Assembly (NCBI GenBank): GCA_905178155.1
Contig: CAJINV010000002.1
Coordinates: 9,249,412 to 9,313,411, forward strand
DNA: 64,000 nt
Reading direction: 5' to 3'
Source: Amoebophrya sp. A120
Taxonomy: Eukaryota; Protista; Dinoflagellata
The notes below the pieces were generated by a model. That model did not search any database. It had not been told where the DNA came from and was given only the letters and a program-made list of their open reading frames with translations. Both the position numbers and the translations under genes were made by a program. Positions 1 through 64,000 of the stretch are shown here, piece by piece. Numbering within the stretch: position 1 is the stretch's first letter; every line of letters starts with the position of its first letter.

Positions 1-110
1 ATGCGTTCCGAACAAGAACTTCGCCGCATTTCACTTAGAGACCAGACGTCAAAAATAGACATACGACAAAGCAAGAGCAACCCTTTTTAACTATACAACC
101 AGGTGGCTTG

Positions 111-3100
111 ATGAGCAGTCCGAACCGGGAGCACTTGTTGTTGAAAGACCAGCACCCCGTCTTATCGCAAATCCAAGAAGAGCAGAGCGGCCTCGATCAA
201 GACTACGACGCTAATGTGGGCACCACCTCCGAGTCCGACCTGGCACCCTCCTCGAACAAAAAAGCGCCGGTGATGGTGGAAAGTAACACACCCACCGACT
301 ACCTCCCTGCACCGGTGTACATGGACGCGGACACCGATAAGGAGTTGCAATTGCTGAACCTGCGCAACGGCTTACCGCGGTACGCGCACCGCACGAAGAT
401 GTCCGATTTGCAGATCATGTCGACGGACTTCGGGCCGGCGGCTTCCTCTGGCGGGCCCGAATCTTCGCAGCTCGTCGTCCCGTATCCCAGTGCGGCAACG
501 AAGCAGCAGGGATTACCGACCACGGTCCAGATGACCACGGGGGGGCTCGGCTCCACCACCGTGCCGACCGACACGGAGGTGTCCCACGCAACGACGAAGC
601 GGTCCGAGGCGGATCAGGAATCGCTGCACGATACTAACCTCATTTCCTCGTCGAAGGCTGCCTTTGGTAGTACTACAACTAGTAGTGCCAACGTGGTTGA
701 CCACAGTGCCGGCCCGGCCAGTACTAGCACCGCAAGGCTCAGGGGTCCACCCACGACCAGCTCGTCCGCTGTTCCCACTAGTTCTACTTTCACGAGCAGC
801 ATCAGTTCCTTGATGACGAAGCACGATTTCACGGAGGCGCAGACATTCATGCTGAACCTCGCAGTAAAAGCGAAGGATGAGGCGATTCAGCAGAACAATG
901 TGGACCGGCTGACGGTAGAGATGAAGCGGGAGAAGCAGCTGAAGAAGTATATCACGGAAAACTCGATGCTGAAGGGTCAAATTATGCAAATGCAGCACGA
1001 ACTTGGCTCCCTCCAAATGGTGCAACAAAGTCGAGAGGAAATGTGGTCGAAAACCTTCCAAGACTGCCAAAAGGTACTACAGTTCACTAGGAAAGAACTA
1101 CCAGCACAAATTTTTCTTTTTTCTGGTCTACTCGTCAATGCAGTGTAAGGTGTATCTATGCTCTTTGATGTTATTTTTTCTTGAAGAAATCTATATCAGC
1201 CGCAGGCGCAGCTTTTGAATTTGATAAACGTAAACCGTATTTATCCACACCATTGACCACCTCCAGGCTCTCGCCACGATGCATTTGCACCACGAGCGAC
1301 TGCGGCAGGCACTACAAATCGCGGACCCGCACGCTGCCGCACAATTGCTTGCGAACGAAAAGCATTCGATCAGCGGTTCGCTACCGCCAATGTCCGTCAG
1401 CGGGGTGCCCACGGGAGCGTTCATTCCGACGCCGATGTTGTCTGACTTCACGGAAGGCACTATGACCCAACGCTCGGCGACCGGAACCTCCAAGGCTCGC
1501 GGAAGCGCGTCGGTCGCCCCGCAACAGACGCTGACCGGGTATCGTGGCGGTGCGGCCGGGCTCAGTGCCTTGGCTGTGCAGCAGAGCGCCACTGGAGCGG
1601 CGGACGCAGCGATGAATATCGCGGTACCGACAGCCTCCGCCCACATCCGGCGCGACGTGCTGGTGCAGCCTTCGCGGGGTGGAACAAGCCGCAGCAATGC
1701 CGGCAGTAGGTTTGCGAAGGTCCTTGCCACCCCCTCCGAGCACGTTCCGCCAGCTGGAGGCTTCGGCGAACAGCAGGCTTCCGAACTGAATACCAGGTCG
1801 TTTGGAGGACCAACAGCCTCCTCCACCGATCAGGGCACTCGACGGTCGGCGAATGTGCGGCGCGCTCCGGACGATCAGCAGCCCGTGGAGCTGACGGCAG
1901 AGGAGAAGCAGCGGCAACTCGACCGGATTATCTCCGAGGTGGTCAATTCCGCGTCCAGCTCCGCCACGGAAACAGACTCCTCCAAGCAGACGCCCGGCGC
2001 AGATACGGGAGCAGCAGTCGATTATCAACAGCAGGCGTCCGCTTCTAGTACCCCGCAAATCAATCTCACCGGGGCGGAGATTGTCGAAAATTTTCTGCGC
2101 GAAAAGCAAGACCGGGCGCAGTTGCGGCAGCTACAGAAGCAGCAAAAGCAGATGCAGAAGCAGCAGCTGTTGCGGGAACGGGCGGAACGCCAGAGCTACA
2201 AGCAACAGCAGCAGATGGCGAGCATGCAGCAATACTTGCAGAGTACCATGATGAATATGAACACGGCCACTTCCTCTTCCACGTACTCGCAACCTTTGAC
2301 GGGCGCGACGGAACACCCACATTTCCCGAGCAATGCAGGAGTAGTTGTATCCTCTATGCTTCCAACCTCCATTCAGACGCCCCCGCCTCACAGTTACAAC
2401 ATGCTCCAAACCGCCAATCCCTATAGTTTCGATTACGCCGGGGCCGGGGGCGGGAAGATGAACAGCCAGCAGCAGTACAATCCGCCCAGCCGACGAGGAT
2501 CTTCCGCGAAGGAAGAACATCAAAAGGGTAGCACTAGAAGCACGGGAGGAGGTTACCGGCCTCCGCCTTTGGTGAAGCAAGACAGCGTGGATCGCGCAGC
2601 GGCAGAGATCATGATGCAACAGGAAGAGGCCAGTCGCCTGCAGCAGGAGCGGATCGCGCGGCATCGGGAGAAAGTCATGAAGGACCACAACCAAGGGGGG
2701 CAGAAGAAGGGAAAGAAGTCCGGCACGGGCTCGGAAAAGAGCTCCCCCAATGACAGCTTAAACGCGTCGAGTCAGTCCGGGGAGACGGGGGAACAGAGCC
2801 GTGGCCCGGCTACGCATAGTTCCGAGTCCGGAGGAGGCGGTGCACTGGGAGGTGATCATTCTGCGCAGCAAGTACAAGCGGGAACGCCGGGACGGCGAAC
2901 GAACAAGGGTGGTAGCACTAGCAACGTTGCCACGACTCCTCTCTCACCTGGTCAACAACAACGCGGTCCTTCTGCGGCCTTTCCGCTTGGCCAGAAAAGT
3001 TCAACGCCTCTCCAACAGGCGGCGGCATCCACTCCGAACCGGGATGGCCGATCCTCGACCTCGAAAAAACCGCTCGCGCCCAGCAGTCCCGACCTCACGG

Positions 3101-4287
3101 CGACGCAGCGCAGGGACCAGCTGAGCGAGCTGCTTGGGATTTGGGCGGTCAACAATACCGGAGATGCCGCGACTCCCGAGAACAAGCGCTTGGACATCGC
3201 CGTGCCATTTCTTCCCCCCAGCGCCTACAACAGTGCTCAGTCCGCGCTCCTCGCGCAGTCCGGCGCGCACGCGAAGCAACAGGCCGCTCGGAATAGCCGG
3301 GGCGGAGGAAGCAACAATCCCGCCCGCCCGCCGGGAGGTGGAGGTGGCGACAAACACGGTCAAGGTGGTCGTCGAGGAAAGCCGGGCAAGGAACGCGGGG
3401 CCGGGAATCGGTCCTACAATCGCCCGGAAGGAAGTGCCGCCGCGCCGGCGCCGGTGAATCTCCTTGAGATGCAGGAAGGGAATGACGTTGGTGGCCAAAG
3501 TTCTTATACAGACGAGGACGGCAATTCGCAGGCGGACGGGAATAACGTCCAATCTCGCAACGAGTCGAACAGTCTTACCGAGCGGGACCGAGCGCTGATT
3601 GCGAATTTCGCCCGTCTGGGGGAGCACCAGTCCGCCCCTGGGTCCTCGTCCTCGGGAAATAATACAAATAGTACCTCTCGCCATCACGGTGCGGGCCGGC
3701 ACAACGGCCGAGGACGGAGGCGAGACGAGCACGTCAGCACGATGAAAGGGGCTTCCTCATCCAGCTCGGACTACCGCCGAGTCCCGTATCATGGCCAACA
3801 GGGTCCTCAGGGTAGCAGCCCGCACAAGAAGCCGCAGCGAATTTCGATGACCGACGCGAGAAACCAGGAGTACTTGCTGCCGCCGCACCATCGACAGTAC
3901 CTGGCGTCCATGCAACAGTACATGGCTAATTCGAATCCATCCGCGGCCCAGCAGTACAGTAATTCTAATTTCAGTGCTGGTTCAATGTTGATGAACCAAC
4001 ATGAACATGCCGCTTCTCGGCAAGCGCAGCACATGAATAAGAGGCCGAAAGTAGCTTCTGGGTCGGGGCACAGACGCGGGAGTAGGGCGATTCCGGGGAA
4101 CGGGGGAAATTCGGCGGCGGCCGCCGCACAAATGATGTATAATCAGATGCACGCTGGTGGTCCGCAGATGGCAATGATGGGGGGATCCTATTACGGACGC
4201 CCAGGTGGTGCAGGTACGGCGAACATGGACAACGGCAACCGAAATGCAATGGCCGGAAACATGCCGTACCCCCCCGGATACCGCTGA
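111..4287 (+). CDS. Large low-complexity (S/Q/G-rich) protein with short coiled coil, ~1327 aa; exons 111-1073 and 1267-4287; may extend 5'
   Basis: ORFs 108-1148 and 1279-4287 join in frame across a GT-AG intron at 1074-1266 (aag|gtact...ctccag|gct). No recognisable domain. Confidence 0.7.
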
Positions 4288-6473
4288 TAGATCTACAGTT
4301 TCAGTTTGCAGCATCTGGTTTTCTACTCACTACAATTGACGAGCATGTGCTTCGTATTCCTTTGCTAGATGAATCCCAGAGTTAGACTCGATTGAATTTG
4401 AAAAAAATGCCTTTTCATCTTGAAGATAGTTTCGTATTAGTCGGCGTTTACTATTGTCATTCTTACTGGTAGCTCGTCATGGTCGCCGGAATCGTGAGGG
4501 ACTTCTACGTTCACAACCGGCAGCGTCTACGTCGTCAGTACCGGGGAAAAAACAAAGATATTTCTTGGCCTCCAGTGACAAAAAATTACAACTCTCGATA
4601 AGTACCACGCACACTAGATAAAGTTTTTACAGAAAAAAGTGGCAGACTACATGGCACCCTGAGCGGAAATCTTGCAATAATGCAGCTTTCTCGTGTTTAT
4701 CTTTATGATTCAGCTTCAGGTTTAGAACTCAATCATCTTGCTGAATGATGATCATTATTGAGCCAGCTAGCTACTCACGCAAATTTACCTTGTTTGAATA
4801 GAAAATGAGAAAGTGAACAACGGCTTCAACACTTTTTAGTTTCACGGCAGCCAAAAGTAGCCAGATTTTTATTTTCAAGTGCGTTTTTTTCAATTGCATT
4901 TCTCTTTTTCTTGTCAAAATTAAAGCTGCAAGTACGTGCGTTTCTTTATGGAGGCTATGCTTCGCACGCAGATTGGCACGACTTCTCTCTGCTTTTTTTT
5001 ATCTCGCATGACTTGCGCTTTTCAATTTTGGCTTGTTATTGTTTTGTTTGAAGTTCCAATGTAAGGCCTCCCTTGCATCACACGCACGACCACCCGCGGT
5101 GGTCGGAGGCAAAAAGTTTTATCCGTTTTGTTTGATATTTTTTTACAAATTCAATAATCTTAAAACAGTTTTCCGTATCTACAGGTTAGCTTTCGCATAT
5201 TCATATTTATCCGTATTCGGTTTCGCCGAGCCCGAGGATGAGCTTTACCATTGAACACCATCTTGGAAATCACAAAAAGAAATTTTAATTTCACATGTTT
5301 ATCAATAGATTTTGGAATAGCATATCTATCACTATCGTAATTTCGTTTCGCGTTTCACTAAAAGTTGAACAATTTACATGTACAATAATTTTTCACCTGA
5401 CCACAAGCTAGATAGTGGTATCTCTGGTAACTTTCGAAGAATAGTTGTCCCTGCTTAATGTACTGGGACAAGCTTCTGGAATTTTCTAGACGCTAGCGCA
5501 ACAGAGGGGAGGAGCAGAAAGCGAAAGTGCCGGTCTATCTGCCACGATACATATGGGGTCGCTATTTTTCGAAGTGCTGGTAGTTTCCGTCGCATTGACA
5601 CTCACACTGGAACTAGGACCTGCACTTTCTTCGTACAAGTTTCGAGCAATGTTGCCAAAGAAGATGTTGTCAGTGAAGCTCACACAGACAGTAAATCTAT
5701 GGTCCACGACGACTTCATTTCTCGTGCATAGCTCTTCGTTCGTTTTGTGGCTCTCCTTTCCGAAACTAGTCCTCCCACTTATTTGACAGATGGAAGCAAA
5801 AGGATTTTGTCGGTTTTTGTGTCAGCTTTGCCATCGGAAGTGCTTCTGCTGTTGTCGTCAACTTGGTGGTCGGTTAGGATGTAGCTTGAAACTACTTCGG
5901 TGTCTCGTCCGCTTTCATCAAGAACGTTCGTGCAGCGCAAGTTCGTCATCGTTTTCACGCCGTCCGCGTTGGATATTATTTTTGTCGTCCGTCCTGACAA
6001 AAATCAACATTTTTAACTGGCTACGTTCTCTTCAGCTCGTCCTGGTGCTGCTTCTGGAGCTTCATTGAATTTTCAACCCTTAATTCTCAGCGGAGCGAAT
6101 TTGAGGCGAGACTTTCCCCCGTTTTTTACCTTGTACTTACCCCCGATAGAAAGAAAGTAGCAATAAAGATCCGATACACCACTAGACATTCCTCGTTGAC
6201 CACGAAAATGGTGTAGTAGATCGAAAAATGCTCTGAATCAAATCGATACCTAGAAAGCTTCATCCCACCCTGCTACAACAAGCCAGCTGCAGAGCGCCTG
6301 CTTTTCTCAGAACCCAAGCACGGCCTGCTGTCTCTCAGAGTAGAACAGGCTATCCCACCACGGCACCTCCCTTTTGCAACAAACCCGGCGAGGCACCCCC
6401 TGGCTGCTCCACCCCCGCGGAAAAAATGGTTTGGCAATTATAGTGGGTAAAAGAGAAAGTTACTCGTGACATT

Positions 6474-9400
6474 ATGTCCATGAGCATCCTTTCTCTCCTG
6501 ACGGGGGCTCCCACGAACAACAGCAGCACTGCCGCTTCTTCGAGTTCCAAGGAACAAGAGCACGAGAACGATTCTGGCACAATGAAGGAACAGCAACTGG
6601 AGCAGGTCCATGATTCGTCGGAGCCCGTGAAAGTTATCGGCCTCTCTGGAAGCAAGAGCAACATCACGAACCAGCGCAGCAGCAAGGGCAGTTCCATAAC
6701 CAAGGACCACCTCGGGTCGTCGTTTCACTCAGTGATGGCGAAGGACACCCTCCAAGAGCAGACAAGTTATATTTCCGTAGGAGCAGGAGGAAGACCCGCT
6801 CAGAATAACTCTTCTCTTGTAGACGAAGCGACCACAGGCGGGCCCGCCCCTACGAGCGCGTTGTTTTTCGCGAATGTGAGTGAGGCCGATATGATGCGCG
6901 ATGACGAGGAGGATGACGATATAGACGATTTGGCCCGGGAAAGCTCCTTCCGGAGCACGAGGAGCCGCATTAGCACTTCGAGAACAGGTGGACCGGGTGT
7001 GAAGAAAAAAGATGCGATAGTGCAGCCCACTTCTACTACTTCGCGAGGAGCAGGAGGTCGCTTTCAGCCGCCGCGCAGGGGCCAACTTCAAGTACGGGAG
7101 AAACAGAACATCAAGCAGGGAATGTTGTACAGCAGCTATAGGAACGTGAACAATTCGATCACTGGACCACCGCTCGTATTAAAGCTGGGCAAGCAGGACA
7201 CCGTGGTGTCGACGAGAAAGCTGCGCGCACTGGAAAGACGAGCTGAGCGGAACAGGGAGCACGAAGACGTGCTCTGGTCGAGGATCCACGTTCTGGAAGA
7301 GATGCTGTATACTGAGAAAAGCAACTCCATTGTTTCGGGAACACAAACAACCGGAGCGAATAGTGCTGCGGCAGCAGCTGCCAATAAGACAGAAACCGCT
7401 TCCAACAGCTCGTCCTCAACCACTGCCGATTTCGACGCGTCCGGCGCCTCTTCGTCCGCGTCCAACGGGTCTAAAACCAACACCAAAACAGCACCTCCAA
7501 ATCCTGGTCGTGCCTTCGCCGCGGTCTCGCTGAATCTGAAACTGGACGACTTCCGAGACCACGACGAGGGTCAACCTGCAGTCGAAGTGGTGCAAATAGA
7601 GCACAGCGACTCGATTCTCACCGCTCTGTACGCTTTCGCGACGCTGGCACAAGTGCCACACGAAGAAGTAGACCAATTTGTGGCAGATGAGAAGGCAGAA
7701 GAGGTGGAACATTTGGACCACCAGCCTCGTGCGGACGCCGAAGCAGAAGACGGTGCCGCGAAGGACGGCAACAAGCCTACCGCCAAAGCGGGCGTGGACG
7801 GGGAAAATGAAAGCACGCAGGGAGAAGCAGGAGGGGAATCTTCTGAAATGAAGGGTAAGAAAACAAAAGCGGCAGAAAATAGTGCGACAAGGAGTTGCGC
7901 AAGTAGTAGAGTGGACGTTCACGGGGCTTTTGATGTCGTTGCGCAACAATTGTACCAGGTTATGTTTGACAAAGATCGCGAAATCTACGCACTGCGCGAG
8001 GAGATGACGCACCTGCTGCACGGTGGTGGTGCACCGCATGTAGTTGACAACATGCATATACAACAGCACGAACAGCATCCGCTCGTCTCCATGAACGAGC
8101 ACGGCAGTTACAATAGCATGCATGGGCTGCAATGGGGACCTGGAATTGACAATCACGGGAATCATCTTTATCAGGATAATTATCATGATCCCAACAGCCT
8201 AGACCAACGTGGTCACCCGTATTACCATTCCGGACCGCCCGTTCCTCACAGCGACCCGCAGCATCCCGGCAATCAGCTGGTGACGCCGAGCCCACGGGAC
8301 AATTACAGCTCCCAGGATCTGAATTTCAGTGAGCACACGAACGATATCAACGTGAGCGGGGGCCACAATAGCCCTTACAATGTGATGCCGCAACACAGCA
8401 ATTCGTCGGTCCCACCACCACCCTCTAGTCCGAACCCGATGGTGGACCGCAGATTTGTGGACTACTACCAACCGGCTGTTCCTGCTATTTCCCCACCCGC
8501 GCCCCCGCAGATGGAGCAGACATCGATGGTGGAACAGATGGGAGACATAAACAGTAACCTCCTTTTGCAACAAGACCAACTGAACATGCAGCAAGAGCCG
8601 CAACACTCACATGTGAGGAACGACCAGCACTACATCCCGCCCTGCCCGTCGCCCGAGCTCGCCGCTGGGTTCGAGCAGCAGAACTTCGAGCAGAATGGCG
8701 TCAACATGGACCAACATCTTCCCCATAATCCCTACGACTTCGATCCGGTGGACCGTGCAGTAGGTGCTAACATGGACCAGCACATGGAACCGTCGATGGA
8801 GCGCGGAGCACCAGGAGACACTGCGTTCCCTTCTTCCACCTCGCGATCGCCAGCCCCGTCCCCCACATCCGGCTACCGGAGAAGTCGTCGGGGGGAGCGC
8901 GAGCAGCGGATGCTGCGCGAACATGGCAACATCGAGCCTCTGCCGCCGGGCGCCCAGTCGCCCTATCCCATTCCACAACACGTTGTGATGCAGCAGCCGC
9001 CCCGCGAGCGGGACAACTACCAAAGGGAAAATCAAAGGAGCATGTCGCCGCTGGAAAGGAACGTCACTACAAGTGGTCAACAACTACCCGGAGCACCGGC
9101 GGAAAACATGGTCAACAGCTTGAGTCCGAGCGTGCGGGAAAGAGACATGTTGAATCGTTCGTCGGGCTCGGGCAGTGCGTCCATCGGGCAACAACTGCGG
9201 ACGCTGGCCCTGGAGAGCGCGCGCGAGTACTACGCTACCTCGATGTACCGCGGAGAGCAGGTCCACGGGCAGCAGGAGACGCTTTTTGATTCGTTCTTCG
9301 ATAAAGATCGCGGCAATGACAGTCCGCCGCCGCCGCCACCTTCGGATGGGCCGAAGCCATTCATATACGGTGCCTTTGGCTTTGGACCGGTAAAGAACTG

Positions 9401-10726
9401 ACGATAACTTTACTTATTTCCCCTCAATATCTTCATCCTGATTTCAGTATTTGGTTTTTTAATGTTTTCATGATTTGGTTTATTAGCATGATGTTGATGA
9501 CAAATGAAAAGAATGCGAAAAAACGAAAACCTCAGGGCGAATTGGCCAACATGGGCCGTCCGCTAGATCGCATGGACTATAGCCCGCCGCTTTCCCCGCA
9601 CGGGAGCCCGGGACGGCGCAACAAGGAGAACCGAAAGTTAGACACGAATAGCTACCGCAGCTTCTTCAGTGGCAAGAACGATCCGATGGTTCTTCGCAAG
9701 GAGAAGCTGCAGCGCGTCGCGCACACCAATAACGGCGTCGGTCCCGCCCCAACGACATCCGCGAACCCACCGCCCCCAGGTCCACCGCCACCGCAGCAAC
9801 GTCCGCCACCACCCGTTGGGGGTCCGCCGCAGCAGCGACCACCGCCTCCAGGTTCGGTCATGATTATGGTCCCGACAGGAGCAGCAGGAGCCGGTAGTGC
9901 TGGCCCGACCGGTGCCCTTCCGCCGGGACCGCCGCCACCCGAAGGGGTAGACATGATTGTTCAACATCAAGACCAACTAGTTTCCCCTCGGAGCAACATC
10001 GGCGGCGTTGTACCGCCCGCGCCGCCGGGACACCAACCGCCGCCACCGATGAATAACCGCGGCGCGCCTGTTGGTCCACCCGGGTCGATGAACAGTGCAG
10101 GACCTCCGGGGGCCGCTCTTCCACCAGGAGGTCCATCACCGCCGCCAGTGGTCTCAGTCAGAGATAAAATCAACGGCGTTAGCGGGGATCCGAGTAAGGG
10201 CCCGATTCCGGTTTCCATTCGGGACAAGATCAACGGCGTGAGTCCGTACGACGTGTTCCGGAAGTCACAGCAGTCCGCTGCCATGCTGATCAACACGAAC
10301 CAGTTTCGCGGGCCGCCGCAGATAATGCAGCCGCCCCCGATGGGCGGGCCCCCGGGCCCGCCGCCGCCGCCCCCAATGAACGGCGTTTCTCCGCCGCCAC
10401 CGATGGGCGGTCCACCGCCCCCACCTCCGCCGAGCGGGCCACCCGGGCCGCTTCAAGGGCGTAGACCGCTAGACCCGCCGACCGCGGCAACGATCGACTC
10501 GTTTCTCGAACAGACGTCGGGACAAAACGGCTTGCAACTGCAAGACGCCGCGTTTCCGTACTTGGACAGAAACATGCAGATGAACAACAAACCAGGGCGG
10601 GGGCACAAGCATCACGCGAAGCGAGGACCGATGGGCCCCGGTGACATTGGAAGTCCGACGGAAATGGGCGACGCAAGGGAGTTAGAGCGCGCTTTGCGCG
10701 GGTTTCTGCACGAACAACATCAGTGA
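6474..10726 (+). CDS. Large disordered protein with proline-rich C-terminus, ~1368 aa; exons 6474-9389 and 9536-10726
   Basis: Two long ORFs join in frame across a GT-AG intron at 9390-9535 (ccg|gtaaag...cctcag|ggc). Poly-Pro tracts and a duplicated VSxRDKINGVS motif. Confidence 0.7.
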
Positions 10727-12399
10727 GCAGTCGAGGGTTTGATTATGATTTAGCTATTCCTGTACTACGTTTTTAGTTTGATATTCAGAAGGATATTTTT
10801 CTATTTTGACACAATAGCACATAGGGTAGCGTCGACCACCGGCGCTCGTTCGAAAATTTTTAGCATTTTACTTTTAGATTTACTTCAAGTTCAAATGTAC
10901 AGCATTCATATGCAAAAAACTATACTTGCTTTTGAATTTGACATCATATTCATTTTTTTGTTTTTCAGACATACATGCATAGGATCAATTTTCACTTGGC
11001 ATAACATGCCTCAATATTCCATCCCCACCGTATCTGATCTCGCCCCTTACTTCAACCTGTTGTACCTGTTTTTAACTTTTTGGCCCTTTGGTACCCCCAA
11101 AGACGATTAGCAAAAGGAACCCCATTTTCGCTTTTCACTCCACCAGAAAGCCCCACCACCACTGAAGTAAGTTCCCCATTTTTATTTGCCCGTGAAAAAA
11201 CATAAAAAATAAAAAATACAATTCGCGAAGTGTCTTGCTGGGTGATTTACACAGCGAGCTACTGTATGTAGGAAGCATGTGCCTCCACCTTCTAGGGCGC
11301 TTTAGATTGCGGTTAGAGAGTACTTGAGAATGAGGCGGGCATCTCTTTACAGGAGGACCGCGTCACCAGTTGCAATTGAAAAAGAGCGACTGCGAAGTGC
11401 GCTTTTCTCTGAACGAGAACCTGGACGCATCTGAAGTACCGCTTTGAAGGCATCGCACATGAATTTTTGTCACGAAACAGGAACAGCAATGCTATTGCTC
11501 AGTTTATTGTCGTGTCGTCCGCATCAACGTTCGACCGAGGAGGTGTTCTTTGAGGAGAGACAAGACAGAGGCAAACCAGGGAGGCCGAGCATATAATCGA
11601 GAAAGGAAGCGACTTCAGAACACGTTTGTTTCATCTTTCGAGCGACTTTATATACCGCATTCTTTTGATGAGATTGAATTAGAACGAGCGGAGCAGGCGT
11701 GGCTGTCAATACTTTGAATAAAGTAGAGTACAGGAAAAGAAACGATCATGCCTCCATCCGCGTCCAAGAAAAGGAAAGCCGATACCCAGAAGAGCGGCGG
11801 CGTTTTCGAAAGGAATGACGCCGACGGTGGGGGTGCTTTCTGCTTGACAAATTTTGGGCCAACGTCAAGGGACTTCGCGCTTCTACGCTACGTCTCTGCA
11901 ACACGGGCGTCGTCGGGTGACCAGCCAGACGCCAGTCACTCCATCAGCGTGGGGCGCCGTCATATCCAGAAGCAGGCGGCGCTATACCTCGCGAAAAAGC
12001 ACGAAGGAAGAAAAGGCGCGCCGCGCGAGCGCCCCGGAAGCTGTTTTCGCCAATAGGTGAGCGCGCGCCCGCGGCCTCCTCGCCCCGCTGGCTCCGCGGG
12101 CGGCCTCTTCGGCGCCGCCCGATGTTTCCCCCTTTCTTGGCCCCTGCTTGGGGCTACATTGCTGGGGCTGCGCGGCCCGTCCGCGGGGGTCGGTAGGGGT
12201 TTCGTGTTCGTTGGGCCCCGGAGCGGGCAGCGACCGATATTGCAGACCCATGCCGTCGGCCCGCCCTGGGCCAGTTCGTTGCTGACTTGCGCCATGCATT
12301 GTTCGGCAGCCCGGTGCCAGGTTGCCAGGGGCCGCCGCCCGGCCTTTTGCCCTTTCAGGCGGGTTCTTATTACCCGTGGGCGCAGGCAGCCCGCCGCCC

Positions 12400-12655
12400 C
12401 AGCTGCAGCTGCTCGGTAGCTTCTGGGCGCCCCTGTTTCAGGCAGTCTTTTTGCCGGCCGCTCCAGACTAGCTACAGTACACTATAGACAGTGGCGTGGG
12501 GCGTTGTGTGCAGTCAATCACGGCAGCACGGGGTCTGCGTCTATCCCGCTTCGTGATTTTGTTTCTGGCCGCAGCGGGCGGCAGCTATATATCAAGTTCG
12601 CCTTTGCTCGTTGTCCTTGTGTTCATCTGTGGACTGCTGTCTTCCGCAAATTGAT
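12400..12655. repeat. Diverged non-coding repeat, copy 1 (copy 2 at ~16900-17163)
   Basis: Shared blocks in the same order: tcaggcag, gccggccgct, tagctaca, atcacggca, atcccgct, tggccgcag, ttgtccttgtgttcatc, actgctgtc. Confidence 0.65.
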
Positions 12656-12774
12656 GCAGCCCTTATTGTTCTCTGCAGAATCGCAAGGAATCCATCGCAA
12701 TCGCAGCACTAAGCTGCAGTCCTCGTCGTCTTCTATCTCTACTAGTCCAATTTCCCTCTGGGTGAGTAGACAGC

Positions 12775-12888
12775 ATGCCAGTCGGTCCCGTTCGTTACAA
12801 AGCGCCCTTACCGGTGCGCTTCAAGGTGAACAAGGGGCGACTGTTGTTCCAGAAGGACCCAGAGGTGAAGATCGGGAAGTCCATCGTC
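12775..12888 (+). pseudogene. Truncated 5' duplicate (38 codons) of the uL16m gene at 17328
   Basis: 111/114 nt identical to 17328-17441, all 3 differences synonymous. Ends abruptly in a tandem atcgtcaaaatttc repeat. Confidence 0.85.
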
Positions 12889-13979
12889 AAAATTTCTCGT
12901 TCGCTCGTGGGTTCGTATCGTCAAAATTTCGTAGGTTCGTATCGTCAAAATTTCTTGGGGTAGAAAGGAGCTAAATCAAAAGCTTGACGAGCCAAGATGA
13001 CAATGCTGCTGCTCGTGCCTAAATTCCGAAAAGTAGAAGTATCCATCGGGTATGTTGATACTGTCGTACCAGTATTCGTAGAGAGTCTCACCGATCGCGA
13101 CCGTTATCAATCTTCTCAATTGGTCGCCGATATTGCCATTGGCGAGATCCATCAAAAAGCAATCATTCCAGAAAACCTTTCTTTCCAGATACACGACTTT
13201 GTGATTAGCATTGCTATCGGATCATGCCTCCGAAGAAGAAGGCTAAGGTGAAGAAGTAGGCTACGGAACGAGCACCAAATCTTGATGCAGACAGCATGGT
13301 ATGCTGCTAGTTGAACATCATGAATGCCATGAGCGGCACCAACAATAACGAAGACGACGAGATGAATGGTCGTTTTATTTCCCGGGATGTGCCTGGATCA
13401 GGAAGTGTTGCCCCTGCGGCTGCACCAGGATTTGCGCAACCACACGCGAGCAGCAACGGGAGTCAGTGAGTTGCAAACGAGCATGAGCAACCAAAATGCT
13501 GATAGTACCGGTACGAACGACCCTGATCAGGAGGTCGCGATGCGCCGCGCTCGAAGGCGAGAGTACTTCCGGGGACTGGAATGCGAGCTTGTTGCATCCA
13601 GGTCGACATCCTTATCGCGACCATTGACGGAGACTGAAGAATACCTGCTACGAGAAATTGCTCAAGTGGAGGAGCGAATATCTCACACGAGCTGTAGTAA
13701 CCTAGTATCCCCCTGCATGTGCTGGTTATGTCAAAATGAACAAAGAAAGCGAGAACATAGTACTGCCAATTAGTTCTTGTAAAAAAAAAACGACGAGAGG
13801 ACATTATTTAATACTGGAAGCGGAACAAGGACATCGATGTAACTTGTTCACTTCGCGCGTTACTGTTACATTATTTTTCAGCAAAATAATTATGAATGGG
13901 ACTGATTAATACGGCTTGTTTGCATGATGTGTCTTGCGGGGGCGCTCGGATGGCTTTTTAGTACTGATACAGCTCCGTC

Positions 13980-15751
13980 ATGAGCATGGCGCCAATTCTC
14001 CAACTGTTTCTAACAGAGATCGAGTCAGTGCGTGGTGGAATGATGGACCTGAACAACCAGTTGGTCGGACTGAAAGGCCAGGTCGGAAAACAAGTCGACG
14101 AAAGATTATCGAAGTTCGACGCCCGTTGGAACGCATATTTAAGCTGGCGTATTGCTCCCTAATACATAGGTCTGATTGACTTGTTGTCTTCATCACTTCA
14201 ATTTTTTTATCCTGCGTCATGGTCAGTTCTTGCGATAGCGATAGACAGAGACACTGAATGGCACTGCGGTTTCCGTCACGTATACTTTCCTTGGACATCA
14301 TAGTTGGGAAACAAGTGATGCATCTTTCAAGAAAATTGTTATCAGAAGGTCGGATCATGCACAAATTCAAATGCCGCTTTCAGGTGAATTAAGTGTCAAG
14401 GCGCATTTAGAGGAAAATGATGTGGACGTAGATGACCTGGCGGGCGGCATGGACAAACGAGCGTTAGCGTTACTGGACATGACATCTGAACAAGTAATCC
14501 TGTCTTTTTTGGACGAGATCGGCAGTGATATGGGCGCTTGCATTAACAATCCCAATTTCACGGAGACAGACCGCAACACTGCCGCAATGGTCAAGGAACT
14601 CGTGGTATGAAATGCAAAAATGTCTGGGTCTGGAAGAGTGTGAACTTGTCATGCAGGTTTTCCATGGCCCTTGAGGTCTGGAATGCGGGACCTAGCATGA
14701 CAGAGTCTGCCAGGTCTCTTTCATGCCTATCCTGCATGAGACACTCCCTCCCAACTTGGTCGAAAGTGGACAGCTTTTGGCACTCATGCAACACAGATTT
14801 TTGCATGATTCGGATTTAGCATGAGAAAGTGCAATCTTCCAGACCCAGACATTTTTACAGTTGATACGTGGCGGAGGACAAAAAGAACCTGACTTCGAAC
14901 ATCGGCTTGTTCTGTACCCGGCGTGGAATTGCACGTACGTCTTTCCGATTTTATTTCAAGCTGGAGCTCATTCAAAATTAATACAAATCTTTCAGGAGAA
15001 GAGAAGTTTTGATGTCAGTCTAGGATATTGATGGTCATTCACTCTCTACTTGAATTCACATACAATGTTTTTCTTGTTGTAACTCGCTTGACCATGTACA
15101 TGTTCATACAACTCACTGTGTGGGCGAAATTTTAGTTTTCGTATTTGTTGTGGAGGTTTCTTTTTCATAAAAACAGCCTTGCTGGACATTGCGGAGGATA
15201 TTCTCGACATCTTGAGTCACTACAAACCGCTGCTGGAAGCAAAGGCCAAGAATGTGATCGTTATCAGCTTCCAACTCCTGCACAGGTACAGTTTCACACA
15301 CAGAAAACTATGTTCCTTATACCCACGCCCCTCTGAGCATGCTGTGCTTGTTGACACAGCATCGACTAATGTCGACCTCGACGTAGAAGAACAAGAAGTA
15401 TGAGTGCGACTCATCCTGTTATATTTTTGGCGTGCTTCTTGTCCTTTTATATTTGTCTCCGATTTCCCTGTGTCTTGAGTACTCATGGTCATGCCCTCTT
15501 CCTGAAGCACCTACGCTCATGGCAGAGTAGCACGACACGACCGTAGTGCAGTGCTCATATATTTAAGTATTATTCAAGCTCAATCTTCACTCAGGATCCT
15601 GACCGAACTATACAACGGCGTTTCGCAGCCGGACGAGCAGTATGTAGCTCCGAAGAAAATGAGCCGGGCTCTGACCGGGCTAAACAAGTGGCTCGAGCAC
15701 GTGGCGAAGATGATGGGTAGTAGTGCGGCTCCTTCTCTCCCCCATGCTTAA
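13980..15751 (+). CDS. Probable multi-exon hypothetical gene; exon structure uncertain
   Basis: Several short protein-like segments bounded by GT/AG sites (e.g. tttcag|gtgaa ~14383, gcac|gtacgt ~14935, cacag|gtaca ~15286). One introner at 14606 interrupts a segment that rejoins in frame (KELV-AEDKK). Confidence 0.4.
14606..14866. mobile_element. Introner, family A (261 bp)
   Basis: TAT...ATA; TIR core aaaaatgtctgggtctggaag; direct repeat cgtgg/cgtgg; closely similar to 20707-20967. Confidence 0.9.
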
Positions 15752-16899
15752 ACGCTGGCGTTGGACAGCAGCACTGAGCCCTTTCCTCTCACAGTATGTT
15801 TCCTCTCACAGTTGTATCTTCATGCAGGTACAAGCGCGTGTGGCTGTCGGTGTGTGTAAGTCATGAATCTGAGTTTGTTGTAGCATAGCTATGAACGACA
15901 AGTCAAGCAACTAGTATCTCGATGCACACCGCAAAAGTGGTCCGTGTTATTGTGTGCCTAGTTGTTTGGTGCCTGTAGTTATCGTTGTAATCATGGCGCA
16001 CAAGTTTACTAGACCTAGAGCACAATGTTTATACCGGGTATACTAAATGACTGACATCTACTATCGATATTTATTTTTGTCTGATTTTTTGGACAGCGAT
16101 TGCGACACTGAGACATGCACATGCTCCTCACACTTCCACGGTCATAACAAATCCATCGCTCTGCTTTAGGCTTTACCTCCCTCTTCGAACCTTCGAATAT
16201 CAAAAGGACAATTACGCAGTTTCGCCAGACTGAGACTGTGTTCGCAGCTTCTACATGTTTATGGAGATAAAATCCAAATGGTGTTTCTTGGCTTCATAAT
16301 TGATTCCATACCTTCTGTACACAATGCCGCTTTTTCAAGCTGAGCAGATGCAACAGTATATCGTGTCCGTTTTGGATTATCCGAATCAAGTCAAGCACCG
16401 GCTGACGAAGGCACGGTCGGAGTGTTCTACTTGCGGCACTCCCCTACGGTGCTCCAGCGCATGCTAGTCTACGCCGCCCCCGCGACTCGACGGTGGCTTT
16501 GGGGGATTGCGTGTTCCTCCCGCGCGCAGGACAGGTCCCGCGATCTCCGTTGCCGCGCGACCTATTGCGGGCGGTAGCAGGACCGGGCCGGTTTTTAGGA
16601 GCAGGGCCGGCCTATTGCGGGCCGGTTACAAGCAGTAGCAGGATGTTGAGGCCGGCCCGTGTGTTGCCACGGCTTTGTTCACCGGGGCGGAGAACAGCAG
16701 CGCGGGGGGCAGCGAGGCGCAGGGTGCTACTGGATGCGCATGCGTTAGGCCTGCCACCTCCCCTCCTCCGAATCCATGCGGGTCATGCTCTGGCAGGCAG
16801 TGAGCCGGTTGGCGGTCTTTTGGGCGATGCTGCAGGCGCGCGAGCCCTTTCGCGTTCCTACGTGTGGGCGCAGGGCCCACCCCCACGGTGCCGGCCGCC

Positions 16900-17163
16900 C
16901 GTTTCTGAGTGTCTCTGACTGTCTCAGGCAGCTTGTCAGTCTGCCGGCCGCTTCATATTAGCTACACACAGTGGCATTCCCATTCGGCGTTTTGTCTGTG
17001 CGGTGTGCGGCAACCCATCACGGCAACGTTTCTGTGTCCCTAATCCCGCTCCGGAATTAGTGGCCGCAGTGCGCCGCGGTGCATATTTATAAACACATCA
17101 TGCGAATTTGCTCCTTGTCCTTGTGTTCATCGTTGTACTGCTGTCCTCCGCCAAGATTTGATG
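16900..17163. repeat. Diverged non-coding repeat, copy 2
   Basis: Homologous to ~12400-12655; both copies lie just upstream of a uL16m start codon. Confidence 0.65.
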
Positions 17164-17327
17164 TGACCTCCCGTGTTGTGGACTTTGACCTGGCCGACCA
17201 CACCATGGCTTGTTGGTAGGTGTTTCTGACAAATGTTTTTGCACAGCAAAGCGAAAGCAATAGTGGTAGAAGTCCTCATCCACCTCTCTCTCTTCTGGTT
17301 TAACATCCACAGCAGCTAGTAGACAGC

Positions 17328-18946
17328 ATGCCAGTCGGTCCCGTCCGTTACAAAGCGCCCTTGCCGGTGCGCTTCAAGGTGAACAAAGGGCGACTGTTGT
17401 TCCAGAAGGACCCAGAGGTGAAGATCGGGAAGTCCATCGTCGCGGCGCAGCAGCAATGTGTGACCGCCCACCACCTGGAAACCGCGAGGCGGATGCTGCG
17501 CAAGTCCCTCGGCAAGGACAAACCCTTTCTGATGAACGTGCACGCGACTTTTGCCCGGACGAAAAAGTCCCAGGGCGTGAAGATGGGAAAAGGGCAGGGA
17601 GCGATCAGCTACTTCGTCGCCCGCGTCTCCGCCGGCAAGCCGATCATCACGGTGCCGACTCTCGCGAAATTCCCGGGCGTGCCGGCGAACCTGTACACGC
17701 TGAAGTGCATTGTGTATCGAAAGCAAAAATCCCCCCTCCCCATATCGAAAACGAAATTTGTGATGCTGTATTTGAGGTCACAAATCAGATTTGTCTTGCT
17801 GGCGAGGACTGCAGGCCCATATCAGGCCTGAGTAGACAAGTTTTGGCCTAGGCGCTTCGCATGGCAGACGTCTACGCTGTAGGAGCAACAGCATAACAAA
17901 CCGCCTGTAGAATGTGGCGGAGCCTGTAGACTTGCCTTCATGCAGTACAGCGACGATTTGTGGTCTCAAATCTGCATCGCAAATTTTCAGAAGTGTCCCG
18001 GTTTGGTATGGGGAGGGGGGATTATTCCTCACAATATTGTAGACATCATGCCCATGGCCTGTCGGTTGCGGGAACAGTATAACCACTTTATCAGAATGAA
18101 AAATGCCCCCACCGCCACCCCCGAACTTGAAAGCATTTGTATTGCAAACCTTTCCAAATGAAACATTCGCCCTCTTGCACCTATCAGCATCACAGGTTTC
18201 CAACCGTGAATAGCAAAAATTTGTATTGCAAAAGACCCCAGCAAGAGCGGCGCTTGTCATGCAAGCGATGCGATACACGCCTAGACTCCGCATCAGAAAG
18301 ATTCATACTCGTTTCATGCATGACAAAAAGTTTTCATTTGGAAACTCCGCATCACAAATTTTTGCAATTTGAGGGGTGGGGGGCACTTTTCACTGTAATA
18401 CACTTTCCGGAGTTTCGAAACCCCAGACCCTGCATCGCGCTTGGCGGGAACCGGGTGGACGGGAAACAGTTCGAATCTTTGAAGGAAGTTGGAGGAGGAG
18501 CTTCTCCACCGGAAGTAGATGAATCACTGCGATTGCAGATTGAATCTGTGCCTTCGACGGAGGACGCCGAGGACGCTGCAGAAAGAACTACAACCGGAAG
18601 CGAAGATACAGGCACGAACCTAGCCGCTGTCGCGGATGAGGAAGATGTTCTTGCACCATCGAAAACTGATGCACTGGCACCAGCCGCAAGAACCGCAGTT
18701 CATGATCCGTCGGCATCTTCAACAAGGAGCCAAGATAACCTCGGCGTGGTGAAATTGAAACACCGCAGACATGTTTCCGAGCTTGGCCTTGAAAGTCAGC
18801 GGTACGGAGCTTCCACGCGAGGGCAATGCACGGAGGTGGCTCGCTTGAACTTGTCAAAAACTGCATCGCGATTGGCAGTTGGGGGAATAGGTGGAAGACT
18901 TTTTGCGGCCGCTGCGGGGAAAGAGCTGAGAAGAAGATTTTGTTGA
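17328..18946 (+). CDS. MRPL16: Mitochondrial/bacterial-type ribosomal protein uL16 with C-terminal extension, ~324 aa, split by two introners
   Basis: Motif KMGKGQGAISYFVARVSAGKPI matches the uL16 signature (RMGKGKG...VA.V..G.IL). Spliced length 975 nt = 325 codons. Confidence 0.85.
17715..18036. mobile_element. Introner, family D (322 bp)
   Basis: TAT...ATA; TIR core aatcccccctccccata; direct repeat ttgtg/ttgta; removal gives KCIV-DIMP; homologous to 54599-54920. Confidence 0.9.
18089..18400. mobile_element. Introner, family F (312 bp)
   Basis: TAT...ATA; TIR core tgaaaaatgcccccacc; direct repeat cactt/cactt; removal gives YNHF-PEF; homologous to 44754-45179. Confidence 0.9.
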
Positions 18947-19593
18947 AAACCAAAGTTGAAACTTTTTTGCGCACAGGACAAACGTTTTTTCACTTCTGCA
19001 AGTAGTTGTCAAAATTATTGCGATGAGAATTGTACTGCCATAAAGCCACTTCCACTGGACCTACCTAGCCGTTTCATCGTGCTGCCTCGCTGTCATTGCA
19101 AGGCAGTGGGATCTCAAGGTCAAGCTTTCATTCTGTTTCTCGTACAATCGAAAACGCAACAAGGCGATCGCCAGGTTCATTTGCCTTTTTCACGGATCTT
19201 GCTTTTCGATCCGCAGCGAAATCCTAACAACGTATAGAGGGAAACAGAGAGGCGCGCCATAATGTGCATTGTATTTTGTTTCATTTTGTTTCTGCTGCAA
19301 CATCAATATCAATTCGAAGGGAACAGCAGTACAAAGATCAATTTTCTTGTGGATTGATTTATTACTCTGAGAGTTGCTGAGGAATCGAGTGAACAACGAG
19401 ACTCGTGTCCTCAAAAAAATGGTAAGAACCATGTTTGCTTGACGTTTTTCGTCGTTGTTTCTTGTGCCTCCATTGTTCTTGCACCGCCGTCCGCGAACAA
19501 GGAACGCGCTGTGTCACAAACTAAGGAACCGCATCAAACCGCTCCACGTGAACTACAGCTCCCGCCGAAGTACAAGAAGAACTATTCGTGAAG

Positions 19594-22500
19594 ATGGGCA
19601 AGAAAAAGAAGGATAAGAAAGACAAAAAGAAGAAAGACAAGAAGAACAAAAAAGACAAGAAGGAGGACAAGGAGGAGAAAAAGGTCAAAAAGCCGGAGAA
19701 AAAGACCGAAAATGTCAAGAAGATGGAGAAGATTGAGGCGCGCAAGCGCCAGGAGTGGAAGGATCGTGGCGTTGCGCACTTGGGCCAGGTCCCGCTCTCC
19801 CAACGCGGACAGGGCAAGAAGGCGAGACTGGAGCGGTCCTCTGCGAAGGGCGTGCACGACGAGTACACGATCGGGTTCACGATTCACGAGGTCCGGGACA
19901 TGCTCACAAGTGACGGAAAGGCGATCGACCCGTTGGTGGTGGTGCGGTGCGCGGGGAACACGTATGTTTCCCAGAAAAAGGAGCACAAGCGCGACCACGT
20001 CTCCTTCGAGGAGTCCTTCACCTGGTCGGCGATGAAGATGATGCAGAGCCAGTTCGTAACTCAAGTAAAAACGTCCCCACCCCATAGTTGTCATGCAGAT
20101 TTGCAGTTGCAGCCAGATTTGTAATGCGCAACCCCATGAGCATGAGAGGCATTTCCAATCGCGTTTTTGGACTTTGTAACGCTGTAACCAGGATAAGTAG
20201 ATGGATTTGTGTTGCGGCTGTACTTCCTAAAGGGCACTACAATACAGAGACGAACTTGATGTCATTCTTGACTCCCACAGTCTGTTTATGTCATGCTTGT
20301 TGACCCCCAAAACTTCTCGATTTGTGTTGCGAGATCCCCATCTTGACTCTGGGGTGGGGACGTTTTTGCTCAGGATAGTTCGACGGCGCCTCGCTCCTGT
20401 TCGAGCTCCAGGCGGGGCGGATCTTCTGGGCGAACGAAGTGCTCGGGCGCGCTATTGTCAGTTGCCCGCTGGTTCGGTCCCGAAAGAACCACTCCTTCTC
20501 CCGCCGGTGGGTCGACATCCGCGACGGGATTCGGCACCGGGGCCGGATCTGCGTGTCCGCCACGTGCTACGCGTCCGGGGATCAAACAGGGATGGACAAG
20601 GAGGAAACGGAATCCGAAGGCGATATCGACGAGGCCATGGAGGATTTGAACAAGCTGGTGATCAACCAAGTGACCGACGCGTCGATCAAAGCGCAGATGA
20701 AGCTCCTATCAAATGTAAAAATGTCTGGGTCTGGAAGAGTGTAAACTTGTCATGCAGGTTTTCCATGACCCATGAGGTCTGGAATGCGGGCCCTAGCGTG
20801 ACAGAGTCTGTGAGGTCTCTGCCATGCCTATCCTGCATGAGAAACGCCCTCCAAACTTGGTCGAAAGTGGACAGCTTTTGGCACTCATGCAACACAGATT
20901 TCTGCATGATTCAAATTTAGCATGACGAGTTGCAATCTTCCAGACCCAGACACTTTTGCAATCCATAGCTCCGCCAGGCCTATTACGTCGTCGTGCAGGT
21001 TCACAGACTGGAGGGTCTTGGAGGTTTAGGTTTGAAATCGAGAAAATTCAATCCGTACGTGGAGGTTTCCTTCGCCGGCAGGCGTTTGCGGAGCAGCGTG
21101 TCGTTTCAAACGAAAAGTTGCAACTTCAACGAGGGTTTTCAGTTGCCCGTGATCACCCCGTTGTTTGATGATTCGATCGTGATCAAGATCAAAGACTACT
21201 TGATCGGGCGGAAGGACAAAGTGTTGATCCAGGGTATCCTGAGTAAAAACGTACCCACACCAGAGTCAGGATGAGGATTTTGCAACACAAACCTAGGAGT
21301 TTTGTGAGTCACGCATGACAAGTTGCGCTATGCAGTGTAGTGCAGGTTAGCAAGTGCAGCCGCATCACAGATTCATCTGCTCATCCTGTTCACAGCATCA
21401 CAAATTCCAAAACACGATTGGAAATGGCTCTCGTGGGGATGCGCGTCAAAAGTCTTCCTGTCTTTGCAAATCTGCATTACAACTCTGGTGTGTAAGTAGA
21501 CCATTAGCCTTCACAGATTGCATGAGCTTAGAGGCCCGACGTAGTCAGTGGCTTTCCTCGACGTTTTCAATTTTCACCTATTTCGTTCCTGTTTTGATTT
21601 TGCCTATTTCGAGTATCTAGATCGAGCCTCGGCGCCCTGTGTGCCTGGAGGCGCGTTTCACAAAAATGACCTGGCGAGGGCGCTTCGGGAAGACCCCGTC
21701 TGACCGTCTCACGCGCACACCTGAAGACGGTAGAGGAGTGGCTCGCGGGCTCGAGGCGGACGAGGAGACTAGCGGCCGCGATCCTGCCTCCGGCGCCGAA
21801 CCGGACTACGAAAGCAGACCAGGGCAGGAGTTCTGGAAAGGGTTAAGTTCACCATGCCGCCGGTCGATTAAGCAGATCGGGTAGGCTTCGGCAAACGGAC
21901 ACCAGCGCCAGGCTTCACGCGGATGCCCCCCAGCTCGCCCAAGCCAATAGCAACAAGCTCAATCGAGTCTTGTTCCCCAGCGCAATAGATGCGACGTAGG
22001 GGCGCACAATAGATGCGAGCTCAAGGCTTGGCATCGCTGGGGGAGATGGTGCGTTGCCCACGACACTGGAATACGCCCGCCGAAAGAACCGGCTGCGGTG
22101 TGGGCCGAGACCCTACGGGCACGCGCGAGGAGGTTACAGCGTCAGCCCTCGCAGCGACTTTCTCCCCGCGCTTGCAGCGCGTGGCCATGAAGTGACAGAG
22201 TCCTCCAGTGCTGCCTCTCTCGCATATCTTTCCTTCACTTGTCTGTGTAGATGAAGATGGACTTCGTCTTGCATAAAATATGTCCGCATAAAGAAGCCTC
22301 GCATTCTCCCCAGAGTAAGTAGCCGGAAGGTAGTTCGAAGGACATCTTAGGCATGCGCGCGTCGCTATCTGCCTCTGGTGTTTGCAGCCTTCTGAATAGT
22401 AACGTAATGGAGTTGTTGCCGCAGGTATCAGTATGGTAATTATAACTGAAGACCTGGACTTCTCCACTCATAGTGTTAGCGTGTTGGATGTGGGCGTGAA

Positions 22501-25500
22501 ACTGTTGGCAAAAGGACTAAGTGTTGCTGCGAAAAGTTAGGCTGGTTGTGAGACAAGTATGGTTGGTTGCGGATTTCGTATGGTTAGCCTTTCAGCTACG
22601 TTGCTGGATTTCGGGCCGGGTGTCCCTCGCTTTTCTTTATTCTCTATTTTCGATTACCGTATTCAACTTTTATGTCTTCCTGAAGGGCCGCATCCCTTCT
22701 AGTTATTTTCCTTCACCAGAGCTCCAGGTAGTTTATGCGTGATCCCTGGTTTTCCGACAGAGCACTGTCTTGCATGCGTCAGGAAAGCCGCCTTGGGTGC
22801 CACGGTACTTGAGGACGTGTTATATGTCTCGGGCGCACGTACATACTAGCCTGCAGGGACGGCGGAGCCGGAAAAAAATTGCGAAAAAGTGAGGAGTATG
22901 GCAGGTTGCGAAAGAGTATGGTAAGTGGCCGGGAGATGATGGTGATGGCACTTCGGTGTCCGCCTGACCTACCCCCCCTGCGTGTCAAGCCATCTGCGGC
23001 CTGGGGCAGAGGGGGGGGCAAAGTGTGCTGCAATTCCTTTAGCATTACAACTCTGGTGTGGGTACGTTTTTACTCAGGATACAGGGGCGGCTTTCCTTCT
23101 CCTCGCTTCGGAACACCACCCTGTCCCCGCGGTTCTTCAACTTCTACTCGTTCCCGCCCGAGGAGATCCACAACCCCGTGGAGTTCATCGCCCAAACGGG
23201 TATGCGGTCCGAACCGAACGAGTTTTTTGGCCGCCTGCTCCTGTCGGGCCGCGCGCAGATGCTGAGCAGGCTCGCGGAGTGCCAGGACGCAATGGTGATT
23301 CCCGGGGGCGGGCGCGTGGACGAGCCGCCGCAGACCCCAAGGAGGCTGATTTTCGACGTGTTCAAGGCGTCGGGGATGCCGGGAACGCAGATTTTCGTCA
23401 CGTTGAACTTCTGCGGCTATGCATTGCAAAAGTATCATACTAGTATAAATTGCATCACAAATTCTTTCAAGAAGAAAAATGGAATTTGTAATGCGGATTT
23501 ACCCAACAAGGGATATTTGTCATGCATGATAGCAATTACTACGAGTACGATACTTTTGCACAGGATAGCCGCCGAGTCTTGACCAGTACCAGCGCGGACC
23601 GGGTTTTACCGTCTGCGAAGTTGAAGGAGCGGGAGGCGGAGAAGAAAAAAGTCGAATTAGACGAGGACGAGCAGGTCGGGGAGCGGCACGCCGGAGACAG
23701 CAAGCGGGACGTGCTTGGCGAGGCGTTGAAGCAGGAGAAAAAGAAGAAAAAGATCATGGACGCGAACGACTTGACGGACAAAATTTCAAAGAAAAAATCT
23801 CGAAAGGGGCCGGAAATCGAGGACGAAACCACGTTTCAGCACCGGCTGGACGAGCTCGCGGACATCATGCCGCTGCCGGGCGAGTTTTTGTTCAAAGCGT
23901 CCGGCGGAAACATGGAGCTCCCCGTGATGGTCCCCGACGACGCAGACCAGCAGGCCGACGTGATCATCTCCGCGTACGCGCTGTTCCAGATGCCCGCCGC
24001 GGAATCCGCGGGAAAGAAGTTGTCCGACGCGGAGATGCGGAAATTCAAGCGGATCGGGTACCACCGGATGAAATACGGGCAGTTGCAAGACCACGAGAAA
24101 AACCCGGAGCGGCCGCCAATCTGGGTCCACTTACTCCCCATGCCACACTTACCGCCGTTGATCTCCCCCGGGGCCGTTTTGATCACGCTCGGCCACCGGG
24201 ACGGCATGAAGAGAAAAAAGAAGGAGGACGACGCGACGGCGAACGTCGAAGAGGAAATCAAAAAGCACGCACGGGGCATTGACTTGGTGCAGTTTGAGCT
24301 GCGGATGGGCCTGTGTTCCTGCCGCGACTTGGCCACACCCCGCGCGGACGGCAATCGGCCCAATCCGATCGTCGAGATCCAGTGCGGCGGGGAAACCATT
24401 CTGTCCGCGCAGAAGAAGCAAACGCACCAGCCGGTCTTTGTAGAAAGGTTGATTCTGGATGTGGAATTGCCCAAATCCCGAACCTCCAACCGCATGTCGC
24501 CGGAGCCGATCGTCCTCACGGTCTACGACACGCTGGAGCAGCCGGCGACCTTACAGGAGCTGATGCGCGCGATCTACCAGCCGAAGAACTTCATCTACGA
24601 GCAGGGGCGGGTGTTAGGCCAGAAGCTGTACCACGCGATGGCGGATTTGTTCCTTGGCAAGGACATGATGCGGGAGAAGGAAAAACAGATGAACATGACC
24701 ACGAAACTGCTTATCGGCCGGTGTTTAGCGAAGGTTGACGCGTTCACCAAACCCGGCCAGTCCACGAGGATCCGGCCGCAGTGGCTGGAACTGTATGGCG
24801 GGGTCAACAACCAGACGTGGGTCGGCGATATCCTGTTCTCCGCGGAACTCGTGCGCAAAGCAGACTCGAAGCTGATCAAGAAGACGCTGATGTCGCCGCC
24901 ACGAAAACCCTGTGTGGTCCAGTTCGCGTTTCGCAGTTTGAACGAGATTCCCCCCGTGGTGGCCGAGAAAAAGAACGCGGAGGGCGGAACCGACTTGAAC
25001 GTCCTGCAGCCGGTGCAGAAACCGACGCTCGTCATCGTTGTGCCCCAGTACAGCGAGCTCGCCACGTCCGGGATGGGCAACACGTTACGCGTCGACTGGG
25101 ACCGGACGCTCGCACCGAAACATGCGCGGAACACGCAGGATTTGACCAACCCGACCTGGGCCAGCGGAAACAGTTTGACGAATTTTGGCATGTTGGAGGT
25201 GCACGCTTTGTACGTCGAATTCCCGATTGACCCCATTTGGTGCCCGATCGCGGAATATGCACTGCAAAAGCATCGTACTAGTATAAATTGCATCACAAAT
25301 TTTTGGCTCAGCATGAAAAATTAAATTTGTCATGCTAAATTACCTAAGGAACCAGATTTGTCATGCTTGTCTGGCATTCATACGAGTACAATACTTTTGC
25401 ACAGGATACGGAAATCCACATGTACGACCGCCAGTACAACAACGTCTGGGTGGGTACGGGGTATCCTGAGGAAAAACGTCCCCACCCCATAGTTGTCATG

Positions 25501-28500
25501 CAAATCTGCATGCTGAAAATGTTTCTCATGCAAAGCCCCACAAGAAGCATTTTCTAGTCGTGTTTTGGCATTTGTGATGCTATGATCAGCATGATATGCT
25601 AGGTATGTGATGCTTCTGAACTACCTATTAACAGGATTACACTACGAGGACAAACTTGTCAAGCGACACAACCAAAGCCGGCTAATTTGTCTAGCAGATT
25701 TCCCATCTCGACTCTGGTGGGGGGACGTTTTTACTCAGGATACGGGGGCCATGAACCTGACCGCCTGCTTACCCTGGTGCGATTTCCCGGAGAGCGTGCT
25801 GAAATACGTAGAAGCGTCGAACTTGTACCAGATTCAGTACGCGAGTAACGAGGGTGCGGACGAGCTGGAAGTTTCCGACAGCGACGAGGACAAACGGCAG
25901 GCGCGGAGACAGCTGGCGAGGAACCGATTTTTGTTGGAGAAAGCGAAACAGAAGTACCTGTCCGAGGCGGAGAACGAGGGGGACATGAACCTGGAAGACG
26001 AGTCCGACATGGAAGACGTCGACTTCGTCGGCGACGCGCTCAAAGTGTTCGTCAAGTGGACCTACAAATGCCACGACGAGTACGACGATTATCTGAAGTC
26101 GCAGGGCCGGTTTCTATTGATGGAGGCGGAGGAGGAGTTGGAGCAGGCCAACGCGGAAATGGAAGAACGGAAGGTACCGCAAGCGAAAGTTCCAGTCAAA
26201 CCGAAGGATGGGAAAAAAGAGGCGGGAGCTTCGATTGTCGGGGAAACCCTCGCGAATGCTGCGGGGGCGTTGACGAAGTCGCTGACGAAGAGCGATGTTG
26301 CGAACGAGAAAGCGAAGAAGGAAAAGAAGGCGGGGAAAAAAAAGAAAAAGGAGGGGAAACACAAACTGAGTGATGACGGGGCTGGTGATAGCAGTGATAG
26401 TGGTAGGAACCCAGCTTCAGACTCAGCGGGGGGGATAAGAGAAGAAGACCAGCACTTCGGCCTGCAGGATACAGATGAGATGACTGATGCTGAGCACTAC
26501 AAGGCAATGGAAAAATTAGTGCAGCTACACTTGGACTCGAAGGTGACGACGAACAGTGCACTGAGTTCGCTGAACAACCAAGCAGAAGCAGGTCGTGTAG
26601 AAGGTGGGGTAGCGGCCGCGCCACGACCTAGTGAGTCACTGCTTCCGCCAGACGTCTCAACATCACATGCGCACGCAACTCCTGCAACAGCTACTGTCAC
26701 TGCATTAGGTCGCGAACTCTTCGAAAGCGTAAACAGAGGTGCTGCATCAAGAATTGACACTGAAGCAGTACCAGCCCCGGAGGTGGACAGCGACGAAGAA
26801 GATATTACAGTTACGAGTGGTGACAGCTCTGTTCTTGAAGAAGGCGAAGACGACGAGAGGCTTGGGGTTACTGCAGCCGCAGGAGGCGAAGATGGTGTGT
26901 TGGACCCCTACGAAGAAAAAGAAGACACCTACCGAAGGAAGATTCTGGATTTCCTCGTGAACGGCGGAGCCTGTCCCGATTTAGAAGAGGATGTTGACCT
27001 TTCGCCGTCCCCGCGGGCACAGGGGGACGATGTAGTTCTTTTGCAAGGCGGACAAACCGCAGAAGACGCGGAACACAGAACCGCGGCTGCGTTTTCTGAA
27101 GAAGATGAGAGCTTCAGTGGGCTTCTACAGAACAAAAACCGCGCGGCCACGAAGGTCAATGCACTGTCGCCGCCACCGCCTCCGCCTGTGCCGCCGCATT
27201 TGCTCATGAAAAAGCCGGTCAAGAACTTTGCAACGAGGGGCTCGCGACGAGCAGAAGAAAAAAGCTTCGGAACAACAGCTAAGGTTCTCAGCCTGCCCAG
27301 GGAGGAAAATATCAAAGCGGGAACTTTGAAAGTTGACAATAGTGATTTCCTTCTCGCTCAAGTCGCCGCCATCATCAACGACCAAGATGAAGCTACGGCA
27401 GCTTCTAAAGCGTCGCTCAGCATCGATCCGACCGCAGCAGCTCTCTCGCCCGCGGACCACGAAGTAGATCATGCCTCCGTTCCGCGGGAAAAGTTAAAGC
27501 AGGGAAGTGTGAAGAAGGTGGCCTTTCCCTCGGCGCGGAGAAAAGTAAGTGCGGCTATGAGCAACGCAGCGTCTTTTGAGGATGAGGATGCTGCTCTCGA
27601 CGATGATTTTCGAGAGCAAGGTGGCGATGCCGGTTCGAATTTCAAAGTGCCCTATCTGTTCTATCCTGACGATGATGTTGAAAACAACTGTGCGCCGGAA
27701 AATACCGAACCAGAAGCGCAAGGAGCCAAACTCTCCAAGGCCGGTGGCGACTCTAGTTCCCCTTCTGTCGCTGCGTCAGGAGAAGAAGAAATTTCCGAAG
27801 ATGACGAGAGCTCTGTTTTGCTCTCCTCGGAAAGTGACGAGAGTCAAGAGCTGAACACCAGCGACATTGACATTGCGGAGTTCCTTCCCTCCAGTCCCTC
27901 GAAGCCGCCGGTCCGGAATTTCAAAGTGAATGAGAACAGAAACAGAAGAATAATAGCTTCAGCATCCGAGGACGACGATATGGGGAATAATGTGCCATCA
28001 TCTTCCTCCAGCGACAGAAGCGGCAAAAGAAGCAGCTCCAGCGAAGATTTTTCAACGAGCAGCGAAGACGACAGCGTTTCCTCGGACGATTTTGAAAAAA
28101 TGGAAACGCTCCCGACGAAGGACGTCATCGCGCGGGATAAATGGCAGCTGTTCCGCGAGGCGTTCATGACGGACGGGGAAGAAAGGGAGAAGTTACTGCT
28201 CCAGTACGAAAAGTGTGGAACCGCTCCAAATCTGTTCAACAGCAGCGAGGACCTCGGGAAGGTGGGGTTTCGTGCTGCGGGTGGCGGTTTATTGGATGGA
28301 CCGTCTACTTCAAGGGTGAAACCCGCGCGCGGAGATTTTTCCGATATGTTCCAAGGCGGTCCTGAAACGTTTTCGGAAAGAAGGCATGATATTACGGTCG
28401 TGTCTAGCGATGAAGAGAAAGACGCCAGTCCGGATCTCCGGGAAGATCCAGGGAGACATCTTGACGCCGATCAAGCTGCAGACGGGCTTCTTCAAAATAA

Positions 28501-31500
28501 GGCTGCCACTGTTCAGCTCGAAAAGAAGGACGACAGTACCATTGTGAAACCCAAATCGCACAGCACACTTCAAGAAGTACTAGAGTTACACATGGATAAA
28601 GGCGAAACATCTATTAACGAGCAGAACGTCGACGCTAAGAACAAACACGAAGAGCACGGTCTTGACCTTGCGGATAAGAACAGTGAGCAAGAGATCTTCG
28701 ATATGGACTACAAGATTCAGATTTTCAGCAAAGCGACGGAATCTTTCTCACGAGGCAGTAGCAAAAGACCTGAAAATGACAACGATTTGGAAGATAATTT
28801 TGAAGAAAGTGCTCTTGTTGCAGAAAGAGGAAAAGACCTCGAACTCGTCGATCAGCACGACCTCGATCACGCTTACGATGCCGAATTTTTGGAACAGTGC
28901 CGCGCAGGGAGTCTAGACGCACGGTTCAGGCAAAGCATCGAGAAGGATATCGACGTGGACCGAATGAAGCTATTAGCGCAGGAGGAACAAGAACGCACGA
29001 TGACCGAAAGTGGCGGCGTGGCTCCCGTGATCAACAACTTTGATTTTGACGAACAAGTTGCAAACGAGGACAAATACATCCAAAGCAGATCCCCGTTGCG
29101 CCTGAAGTTCAAAAACTACCACGGGAAGAAAAGCAGAAACGACAAATCCAGCGGGCCCTCATCATCGGAGGACTCGGAGGGGAGTAGTGATGACTCTAGT
29201 ACATCCTCCACCTCCAGCAGCGGTGGTTCAGGCTCTGACTCGTCAGGGGAAGGAGTGCGCGATGGGAGAAAGCGACCGTTCGCAGAGGATTTAAAGCACG
29301 CGCAGCCGGAGGAAGAATTAGTACGAGTGATTTCTAACCCTCCGGATGACTTGAAGTTCGTGCAAAGCTTTTCTCCGCCGAGAAGGAAACCTGCAGCATC
29401 TACTTCGCAGACCGCCTACGGTAGTCTTGCCGGGAAGAATTTCACTTCAGGCGGTTCGAAGCCATCCAACCTGTTTTCGACAAGAAATACCGGCACGGGA
29501 CAAGCATCTTCAAGGGGGTCACTTTCAAGTTCGAACTCAAAAAAGGATTCTCTTTCATCACCTTCAGCTGTTTCCAAGAAAAGCTGGCCGTCGAGGGCAA
29601 AGAAGAGTTTCTTCACTTCATCAGTGTTTTCCTCGTCGAAAAATAAACCGAAACTCGTGACGGAGCTCGTCGAGGGTGTCATGTCCGCGGATAACGCATT
29701 TACCCCACGAAACTCGAAGTCAGCGAAAGCTGATGCGAAGAGGGCCTTCAAGATGATCAAGCCAGACGGTGGCGCTCGTAGCAGAGATGATGTTGATGAA
29801 ATAAACGAGGTCACTATTAAGAACAGCAGTGAAGAAGAAGAATTCTTGAATCCAGCAAGAACGCCCGGGCCCGCCACGACTCTGGTCAAATCGGAACAAC
29901 AGTTTAAAGAGCCCTCTACGTCGCTTCCGGTTGGTTTGCGAAGCCGAGCAGGGGTGGACCACATCCCCGTCTCGCAACACGAAACGGAAAGTTACGCAAC
30001 CAGGAACAACTTGAGCAAGCGAGACGCAGCGCGCATGCTGATGGATGAACAAACGCGGCTGGAGCTGGATCTGCAGAACCAGGACTTTTCCCCGACGAAA
30101 CTGCGCGACGAGCTGGATGATAGGTTCTTGAAGCAAATCCCCGGCGCAACGCTGCTGACGGCGGAGGAGTGTGAGGAACAGATGATCGAAAGAAAACTCC
30201 GGTATTTGGAGAAGGTGAAAGCTGCGAACTCCTCTGGTGATAAGCGAAAAGGCACGACAGTGGGCAGTTTGAGTAGCGCTCCGCAGCGAAAAAATGAACC
30301 GTTAAACAAGCCTGGTCTTGTTTCACTTTTGTCATCTCCTGATACGGCTGGTAGAGGTCCTCGCACAGGAGTGTCGACGAAGCTGGCGACCATAACAGAG
30401 GAACCAACCACACCACTCGCGAAAGAGCGCTCCACGACTCTGCACTCCTTTTGGAGCAAACTTCCAAGAAGCGACGATGGAAAGACGGAGACACTATCGG
30501 CTAGAAGCTTCCCCTTTTTCAACACAGGCAGGAGCAGTGCTAGAAATGATACGGAAATAGTAAACAAAAGGACAACCGCTGTCAAATGTCCGGTGCGCTC
30601 GGTGGTCGAACGGGGCCTGAACGCGGACGGCGGTGAGGAGCAGGACAAAAACAGTTCGGAGGAGGCGAGGAAAAGTGCGAACCTGAAGCAACGAGCGGCG
30701 GAAGCTTTTACGCGGGCGAAACGGCATCCCCTCGTGGAAGAGGAGGATCTGGTAGAGGCGGAAAAGAAAGAACATGGAGAAAAATCTTCAGAGACAAGCA
30801 TCGCCGAAGAACGTCTGTTGAACGCAGAGGGCGAGCACCGATCAATGCTGCGGGAGAGTGCTGCAGAGGAAGACTTCGAAGAAGAAGATGATACAGATCC
30901 AGCAAATGAAAAATCAAAGAAAATTCCTTGGTGGTTGGAGGCGCAACACGAAAAAGATAAAGCGCAGGAGCGCGCGGTGCGGGAAAAGCACTCGAAGCCA
31001 GACCCGCGCGTCGTGCAAGTTGGTGAAGAAGATCGAGGACGTGCAGTCAGTTCTTCTGCGCAGCCGAGCAGATCCTCGGCCTCTTCTGCATCACAGGCAA
31101 CAGCGGAGTTCCGAGCGACATCAAGCCGTCCAGCAATGAAGCACGTGATGCCCTCGCTGAGAAAGCAGCTGTACTACGGGATGCAACCTGGGAGAAAATT
31201 GTTTCACCGCATGGCCAATGCCAGGAAGAAGTACAAGCTTGCGGGTCGGGACCATGTAGACAAGAACCTGAAGGATTATAGGCAGAAGTCAAGCTCAAGA
31301 CCTAAATCAGTGTCGTCAACACCTTCGCCAAAATCTACTAAACTTCTGTTCGAAGGCGCGCATCAAATGGCGGACCCCGCGCAGCTGCAACAGATGGAGC
31401 AGCAGTACCAGCAGCTGGTCGCGTATGGAGAGAAACAAGTTTGTCACAGTCACTAACTTGCAGGTTTTGCATTACAAATTTTCTCAGCATCACAAACTTT

Positions 31501-34500
31501 CCTTGTGTTGCAGAAACACTAGGGAAATCCCTAATAAAGTTTGGCTGTGATCATGCATTTTTACGCATGACAAACAATTTTGTATTTCAAGAATGCGCAT
31601 GAGTGATCGTGACGAACTTTTTTTCTTTGATATCGCGGAGTTCCAGCAGTTAGAGGCGATCGTCGTGAACGAACAGGGCGGGCAGCCCACACCAGAGCAG
31701 GAGCAGCAAGCAAACATGCTGATGCAGCAAGCCGGCGAAATGGAGCAGCAAATCGCGCAACTGCAGCAAGAGCTGGGCGGAGCGGGTGGAGGCGGTGCTG
31801 GTCCGCCGGCTGGTGGAGGTGGTGACGTGAATCAGCTGCAACAGCAACTCGCACAGCTCCAGCAGGAGTTCGCGCAACTGGAGCAAATTGTGCTCAATGA
31901 GCAAGGCGGACAACCAACCCCGATGCAAGAGGAGATGGCGAACAATTTGATAGCCATGGGCCAACAGCTGGAGCAGCAGATCGCAGCGTTGCAAGCCGGC
32001 GGGGGCGGCGGTGGCCCCGGGCCGCCAGGCGGTGCGGGGGGCGGCGGTGGCGGGGGTGGGCCGAGCCGGGCCGCGATCCAGAATGCGCAGACGCTCGAAG
32101 AAGTCAATGCGCTCGGGAACGAAGTCACCGCCAAGCAGCAGCAGCTGGAAGCTCGCGGCGTGGAACTAGAGCAGTTAGCTGCGCAAAACCCCGGCGGGGC
32201 TCCAACCCCCGAGCAGCAGGAGGAGTTTGAGCGCTGCATGGCCGAGCACGCGGAGTGCCTGGAGTTGCTTCAACAACTCGGGCAAAAGGCGGAGCAGCTC
32301 GCCGGCGCGAGTCTCGGTGCGATGGGGGAGGCGCAGCTGGCTGCCGCGGTGAACCAGGCCGAGGCGGAAGCCGCGCAGGCGATCCAGATCAAGCAGGAAC
32401 TGGATGTGAAATTGAAAGCGCTCGAAGAAGAAGGGGGTAGGCTCGCGAACCTGAAAAAACCGACCAAAGCGCAGAAGAAAAAGACCGTGATGATCCAGCA
32501 GCAATACAACCGGCTGTACGAGGCCCAAATCGAGCAAGTGGCGCAGTTGGACTATCTGAAGCAGAAAATTGTCCGGCTGAAGCAGATGCAGAACAGCTCG
32601 GCGAGTCAGCAGTTCCGGCTGCAGCTGAAGGAAGTGTACGAGCAGCAACTGGCAAACCTGGAGGGCATGCGGGACGCGATGGAGTACGAGATGCAGCAGA
32701 TGGAGCTCGTGCTCCCGGAGCACCAACAGGAGCTGAAGAACGTGAAGGACGAAATCGAGCGCCTCAAGCGGGACATGGACCGGGTGCAACGGGGAGAGTC
32801 GATCGATGACATGTACGAAGAGGACGGGGTGACGCTGAAGAAGAAGTCGAAGATATCCTAAGGAAAAATCCCCCCTCACCATATTGAAAAGGTATGTTTA
32901 GGAAAATTTGCGTTGCTGAGTTGAGGTCACAAATCACATTTGTCTTGCAAGAAGACAAGGGCAGAAGCTTCCGCCCCATTATGGACGCGATTTGTCATGC
33001 TGTTGGGCCTAAAGGGGAGCCGCTTGCCATGCTGAACAAGTAGACCCATACGCCCCTACCTAGCCTGGAAATCTGGCCGCAGTGCCTCCCTGCAATGCAA
33101 AGCTGATTTGTGTACGCAAATCCAGCATCAGAAGTTCCGTGTCGGTTACTCCGTTTTTTGGCCGTTTGCATGCGTCCCCACGTTGGTTTGTCTTGCGAGA
33201 CTCTCCTTTTCTAGTGGTGGTTTTTAGTTGTACCAGTGTAATGATGCCAGCTTTAGGGCGTTTTTATGTAATGTGGAATTAGAACTTGTTTTTTGGTAGT
33301 ACTCCTTTCTATACTTTTTTTGATCCCTCGGTGCTAGTGGGCACATTAGTACGAAGTTATTTCTACTCAGATAACAACACAGCTCTCTACGCCGCCTTCC
33401 CAGGAGCAGTTGTTGCTGTCTTTCGGTAGAAGTCACATCGTCCAAATAATCCTACTAGAGTTTACCGGGTATGTGGTTTAAGTTTTTTAGATATAGTCTA
33501 AACAGGGACGCCCAGCCCTTAGCCATCCAAAATCAGAAGTTCCGTTTTGATATAGGGAAGGGGGATTTTTCCTTTCGATAGAAGAAGGAGCTGGCGAAGG
33601 AAAAAGAACAGGACATCAACGAGAAATTCAACAGCGAGCAGGAACTGAACCTCGGCCTCGTCCTGGACGACGCGGTCGCCTGCCCCCCGCGGCTGAAAGA
33701 ATTCATGTCCCCGAAGTGGGAGGCGCGGTGGACGCACTGCAAACTGCAGCGCGGGGACCTGATCCTCGGCATGGGTCCGTCGCCGTCAGCCATCGTGAGT
33801 TGCGCGGCCATGAACGACAAGGGGGCCAAAGCGATGATCAACCAGCTCTCCATGAGTTGCTACCAGCAGCGGCCTATCAAATGTAAAAATGTCTGCGTCT
33901 GGAAGAGTCATGTTGTTTTTGCATGACACAGAAGGGCTGGCATGGAAGCTCTAGCATCACAGGTTTCGAGAAGCTTCCGCCATACCGAATCCGCATGACA
34001 AGTTCCCCATTTTGGTGACAGAAATTGGGCAGCTTTTGCTACCTATGCATGAGAGACTTTTCTGTGTTCTGAAATGCGCATCACAAGATTGCACTCTTCC
34101 AGACCCAGTCCCAGACATTTTTGCAATGCATACGGCCGATTTACCTGGAGCGGCGGCGCGTGCGCAGGGACGAGATCATCGTCATCTTCGAGGCGGGGGA
34201 TGAGACGAAGGAGCAGAAAACGCCGGAGTACAAACAGTTGTTGAAAACGGCCGGAAACTTGTTCAAGAAGCACATGACCAAGATCGGGCTGTTCTTCGTG
34301 AACGACAACCAGAAACCCCCGCGCGCTCTGAAGGACATGCACCACAAGTCCTGGTGGACGGACAAGGGCGTGGAGGCGGGGGCGAAGTTGGTTCTCGTGA
34401 ACGGGGTGAACGTCGAGGCGCTCACCTTCAAGATGTTGATGCAGCAGTTCGGGACCTTTTTCGCGCACGCGCGGCCGCTGTCCATGGTGTGGCGGACCTC

Positions 34501-37500
34501 GGCGACGAACAGCCAGAACGTGGTGGCGGACCACCTGCAACGCGAGGAGCAGTTGATGCTAAAGCAGGTGTACAAGCTGGACGGGTCGATCGACACCAAG
34601 GAGATTTTGCTGAAGAAGATGGGGAAGGTGGGGATTCGGTGGCCCCGGGTGTACCTGACCATGCGCCGGATGAACTTCCGCCCGGTGCGGGCGCGCCGCC
34701 TCGACGTCCAGGGCGTCGCGACGTTTGGCACGACGCACGCCCAGAAGCACCAGAAGAAGGGGGAGCAGGAGGCGATTATCCGGGACCGGGTTCCCGGCAC
34801 GCTAGAGGACCACGTGCTGGAGCAGTCGCGGTGGCAGAGCGTGAACATGTTCCGCGGCGAGGCGCACGCGGGGAACATCAGCATGACGTCCCGGATCCTG
34901 TACAAGGACATGCGGCCGCATCGGCAGAGCAGGAGCGTTTTGGCGGCGATGTTCAACAGCCAGCAGCTCCGCGACATGCACGCGGAGGTCCCCCCGCAGG
35001 TCCGCGTGCGCATCTACGTGATCCGCGCCACGGGGATGGAGGAGGGCATGCTATCGCAAGAAAAAATTGTTTCACTGTAAACTTGTAATGCAGAAAATGT
35101 ATCTTAGAAATCTTTGTCTTGCTACACATGCAAGACAGTCGATTTTTAGCTGTGTTTTCCCTTAGGAACCTCGCATGGCAAATTTTTCTGTCATGTAGAG
35201 CAAACTTGTGTTGCAAAACTTGCAAAATCCTTACAGTGAAACACTTTTTTCTTGCGATACATGCGGCCCATGCTGTACTTCCGGTTCGGCGACGACGTGA
35301 AACGGTACGAATCGCTTCTCGAAGCCGGGCAACTGTCGTCGACGAACCCGATCTTCTACCGGGTGGAAGAGCGGGACATCGTCTTTCCGCACGAAGCGAG
35401 ATTGGAGGTGGGGTTGTTCGACCAAAATTTGGAAGACGAGCTGCTCGGAAAGAAGTCGAAAGCCGCGGTCGTCGGGAAACAAACCACCACTACTGTGAAT
35501 GCTTTTGAAACGATGAACCCCGCCGCCACCATGGCCCCCGGGGCGACCGGGGCGAACGGCAAGTCCAACACTTCGAAGCTGAAGAGACTGGACCCCATGG
35601 CGGTCATATCCAAGAAAAAAACATTGTAGGTGTAACTTTCTTGGAGGATTAGCATGACAAATATCTCTCGCATGAAAGCAAAAACCTGTCATGCGCAGAT
35701 AGTACGGGAAAACGCCGTTGAATGGGCCCTACGATGCATGCCAAGCATCACAGACGCAATCATCTTGCATGTTGCGCATCAGAAATTTACACAAACAACG
35801 TTTTTTTCTTGGATAGGTCATCGGCTCCACCGTGATCGACCTGGAGGATCGCTGGTTCAACCCGGTCTTCCAAAAGTATATATCAAATGTAAAAATGTCT
35901 GGGTCTGGAAACTTGTGATGCTGTGTGGCGTATCATGAGGAGGCCACAATTGCTGGCTCAGCATGACAAGTTTCTGAGCTTCTAGGTGTTGCCTATTCTG
36001 CATGACAGACTGCGTTTCTGCATCACAGAAAAATGGAGCTCTTGGGTAACGTGCATGACAGATTTAAGAATCATGCCAGACAAGCATGACAAACGTGCAT
36101 TCTTCCAGACCCAGACATTTTTACATTTGATAGTATATGGCGGGCAACAACATCCCGATCGAGTACCGACCGCTGTATTCGCTCGACTTCCAAAACCCGA
36201 AGCGGCGCGGGCAGGTGGAGATGTTCGTGGAGATGCTGGACTCCGAGCGCGCGGTGAACATTCCGGCCCAGGTACTGACCCCCCCGCCCAGCACGGAAAT
36301 TGAGATCCGGGTCGTGATCTGGTCCTGTCGGAACATCACCATGCTGGTTTTGGAAGAGGAGCAGGACGAGGAGGTGTTAGGGGAGTGCAGAATTCCCCCT
36401 CGTCTCCCCTCATGGTCATGCAAATACACGACGGCTCCAAGTGCTAGTGCTGCCTTCGTCGAGCACTATTATGCATGTTGACAAGTTCTACTTTCCACAC
36501 TGCAAGCCGCACGGGTGCCTCCTGCGTGGATTTGTCCTCACGCAAAGGTCTCAAGTCTGCTGTTAGTTGTGTAGTTGTTGCTGCTCATGCTTTTTAGATC
36601 GGGGGTGTAGTTGGGGAGTTCTTGTGCACTCTCATAGGTTTCAACCGCGGATCTGAAAGTGAAGGCTGCGTTGGACAGTGGTAATTTCCTCGGTACGCAG
36701 CCGAACGTGCAGGAAACCGACATTCACTACATGAGCACGGGCACGACCGAGTACAATTGGCGGTTTTGCTTTTCCAACATCGCGGTGCGGGAGGGGTTTC
36801 CGCTCGATGTGGAGTTATCCCTGGGGATTTTCAACGCCCGCGTGCTGGGTGCGGACTTTATGATGGGCGAGGCCACCCTGGATTTGAAGCAGTACGTGAC
36901 GTATGTGGCCGCCGAGCAGAAGAAGATCGAGGTGAACGCCGAGATCCCGATGACCAACAAAAAACTGGTGGAGATCCTGCAAGCGCGTAACGACGCGAAG
37001 CTCGCCAAATCGGAGCAGTTGCGGCGGCTGGGTCTGGACAACATGGACACGGAGGGAATGAGCGACCGCGCCAGCGCCATGGCGAAGGCCCGCGCGATGA
37101 AGCGGATGAAGCAGGGGCCGGAGGAGCTGAACCAAAGGCTGATGGAGGAATTGGAGCAGGAAAACAACGCGATCCGAAAGCAAACCGCAGCCGAGCAGAC
37201 GCCGCAGAGAATTCCGCCCGTCGCCCTGGCCACGGTAAACGTGCAGGTTCTGACACAAGCCGAAGCGGACCAGGAGGACCACCGGGTCGGCATGGGGCGC
37301 GATGAGCCCAATCGGGATCCCGTTTTGCCCTTCCCCGCGAGCGGGCGGAGTTGGGATGCGGTGCTGCCGGCGGCGAAGGTATTTTTAACTAGCCCTACGA
37401 CGTACTTAGGAATGCATATGCAGACTTTCTTTGCCGCGCTGTTTCTTTTTATTTTCACATTTACGTTGCCGCGGCTCAACATCATAGCACAGGCAGCCAG

Positions 37501-38008
37501 ACCCTGATGATTTGGATAAAAAAAGAACAACCGATTGTAATTTGTTCAGCTGCTTATCCAAGCGGTCGGCGACGCGATTGAAGCTTTACGTTCCAGCGGA
37601 TTCACGGCGTGCTACGTCATGGTTTTCGTGGTAGCCTTGGGTTGTTGGACCTATTTTGTCGACGATTTTCAATGCATGTACTTCGTCCAGGCCTCGTGCT
37701 GCGTTCCAGGCACCTGCGGCGACTGCAGCTGGATGTGCCAGGAGTCCGGATTGGAGACCAATGCGGAACTGATGCGGGCAATGTGCTACTATACCTGGAT
37801 GAGCGACGAGGAGGTCATTGCGCACTGCGCAACGGCGTGCGGCGGAACCTGTGCGGATCAGCCACTCTGCTCGCCTGGCTGTATCCAAGCAAAACAGGTA
37901 GACGCCGCGGGGCTCACCGGGGCGGAAGATGCAAGGAGATCACTGTTGCAACAGGATCGGGCGAGTAAAGTACAGTACACGCCCTGGGACGCGTATGCCT
38001 ATCGATAG
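19594..38008 (+). CDS. Giant ferlin-family multi-C2-domain membrane protein (~4347 aa) with 13 introners and one ordinary GT-AG intron (37379-37549)
   Basis: Ferlin motifs after splicing: NPYVEVSFAG, PRFFNFY, IGSTVIDLEDRW, EIRVVIWSCR, QETDIHY..G..EYNWRFCF, GMGRDEPNRDPVLP, and a C-terminal TM (CYVMVFVVALGCWTYF). Spliced length 13,044 nt = 4348 codons. Confidence 0.85.
20057..20377. mobile_element. Introner, family B (321 bp)
   Basis: TAA...ATA; TIR core aaaaacgtccccacccc; direct repeat gttcg/gttcg; removal gives QSQF-DGAS. Confidence 0.9.
20707..20967. mobile_element. Introner, family A (261 bp)
   Basis: TAT...ATA; direct repeat gctcc/gctcc; removal gives MKL-RQAY. Confidence 0.9.
21235..23081. 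mobile_element. Introner, family B, carrying a 1.55 kb nested insertion (1847 bp total)
   Basis: Perfect 32-bp TIR tatcctgagtaaaaacgtacccacaccagagt; direct repeat caggg/caggg; removal gives LIQG-RLSF. Confidence 0.9.
21492..23042 (+). other. Nested GT...AG insertion inside introner
   Basis: Starts gtaagt, ends cctttag. gcattacaactctggtgtg is duplicated at 21474-21492 and 23042-23060. Confidence 0.8.
23418..23567. mobile_element. Introner, family C (150 bp)
   Basis: TAT...ATA; TIR core tgcaaaagtatc; direct repeat gcggc/gccgc; removal gives NFCG-RVLT. Confidence 0.85.
25256..25408. mobile_element. Introner, family C (153 bp)
   Basis: TAT...ATA; direct repeat cggaa/cggaa; removal gives PIAE-IHMY. 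Confidence 0.9.
25462..25742. mobile_element. Introner, family B (281 bp)
   Basis: tatcctgag...ctcaggata; direct repeat cgggg/cgggg; removal gives VGTG-AMNL. Confidence 0.9.
31424..31632. mobile_element. Introner, family E-like (209 bp)
   Basis: TAT...ATA with degenerate 24-bp TIR; direct repeat tcgcg/tcgcg; removal gives QLVA-EFQQ. Confidence 0.85.
32854..33580. mobile_element. Introner, family D, with nested insertion (727 bp total)
   Basis: TAT...ATA; TIR aggaaaaatccccc; direct repeat gaaga/gaaga. Subtracting insert plus duplication (405 bp) gives 322 bp, the family D length. Confidence 0.88.
33141..33522 (+). other. Nested GT...AG insertion inside introner
   Basis: Starts gtcggt, ends cccttag. 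atcagaagttccgt is duplicated at 33127-33140 and 33532-33545 (21 bp with 2 mismatches). Confidence 0.75.
33875..34132. mobile_element. Introner, family A (258 bp)
   Basis: TAT...ATA; direct repeat cggcc/cggcc; removal gives QQRP-IYLE; reverse-complement relative of 53869-54124. Confidence 0.9.
35052..35259. mobile_element. Introner, family E (208 bp)
   Basis: TIR tatcgcaagaaaaaa..tgtttcactgtaa; direct repeat catgc/catgc; removal gives EEGM-RPML; closely similar to 51928-52138. Confidence 0.9.
35607..35815. mobile_element. Introner, family E-like (209 bp)
   Basis: TIR tatccaagaaaaaaac; direct repeat ggtca/ggtca (can be read as GT-AG); removal gives MAV-IGSTVIDLE. Confidence 0.9.
35881..36132. 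mobile_element. Introner, family A (252 bp)
   Basis: Perfect 30-bp TIR tatcaaatgtaaaaatgtctgggtctggaa; direct repeat gtata/gtata; removal gives FQKY-MAGN. Confidence 0.92.
36378..36636. mobile_element. Degenerate introner (259 bp), readable as GT-AG intron 36374-36637
   Basis: TAG...ATA; residual TIR gagtgca..gaattcccc / ggggagttc..tgcactc; direct repeat ggtgt/ggttt; removal gives QDEE-VSTA. Confidence 0.75.
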
Positions 38009-39096
38009 GGGGTAAAATACTAAAGCAATGGTGTGAAAGTAAGTACCTAGAACTTCAGAGCACGGTGAATTATGTATGAGATGCTCCTGCGGAGAACAAT
38101 GATACTCTATGCATGTTAATGCAAAAAGCAAGCGAATAATTTACGATTGCACACGACGAAATTCAAATTTCGAAGTAGAAACTAGCGAGCAACTACGAAG
38201 CTTGATGGACATGAATGCTGCTGATGAATAGAAGGCAGAGCTAATGCTAGACGCGAAACTTTCTTGACGGCAACACAATCATTTGTGTAGGTACGGTACA
38301 GAATGCTTCGACTTGGCGTCATGTGAAAAAAAAGGCTTTCGGCGACGCAGCCTTGTGCCAAAAAGGTTTTCACATACCTTGGCTCGTGCATGTCAGTCCG
38401 GAAACGGATTTGGAAATTGTTCGATAAACAAGATTGGAAAAATCGTAAAGCGAGATCTTAAGCATAGTAGAGGCAAAATCCAGGAGTTGGAGTGATGCAT
38501 CAGCGAAAAGAAATGATGAACATTGTTTCAAGAAAACGAACTACGATGTGACTTGCATCCACACCCACGACTACCGATTCGGTTCCGCAAAAGTTCGGTC
38601 TAGACAGTAGCAAGTCATTATTGAGCATCGTAGAATCACTCTATTTGCAGTATTAACAACAAAGAAAATAAAAATGAGAAATTTTCTGATCAAATCTGGC
38701 TGCCACATTTGTTTCGTGTCGGCTTCGATTGTATTTGCATGATCCCGGATCAAGAGGAATACACAAACAGATCCAAAATCAATGTTTCCTGACCACACTA
38801 CAACAAAACAGAAATTGACCCAAGCTCCTTGAAAAATCCTCCGACTCTACTCCTTGTGTTGACACAACTACACAGCGGTCTTCATCTGTTTGAAAATCGT
38901 TTTTTTGTGGTAGTAAGTTCGACCACAATAAACTTTGACAAAGAGAAAACTGCTAAAAGCTGCAACTGCTAGTCCAACTACAGTATCCGCTTTTCGACCC
39001 GAAGTTATCTAACTTAAAGCCTTAACCGGTTCCTTTTCTGTTCAACACACCTTGAACTTCAACGTAAAACTTCCACGACTAGTCTACTCTCTGAAA

Positions 39097-39810
39097 ATGT
39101 CGTCCGCATCCCAACAGCAGCCTGCTACCCCTGTCTCAGTGCCGGTCCCGCAGCCGTCCGCTGCGCCGGCCCCGGCCTCCCAGCCGGTTGCTGCGTCGGC
39201 TCCCGTGCACCAGCAGCAGTCGACCTACGTTCCCCACAGCACCGCTCCGGCCCCGCAACAGCAACCCACGGCCCCGCAGCCGCAAACTACCTACGTTTCG
39301 GCCGCACCCCCCGCGCCCCCGCAGACCCGCTACGTCTACGCTCAGCCGGCCACTACCGTCGTCGTCGCTCCGGCGCCCGTGGTCGGGTGTCGCGACGATA
39401 CTAACCCTATCGGGGCCTTCGGCTGCGACAAGCGCGTAGAGCCGAACTGCTGCGTTTCCCTCTGTTGCCCCGGGTGCACGATCACGAACTATGAGGGGTT
39501 GAGCATCGCCGCCATCCTTGCCTGGATTCCGTTCTTCTCGATCGGGTTCTGGCCCATCTCCATCATGGGGTGCTTCGCCGCCTGCTGCTGGACCCCGCCG
39601 ATCTGGGGTGTGCACTACAACGTGAACCGCGCCAAGCTGGGTGCCCCCGTCCAGGCCGCGCCGGCCGGGCAGACGGTCACCTACGTCGCCGCGGGATCGG
39701 ACACGCAGGTGCTCCCGGAAGGCTGGGAAAACAAGGCGGCCCCGTTCCCCGAGTTCCTGCAGGAGGACGAGGACCTGTATTCTTCCTCGGAAGAGGAGCC
39801 TCTCGTCTAA
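39097..39810 (+). CDS. Small P/Q/A-rich protein with Cys-rich hydrophobic (probably membrane) segment, 237 aa
   Basis: Clean ORF with strong G/C third-position bias; CCVSLCCPGC followed by hydrophobic IAAILAWIPFFSIGFWPISIMGCFAACCW. Confidence 0.75.
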   Translation: MSSASQQQPATPVSVPVPQPSAAPAPASQPVAASAPVHQQQSTYVPHSTAPAPQQQPTAPQPQTTYVSAAPPAPPQTRYVYAQPATTVVVAPAPVVGCRDDTNPIGAFGCDKRVEPNCCVSLCCPGCTITNYEGLSIAAILAWIPFFSIGFWPISIMGCFAACCWTPPIWGVHYNVNRAKLGAPVQAAPAGQTVTYVAAGSDTQVLPEGWENKAAPFPEFLQEDEDLYSSSEEEPLV

Positions 39811-41486
39811 GAAAATCAAAATTTGTGATGAACAAAACGGCGAGGAGAGATTGCTAGAAGGAGACGTGTTTATACTTGCAGTTGAAAGTAGGATGAACTA
39901 CAACAAGAAGCATACAGCATGTACAATTTAGTGAAGATAATTGCGCATAGGCGTATTTTTACACGCGCTACGAAGGGTGAAACTTTGTATAGCTTCCGCT
40001 GGTATGATTGCGCCTTAGAAACGATTGCGCTCCACGGGGGCAATCACCCGTCGATGTCAAGTTATACTAAAGTTTTCCCGTTTTCGTTTGCACCTTTTGG
40101 AATATTTTCAACATCAAGAAAATCTTTACACTTTTCAATGGACGTCGGATGCTTTTTTTTTTCGTTTTGGAACAAAGGTGACGAGTAAGTACAGGAGTTT
40201 CTCAACATCATACATAGTGTTGCAACGAGTGACTGCTCGTACAGTCCCGAGTGACTTTTCGTACAGTCACTCGCTGCAATATGAGTCGACCATGTAGTTG
40301 TACTTAAGGAAATTATTGAAGGAGGTGTTTTTACATACGACAGTCTCAGTCACCATAAATACGAGCCTAGAAAGTAATACACAACCCTGATCCGCCCCGA
40401 TTGAAACGTCAAACCACCCTGTATGATGTAGATGATGGTAGGACAGCGTTGCTTCCAGCGTCGTTCTCAACGATCATCAAAAACCCCTTTTTCGGTTACT
40501 TGAGATGTCGTTTTGAGAGTCATGAAAAAAAAGAAAAACGAAGCAGCCGCTGCCGCCTTCGAGGCGGCATTTTACGGGTTAGTAGAGAAGCCCATGCTCG
40601 TTCCTCCAATATTCGGGCCGCGGGGATTCGGCGCCGCTAGAAAACAGAAAACAAGCCACGGGGATCGGGTGCTACCGCTAAAAAACTCACAAGAGGAGAA
40701 ACGGGAAACTCATTTGATTTCGGTTTTGGGTGTCCCCAGCTTCACCGTGATGGTGCTCTCGTGTTTGCGTAACATTCGCAAAAGGAGGCGCTCAACATCA
40801 ACCTGTCAAATCGTTCATCCTGCATTCTAGGGTCGTCTAAGCTTTCGTTGTTTGTCGTCTTATTTGGGTACTTTTAGTATGTTGTACTTAGGCATACTAT
40901 GTATAAATGGGGTTCAACATATCCTGGGTTAGACATCGCTCGGCGCATGGTATTGAGCTGTCGTCAATTTATCAAGCTGTCGGACGAGGTCAAATACCGA
41001 ATCGCTTTGCTAAGAAGAACAAAAGTTGTAGCGATCCCTGTGTAGAATTAGATAGGAAGACAAAACGAAACGTATGACTTTTGTCACCAGACTCAAGGTC
41101 TATTCGTTTTATGCTGCCTGCTAGTCGCGAAAGAAAAAAAAATGACAAGATCTCAGCACCGACCAGTACGCGATGCGGGGAGGTCTCTTCGCGAGGTGGA
41201 AACCAGTCCGCGACGGCGAATATGATCGTTTCGCGAAGATGTCGACCCTGACGGGCGACACGTTGACGAGTTTTTTCGGCGAAATAACTATGAGCATGTC
41301 GACACGGTCTACCATAGTAGCAACCGACGGCGTGGTGACCATGAAGATGATCATGTTGCTGAAGTAGAGACGAGTTTTCCTTCCCGACAGGACCATTCCG
41401 TACGTCGGCCTCAGAGTGCCCGAGCTCCCCTGGAGAGCCACGCATTGGTTGGGGAGGATCGTCGACGGCATCGTCAGCGCCGGCCC

Positions 41487-43331
41487 ATGATGTTCTACAA
41501 CGAGAGGTTATCATCTGGTAATATGGACTTCCCACATGAACAAGCAGACGAGTTTCATCGAGAACCTGTTGACGATAGAACTCATTTTTACCACGACGAA
41601 GACAACTTCTACCACAAAGATGGCGAGAATTTTGAAGATTACTATCTTCATGCCACCGACGAGGTGGAACTACAGGACATGGTCATGGACAATAACTACT
41701 ACGACGTTGCGGCGGAAGACAACACCTACAAGTCAACTCAGGGTGCTCGAGGAGAGCTGCCGCGGGCTGAAAATCCCGAAGAAGATGATGATGATCACGA
41801 GCAGGACACCGCCGGCGCCTTAATCCGCTACAATAATGTCGCGCGGGATATGGCGTTCTCAAACGTTACATTCTCAACTGTTACATGATTTGTCATGCAA
41901 AATGACCATAAGCCGCAAGACAATCAAGCTGCTCAGCATGACAAATTATCAAAGGGCTAAACAGCATCTAAATCCGTGCCAAATTTGTGATGCAAGACTT
42001 GCAAGCTTACCCCTTTCCCTATTGCTGTTTTTGCATGACGAATTCATGTAACAGTTGAGATTGTAGTAGTTGAGAGCGCCATACTGGATCTTTTGCAACA
42101 AATGCGGGTGAATTCGAACAAATTGAAAACCCTGGACCTCTCCGGCATGCTCTTCTCCAACGCCTTCTACAAAGAATTCGCGAATCAGCGAAAGCACAAC
42201 ACGAATCTGACCGCCTTGTACTTGAATAATTGCAACCTGACCGATAACAACTTGCGGCAGATCGTGCTCGGGGAGCTCACCGGGGATCCGTCGAAGCAGC
42301 TGGAGGTTCTGTCCTGCGAAAACAATTTCCTGAAAAACGTTTCTTGCTTCTACATTGCCCGAGCGCTCTGCGGGTTTGCGACGATCAAGAACAAGGTCAC
42401 TTCCGGCGCTTCCCGCGCATTACTTGCGGGTGCGTCAACCACGCAGACAAAATGGAGCCGGAGCCACGGTGGTAGAAATGCCTTGGATATCGGTGGGTCG
42501 AATGTGGCGAATAGGTTGAGGTATTTGTCCCTACGGAAAAATCTGATCAACGGGTCCGACGGGATCCGAATTCTGGCGGACGCGTTGATGAATGTGGACA
42601 AGAATCTGGAGGTGCTGAACCTGAGCGAAAACCTGATCGACAACTACGGCTTGGGTTGGATGGGCATGGTTTTGCGGAATAACAACGTGTTGAAAATGGT
42701 GGATTTGCGGGGCAACAGAAACGAGGGGAACGACGGGATTCACGAGATTCTGCTCGCGTGTGAGGCGAGTGACTGCAATTTGGTGTACGCAGATTATGCA
42801 GTTGACACCGGCGAACATCTTCAGGAAAGCGACAACGTTGCGCCGTCCGGCGACATGGCCGTCGCGTGTTTGGGGAAGCGGAACTGCACAGTTTACACGG
42901 ATCATCCATTCGGCCGACCTTCTGCACGACTCGCCCGGCAAGCCTCCTCTCCGGAGAAATTTTTCAAATCGCCCAAATCCAAGTCCCGGGCACCGGTACT
43001 CCGCTTCAAGCGCTCCTCCACCCGGCAGAATGAGTTTGAACCGGCCTCGATCATGAGCGAACGGGTTGCGAGTGATAACCAGTTCCGGGCGACCTCGAGC
43101 AGCATGTTGGAAAACAATTTCCCCGATTTCCAGCATTGGGGCAAATTGTTTCAGCAGAACGGGGAACTGGAGAGCGGAATGAAGGAAACGTCCCTGGGAT
43201 ACGGGATTAGCCGGTTGAGGTTCAAACCAGGAGTAGAGACGAGACCAAGAAGCTCGTCGTCTCCCACGAGAAGACCGAGGTCGGCGTCGGCCGTAAGTGG
43301 CGCGAGACCAGGCGGGATTCTACGGCGGTGA
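41487..43331 (+). CDS. Leucine-rich repeat protein (RNI-like); 5' end uncertain (frame open back to 41226)
   Basis: Repeats LKTLDLSG, LTALYLNNCNL, LEVLSCENN, LRYLSLRKN, LEVLNLSEN, LKMVDLRGN. Two ORFs join in frame across introner 41849-42083. Confidence 0.8.
41849..42083. mobile_element. Introner, family G (235 bp)
   Basis: ~54-bp imperfect TIR starting tatggcg; direct repeat cggga/ctgga. Confidence 0.88.
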
Positions 43332-43876
43332 GTGTAGAAGTTCGGAGTGGGTTCGAATTTGTTGAAAAGGGCGAACGCGGTGATTTTTCATCTCGGAAAC
43401 CTGCACGAAAAGCACAGCGACATCAAGCAGAGAGAGAGACGCATCGGAAGAGCTGCGCTTGTACTACAATGGGAAACCACGACATAGGAAGTGTGCCTCT
43501 TTCTGCTCGAAGATGTTCGCACAGTGTCCTTCGGGTTTGTCGTGCAATGCTCCTTCAAACGTCGCTTGTGCGAATTTCGCCAGTGCTACAAGTGAGTGTC
43601 TGCTCGTAGCTGAGACAAATCGAGAGATTTTGAAGAATTTGAGAGTGAGTGAAGTTAAATTTGGACGAGAATTTTTGCTGTGCAATGTGTCGCACCAATC
43701 GTCGACGTCAAAGGCTATCGCATACAGGAAGTATCCATCACGACGTGCAAGTTTAACATTTCTTTCTGTCACCGAAAAAGCAGGACGCACGGAGAATTGC
43801 TTTTCTGATGTTCTACTGCTACAGAAGGAAATAAAGAGTCAAACACAAACTCTTCGAACTAGCAACAGCAGAAACC

Positions 43877-46800
43877 ATGCCGGGCGGCGTCGCCTCCGCC
43901 GTGCTTCAGTCCCTGAATGGGAGCACCACCGTGATGTCCAGTATCTTTTCCGGTTCTTCTTCCCCCGAGGAAGCGCATTTGCTCCAGCAAGCCGGCTTCC
44001 AGCCGTCGCTTCCCTACCACACTGGAGCACCGGCGGATGAGGTGCTGCCAGAAGCGGGAAATAACGCGGAGCATGAGCACGATTCCGGGGAACACGACGA
44101 GCACCACGAGGAGCATGAGGACCACGAACATGAGGACCATGAGCACGAAGACCACGATATCTTGTGTAAAAACGTCGACGCTCCAGCCTCCAGGCTCATC
44201 AAGATGGGCACTTTTCTAGACAAGCCAGCATTTACTTTTGGATATCGCGCGTAACAAGAAGTTTAGGCTCGCAGTGTCGTCGCATTTAGCTATTGTAGCT
44301 GCATCACAAATCGATCCCTTTATCCTGATTCTAGCATGACAAACTGGCAGACAGCATTACAGAATCCTCCTCATGTGCGCTGCGCATGAGAAACATCTTA
44401 CTAGGCTTGCAGATTTGCATGGCAAGTGTGGGGCGGGGACGATGACGTTTTTCTTCAGGATACAGGAGCACGAAGAGCACGTATCCCACGAAAAAAGTGT
44501 TACAGTTACACATTTGCAGTGAATTCAGCAACACAAATTTCTCTGCATGAGAGAGAAAACTTGTAATGCAGAAATCCTACGGGAAAACACCTACGAAACG
44601 AGGCTCCTATACATATCCGGCATGACAGAGCTTGTCTGTCTTGCTTGGCCTGCAACACAACGCGTAACTGTAACACTTTTTTCTTGCGATAGCACGAGGA
44701 CGAGCACCATTACGAGGAGGAGGAGGAGTTCCACGAAGAGCACGAGCCGGAGGTATTACAATGAAATATGCCCCCACCCCCGAACTTGGTAGCATTTGTA
44801 TTGCAAACCTTCCAAAAAGAAAGAGAAACATTCGCCCTCTTGCATCTAGCAGCATCACAGATTTATTCCAATCGTGAATAGAAGCAAAAATTTGTATTGT
44901 AAAAGACGCCAGCAAGAGCGGCGCTTGGCATGCAAGCGATGCGATATACGACTAGACTCTGCATCAGAAAGATTCATATTTCTTTCATGCATGAGAAAAA
45001 GTGTTCATTTGGAAACTCAAACTTCGCATCACACATTCTCGCGTCCGCCTGACTCCACGACCTGGTGGCCGAACCATGTGCGGTAAGGTGCCCTTACAGG
45101 TTATGTAGTGGCTTCGGTCGGTTTAGCATCACAAATTCTTGCAACTGTGGAGGGGGTGGGGGCATTTTTCACTGTAATAGGTGCAGGAAAACGAAAACGA
45201 AGCCGGTGGAGCAGGTGGTGACGACCAGCAGGACGCCGAGGCGGATGGTGCCGGCGCCGAGAACGAAAACGAGGTGGAAGTCGAGGGCGCGGAGGAAGAA
45301 ATCGTGGAGGAGCTGGGGGAGCACTTGTCTTCCGAGGTCACGGTGCTGAACGGTCTGCGGATCTGCTTCGAGCAAGCGAACGAGGAGATCAACGAACAGA
45401 CGAAGAAGATCTACAAGAGGGTGGAGTCGGTGGTGGAGGTCGTGAAGGGCGGTTTTGGCCTGTTTAGTGGCGGAAAGGGCAAGGCGGGCGCGGGGGGAAG
45501 CAAGACGAACAATGATGCGGAGAAGTCAACAGCGGCCACTACGAGTTCCACTTCTGCTGGTGCGCGCCAATATGAAGATGGCCACACGTCGTCCCCCTCG
45601 TCATTTGGTCCGAATAGAAGCAAGACAACGTCAAAGAAGAATAAAGGGGCAGAGAACAAGCCAAGTCGTGGATCCAGCTTTGTCACCCCAAAGAACAGCA
45701 GCACTACTCGCCGCGGCAAAAAGACGAGCGCTTCATCTCTCCGCGAAGGATCGCAAAAGGAGATGAAGCAGAAGAAAACAACCAAAATCGAGGTCCAGCA
45801 AATAAAATTTGAGAACATCAACTTTACAAAACCCATACCGCTGCCGATACCACGACTTCCCGGATCAATTTCTACCTCAGGCAGCCCAGCAGTTCCGTAT
45901 TTGCCAGTTGCACCGACGAGCAACTTCTCGACGGCGCAGCCGGTAGTTAAAAATGGGGGTTTTTCCGTGCTGATGAAAAACAAAAATCTGAAAATGAACC
46001 CGAACGTGATCGATGAAATAATCGCTCATCCGAAAAGCTGCAAAACAGATGACTCCGATTTAAACTCCTCAACGACCACGACCCTCCTGGAGCAGCAGGT
46101 GAATGAAGGGTCGTACTCCGATCATTTTGGGAGTGCGCCTAGCAAGAGGATCAAGGCGCCGGTCAACACCAGCGGTGTTTTTAGCGGGGACGAGGGGCAG
46201 TATGAGCAGGACTTCGAATTCGAGGACGCGCAGCACGATATCTACGAAGAAATCGTGGCTGACGGGGTATTGAATTTGAACGGTACCAGTACTGCGAAAA
46301 ATACGCAGGAAGCGATGCAGGAACAACTGAAGAGCAAGAAACAAATCCGAGCAGGAGCAGCTGCACCCTCTTCTCCTTCGGATCAACTGCATCTTCACGA
46401 ACAAGTTCTGGTCACGAACCTCATCACGCCCGAACTTTTGGAGGAATTGATCCCGATCGGAGATGAGTTGAAGTACCGGCAAAGTCTGTACGGTGGGAGT
46501 AGTTCTTGCAACCAAAACAACCAAACCTACGCGAACAGCAACGGCGAGCTGAGTCCCGGATATTGCAACACGATCTGGAGCGTGGATGAGGCGAATGCAG
46601 CGGCGCAGATTACTCAACTTCCGCCCCTGCCGTTTGTTAGCAAATCGAACACGGTGAAGCAGTTGAGCCCGGACTTGCAACCGATAGGCCACTTAGTACC
46701 GAGGGGAATAGCAAGCACGCCGGAAGTTGCTGCGATTTTAAAGGGCGATCATTCTGCGGCAAACGCAAAAGACGACAGCGGGCGGATCCATAATTCTTGC

Positions 46801-47724
46801 ACTGAATTAGTAAACCACCATAGCGTGCATGCAGACGCAAACTACCTCTTTCCGTCCTCTAACTCGAGCGACTGCGGTAGCACGAAGACCATCATCTTGA
46901 ATTCACCCGCTTCGTGCACAGGACGGGACTGGAACAATTCCACTGTCACGCGGGAAGAGCTGCACGACGACACTGAAATTGACCTGTATGCGGCTGACAG
47001 TGACGCAACGCCTATTGCATCACTTTGTGGGAAACTTGGAAATCTCCACTACGTGTCCCCCAGGCAAGAGGAGTTGCAAGTCGTCAACGGAGAACTGCTG
47101 CAGAACTACAATGGACGAGATGAACCTCCACGAGATGTTGAGCCACCATCTCCGGAAATCATATCCAGCAGCAGCAACATCAGGGAAATCAACGCCATTA
47201 CCACATACCCGTCTCCAAGTGCGAAAATGAAGGAACTATCGCGGAAGTTGTTTCCACCAGCGCAGTGTGATGATTTATTCTGCGAACAACAATCGTCTCC
47301 AGAAACGGTGGAACTACAACGGCAGCAAAACAACGAGGGGCTGAATGAAGTGGAGGAGGAACACGATGATCCCGAGACCCACCGGCCGCCGATCGTCGTG
47401 ATTTCTCCCTCAATGACGGAAGAAACCGACGCAAACTCCGATGTAGTTGCCGACAAGAAAAACAAACACCCTACGAAACTCGTCGGCCACTCACGACGCG
47501 TGCAACCCTGCCAGCAGAAGATCAGCCTCAAGAACCCGGAGTTAGAACAATTGGAATTGCAGCAACACGCACAGCAGCACACCACTCCGAAAGTAGTGCG
47601 ACCGCGGAATAGAAGCGCGCGGAAGATCAATACAAAGGAGAAATCCAAGATGGATAGGGGTTCCAAAAACTGGCAGGAGAAGACGGCCGAGGAACAAGCC
47701 GCTTCGGTAGTGGTGCTGTTTTAG
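43877..47724 (+). CDS. Hypothetical protein with His/Glu-rich N-terminal tract, ~963 aa, three clustered introners
   Basis: HE-rich repeat continues across three introners; spliced length 2892 nt = 964 codons; no recognisable domain. Confidence 0.7.
44158..44462. mobile_element. Introner, family B, diverged (305 bp)
   Basis: tatcttgtgtaaaaacgtc...gacgtttttcttcaggata; direct repeat cacga/cagga. Confidence 0.85.
44482..44691. mobile_element. Introner, family E (210 bp)
   Basis: TIR core gaaaaaagtgttacagttac; direct repeat gcacg/gcacg. Confidence 0.9.
44754..45179. mobile_element. Introner, family F, with short nested insertion (426 bp total)
   Basis: TIR tattaca.tgaaa.atgcccccacccc; direct repeat ggagg/ggtgc (2 mismatches); homologous to 18089-18400. 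Confidence 0.85.
45043..45126 (+). other. Nested 84-bp GT...AG insertion inside introner
   Basis: Starts gtccgc, ends ggtttag. gcatcacacattctcgc (45026-45042) recurs as gcatcacaaattcttgc (45126-45142). Absent from the sister copy at 18089. Confidence 0.75.
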
Positions 47725-49023
47725 ATCTCTTTTTTGCGCTTCCTTTAGCTTTATCCTCATTGTGACGATGAGAACTACTAGAAACGCCTTGGGCTGTGTA
47801 GGCCTTGTGAGAGCTTGTCTTTGTTTATTTTTTTCCTTTTGAGCAGGTATTTGAAATACCTGAACAAACTTCCTGATTTTATTCCCTACTTCTGCAGTTG
47901 CTGCATCAATAGTCTCTGACTACAGTGCTTATTCGACAACACTTATTTTCAACAAAGAAACACAAAAAGATACAGAAGCCATTTTTTGATTGGCTCCCTT
48001 GTAAAAATTCCAATTAGCATTTAGTTTTAGTATGCGTTTACCCGAACTAAAATTTGTTCGTGGAGACAACCGCTGTCCTGCTTCATCGCGGATAGTGAAT
48101 AAAATGTACCAACGCAAGAAACCTAGTTTGAACTTATTCGTGAACTGAATACAAAAACCGAGCTTTTGATGTGGTTGTCGTTGTCGTGCGACTCCCCCCT
48201 GCATGACTTCCACATCCTTCGTGATACCACATTCACTTTTATCCTTTGACAACAATTTGTTCTTGATTTCGAAAAGTTAACTTTCTTTTGCTGTTGATTT
48301 ACAGACCACGCGGAAGCACCAATATTTTCAAAAAAAAAAACTCTCGTACACTATTTTTCCTGATTGAATTAAGCAAGACAAGAAGGAGCGCTGATGTCGT
48401 TCCGTGTCGATCACCGCCTTCTTCCAAGTGATTCTGCTGCATGTGGTTCTCCTGCACTTCTTGTTTCCCCGTTTGAAATGAACAAGGGAGTGCATCAATG
48501 TCCTCATGCCTTCTGCTGTCGGTTCTTAATCTTATCGCACGTATGCTTCGTCTTCGCGTAGAAAGAATCTCACCAACGCACAGCCACAGCCTCTTTATCG
48601 ATAGTACTGTATTTACTATGCACGAGCACGGGTCGTCATCGTCTGCAGCACGTCAAACAGGTCGTTAAGATCATATGCAACTGCTTAACTAAATCGTCGT
48701 CGTTATCGATATCGTCAAATAAAAGGAAAGACTGCATGGACTAAATCGTCAGCGTCGTATGCTTTCTCTTTTCGTAGTGCCGCCTCTGTCGTGGTCTTCC
48801 ATGAGAAAATATATGCATGGAGTTCCACCGCTACCTCGCTAACAATTCGCGTCGTCGTGCATTTACTCATCTACAGCGAGTTTTTTTTTCGGAGTTACCG
48901 CTTTTTCGGATTGATCAGCATTAGGGATGACCAAGTGTAAGTTCACACAAAACTATTGAAAAGCAGCTACTTGTTGCACTGGTATTTTCAACGAACCTTT
49001 GAATCCGAATACAACGAACAAAA

Positions 49024-52000
49024 ATGACACTAACTGCCGATAGCAAGAACGCAGCAACAGCCAGCACTGCTCTGGTTGTGCCGTCTGCAGACCAGATGAT
49101 GAGGCTACCGTCGCTGCCGCATGAGCAGCTGATGGAGAAGAAGCAGCAATTTTTTCTTGAAACTGCGGAGAAAATCGCCAACGTCAAGCTGCCCGCCAAC
49201 GCTGCGGCGGCTTCGAGTGCGAAGAAGAGTAGCGCGAAGGCGAGCAAGAATGTTGACCCTTTCAACGTGAAAAATGGAAAAGAAGAGAAAGACACTTCCT
49301 ATCAAATCGCTGCATCGCCCGAGACCGTTGGGAATCTCGCTTTGTTCTTCCACATTTTGAAAAACCAGATCCTCACCCCGGACTTGCTCGTCGACAAGAT
49401 CGCGACTTCCGTCGCCACGACCGCAATGTCGTCCTCGGAACACCAGCCTGGTACAACAGCTAGTAAGCCGAAACCGAAGTCCAAGGCCGCCGCGAAGAAC
49501 AACAAGAATTCTGCCTGCAGCGCGGAAAACTACAACGCTTTGGCGTTCAAAACGGAAAAGGCGCAGGCGATCGTGAACTTTTTGGTGAAGGAGGTCAAGG
49601 CGAGCAAGAGCTTCGAGCAGTCGAGCATTCTGAAGCGGGTAAACATCGTGGAGGGAAAGGAGGACGAAGACCAGGCTTTGCTCGCGCTGAAAGACGTTGC
49701 AGGAGAGCAGGAAGATGGCAGTGACGGCGAGGAGATCCTCGATTCTCCGAACAAGAAGTTCAAGCCGCGCGGAAAATCCAAGGAAACAGAGATGGAAGTG
49801 GAGCAAGAGGGGTTTATGAACTGCAAAAGTATCGTACTCGTACTCGTAGTTATTGCAGTCATGCATTACAAATCTTTTACTTTTTCGTTAGGTAAATCCG
49901 CATGACAAATTTTATTTCTCATGCTGAGAAAATTTGTAATGCATTTATACGAGTGCGATACTTTTGCACAGGATAGGGCTTGCTGCTCAGCAAAACGACC
50001 AGAACGTCCTGTCCAACATGTTCAACGCGGACGAAGAACAGGCTTTGGAAAAGGAAAACTTCGATCTCTTTTTCGATCTCAAGCTCGAATATTTAAGCTT
50101 TCTCCTGCTGCAGAAGGAAGACGTTTCGGAAAATAAGTCGAAGACGGTAGCCACGACGTCCCAAAAGGGGAAGAAAACCCCGCGCTCCCAACCGGCGGCA
50201 GAACAAGCAGAGTCGAAAAAACGCACGATCATCTTCCACACGGGCGCGGGCGTCTCGACCGCCGCCGAGATTCCGGATTTTCGCGGGCCGGAGGGCGTGT
50301 GGACCGCGTATCCTGCGCAAAAACGTTCCCACCCCATAGTCAAGTTGGGGAATCTGCTAGACAAATCAACCAGCTTTGGCTGCTGCGCATGACAAGTCTG
50401 GCCTCGTAGTGTAATCCTGTTTGGCTTGTTTAGCAGCATTACAGATTTGGCATAGCGTGCGTATTGGAGCATAACAAATTCAAAAACACGACTAGAAAAC
50501 GCTGCTCATGGGGCTCCGCATGAGAAACATTTTCAGCATGAGCGTGTAGATTTGCATTACAACTATGGAGTGGGGACGTTTTTACTCAGGATACCGCGCG
50601 GACGAAGAACTTCGCACCTCCCGAGACTGCGACTTCCAAGTACTTTAAGCTGAAATCCGCGAACAAGGAAAGTACGGATGAGGAGGAGGACTACGATTTT
50701 GAGAACATCGAATTCAACGTCGACGAGGAAACGGGGGAGATGAAGGTGGTTGAGGTTGACCCGCTGGAATTCGAGAAGCGGAAGGCGGACAAGATCCAGG
50801 CGAAGATTGACTTGAAGGATATAACCCGCTCAGGTGTTACAATCTCAAACGTTACAATAGAATCTGGAATTTGTGTTGCAAGAAGTGCACAATCTACCCT
50901 ACTCCCACAGGATTGCGCATGACAAGTTCTGGAGTCCCAATCCGCACTACAATCTGGCGAAATTTGTATTGCAAAAAGTGGAACGCTGTCCGAGTCTGTC
51001 ATGTTGGTAATGCAAGACAAATCTCAGATTCTATTGTAACGTTTGAGATTGTAACACCTGAGCAGGTTATAGAGGAGCGGATTACGAAGATGAAGTTTAA
51101 CCCGCCCCTGCTGTTCGAACACGCCAACCCGACGAAGGCGCACTGGGTGATCCGCGTGCTGAACGACCAGAAGCTGGTCGCCCACGTGGTCACGCAGAAC
51201 TGTGATGGGCTCCACAGCCGGACCGGGTTGCGCGGAAAGGAAGTGATCTCGGAGTTGCACGGCAACGCGTTCTTGGAAGAGTGTCACACCTGCGGGGAGT
51301 CGTTCTGGCGCGACTTTGACACGTGCAGGTACCGTAGTGCGCGGTTTTTGTTGCGAAACTTGGTTTTTTTTCTTTTCGTTGCGAAAGTAATGTGAGATGC
51401 GGACGTCGATGTTGAAGGTAGTTTGTTTCGAAAAAAGAATGCACCCGAAAATGCACGAAGTTGCAATACACATTAACCCAGAATCCACGGCATTTACGAC
51501 AACTCCGCGAACACGAAGCCGAACCAGCGCGACCGCGGCACCGGCCGCTTGTGCGACTACTGCCACACGGGCATTCTGCAGGACACGATTTCGTACTTTG
51601 GGGAGAAGCTGCGCGACTTCGAGAACGCGTTCAAGGTTTGCAAACCGGCCATGCTGGCCGGCGCGTTCAAGAACTCGTCGAAAATGAAGTTTGTCGCGAA
51701 TGAAGGAAACAAAAATGAGAAAATCAAAGACACCGTCGTCGTTGACACCAGCTCCCAAACCTTTGCAGAGCACGTGCACATTGTGCTGGGCACTTCCCTC
51801 GCCGTCAAACCCGCAAACACGCTGCCGAACTACGGCCCGCTGTGCTTCATCGTTTCGAACAAGCAAACGCACAAGGACAAGCACAACTGCAAGATTGGTG
51901 GAATTCTGGTGAAGACCTCGTGCGACTTATCGCAAGAAAAAACTGTTTATTCACTGTAAACTTGTAATGCAGAAACTGTATCTGAGAAGTGTTTGTCATG

Positions 52001-55000
52001 CTACACATGCAAGACGCTAGGTTTTCCCTGTCTTTTCCCTGAGGAATCTCGCATGGCAAATTTTCCCTGGGATGTAGAACAAACTTGTGATGCAAAACTT
52101 GCAAAATCCTTACAGTGAGACACTTTTTTCGTACGATACGACTTCTTCTGCGTGAAGCTGTGGGAGAAGGTGTTGGAGAAGAAAATCTTGGAAACGAAGG
52201 ACGGTAGCACGCAGAAAAAGCTCGACTTCGAGAACTTGAACGAACAGGTGACGTTTTACGAGGTGATCGCGGAAAATGAGTCCCTGAAACTGAACTACAA
52301 CTTCTTCAACACCCTGATTCTGTTCAACGAGAACGAACCCTACTTGCGCCCGGGCTTTGAGCAGCCGGGGTTCAAGCGCGCACCGCCGGTGATCGTGAAA
52401 AAGGAGGAGAAGGAGCAGCTCTCTATCGCGGACAAGACCACCGAAGCTGCTGGTGCTTCTGCAGACACGACCATGAAGCAAGAACCCCAGAAGGTCGCCG
52501 AGGCCGAACAAGTTGCGACATCGAGTGTGGCCGTGTCTACTCAGCAACAGCCCTCGTGGGCCGAGAAGCAGAACGATGAGGAGGAGAAGCGGAAACAGCG
52601 GTTCGCGGAACTCCAGCGGCGGCACGAGGAGGCGCGGGCGCGCCAGCGTGCGGTGGCCCTGAAGAAGGAGCTGGATCTGAAAAAGCAGGCGCTGGCGGTC
52701 TACCGCTACCCGACCGCGGTCCAGTTCAAGAAGTCCTGGGACAAGAACCACTTGAAGGCGCTGCGCATCGTCCCGCTGTTCATGATGAGCGAGGAGAAGC
52801 GCGGGTACACGCAGGAGGGGAAGTGCGACGAGCTGTTCGTGATGTGCATGCAGGAACTGACCATCAACGGCAAATCCCTGCTGCCCACCATCGACCCGGC
52901 CACCGGCTGGATCCAGCTCGAGGTAAAGGAAGACGAGAACGGGACGGAGTTGAGCGCGAAGAACTTGTTCGGCTTGCCGAACGGCAGCTTCAAACTGAAC
53001 TTCGCGAACGGACAGAACGCGGCAATTGCTTCCGCGAGTTCTTCCGCGACCAGCATGAGTGCCAAGGCGCACTTCACCCCGCGGTCCAGCTCCGCGTCGA
53101 GTTCCGCCTGCGGGGACAACGACATCAAGATGCTGTTGTCCGATGACGAAAACGGGTCGTCCGCTGCGTCCGCCTCCGGCGTTTCGAGCTCCACCACCGC
53201 GAACTCGAACAAACAGAAGATCGACCTGTCCGACTTGTCCAACATCACCGTGCAGTACGACTTCCTGCGTCCCGGCGAGAAGCGGCTGCGGTCCGGGAAT
53301 TCCTCCTGCTCCTCCGCGGCGAGCGCGAGTTCCCACTCGGACGGCGACGGCATGGATTCCGGCGAGGATGACCCCTACCACTACAAATTCTCCGGCGGCG
53401 AGCGAGTCTTGCGGTCGGACGGGACGCCGGTGGACTTGGAGCAGTTGCAGAAGGCCATGGAAGAAGGTGTACCGTTCGGAACTACCGCTGCGAACAAGGG
53501 GGCCGATGAAACTGCGAAGACTGGTGCCACTGCGGCCGCTGCCGCGACCCCGAATAATAAACCGGTGAACAAGACCGCTGTGTCCACCGTCCTTGCCGCG
53601 GCGAAGCCGAAGGCGATGATGAAAAAGCCGGTGCAGAACGAGGTGAACCACTTCAAGGCCGTGGTGCTGGATTTTGACCAGACGCTGTCCAAAATCCACC
53701 TGTACAAGGTGCTCACCGACCCGCGCGAGGGCTTCGACTGCAGCGACGAGGCGGATCAGCTGAACGCTTTGCACGCGGATTTCCACAAAGATCTCTTCAA
53801 GCGGTGCTTCGGGGACGACAACGACCAAAAGGAGCTGGCCGAGTGGCTGATCGCGCTGTCGGGTCTGGTATGCATTGCAAATATGTCTGGGTCTGGAAGG
53901 ATGCGAACTTGTGATGCGCATTTCACAACACAGACAAATCTCTCATCCATGCATAGGTAGCAAAAGGTGCCCATTCCCTGCCACCAAAATAGGGGATTTG
54001 TCGTGCGGATTAAGCAATGCGGAAGCTTCTCGAAATCTGTGATGCTAGGGCTTTCTTGACAGACATTGTGTGTCATGCAAAAACAGCAAGACTCTTCCAG
54101 ACCCAGACACTTTTGCATTTGATATCTGGTCCCGGGGGTCTTTGTCTGCTCGTTCGGCTACCACACGGTCTGCTTCCAGATGCTGGACCAGTTGCTGAAG
54201 AAGTTCAACTCCTCCGCGGAGAACGTTTTCCGCGGGATCTTCGGGAAGGGAAACCTCGTCAACGTCCCGGGAAGTCGGGAGACCAAGGCGGACACGATCT
54301 TCTTCAAGATCATGCAGCAAAAACTGGATGCGCGGTTTCTGTTCGTTGACGACGACGAGAAGAACTGCATGTCGGTGGCCAGCGAAAAGTACTTCTGGAA
54401 CGCGGACGCGTTCTGCCCGGGCGGAAGTTTGAGCGGTGAGACGAGTGTAGTTGCAGCAGGGGAGCATCAGAACAAGGGCCTGACCAAGGCGGATCTCAAG
54501 ATCCTGACCGAGTACATCATCCACAACACTTTGACTGACAACAGTGCCGAGTTCGACTGGGAAACGCCGCGGTTCAAGGCGTTGGCGGAGGGGGAGAGTA
54601 TCAAGAAGAAAAATCCCCCCTCCCCATATCGAAAACGAAATTTGTGATGCTGTATTTGAGTACACAAATCCGATTTGTCTTCCTGGAGAGGACTGCAGAC
54701 CCATATCAAGCCTGAGTAGAGAGGCTTTGACCTGGGCGCTTGGCATGAAAAACGTCCGCGCTGTAGGCTCAACAGCATGACAAACCGCCTGGAGAATGCG
54801 GCGGAGCCTGTGGAGTTGCCTTCATGCAACACAGAGACGATTTGTGGTCACAAATCAGCAATACAAATTTTCGAAAGCGTACCTGTTCAATATGGGGAGG
54901 GGGGATTTTTCCTTTTGATAGAGAGGGTCGGGTCGTTTGTCTGCCTGCGGAAGGTTCCGGAGAAACCTGCAGAAAGTGGTGCGCCCGCTGCTGGTGATGA

Positions 55001-55652
55001 GCCGGACGTGTTCAAGATGGAGACGGATGAGAAGAAGGATAATGGCGAGACGAAAGCAGATCCTACTTCCGCGGCTGCCGGCGCGGCTGATCAGAGTAAG
55101 CCCGCTGAAGAGGAGGAGGATGAGGCGAAGAAGATGCAGAAGTACGTGGAGCCCAGCGTTTTGAAGCAGATGCGCAAGGAAAATGAGGACAACTGGAACT
55201 ACGTGATTGACGTGCGCATCAAGTTCAAGAACGGTGTGGTCGTGGAGGCGAAGAAGATTGACGCCCGGCAGCACGCCATGTGGTTCAACCTGCAGCCGGA
55301 GAAAACCGAGGAGAAGCAGGCTGGAAAGGGAGGTAAGGGCCGCGGCAAGGGGGGAAAGGGGAAGGGCAGGACCCAGCCCCGCTTCACCACCGGCGGAGGA
55401 GTCGATCGGTACGCAAATCATGTGGAGGAGGAGCAACGGGGCTGGGCTTCTGGAAATCAGCGCCACAACGCGCAGCAGGAGGCGCAGCGGTGGGTGTCGG
55501 GCGGTGGGGACCAGCGGTACGCACAGTGGGGCAATGCCGGTGGCAATGATCAGCACCAGCAGGCCTACGCGAACTACAAGCGGAATGCGCCGAGTGGGAG
55601 AGGGGAGGAACAGTACAACAACTATGGGGAGTGGGGAATGCAGGGGTGGTAA
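49024..55652 (+). CDS. Class IV (SIRT6/7-like) sirtuin fused to a downstream HAD-like domain, ~1652 aa; six introners and one GT-AG intron (51329-51481)
   Basis: [40 protein letters not shown]...CDYC, LGTSLAV; later VVLDFDQTL and LFVDDDEKN. Spliced length 4959 nt = 1653 codons. Confidence 0.85.
49815..49975. mobile_element. Introner, family C (161 bp), interior inverted relative to 23418/25256
   Basis: TAT...ATA; TIR tgcaaaagtatcg.actcgta; direct repeat gggtt/gggct. Confidence 0.88.
50309..50593. mobile_element. Introner, family B (285 bp)
   Basis: tatcctg...caggata; direct repeat ccgcg/ccgcg; removal gives GVWTA-RTKN. Confidence 0.9.
50820..51071. mobile_element. Introner, family G-like (252 bp)
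   Basis: 47-bp TIR with 1 mismatch (tataacc.gctcaggtgttacaatctcaaacgttacaatagaatctg); direct repeat aagga/gagga. Confidence 0.92.
51928..52138. mobile_element. Introner, family E (211 bp)
   Basis: TAT...ATA; direct repeat cgact/cgact; removal gives TSCD-FFCV. Confidence 0.9.
53869..54124. mobile_element. Introner, family A, opposite orientation to 33875 (256 bp)
   Basis: TAT...ATA; direct repeat tctgg/tctgg; removal gives LSGL-VPGV. Confidence 0.9.
54599..54920. mobile_element. Introner, family D (322 bp)
   Basis: TIR tatcaa.a..aaaaatcccccctccccatat; direct repeat gagag/gagag; removal gives EGER-VGSF. Confidence 0.9.
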
Positions 55653-56486
55653 AGAGTTGAGAAGGATTTTTTGAATGAGAACGATGTTTGTGCTGGTATC
55701 TGTAGGTATCTGTAAGCACAGTCGGTTCTTCGCGTTACATCGTATTCTGTATCTATCCTCGGAAGTTGAGTTTCAGTTTTAAAAGTTTCATCAAAACTTG
55801 ACGTATGACCACTTGATCTTGAATAACTGTTATAGCTTTACAGCCAGTAAGTATGTTTCTAACATGTAAATGTATAACTTTTGTAAAACTAGTACCGAAA
55901 GCGCACTTACAGATTCATTTAGCGCTCCAACATTAAGCAGCTTCAGTAGGTATGTACATGAAAATTTATGTTTTCGCATTGGTTTAAACGCCAGCGCACC
56001 ATCCATCATTTTAGGGAATAAATTGTTTTTCTGTCGTGATTGAGCACTGACTTTGAAATCAGCAACGTCGAGCAATGTTTGGATTTTGTGACCTGCTTCT
56101 TCATTGGGTATCACTATGAATCGTCTGAGTTGTTGCCGTTTGTTTCCACTATCATTCTTTCATCGCTACAGCCGATTTTCTACTTCAGGTCCCGAATTGT
56201 TCTTCATTGTTGTAGCAAGTCAACTCGTAAAAGTGAGAAGAGGAAGTGTTGCATTTGTGGGCGTGGTATTCCAATCAAGTGGTCTGAGTATTTCTGCTAT
56301 CGGTCGTCCGAGCACATCTGGAGTCACTGTCACGAGCATGTGCTCGTCGCTGTGAACTACGGAAGCGTCCTAAGGTCGGTCGTGTAAAAGTAAACCCCAA
56401 AATCTTCCACTGCTTGGCCTGACTCTGATCTCCCAGTTGTATGTTTCGCTAGTTACGATAGTTAGAGCATTTCCTTTTCGACAAAA

Positions 56487-59400
56487 ATGGTATCCTCAGA
56501 GCCTCCGCCCAAGGCTGCAAAGGAACCAAACAGCGGCAAATACCAGCACAAACCGCGCAAGACCGACATCCACACCGCCACGTCCACCGAGAACTGCACT
56601 TCCCAGCTCCGTTTTCTCAAAAACTACTGCCGGACCAACTTCTGCGGACCATGTCTCGCGGGCTTAGCCGTCCCTGTCTTACTGGTGCTCTTCCTCACCT
56701 ACGCTGCGGCAGCCGTACCAGTCGTGATTGTCGGTGGGATCATCGGCTTGTTGCAGAAAACTCTCATTCCGCTCCTCGTCGAGTACTGGTACCAGCTGCG
56801 ATGCGTTGGAAGCTGGCATGTTTGGTACATGAAAAGAAAAGCGCGACTCGACGAGGAAATTTACCACTCCAGAACCGCGGATCTACGCGTCGAGCTGATT
56901 CCCGGGCGGCGGTGGGTGCACTTGATTCCCATGTTCCAGGACAACTACGCCTATCTCATTGTGGATTTGCGGGACCCAAAGAACTTCTCGAAGTTTCTGA
57001 AGGAATGGAGCGAGAATAAAAAGATCGCGAAGAAGTCTAGTGCTGTGGTGAAGGACAAGGACGCAGGAGCTGGGGCACCGGCCCCGACAGACGATGATGA
57101 CGCACCGGGACATCAAGTAAGGCCAAATGAAGTAGACGCGAAACCGAAAATCGACGACGCGGCCGGAAAGGAAGAGTCGGCAAGCAGAGACACAGAGGAA
57201 GTAGACGACCTTGCAGCGGAGGGCGCAAAGCTGGAACGAGACCTGCTCGCAAGCGTGAACACGGCTGAAGAACTCCACCTAGAAGACGACGAGGAAACCG
57301 TGACGCTTGAAGGCCCGATCTTCGAGGGCGTTCTGATCGATCCGGCTGCGGGGGAGTCAGTTGAGCGCGCGGTGGACTACATCAGTCACGAGTTTTACGG
57401 CTGCGAACTGAATTTGGAGGCGATTCTAACGACGCACAAGCACTGGGACCACAGCGGCGGGAATGTGTATTTTCGGAAACAGTACCCGGACACGAACCAG
57501 CTGGACATATACGCGACGGAGTGCAATTTACCATCATTGCAGTCCTGGCAGAACTTCACGACGGTGAGCGGAGACGATCTTACAGGTAGCGGAAATAAAA
57601 GATCAAAACGGCAAGCTGGCTGTATCCTCTCCATCCAATCCTTCCTCTCCAAGTGCTTGAACCGCACGCCGATCTGCTTTCTTCCCGTCGTTTTCGCGAT
57701 TTCCATCATGTACCACAGTGTGCTGTTTTTCGTGATCTTCCCTGTGAGAAAATTCTTCCAGTCAATCCTCGACGTGCTGGCGTGCTGTTTTCTTCCCTGC
57801 GGCTGTTGCTTTAGCTGCTGTCCACGGCGGCTGCGGAGGGTGCAGGTGGTGAACAAACAGCTGATCAAGGACAAGGAAATCTTCAAAATCGGCACGAACA
57901 TGACTTTCCAATGCATGATCACGCCCGCGCATACGAGGACCCACGGAATTTTCTTGTTGCTCGATCCGGCGTTTACGGTGGAGCAGAATTTGGACCCGAA
58001 AACCTGCCCAAGGATAGGACTGCCGAGGCAGGCGCAGGAAGTGACGGACTCTTCACGAAGAGGGAAGAATTTTAGTGAAGCGCCAACATCTTCTTCTACC
58101 ACTGTAGTTGCAAAACAACCACCTCCAGGGGCTGCTGTAAAAGCTGCGCCCAAAGCTACGACCCAAATGCAAATGAACTTTCCCAAGCACGCTCTGTTCA
58201 CCGGCGACACGATCTTTTGCGGCGGTCACGGCGCTTGCTTCGAGGGCAACGAGATTGAGATGCTGCGGAATTTCTATTTGATCCTCATCTCCTGTTCCAA
58301 GAACACCTTGCTCTTTCCGGGCCACGAGTACACGAACATGCTCCTTTCCGACCAGCTGAGCAACATCGGGATGTACACAAATTCTCTGAACTTGAAGGAA
58401 TTCTCCGACATCTGTTTTCAGACCTGGACGAGTTTGCACCGACGGAACATGACCGAAGCAAAAGAACGAGTGCCGACGGTACCTTTGCATTTGGAGGACG
58501 AGGTCTTGCTGAATCCGAATTTCCGGATTGTCCAGGAAAGAAGGTTGCGGATGGTGGAGCTGTTTCAGAAGCGATTTTTGAAAATGAACACAAGCGGTGA
58601 GGAAAAAGGAAAGGAAGGCGAGGGTCGTGAACCAAGCGGAGCAAGTGCTGCGAATACCGGCGCGTCTTCGCCTCCAGAAAAGAAGAAAGATTCGGAAAAG
58701 GAGAACGACGACACCCTCGCGACTGTCGCGTCGCCAACTGACATTTCCCCCTTGCTTGTCGCGCCAGAACAGCAAACCGTTGGCGGGAACAGTTCGTCGA
58801 CGGCGACCACGCCTCTGGTGAACACAGCCGTGGCAGCAAATGAGCAAAAAGGAAAAGACACAGCTGCGTCTTCGAAACCCGAAATAAACAAAGGCTTCTT
58901 CCAACCTCCACAGCGGCCGTTGTTTGCGCAAACGCACGAGACGTTGAAAGAGCGCACGAAGTTTCAAGTGATTCCCGACGTAGAGTGGCAGCGGTTCAAG
59001 AAAAAAATCCCGCCAGACCTCCTCTCCGAGTTTGAAAAGCTCGAAAAAATTGCGCAAACCACCCCGATGAAACACGGGGAAGAGTTTGAGACGCCGCATC
59101 TGGCGGATGTGGGCTTAGGATTGCAAATTGTCGGGTTGACAGGAAAGAAAGACGGCATGATTTCGAAATCCGACTTGCTGATGATGCTGCCGGTCGCGGA
59201 AGAAAGCGAAAGGCAGCAAGACGAAGACGGAAACACCGGTGCGACGACAGCTGGACTAAAAGCCCAGGGCACAGATGCACAAGCAGCGGCAGAGCAAGTC
59301 GGACCATCTCTCGCATCTCTCCAAGCCGCGCTAGACAAGTGCTTTCGGAAAGGGGAATCAGGTGGGGATCAGGTCGAGGTGGATTTTCTGTCCTTTGACG

Positions 59401-60209
59401 AGCTCGCTGCGAAATTGGATCCGGAAAAATACGGCATCGATACGAGAAGTTATTGCTCACGGTGTGGCTCGGGTTTACTCGGTTGTTTGAAATCGTGCGT
59501 CTGTTGTGGAGGGAAAAGGTTTTGATGATCTGGGTTTTCTTTTCGTTTTTTCAAATTGGTTCGAGCGGCAACATGAAACTTCACACTTGTCCATCTACAC
59601 GCAAATTGCATCTGTGTAGCGTTCACGCAAATTGGTATTTCAGCGAATGTTGTCGAACTTTTATATCGAAAATTCAGCTCAACCGAAGAAGAACAAGCCG
59701 AAAGCGAAAAAGATGACGCGGAGGAAGAGGATCCAAGCACGATTTTGCTCAAACTCTACGCACAAAGAGAAAAGCAAGACCATCGCCTGCCGGACTGCAC
59801 ACTATGCCGGAGTTGGGTGCCGGATAAGAAATTTCCATTGGCTCGGGAGATGCTGAAGGAGTTGTCGTTTGATCATGTGAAGAAACAGATCGGCGCAGAG
59901 CAAAACGATGGTGCGGAGATCGAGGACACTGCAGGGGGTAGCAATTCCCCAGCGGCAGATGAGCAAAAGGAGGCGAGTAGGAACAACGCTGAAGATGCGG
60001 CGAATAAAAAACCGGAAGATGAAGCGCTTGAGACTGGCGAAGGAGGTGATGAAGATGAGAAGAATAGGAAAAAACGAGCGAAAAATCCGTCATGCTTCTA
60101 CGCAGCAGGTATGTTGCGACAAAGAACGACAAAAACTGCTGCGGACAGTAAGTCTACTAACTCTGCGGTTGTCACGATAGCAACTCCTGATCACAGCACT
60201 GCATCATGA
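56487..60209 (+). CDS. Hydroxyacylglutathione hydrolase (glyoxalase II)/PNKD-like metallo-beta-lactamase with hydrophobic segments; probable second exon 59678-60209
   Basis: DNYAYLI, ILTTHKHWDHSGGN, TPAHTRTH, LFTGDTIFCGG, PGHEYT motifs. A phase-2 GT-AG intron at 59519-59677 would join the 59745 ORF in frame; otherwise the gene stops at 59525. Confidence 0.85.
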
Positions 60210-62388
60210 GAAAATGAGTTCATCATACTTCTGTGCCACACTGAGAATCCCTCTGCCAGAGGGATCGATGCTTGCTAGCAACTCAGCAAGTTTACTTCGC
60301 TCATCTGGATCTGTTCACCATCACAGTATACATGAGTGTGTGCGCGGCACGCCTATAGCCTGGGAGGAGTATTGCAGAGGGATCATGTGCGAGGTTTCAG
60401 AGCAGAAGAGACGTGCACGAGCCTGGGGGCTTGGAAGTCATTGCCCGGCAGTCAAGCCGTGCGCCGGTGATATCGTAAGCTGTGCGACCCCTCGCGCCGC
60501 GGCCGGGCGCGCCTGCGCTGGCGCGCGCTAGGCCGCAGCAGCGCGCAGGGCTTTCGCATTATTTCGAAACGGTCACAGCCCGGCGCTTCGGGAAGCCCGC
60601 GCGACGACGCGGAGGAGGCGGGGGGAGTAGCTCGCTCGCATGCCGCGGAAGTTTTGCCCCCGGCGTGAATTCCAACGGCGGGCCCGTCTCTTTAATCAAC
60701 CCGCCCGCGGTAAGGACCCTGCCGAACGCGCCAACGGCTTCGCCCCCTTTCGTCGGGCTCCGCGACTCCGATCGTCCCGAAAAGCTGGCGGGCGGGGCGC
60801 CGCTTGGCGGCGCCGCCGCGGCAGCGAAGAAAATGAAGCGGGGGGGCGCCGGAGCAGATCGGCCCCGCAGGCAGGGAGGGGAAGCGGCCTGCATGGCCCT
60901 ACTCCGGGGAGTGGGCCCCCGCAGGGCGCGAGAGTGTCGCGCGGCTTCCAGCGACGCGGCGAAAGAGTCGGCGAGAAGGGTGCCGGAGCCCGAGGGGGCG
61001 GGCCGCCGAACCGGAAGAAGAACAACTGACAACAAAAAGGGCCGATCGCCCGCCCCGCGCGCTCCTTTGTATGTTGTGCTTTGTGTGGGGGCGCCCCCCC
61101 CCGGGGTTGCGCCGCGCGCCCCGCGCATACATAGATACGGGCCGGCCCAAAGGGCTCCCTCCGCTGCGTGCCTCATCCACTGCCCATCTGCCCGCGCGGC
61201 GGCCTTGGTCGGCGGCGCCGACCTTGTTGGCCTTCGTTCGGGCCAGGCTGCATGCTTAGCGAGCGGCGCAGGCGGGTGGCGGCTCGTTTTTTGTGTCCCG
61301 CCCGCCCTCGAGGATTGGTGGTGTCCGCCCCTTCTTGCTCGGGCGCCCTTGTTTGAAGCCGGCGGCCGCCCGCCTCCCTGCCTGTGTGCGCTCGCAGGAT
61401 CGGGGCGGCCCTTCCTCCGCATTTTTCTTTGTGTGTGCAGTAATCTAGGACGGCCCCCGTCGGCAGCGAATTGCGATGGCGGCTGGGTGATGGGAGCTTT
61501 ATCATGCCCTATCTCGCCCATTGTAAAAAAAGTGTGAATGTGCAAGACCTAAAAATATTCGCGATATGCTAATATGAGCGAGGCGTCGGACGGCTTTGGT
61601 TCTTCTCCCCATCTTCTTGAAGAAACCAACCGGCTTGAGGTTGAAGCCCTGTCTCCGGTGTCTGCTCCCATTGAGCGCAGCTCGTGTCCACAAGGAGAAC
61701 TCTCTATTACACCTCATCTAACAGAGGCTCACGAATTATGTTGTCAGAGTCGCGTGGTGAAAGCTGGATCTGGAAGCCCGGGCTTTGTGTGAGTACATGA
61801 ATCTTTTGTGTCGACGAAGGGACGATAGCCGCTGAGAGAAGGAGAAAGAATGTTGTCGATCCTTGTCCATGATATCGTGGACTGACACTGCAGGATATCA
61901 TCTGGATCTGAAACGGTAACGGATTTCATTTGTTTGTCGAGCCTCCCACTTTACTATGACCGTGTCGTCGAGGAGGTTCAGGCAGGAGTTGTGATGTCCA
62001 TACAGGAGCCTGGAACAGGGTTCAGGTGGACAAAGTTCGAGTTATGGAGTGGATTTCACTTTGTATGAACGGAATCTTCGTGAAACGGTGCGACGAGCAC
62101 AGCAACCATAAATAAAAGACAAACGATCGAGTTGCATCAACATTCTATCAGGCAGCCTAATGAGGATCTGTTTACTTTGGTGACAGCAGAGACGAGTTTA
62201 TAATGATGTTTAGCCACGTACAGTTATTGTCAAGCTCGCGCTCCTCCTCATTTTTGCTATGGCTGTGATCGCAAAGTCTTTTCATCCATGGCTCCATTTT
62301 GCAAACTCTTCTTGCGCTCTCCGTTTCGCATCCGAGGAATCTGAGGTTCTTTACCTGCAAAGTGCACAATATTATTCTGTGACAAACA

Positions 62389-63567
62389 ATGACCTTGGCT
62401 GCCCCGTCTAACTTCCCCAACACAAGATTCCAGGTGATTCGAGACGACGAATGGCAGAAGTTCAAACACAAACTCCAACTCCACTTGACGAAAGAGCAAA
62501 ATCCCTCTCTGTTTGCGCAGTTGGAAAACCTAGAACTCCAATTCCAAGCGGAGCCGGTGGTCGACCCGAAAGACGCAGACAATGTGAAAATAGAGTTGAA
62601 ATTCGTCGGCGGCGGAAGAGGAACCGCGAGTCCGCTGCAAGGAGCAGATGAAGTGCTGTGCAGCACGGTAACGCCAGCCGTCAACTGTGCGGAACCGGGC
62701 GTCGCTCCACGCTGTCGTCCTATCAGAATATGGGGAGCTCCTGCAGAAATCGTGACTAGAAGAAGAAGCGACTACACAGTTGAGGATGCAGGTCCACCAG
62801 CGTTTACGAGGTACGGCGAAGATGAGGAAGGTTGCTCATACTGTGCCGAGTTCGACGAGCAACAAAAGCAGAACAACGGCAGAGAGGACTACAACTCCCC
62901 GTCGCTCGTGTTTTCGAGCGACTATGTGGACCAGCGCTGTTCAGGGATGAGCTCTGATGTCGATATGGACGGAACCAGTCGCATTTTTGACGAATACAAC
63001 AATAGCAGTACCTTTGACGGTCTCGCGGCCCAGCTGGACCCGGACGAAACGTTCGCGGACGACGTGCCTGCGTTCTGCGCGCGATGCGGATCCGCTTTTT
63101 TCATCGACCGGCTATCTTGCATGTGCTACGGCTGGGCAACAAAGTATTCATTGTCTTGTTTTAATTTTTTTGCTTTCTTACGCGACCATGAACATTTTTT
63201 ACCCGTGTGTAAGTTAGTACATCCAAGTCGTGATCGTTGCACGAAGTGCTACTGCAAGCTGGTTCTTCTTACTCTGATGCCTACAGTTTCAATTCTATCC
63301 AGGATCGAAAACCACGACACAGGCGGCCCTGTCGGTGTAGCAGGACATGCAGGAATTGCAAATAAAAGGCCACCACCAGCACAAGGACGCAGAGATCTCC
63401 GCTGCGGGCTTACGACAACAGGTGATTTGGACGGTAGTACGGAAGCAGGAGACAATGACTCCTACAAAGACGACGCTTTGGAGCCCACATTTGGACGGAC
63501 CGAGATCTCCTTTCAGCGTCAGCGGCGACGGGATTACGATCGGTGTATCACCATTACATCGGAGTAA
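62389..63567 (+). CDS. Diverged paralog of only the C-terminal region of the upstream glyoxalase II-like gene
   Basis: TRFQVIRDDEWQKFKHKL vs TKFQVIPDVEWQRFKKKI; TFDGLAAQLDP...FCARCGS vs SFDELAAKLDP...YCSRCGS; no HxHxDH motif. Confidence 0.6.
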   Translation: MTLAAPSNFPNTRFQVIRDDEWQKFKHKLQLHLTKEQNPSLFAQLENLELQFQAEPVVDPKDADNVKIELKFVGGGRGTASPLQGADEVLCSTVTPAVNCAEPGVAPRCRPIRIWGAPAEIVTRRRSDYTVEDAGPPAFTRYGEDEEGCSYCAEFDEQQKQNNGREDYNSPSLVFSSDYVDQRCSGMSSDVDMDGTSRIFDEYNNSSTFDGLAAQLDPDETFADDVPAFCARCGSAFFIDRLSCMCYGWATKYSLSCFNFFAFLRDHEHFLPVCKLVHPSRDRCTKCYCKLVLLTLMPTVSILSRIENHDTGGPVGVAGHAGIANKRPPPAQGRRDLRCGLTTTGDLDGSTEAGDNDSYKDDALEPTFGRTEISFQRQRRRDYDRCITITSE

Positions 63568-64000
63568 ATTAAAAACAAGAGGCAGAAGATCTCATCTTGA
63601 TTTTCTATTTCCATGACTGCGCCAGAAATGCAGCACGTGCACGAGAATACAAAGGCACACTTTTTCAAACAGTTCTTGCAGTAGGTAGAAGAAGCAGTAG
63701 AAGTACATGAGTGCTTACTGGTATGACTCTGCGATTTCTCTGTTAGTACTAGTAGTTCCAAATCAAATTTGACGCAATAAAAACAAAGACTCTGCAACTG
63801 TCGATGCTTTTCTTTCGAGTGGTCTGACTTTTCTATGTCGATAAGAATTTTGTCATATACATATATTATAGTTTTTTGTACAATTAGCGACTTTGAAAAT
63901 CCGTTTCGTTCTGCCTTTCCGAGTGGCCCGCCTTTCAAATCTGTCACCTCAACCGACCTCTATGTCATTGTAAAAAAAGCTTCTTGAAAACAAGGATGAG

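Follow-up and report, generated by a model that had tools for sequence, protein, structure and literature searches.

The closest described elements are the introners of Amoebophrya sp. A120 itself, which were published and annotated as introns by Farhat et al. (2021, PMC7789003). In the accessible sections of that paper, these introners share with the elements described below the organism, the terminal pattern (TAT, seven variable bases and a run of A), direct repeats (5 bp long in the case illustrated by the legend of its Fig. S19), the lack of an internal transposase and a removal backed by RNA-seq. The same sections state that no A120 transposase was found, and that A120 keeps nearly all spliceosomal proteins and U2/U4/U5/U6, with U1 not found. 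In Amoebophrya Kv the introns are GT-AG and U1 is present (PMC12005148); in Amoebophrya A25 the repeat starts with TTA and the top motifs start with TT. A120 families were also listed by Gozashti et al. (2025, PMC12130899), in the part of that study consulted, as TIR-bearing DNA-type elements of ~149, 208, 252-261, 278 and 319-322 bp with mostly non-canonical annotated sites, and these sizes match the elements found here. Further systems are the nonconventional introns of euglenids, for which a structure-guided nuclease and ligase route has been proposed, and the MITE-derived introns of Fritillaria borealis.

The window analysed here is a stretch of 64,000 nucleotides of the A120 genome. It contains 26 elements, spanning 14606-54920, which are bounded by terminal inverted repeats (TIRs) and flanked by 5-bp direct repeats. 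The elements start with TAT in 24 cases, TAA in one (20057) and TAG in one (36378), and all 26 end with ATA. The flanking repeat is perfect at 18 of the 26 and has 1-2 mismatches at the other 8. A strict scan (at least 15/20 complementary positions and a repeat match of at least 4/5) returned 22 TAT..ATA pairs, compared with a mean of 0.05 in dinucleotide shuffles (n = 20). At 50 ends from 25 elements, T1 was found in 50, A2 in 50 and T3 in 49, and A was found at positions 11-14 in 46-48; the window elements matched the A120 introner end pattern of TAT, seven variable bases and at least three A. In a second assembly (JACKZZ01 contigs), 161 of 194 element copies, picked without use of the direct repeat, carried a perfect 5-bp duplication, and lengths of 3, 4 and 6-9 bp were seen at no more than 2 of the 194. 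These results confirmed the elements and their repeats, and reproduced the counts of elements, ends, and perfect and imperfect repeats in the first-pass annotation. Its TIR length of ~15-54 bp was right at the lower end only, as the ungapped inverted repeats were 15-61 bp long. We counted nine groups (six multi-copy families and three single copies) where it had given about eight families, and the interiors that it called unrelated are not wholly so: 25 of the 26 share one 8-nt motif, with at least two copies each. The elements, which carry no strand assignment, were as follows.

14606..14866, element 1: 261 bp, repeat CGTGG/CGTGG; family with 5, 12, 15 and 25; frame open once removed
17715..18036, element 2: 322 bp, repeat TTGTG/TTGTA; family with 11 and 26; gone from RNA together with element 3
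18089..18400, element 3: 312 bp, repeat CACTT; family with 20; gone from RNA together with element 2
20057..20377, element 4: 321 bp, TAA start, repeat GTTCG; family with 6, 9, 18 and 22; sequence and open frame
20707..20967, element 5: 261 bp, repeat GCTCC; scan and open frame
21235..23081, element 6: 1847 bp, 32/32 inverted repeat, repeat CAGGG; identified from sequence; family member enlarged by ~1.55 kb of inserted sequence that lies between 19-nt direct repeats at 21474 and 23042
23418..23567, element 7: 150 bp, repeat GCGGC/GCCGC; family with 8 and 21; the sole imperfect repeat without RNA
25256..25408, element 8: 153 bp, repeat CGGAA; scan and open frame
25462..25742, element 9: 281 bp, repeat CGGGG; orientation opposite to 22; sequence and open frame
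31424..31632, element 10: 209 bp, repeat TCGCG; family with 13, 14, 19 and 24; scan and open frame
32854..33580, element 11: 727 bp, repeat GAAGA; orientation opposite to 2 and 26; sequence basis; insert flanked by 14-nt direct repeats (33127, 33532)
33875..34132, element 12: 258 bp, repeat CGGCC; orientation opposite to 25; sequence and open frame
35052..35259, element 13: 208 bp, repeat CATGC; outside the 14 RNA-verified elements; an RNA contig piece starts at 35260, with 77 letters preceding
35607..35815, element 14: 209 bp, repeat GGTCA; gone from RNA together with element 15
35881..36132, element 15: 252 bp, 30/30 inverted repeat, repeat GTATA; gone from RNA together with element 14
36378..36636, element 16: 259 bp, TAG start, repeat GGTGT/GGTTT; single copy in the window; outside the 14 RNA-verified elements
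41849..42083, element 17: 235 bp, repeat CGGGA/CTGGA; RNA joint 41845>42086 skips 240 nt, 3/4 runs
44158..44462, element 18: 305 bp, repeat CACGA/CAGGA; RNA joint shared with element 19 (44157>44691, 8 letters between, 525 nt lost, 2/4 runs)
44482..44691, element 19: 210 bp, repeat GCACG; terminal in-frame GT..AG on offer, unused
44754..45179, element 20: 426 bp, repeat GGAGG/GGTGC, short insert; RNA joint 44751>45183 skips 431 nt, 3/4 runs; terminal in-frame GT..AG on offer, unused
49815..49975, element 21: 161 bp, repeat GGGTT/GGGCT; orientation opposite to 7 and 8; RNA joint 49813>49980 skips 166 nt, 1/4 runs
50309..50593, element 22: 285 bp, repeat CCGCG; RNA skips 290 nt, 2/4 runs
50820..51071, element 23: 252 bp, 57/61 inverted repeat, repeat AAGGA/GAGGA; RNA skips 257 nt, 3/4 runs
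51928..52138, element 24: 211 bp, repeat CGACT; RNA skips 216 nt, 3/4 runs
53869..54124, element 25: 256 bp, repeat TCTGG; RNA skips 261 nt, 3/4 runs
54599..54920, element 26: 322 bp, repeat GAGAG; RNA skips 327 nt, 3/4 runs; terminal in-frame GT..AG on offer, unused

The elements are likely non-autonomous DNA transposons (MITEs). They are short, with inverted ends, a duplication of fixed length and no coding capacity, and the longest ATG frame inside any of them is 88 aa. A Pfam search with three interior frames of element 6 gave no match, and a transposase search among the window frames found none. Viral matches were judged to be chance. Full-length relatives were present in the other loci examined for 21 of the 26, and the summed DNA depth on element bins reached up to 3e5, compared with about 45 elsewhere. 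Among the copies of assignable orientation (48/58), 25 had the same and 23 the opposite orientation. In protein-level alignments, the AT5 orthologue is gap-free at the site of element 24 and shows a one-residue gap near element 25. Two further sequencing runs gave no coverage of the exons.

When each element was deleted with 5 nt, the frame was open at 26/26 junctions, and when the elements were kept it was broken at 26/26. Among copies with confident coding flanks, 58 of 67 stay in frame only by losing one 5-nt copy. The host genes and one canonical intron are listed below.

17328..18946, forward strand: uL16-family ribosomal protein gene, predicted 324 aa, with elements 2-3; Pfam PF00252 Ribosomal_L16, E 5e-14; RNA contig
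19594..38008, ends approximate, forward strand: ferlin-like multi-C2 protein gene with elements 4-16; Pfam C2 domains
41142..43331, forward strand: gene with a weak leucine-rich-repeat match and element 17; RNA joint and open frame
43877..47724, forward strand: gene of no assigned family with elements 18-20; RNA joints and open frame
49024..55652, forward strand: sirtuin-domain protein gene, 1652 aa, with elements 21-26; Pfam SIR2; one 5,259-nt RNA contig
51329..51481, forward strand: canonical GT-AG intron of 153 nt in the sirtuin transcript with elements 21-26; RNA joint in 3/4 runs

The host of element 1 is only a plausible short frame, with 120 codons upstream and 36 downstream. The uL16-family protein is gap-free at junction 2 against two homologues. 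The ferlin-like gene gives a 4,251-codon open frame once its 13 elements are removed, and its PDB matches are myoferlin (E 2.7e-5), dysferlin and otoferlin. Without its introns, the sirtuin gene is identical to CAD7935626.1 (GSA120T00010295001) at 1652/1652 residues, and the public annotation already has these introns removed. The restored frames and the uL16, ferlin and sirtuin hosts proposed from the letters were thereby supported (Pfam, PDB), and the proposed link to Amoebophrya introners proved stronger than claimed, since the DNA is the A120 genome itself.

The RNA data were assembled contigs of one study, with four runs for elements 17-26, and the RNA label itself is our guess. Exactly element plus 5 nt was lost from these contigs for 14 of the 26 elements, which bore out the predicted junctions wherever RNA exists. 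The loss was exact at 10/10 elements with individually tested joints (17-26), and amounted in sum to 644 nt for the pair 2+3 and 471 nt for the pair 14+15; complete RNA junctions were absent from the data for elements 1, 4-13 and 16 (12/26). In the sirtuin gene, a single RNA contig lacked both the introners and the GT-AG intron. A contig from the interior of element 2, with 0 differences, was found in an RNA run with the adjacent bins empty, which indicates that element 2 is transcribed. One contig ends at 18039 with 3 unaligned letters.

The position of the cut was read from seven informative imperfect repeats, two of them from RNA piece ends. A register of -1/+4 (1 nt before TAT, 4 nt after ATA) fits 7/7, and the next-best register fits 5/7; the probability of some common register by chance across random registers is 0.125. 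The joint of element 21 permits offsets -1/0/+1 and that of element 20 only -2/-1, so that the two jointly permit only -1. In element 2, the RNA piece end suggests that repeat position 5 comes from the 3' copy. The RNA piece at element 16 ends at 36377 with no mismatch, which would take position 4 from the 5' copy and leave the exact-length GT..AG unused. It is likely that all elements are cut at one fixed offset from their ends, which is the addition over published work, and the data are compatible with an intron of the form exon / N-UAU ... AUA-NNNN / exon.

At register -1/+4, U+2 and A+3 are present in 26/26 elements; 11 begin with GT, one ends with AG and none does both, which places them outside U2-type GT/GC-AG introns. 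In-frame GT..AG pairs lie at the termini of six (4, 19, 20 and 26 at -1/+1; 14 and 16 at -4/+1), within 6 nt of the ends in 10/26 and within 20 nt in 21/26. The first-pass statement that about 20 of 26 offer no such pair at their termini therefore stands. All four distinguishable terminal pairs were unused, as it had expected; in element 14 a same-length GT..AG reading is possible and indistinguishable from element plus 5 nt. In the duplications, neither G at +1 nor AG at the end was found to be favored by selection. Position-5 mismatches had G in the intron copy in 2/2 window cases and 0/3 locus cases, and base composition was flat across 58 oriented copies. Two counts in the inverted repeats gave no excess of G-U over A-C (25:36; 41:44). 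Excision from RNA without GT-AG was upheld; the counts gave no support to the RNA stem, rather than the two terminal sequences, as its signal.

We give about even chances to removal by a divergent U2-type spliceosome that needs neither G at +1 nor AG at the end. A transposase acting in trans would insert the element in either orientation and duplicate 5 bp of exon. The transcript would then shed element plus 5 nt, as seen for 14/26, which would leave the protein unchanged. The intron would start 1 nt before TAT and stop 4 nt after ATA, and this register puts U at +2 and A at +3, like the canonical GUA donor; the A25 repeat start, TTA, would give U+2 and A+3 there too. The 5' site would then be recognised as N-U-A. 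For the 3' site, the spacing to the terminal motif or stem would be decisive, and base pairing between the ends would keep the two sites close to each other. Given the symmetry of the ends, an element would splice in both orientations. Fritillaria provides a precedent for an AG-blind U2 spliceosome. Both U+2 and A+3 are, at the same time, just bases of the transposon tip. Against a spliceosome, GT..AG pairs were bypassed in 4/4 cases, though any AG preference should exploit them, and no lariat, branch point or factor was seen in evidence that consists of assembled contigs. No fixed branch-to-AG spacing emerged among the canonical introns compared.

A separate non-spliceosomal machine, in which a structure-guided endonuclease reads the paired ends and cleaves beyond the stem with a stagger, 1 nt away on one side and 4 nt on the other, and an RNA ligase joins the exons, is possible rather than probable. 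Its symmetric signals would function in both orientations, and the bypass of terminal GT-AG (4/4) with no preference for G+1 or AG agrees with it. Among 15 folded elements, the mean pairing probability of the three terminal pairs was 0.78 or higher in 11, but these pairs were predicted open or weak in the other four (2, 3, 16 and 24), which are spliced or apparently so. The 3' overhang exceeds the 5' one by 3 nt, resembling Euglena N3CDG...CHG-N5-6 in the sections consulted of PMC12501133, and euglenid introns are released as circles, not lariats, according to the excerpt of PMC11282704. However, no candidate enzyme is known, the missing G-U excess leaves RNA-level selection on pairing unsupported, and the near-complete A120 spliceosome without detected U1 suits an altered spliceosome instead. 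With about the same probability, such a machine could amount to a further splicing system, distinct from the spliceosome, whose code is geometry alone: wherever a TAT...ATA hairpin occurs, whatever its orientation, the cuts would fall 1 nt upstream and 4 nt downstream of it, even where GT-AG is on offer. If true, A120 and Euglena would have converged on similar solutions, and no insertion of these transposons would show in the protein. Euglenids and Amoebophrya are unrelated lineages.

We consider it unlikely that the removed length is exact while the position of the cut inside the 5-bp repeat varies between elements, with a relaxed spliceosome taking any nearby site. In favor of sliding, the legend of Fig. 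3 in Farhat et al. (PMC7789003, in part) describes variable sites with the border unknown, annotated sites are mixed within one A120 family, and compatibility with one register has the chance value of 0.125 given above. Yet one offset fits 7/7 informative sites, elements 20 and 21 leave only -1, and better canonical sites were ignored; mixed annotated sites are expected because aligners face perfect repeats. Public annotations place the splice sites of the elements variably, and the motifs in the consulted part of Farhat Table S4 (all N-T start) could stem from aligner placement inside the repeat. Elimination of the elements from the DNA of the transcribing stage, like ciliate internal eliminated sequences, would leave one repeat copy as the product of precise transposon excision, and the DNA run is of unstated life stage with 15 of its 1,259 joints inspected, but it is very improbable as an alternative to RNA splicing: DNA contigs at a flat depth of ~45 continue into elements, 6/8 listed pieces cross exon-element borders, one contig covers element 16 from end to end, locus-specific RNA of an element was detected, and the repeat left at element 20 is chimeric (one copy supplies positions 1-4, the other position 5), which places the cut within the repeat and away from the tips of the transposon. 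The first-pass view that excision is not at the DNA level agrees with this.

Compared with the A120 introners of Farhat et al. (PMC7789003), whose consulted text gives repeats of 3-5 nt with a variable or unknown border, the repeat here is 5 bp nearly without exception; the single register, the bypassed canonical end pairs and the 8-nt motif across families were not found in that portion of the text. The consulted part of Gozashti et al. (PMC12130899) differs in its automated duplication calls of 2-5 bp and its mixed donor and acceptor calls, and no fixed register appears among 19 of its 58 A120 rows, with families matched to the window by size alone. Euglenid nonconventional introns, from the excerpts of PMC12501133 and PMC11282704, likewise have inverted ends, junction direct repeats and free terminal dinucleotides, and the former describes cuts at a constant distance from the stem, the 3' overhang being the longer one. 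The Euglena code there, N3CDG...CHG-N5-6 followed by a purine, contrasts with N1-UAU...AUA-N4 and repeats of 15-61 bp here, and the A120 elements fall outside the euglenid pattern. The introns of Fritillaria borealis, in the consulted parts of PMC11282704 and PMC13326754, share a transposon origin, inverted repeats, duplications and non-GT-AG removal alongside canonical introns. They differ in their preferred ends AG-AC and AG-AT, a retained U1 and a duplicated U2AF, whereas the A120 elements leave the intron unconstrained at its first base and at its final four bases.

The 26 elements of the first-pass annotation were recovered by scanning the window for TAT...ATA pairs whose ends are complementary and which are flanked by a 5-bp repeat. 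Twenty-two lay above the strict threshold, whereas 20 dinucleotide shuffles gave 0.05 on average, and looser scans supplied the rest, including those starting with TAA (20057) and TAG (36378). The elements occupy 22% of 14606-54920 and carry inverted repeats of 15-61 bp and direct repeats that were perfect in 18 cases and imperfect in 8. Their interiors sorted into 6 families and 3 single copies, and an Rfam search of the window gave no match. The ends share one layout, TAT followed by about 7 variable bases and then an A run, and the consulted parts of the original description of the A120 introners give the same layout (Farhat et al., 2021; PMC7789003). The host genes encode a uL16 protein, a ferlin, a sirtuin-domain protein and a weak LRR protein, together with one gene of no family, and element 1 lies in a short putative frame. 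As had been claimed, removal of the element and one repeat restored the reading frame: all 26 junctions were open once the element and 5 nt were taken out, and all 26 were broken if the element stayed in.

The introner host genes all lie on the + strand. No complete element was called in 1-14600 and 55000-64000, despite long frames on the + strand that reach about 1,000 codons. A long frame at 56466-59522 matched the metallo-beta-lactamase fold (PF00753, E 1.6e-5) and likely encodes a glyoxalase II-like hydrolase. The 5' portion of the uL16 gene is duplicated 4.5 kb upstream (12765-12888 vs 17318-17441, 124 bp, 98%), as is an upstream stretch (12603-12656 vs 17107-17163), and the duplicate is apparently a truncated copy. 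In some family members, the end variants TATG-/TATC- were swapped relative to the interior (14606-14866 and 20707-20967; 49815-49975 vs 23418-23567), as if the interior had flipped through recombination between the inverted repeats.

A sirtuin exon was 100% identical to a single protein, CAD7935626.1 (GSA120T00010295001), which comes from Amoebophrya sp. A120. After removal of elements 21-26 and one GT-AG intron, this protein was reproduced at 1652 of 1652 residues. The suggested link to Amoebophrya introners was thus borne out, the host being A120 itself, and elements 21-26 are already annotated as introns. Since the A120 annotation was built from A120 transcriptomes, its data may overlap with the RNA runs used here, and it is not independent support. 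The elements are already published and annotated, and finding them is not new.

Sequencing runs (X-numbers) were then compared with the window. Run X1 was treated as DNA on the basis of its flat depth of about 45 outside the elements. Of the eight pieces listed for it, six run across exon-element borders and one contains element 16 whole; 15 of its 1,259 joints were listed, a scope with which rare empty sites are compatible. Runs X3, X4, X6 and X7 belong to one study and their RNA label is a guess; they behave as RNA, since the GT-AG intron was skipped and the intergenic bin was empty. In 41100-55700, all 10 elements were skipped by exactly their length + 5, each in 1-3 of the 4 runs. Moreover, the lengths missing from two X3 contigs, 644 and 471 nt, equal the combined removals of elements 2 + 3 and of elements 14 + 15. 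The removal of element plus 5 nt was confirmed for 14 of the 26 elements, with no complete junction for 1, 4-13 and 16, and the junction check proposed earlier therefore gave the expected length at 14/14 elements with complete RNA junctions. For elements 2-16 the RNA joints were taken from contig pieces, elements 4-12 being without an RNA junction. As the RNA evidence consists of contigs, rare forms drop out and minor splice variants are invisible. X7 gave cover in 8 of 30 bins and no joint. The raw RNA runs X11 and X12 contributed 19 and 7 matched reads, nearly all to elements with other flanks, and yielded no junctions or empty sites; the small-share runs X9 and X10 were left out of the analysis. 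The joint 53917>54093, inside element 25 in one shallow contig, was set aside as a paralogue artefact.

Very short exons between neighbouring introners (44468-44481 and 35816-35880) were kept correctly in mRNA, and elements 18 and 19 are only 19 bp apart. An RNA contig identical to the interior of element 2 (17779-18039) stops 1 nt before the predicted 3' splice site and carries 3 extra letters off the genome. Its end could be an excised-intron end, a circle junction or a paralogue switch.

Perfect repeats conceal the position of the cut, and imperfect repeats reveal it. The 5' copy was kept in mRNA at repeat positions 1 (element 23), 2 (17), 3 (18 and 20) and 4 (21 and 16), and the 3' copy at position 5 (20 and 2). 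Elements 2 and 16 were read from contig-piece ends and the other five informative elements from listed joints. A single offset, with the intron starting 1 nt before TAT and ending 4 nt after ATA (-1/+4), was compatible with all 7 informative elements, and neighbouring offsets with 5 of the 7. Under a random choice per element, some common register would arise with a probability of 0.125, so the -1/+4 register is suggestive and not proven. A cut fixed at -1/+4, independent of both GT-AG and element orientation, is probable. The ferlin protein searches gave no match that would bear on the mismatch of element 7.

At -1/+4, 11 of the 26 introns begin with GT and 1 ends with AG, none having both. 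In-frame GT..AG pairs are present at -1/+1 in elements 19, 20 and 26, and one of exact length at -4/+1 in element 16. All four pairs were bypassed in RNA, which agrees with the earlier reading that removal proceeds without terminal GT-AG. For element 14, a terminal GT..AG reading is indistinguishable from removal of element + 5 nt; element 4 also has a candidate terminal GT..AG pair.

A figure legend of Farhat et al. terms the A120 exon-intron border unknown, and the nine top A120 motifs of their Table S4 all begin with N-T (PMC7789003, consulted in part). Such starts agree with offset -1, although the choice made by the aligner may account for them. Table S4 was downgraded as independent support for the register, as offset -4 and an aligner preference can yield most of the same motifs. 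Our literature searches, mostly of open-access papers, did not turn up a paper that settles the register or the mechanism in A120, and the figure logos of Farhat et al. (3, 4, S19-S25) may already show the register.

The commonest-end pattern was found at 144 loci at least; those listed all belong to a single assembly, JACKZZ01, with no exon-length match to the window among the 144 listed. In these loci, 194 elements were called without use of the direct repeat, by a caller that recovered 20 of the 26 window elements with 0 false calls. The 5-bp duplication was perfect in 161 of the 194, 4/5 in 19, 3/5 in 6 and lower in 8, and other duplication lengths were at chance level. After 46 elements with a repeat below 3/5 or too little flank and 81 without confident coding flanks were set aside, 67 had confident coding on both sides; one 5-nt copy was needed to keep the frame in 58 of them, and 9 did not fit. 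Orientation against the coding strand could be assigned for 48 of the 58 (25 one way, 23 the other), and in the 58 oriented copies the two ends showed no polarity with respect to transcription. Two viral pattern matches (L145 and L146) were rejected as chance matches.

The fixed 5-bp duplication, inverted ends and lack of coding capacity point to MITEs, probably moved in trans. No transposase was found in the window frames scanned, and the consulted parts of Farhat et al. report none found in A120 (PMC7789003). PMC12130899 includes an integrase-like A120 family, family 38. The 8-nt motif TGT-V-W-TGC, picked after seeing the window, occurred at 10.8 per kb within the elements vs 0.25 per kb outside, and at least twice in 185 of the 194 elements of the other loci. 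On both strands together it appears about 4 times per element across unrelated families, and it is a candidate site for a transposase or splicing factor. In the long elements 6, 11 and 20, an otherwise ordinary copy of the family is interrupted, 40-55 nt from its right end, by a foreign insert:

21474-23060, insert of element 6, flanking direct repeats of 19 nt
33127-33545, insert of element 11, flanking direct repeats of 14 nt
45026-45140, insert of element 20, flanking direct repeat shorter and imperfect

Sequence about 70% similar to the insert of element 11 occurs in two JACKZZ01 loci, L041 and L006; in L041 it lies within an element of 631 bp that has an internal repeat of 13 nt. The inserts may represent a second mobile element targeting introners, or gap-repair capture.

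A changed U2-type spliceosome could remove the elements, since -1/+4 would make +2 a U and +3 an A, matching a canonical GUA donor. Spliceosome structures show that specific bases are checked when the 3' site docks, and -1/+4 would leave free exactly these bases. Most of the spliceosome is retained in A120 and U1 was not found (PMC7789003, consulted in part), U1 is present in a relative whose introns are GT-AG (PMC12005148), and the U2 spliceosome of Fritillaria was able to adapt (PMC11282704; PMC13326754). Against the spliceosome, canonical GT-AG pairs were bypassed and the duplications showed no drift toward G or AG, neither a G at +1 nor a final AG being favoured; the search for a fixed branch-to-AG spacing in canonical introns gave no clear peak and no branch evidence. 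We give a divergent U2-type spliceosome an even chance. A nuclease guided by the stem, acting with a ligase as suggested for Euglena (PMC11282704; PMC12501133), is a less likely route. RNA-level selection on the stem was not detected in G-U vs A-C pairs, either in the window (25:36, p 0.20) or in the other loci (41:44, p 0.83), and 4 of the 15 elements folded were predicted to have weak terminal pairs. With G-U not favoured over A-C and these weak ends, the stem itself is a putative recognition feature.

The earlier observation is real, correctly read and already known, and the addition of this analysis is the probable fixed -1/+4 cut. Removal without GT-AG applies to more than 60% of A120 introns (PMC7789003, consulted in part). 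If -1/+4 is genome-wide, it provides exact splice sites to mutate and places to seek a branch or circle junction, and intron borders in the annotation would be corrected. The element and one duplication would then always be lost from the RNA at any target sequence and in either orientation, which would explain why these transposons can fill exons. Compared with known systems, the window set departs from U2 introns in GT-AG, and resembles the Euglena nonconventional introns in geometry but not in sequence code. Every tested defining feature of the A120 introners was found in it.

Follow-up and report, generated by a model that had tools for sequence, protein, structure and literature searches.

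A probable non-coding retroposon aimed at the 3' arms of introners in Amoebophrya

Elements that lodge within transposons or introns

Among the closest described systems is SINEU-3 of crocodilians, a non-coding retroposon that lies almost always inside the DNA transposon Mariner-N4_AMi. According to the relevant sections of PMC4494074, 77 of 88 copies are flanked directly by this transposon, the expected duplication is about 16 bp, and a target-specific LINE, Tx1-Mar, provides mobilisation in trans; that source treats Tx1 as an animal clade. In Xenopus, the non-LTR element Tx1L occupies a fixed site within Tx1D, a non-autonomous DNA transposon with terminal inverted repeats (TIRs), as a safe-haven strategy, and is itself autonomous, with an APE endonuclease and one target family (sections of PMC1950540, PMC6719617 and PMC4494074). 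LINEs typically leave duplications of 10-20 bp through a specific first cut and a looser second cut (PMC6895275, in the section cited). The stwintrons of fungi and other twintrons represent a different kind of nesting, with one intervening sequence within another; stwintrons, as far as our sources describe them, have an inner U2 intron that requires GT and AG and interrupts a splice signal.

Introner elements of the A120 type in Amoebophrya have inverted repeats that start with TAT and carry an A-run, 3-5 nt direct repeats and non-canonical borders, and their transposase and splicing route are open questions (PMC7789003). That study analysed introns of 40-1000 bp only and reports autonomous non-LTR retrotransposons in those genomes, and the parts of it on which we draw hold no account of an element targeting introners; the words "nested" and "twintron" do not occur in its main text. 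An earlier description of an introner-targeting retroposon was not found in the open-access literature either.

Here we describe inserts in introners of a 64,000-nucleotide stretch of Amoebophrya DNA (hereafter the window), whose hosts match the A120-type elements. We consider it likely that the inserts named B and F below are copies of one repeated, non-coding element, variable at the 5' end and with a fixed 3' end that bears a hairpin, and that they were placed at G/CATNACAA (slash, insertion point) in introner 3' arms, most plausibly by target-primed reverse transcription (TPRT) with the proteins of a site-specific non-LTR retrotransposon, and that insert D probably belongs to a second such family. 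Target-specific insertion inside a DNA transposon, a trait of the Tx1 clade, is seen in all six mapped copies and at 8-9 further junctions. Unlike those of SINEU-3, the targets are introners, which are spliced out of mRNA, come from at least four families and have a common sub-terminal motif, and no snRNA-derived head was seen in the three window inserts with Rfam; unlike Tx1L, the element has no detectable coding capacity and reaches many families. It differs from stwintrons in its variable 5' end, mostly not GT, and in an outer splice arm that stays intact through the duplication.

Oversize introners of the window and the relations among their inserts

Of the 23 best TIR pairs in the window, only three are oversize, namely TAT...ATA introners of 1847, 727 and 426 bp, and the remaining pairs span 150-322 bp; the three introners and their inserts are called B, D and F (Table 1).

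Table 1. Positions of host introners, duplications and inserts in the window
Feature	Position	Strand	Remarks
Host introner, family B, with insertion	21235..23081	+	TAT...ATA, 33-nt perfect TIR; flanking exon frame continuous after removal
5' duplication copy in B, 17 nt	21475..21491	+	starts at G/CATNACAA; exact match to 23043-23059
Long element copy (insert B), 1551 nt	21492..23042	+	mosaic of low-copy blocks and high-copy 3' end
GTAAGT...TCTAG segment, 129 nt	21492..21620	+	5' end of insert B; T-rich tract before AG
Block conserved with L002 copy	21621..22047	+	79-86% identity; repeated in genome
GT...CAG segment, 130 nt	21698..21827	+	present in B, cleanly absent from L002
High-copy 3' tail of B	22924..23042	+	85-nt hairpin module, homologous to F, at 22958-23042; ends TTAG
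3' duplication copy in B	23043..23059	+	motif and 3' TIR arm remain intact
Host introner, family D, with insertion	32854..33580	+	
5' duplication copy in D	33118..33140	+	degenerate
Insert D, 382 nt	33141..33522	+	T-rich; repeated elsewhere, greater depth at 3' end
3' duplication copy in D	33523..33545	+	
Host introner, family F, with insertion	44754..45179	+	
5' duplication copy in F, 16 nt	45027..45042	+	2 mismatches
Insert F, 84 nt	45043..45126	+	3' hairpin module alone; 95% identical to 3' end of 1323-nt L002
3' duplication copy in F	45127..45142	+	

The three inserts and their flanking duplications, first noted in a preliminary description of this DNA, are real; that description placed the ends of the duplications 21, 35 and 37 nt from the introner end; we measured 21-22 nt in B, 35 nt in D and 37 nt in F. 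Subtraction of the insert and one duplication copy leaves hosts of 279, 322 and 326 bp; the "exactly 322" bp of D is partly luck, as that host has offsetting indels relative to its two relatives. All three inserts read GT...TTAG on the + strand, which is the coding strand of the flanks. The duplication of B extends to 19 nt if the G shared on each side is counted, and that of D comprises 23 nt with 4 mismatches, 14 nt being exact. By eye, the D duplication can alternatively be read as starting at G/CATC (33126) with a 7-nt slip deletion.

The same description regarded the inserts as lacking mutual similarity, which was not confirmed. Along its full length, F aligns to the final 85 nt of B with a global score of 58, reached by 0 of 1000 shuffles, and this is the best-scoring place for F in the window, F itself aside. 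D had no significant local similarity to B and F (249 and 285 of 300 shuffles scored as high), and in end-anchored alignments 30 and 37 of 1000 shuffles did as well; it has register, end and target in common with B and F, and probably represents another family of this kind. In L002 (1323 nt), a copy outside the window, an F-type 3' end is combined with internal blocks that resemble those of B (79-84% identical). Sequence comparison places the inserts B and F in a single repeated family.

The 3' module of about 85 nt in B and F carries a covarying hairpin, in which 8 of 12 pairs change on both sides and 92% of cells are paired vs 45-60% in slid controls (five sequences of two subfamilies, the structure being derived from the same sequences). 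Folding of single modules was no better than that of shuffles (z of -0.3, -0.35 and +0.6), and the hairpin hence rests on covariation. Self-comparison of the B, D, F and L002 inserts gave no terminal direct or inverted repeats. Within B, the 130-nt segment is probably an intron that the spliceosome removes from the transcript of the element, and its clean absence from L002 would follow if that copy arose from spliced RNA. The 129-nt segment at the 5' end likewise resembles a canonical intron belonging to the element.

All frames of the B, D and L002 inserts, the longest copies, which may themselves be truncated, were devoid of reverse transcriptase or endonuclease remnants; against Pfam, 18 read-through frames gave nothing above the curated cut-off and three weak matches below it. 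An autonomous LINE would encode both enzymes, and the 18 frames yielded neither. In L002, a 104-aa frame had no match among longer proteins, and an 85-aa frame matched only two tandem-repeat proteins in phmmer, which we judged spurious. Rfam returned no match at E<=1 for the three window inserts and, on 21200-45300, one sub-threshold match outside them; viral contigs gave 0 matches. Helitrons and TIR transposons, as usually defined, were rejected, since the duplication is long and variable and the 5' end varies and lacks terminal repeats.

Target motif and copies beyond the window

A scan of the collection yielded three more copies, all at TTAG/CATGACAA in introner 3' arms: L001 (about 120-130 nt, with inverted filler and an imperfect duplication of about 7 nt), L002 (exact 17-nt duplication) and L003 (98 nt, 13-nt duplication). 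TTAG ends all six mapped copies, and the TTAG/CAT junction is exact in five, D having one extra C; the final G is also present in the target (G/CAT). Duplication lengths in five of the six are 17, 16, 23 (degenerate), 17 and 13 nt, with a fixed left edge and a right edge that varies over 13-23 bp. Target-primed retrotransposition is recognised by a fixed 3' end, a variable 5' end and duplications of this sort.

Contigs of the window's organism (DNA; X1, X3 and X4, one sample) pile up over the last ~120 nt of B. Summed contig depth, which is not copy number, is ~33 at 22056-22487, 120-220 at 22650-22919, 3638 at 22920-22973 and 1817 at 22974-23027, and in D it reaches 165-483 at 33386-33498 vs about 25 for single-copy DNA. 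Four contig joints lead from a target copy to 22925, 22950, 22952 and 22982, three of them with 5-7 filler bases, and among the loose ends listed five consist of the target motif (22920, 22923, 22944, 22980 and 22993). Together these make 8-9 further junctions with a common target motif, 5' starts spread over 22920-22993 and often filler bases; 22980 and 22982 may be one locus, and loose end 22928 (two mixed contigs, agreement 0.65) is left out of the count. Each contig junction displays one flank per copy, with loose ends as listed, so that copies outside introners could be missed.

The mapped copies, which sit in introner 3' arms, and the partial junctions all lie at G/CATNACAA, in line with the earlier proposal of staggered-cut insertion aimed at these arms. 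The motif has 77 matches in 8.2 kb of introners vs 11 in the other 55.8 kb of the window, an enrichment that marks it as functional for introners. All six mapped copies are sense to the host gene, while the sub-terminal motifs are sense in 11 and antisense in 15 of 24 window introners; the chance of six in six is about 0.6% at the 11:15 ratio and 1.6% at 50:50.

Sense orientation is what a splice signal would require, and it is one of the observations in favour of twintrons, that is, of each insert being a GT-AG spliceosomal intron removed before the outer introner. The GT...AG ends of all three window inserts, the GTAAGT that opens B and the pyrimidine-rich 3' end before AG in B and D point the same way. 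The GT start fails as a general rule, however, as it is found in none of L001-L003; GT is readable in 3 of 9 contig junctions, through microhomology only, and in 3 of the 12 new junctions (L001-L003 and contigs), compared with 18% by chance. A GT start is not required, given that copies without it persist, and the AG is the element's fixed end plus the G that the target also has. On 20900-33900, the raw RNA runs X8 and X9 had only 3 and 4 reads, and contig runs X5 and X6, guessed to be RNA, had zero cover over the unique part of insert B. The 15 contig joints listed out of 589 were all DNA joints between introner ends, and the joint from 21491 to 23043 was not among eight further contig joints; at such cover, these counts weigh neither for nor against nested splicing. 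Removal of each insert as an intron of its own is, in our opinion, very unlikely, and the inserts are probably not introns-within-introns: the unrelated canonical introns proposed at first give way to a repeated family, B and F, with TTAG as fixed terminus and scattered 5' ends, mostly not GT.

Routes of insertion and their meaning

In the retroposon model, a first nick of the bottom strand at the motif would prime reverse transcription at the element's 3' end, synthesis would often stop early, and a second, less precise nick 13-23 nt downstream would give rise to the duplication. The duplication would leave the whole motif and the TIR arm at the intron 3' end, so that splicing would still remove the enlarged introner, making the insertion near-harmless. 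A 3' poly(A) or simple-repeat tail is common, though not universal, among non-LTR retroposons, and a poly(A) or tandem-repeat tail is absent from all six copies. Against this model also stand the GT start of all three window copies, a reverse transcriptase partner not found in the inserts and the uniform sense orientation, which a plain DNA-sequence-specific endonuclease does not predict.

Alternatively, breaks at introner ends, for example by the introner transposase, might be repaired by synthesis-dependent copying from an element-bearing introner, leaving partial copies with filler. The filler and inverted templated bases at 5' junctions, the insertion position near the TIR and the numerous B-family hosts would all agree with this. 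The B/F element, however, occurs in unrelated introner families (F and the 41849-type host of L002; B), the flanks remain host-specific as far as the TTAG junction, every duplication is a copy of local host sequence, and one copy (L002) precisely lacks the GT-AG segment, and we regard such DNA-level copying as highly improbable.

A variant of the retroposon model involves RNA guidance: the element would be transcribed in the host pre-mRNA, and the downstream target copy in the excised introner RNA would pair with the nicked target and prime reverse transcription, or a 3' attachment resembling reverse splicing would take place. Such priming would result in tail-less, exact 3' junctions and sense orientation, as seen in the mapped copies in spite of the motif orientations in the window, and the duplications are imperfect in D, F and L001. 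There are only six copies, however, loss of antisense insertions through selection, or a nick in the transcribed strand, would produce an equal bias, age also fits the imperfect duplications, and priming by a co-transcribed flank explains the 3' junction and not, alone, the orientation of new insertions; we hold this variant to be rather unlikely. As a broader speculation, offered tentatively and at low confidence, a tail-less retroposon may live only inside spliced-out introners, recognise the sub-terminal motif of all introner families, insert only in the sense-strand 3' arm, and be expressed from host pre-mRNA. Excised introner RNA would carry it free, and the 3' arm of that RNA would guide priming at a new target; TTAG may double as spliceosomal acceptor. 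If this tail-less, introner-bound reading is true, a transposon life cycle would run wholly through another transposon's intron behaviour.

In the retroposon reading, the element is a hyperparasite, a transposon on a transposon, and its target doubles as an intron, perhaps the safest niche that a compact genome offers; one targeting specificity would reach many introner families through the common G/CATNACAA motif. Oversize introners with an intact 3' arm represent natural experiments on what the removal of non-canonical introns needs; should copies of 1.8 kb prove to be spliced as well as those of 280 bp, removal does not depend on short TIR spacing. An alveolate reverse transcriptase/endonuclease, new and site-specific, would be the missing partner.

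Finally, decay of the duplications tracks decay of the host TIRs, with 0 mismatches and a TIR of 26/26 in B, 2 and 24/26 in F, and 4 and 22/26 in D. L002 departs from this trend: its duplication is exact and its host TIR is 22/26, as would fit recent insertion into an old host.

Inserts in the oversize introners

The window carries a eukaryotic gene cluster lying almost entirely on the + strand, as a crude codon score indicates for 23 of 24 introner flanks, and it is dense in elements of 150-322 bp whose borders are TAT...ATA inverted repeats plus short direct repeats. These elements match the Amoebophrya A120 introners of the accessible text of PMC7789003. Aligned to its relatives, each of the three oversize introners is an ordinary family member broken near its 3' end, and once the B and D introners are taken out whole, plus one direct repeat, the exon frame is open. 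All three inserts run GT...TTAG, and after each comes a copy of the host sequence from just upstream, as the preliminary description had reported. The feature is real, but its interpretation as nested canonical introns (twintrons) has mostly been replaced, and the element failed the donor site test; we consider it likely that the inserts represent a target-specific retroposon that parasitises introners.

Inserts in the window and at three further loci (L001-L003)
Copy	Host introner	Insert	Length (nt)	Duplication
B	21235-23081	21492-23042	1551	17 nt, exact
D	32854-33580	33141-33522	382	23 nt, 4 mismatches
F	44754-45179	45043-45126	84	16 nt, 2 mismatches
L001			about 120-130	about 7 nt of target, with target bases copied in inverted orientation, ahead of the element
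L002	fourth introner family		1323	17 nt, exact
L003			98	13 nt

The inserts had also been called unrelated; no significant similarity to B or F was found for D, but the other two are related. The F insert aligns over its full length to the final 85 nt of B (equalled by 0 of 1000 shuffles), and L002 combines an F-type end (95%) with B-like inner blocks (79-84%), thus joining B and F into one family. The terminal modules of B and F adopt the same hairpin fold, with folding alone no better than shuffles for either; across five modules, both partners are altered in 8 of 12 pairs and much less pairing is seen in slid controls, a covariation that provides modest evidence given five related sequences. 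With B and F, D shares the target motif and, at 83 nt, the GTCC...TTAG register; its insert also occurs in repeated copies, with greater depth toward the 3' end. Degenerate tandem units (TTGGCGAA or AGTATGG-like) lie directly upstream of the 3' hairpin at 22500-22945 and at 1810-2000 of L002. In addition, a 1164-nt contig of one public run (X6, guessed to be RNA) spans 22584-22953 with 800 additional bases and may lead to a master copy.

Further copies and their 5' starts

The sources of genome-wide evidence were public-run Logan contigs and a single collection scan, in which a pattern of motifs common to B and F yielded three loci in a metagenome collection. These belong to another assembly, with introners about 70-80% identical to those of the window, and all three lie in an introner 3' arm and end in TTAG followed at the junction by CATGACAA. 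Copies in the same organism were sought by mapping DNA contigs to 21462-23066. Summed contig depth, about 33 in the unique middle, rose to 120-220 across 22650-22919 and to 1800-3600 in the last 120 nt; it does not equal copy number, but the step to the last 120 nt is nonetheless roughly hundredfold. At four of the eight listed joints the target copy passes directly into the high-copy 3' tail of B (at 22925, 22950, 22952 and 22982), three times with 5-7 extra bases, and among the listed loose ends at least five have the introner motif immediately ahead of the tail (22920, 22923, 22944, 22980 and 22993). These are at least eight to nine additional insertions at the same motif with differing 5' starts.

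A GT start is consequently no rule: L001, L002 and L003 begin with GA, TT and AT, and GT is readable, by eye, in three of nine contig junctions, each only via a shift within microhomology. As this total of 3/12 compares with 18% expected by chance for random truncation in the tail region, the 3/3 of the window is best taken as a chance run, and GTAAGT of B may be the genuine donor site of a first intron within the element.

Target motif, strand and mechanism of insertion

The target motif is present in all 24 window introners and occurs 77 times in their 8.2 kb versus 11 times in the other 55.8 kb, four of these in one unlisted repeat; the copy used lies 39-58 nt from the introner 3' end in 6/6 mapped insertions. 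More generally, GCA(T/A)N(A/G)CAA is an internal motif common to all introner families, repeated on both strands of the 24 introners, usually with a copy 39-63 nt inside one end or both, and is a candidate binding site for a transposase or splicing factor. Several introner motif copies also occur in a high-copy repeat at 31450-31600, between two long ORFs, where no TAT...ATA pair was found.

Relative to the host gene, all six mapped copies lie in sense orientation, whereas sub-terminal motifs in the 24 introners are 11 sense and 15 antisense, a comparison whose pattern does not cover D's degenerate motif. On this ratio the chance of an all-sense outcome is about 0.6%, a figure limited by small n and by the weakly supported strand of one flank in both L001 and L002. 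The bias could reflect selection against antisense copies, template-strand nicking, an RNA-guided step or a splicing role of TTAG.

Target-primed reverse transcription typically leaves 5' truncation and filler bases. Such a process would be the source of the insertions, as suggested by the fixed 3' junction, duplications with a fixed left and variable right edge, 5' truncation and filler bases; the accessible text of PMC6895275 gives duplications of 10-20 bp and a first cut more specific than the second. L002 lacks, with no residue, the 130-nt GT...CAG segment found at 21698-21827 of B, which again points to an RNA stage or, alternatively, to intron gain in B. Canonical-looking introns thus lie nested within the element rather than constituting it. 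Recognisable coding was not found in the inserts, so enzymes must be supplied in trans; autonomous non-LTR elements are reported in such genomes in the accessible part of PMC7789003, and in that of PMC12130899 four introner families of A120 bear the label 'non-LTR'; an introner-targeting element is described in neither part. The duplication regenerates the motif and the TIR arm, and the outer intron would therefore remain removable.

SINEU-3 in Mariner-N4_AMi and Tx1L in Tx1D work in the same way, as far as the accessible parts of PMC4494074, PMC1950540 and PMC6719617 go. The element here differs in aiming at introns, in reaching many families via one common motif, in its strand bias and in lacking a poly(A) tail; its likeness to the Tx1 clade lies in insertion behaviour, with no protein found. 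No earlier description was found in the open-access literature; subscription papers, Repbase reports and supplements could contain one.

Other features of the window

Two very long ORFs (25595-31456 and 45181-47724; 1953 and 847 aa) matched no Pfam family, and a sub-threshold SNORA57 Rfam match within a long ORF (27916-28032, - strand; 25 bits, cut-off 40) is probably due to chance. Family B introners occur in both orientations inside + strand genes (20064-20377 and 25462-25742 versus 21235 and 50309), as expected of DNA-level insertion, and the copy at 20064 is without a complete left TIR. Micro-exons of about 19, 52 and 62 nt separate introners (44158-44462/44482-44691, 17715-18036/18089-18400 and 44691-44754, respectively). 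The stretches 12603-12888 and 17107-17441, 4.5 kb from each other, have two short repeated blocks in common (54-57 and 124 bp), the longer of which looks like a duplicated coding exon.
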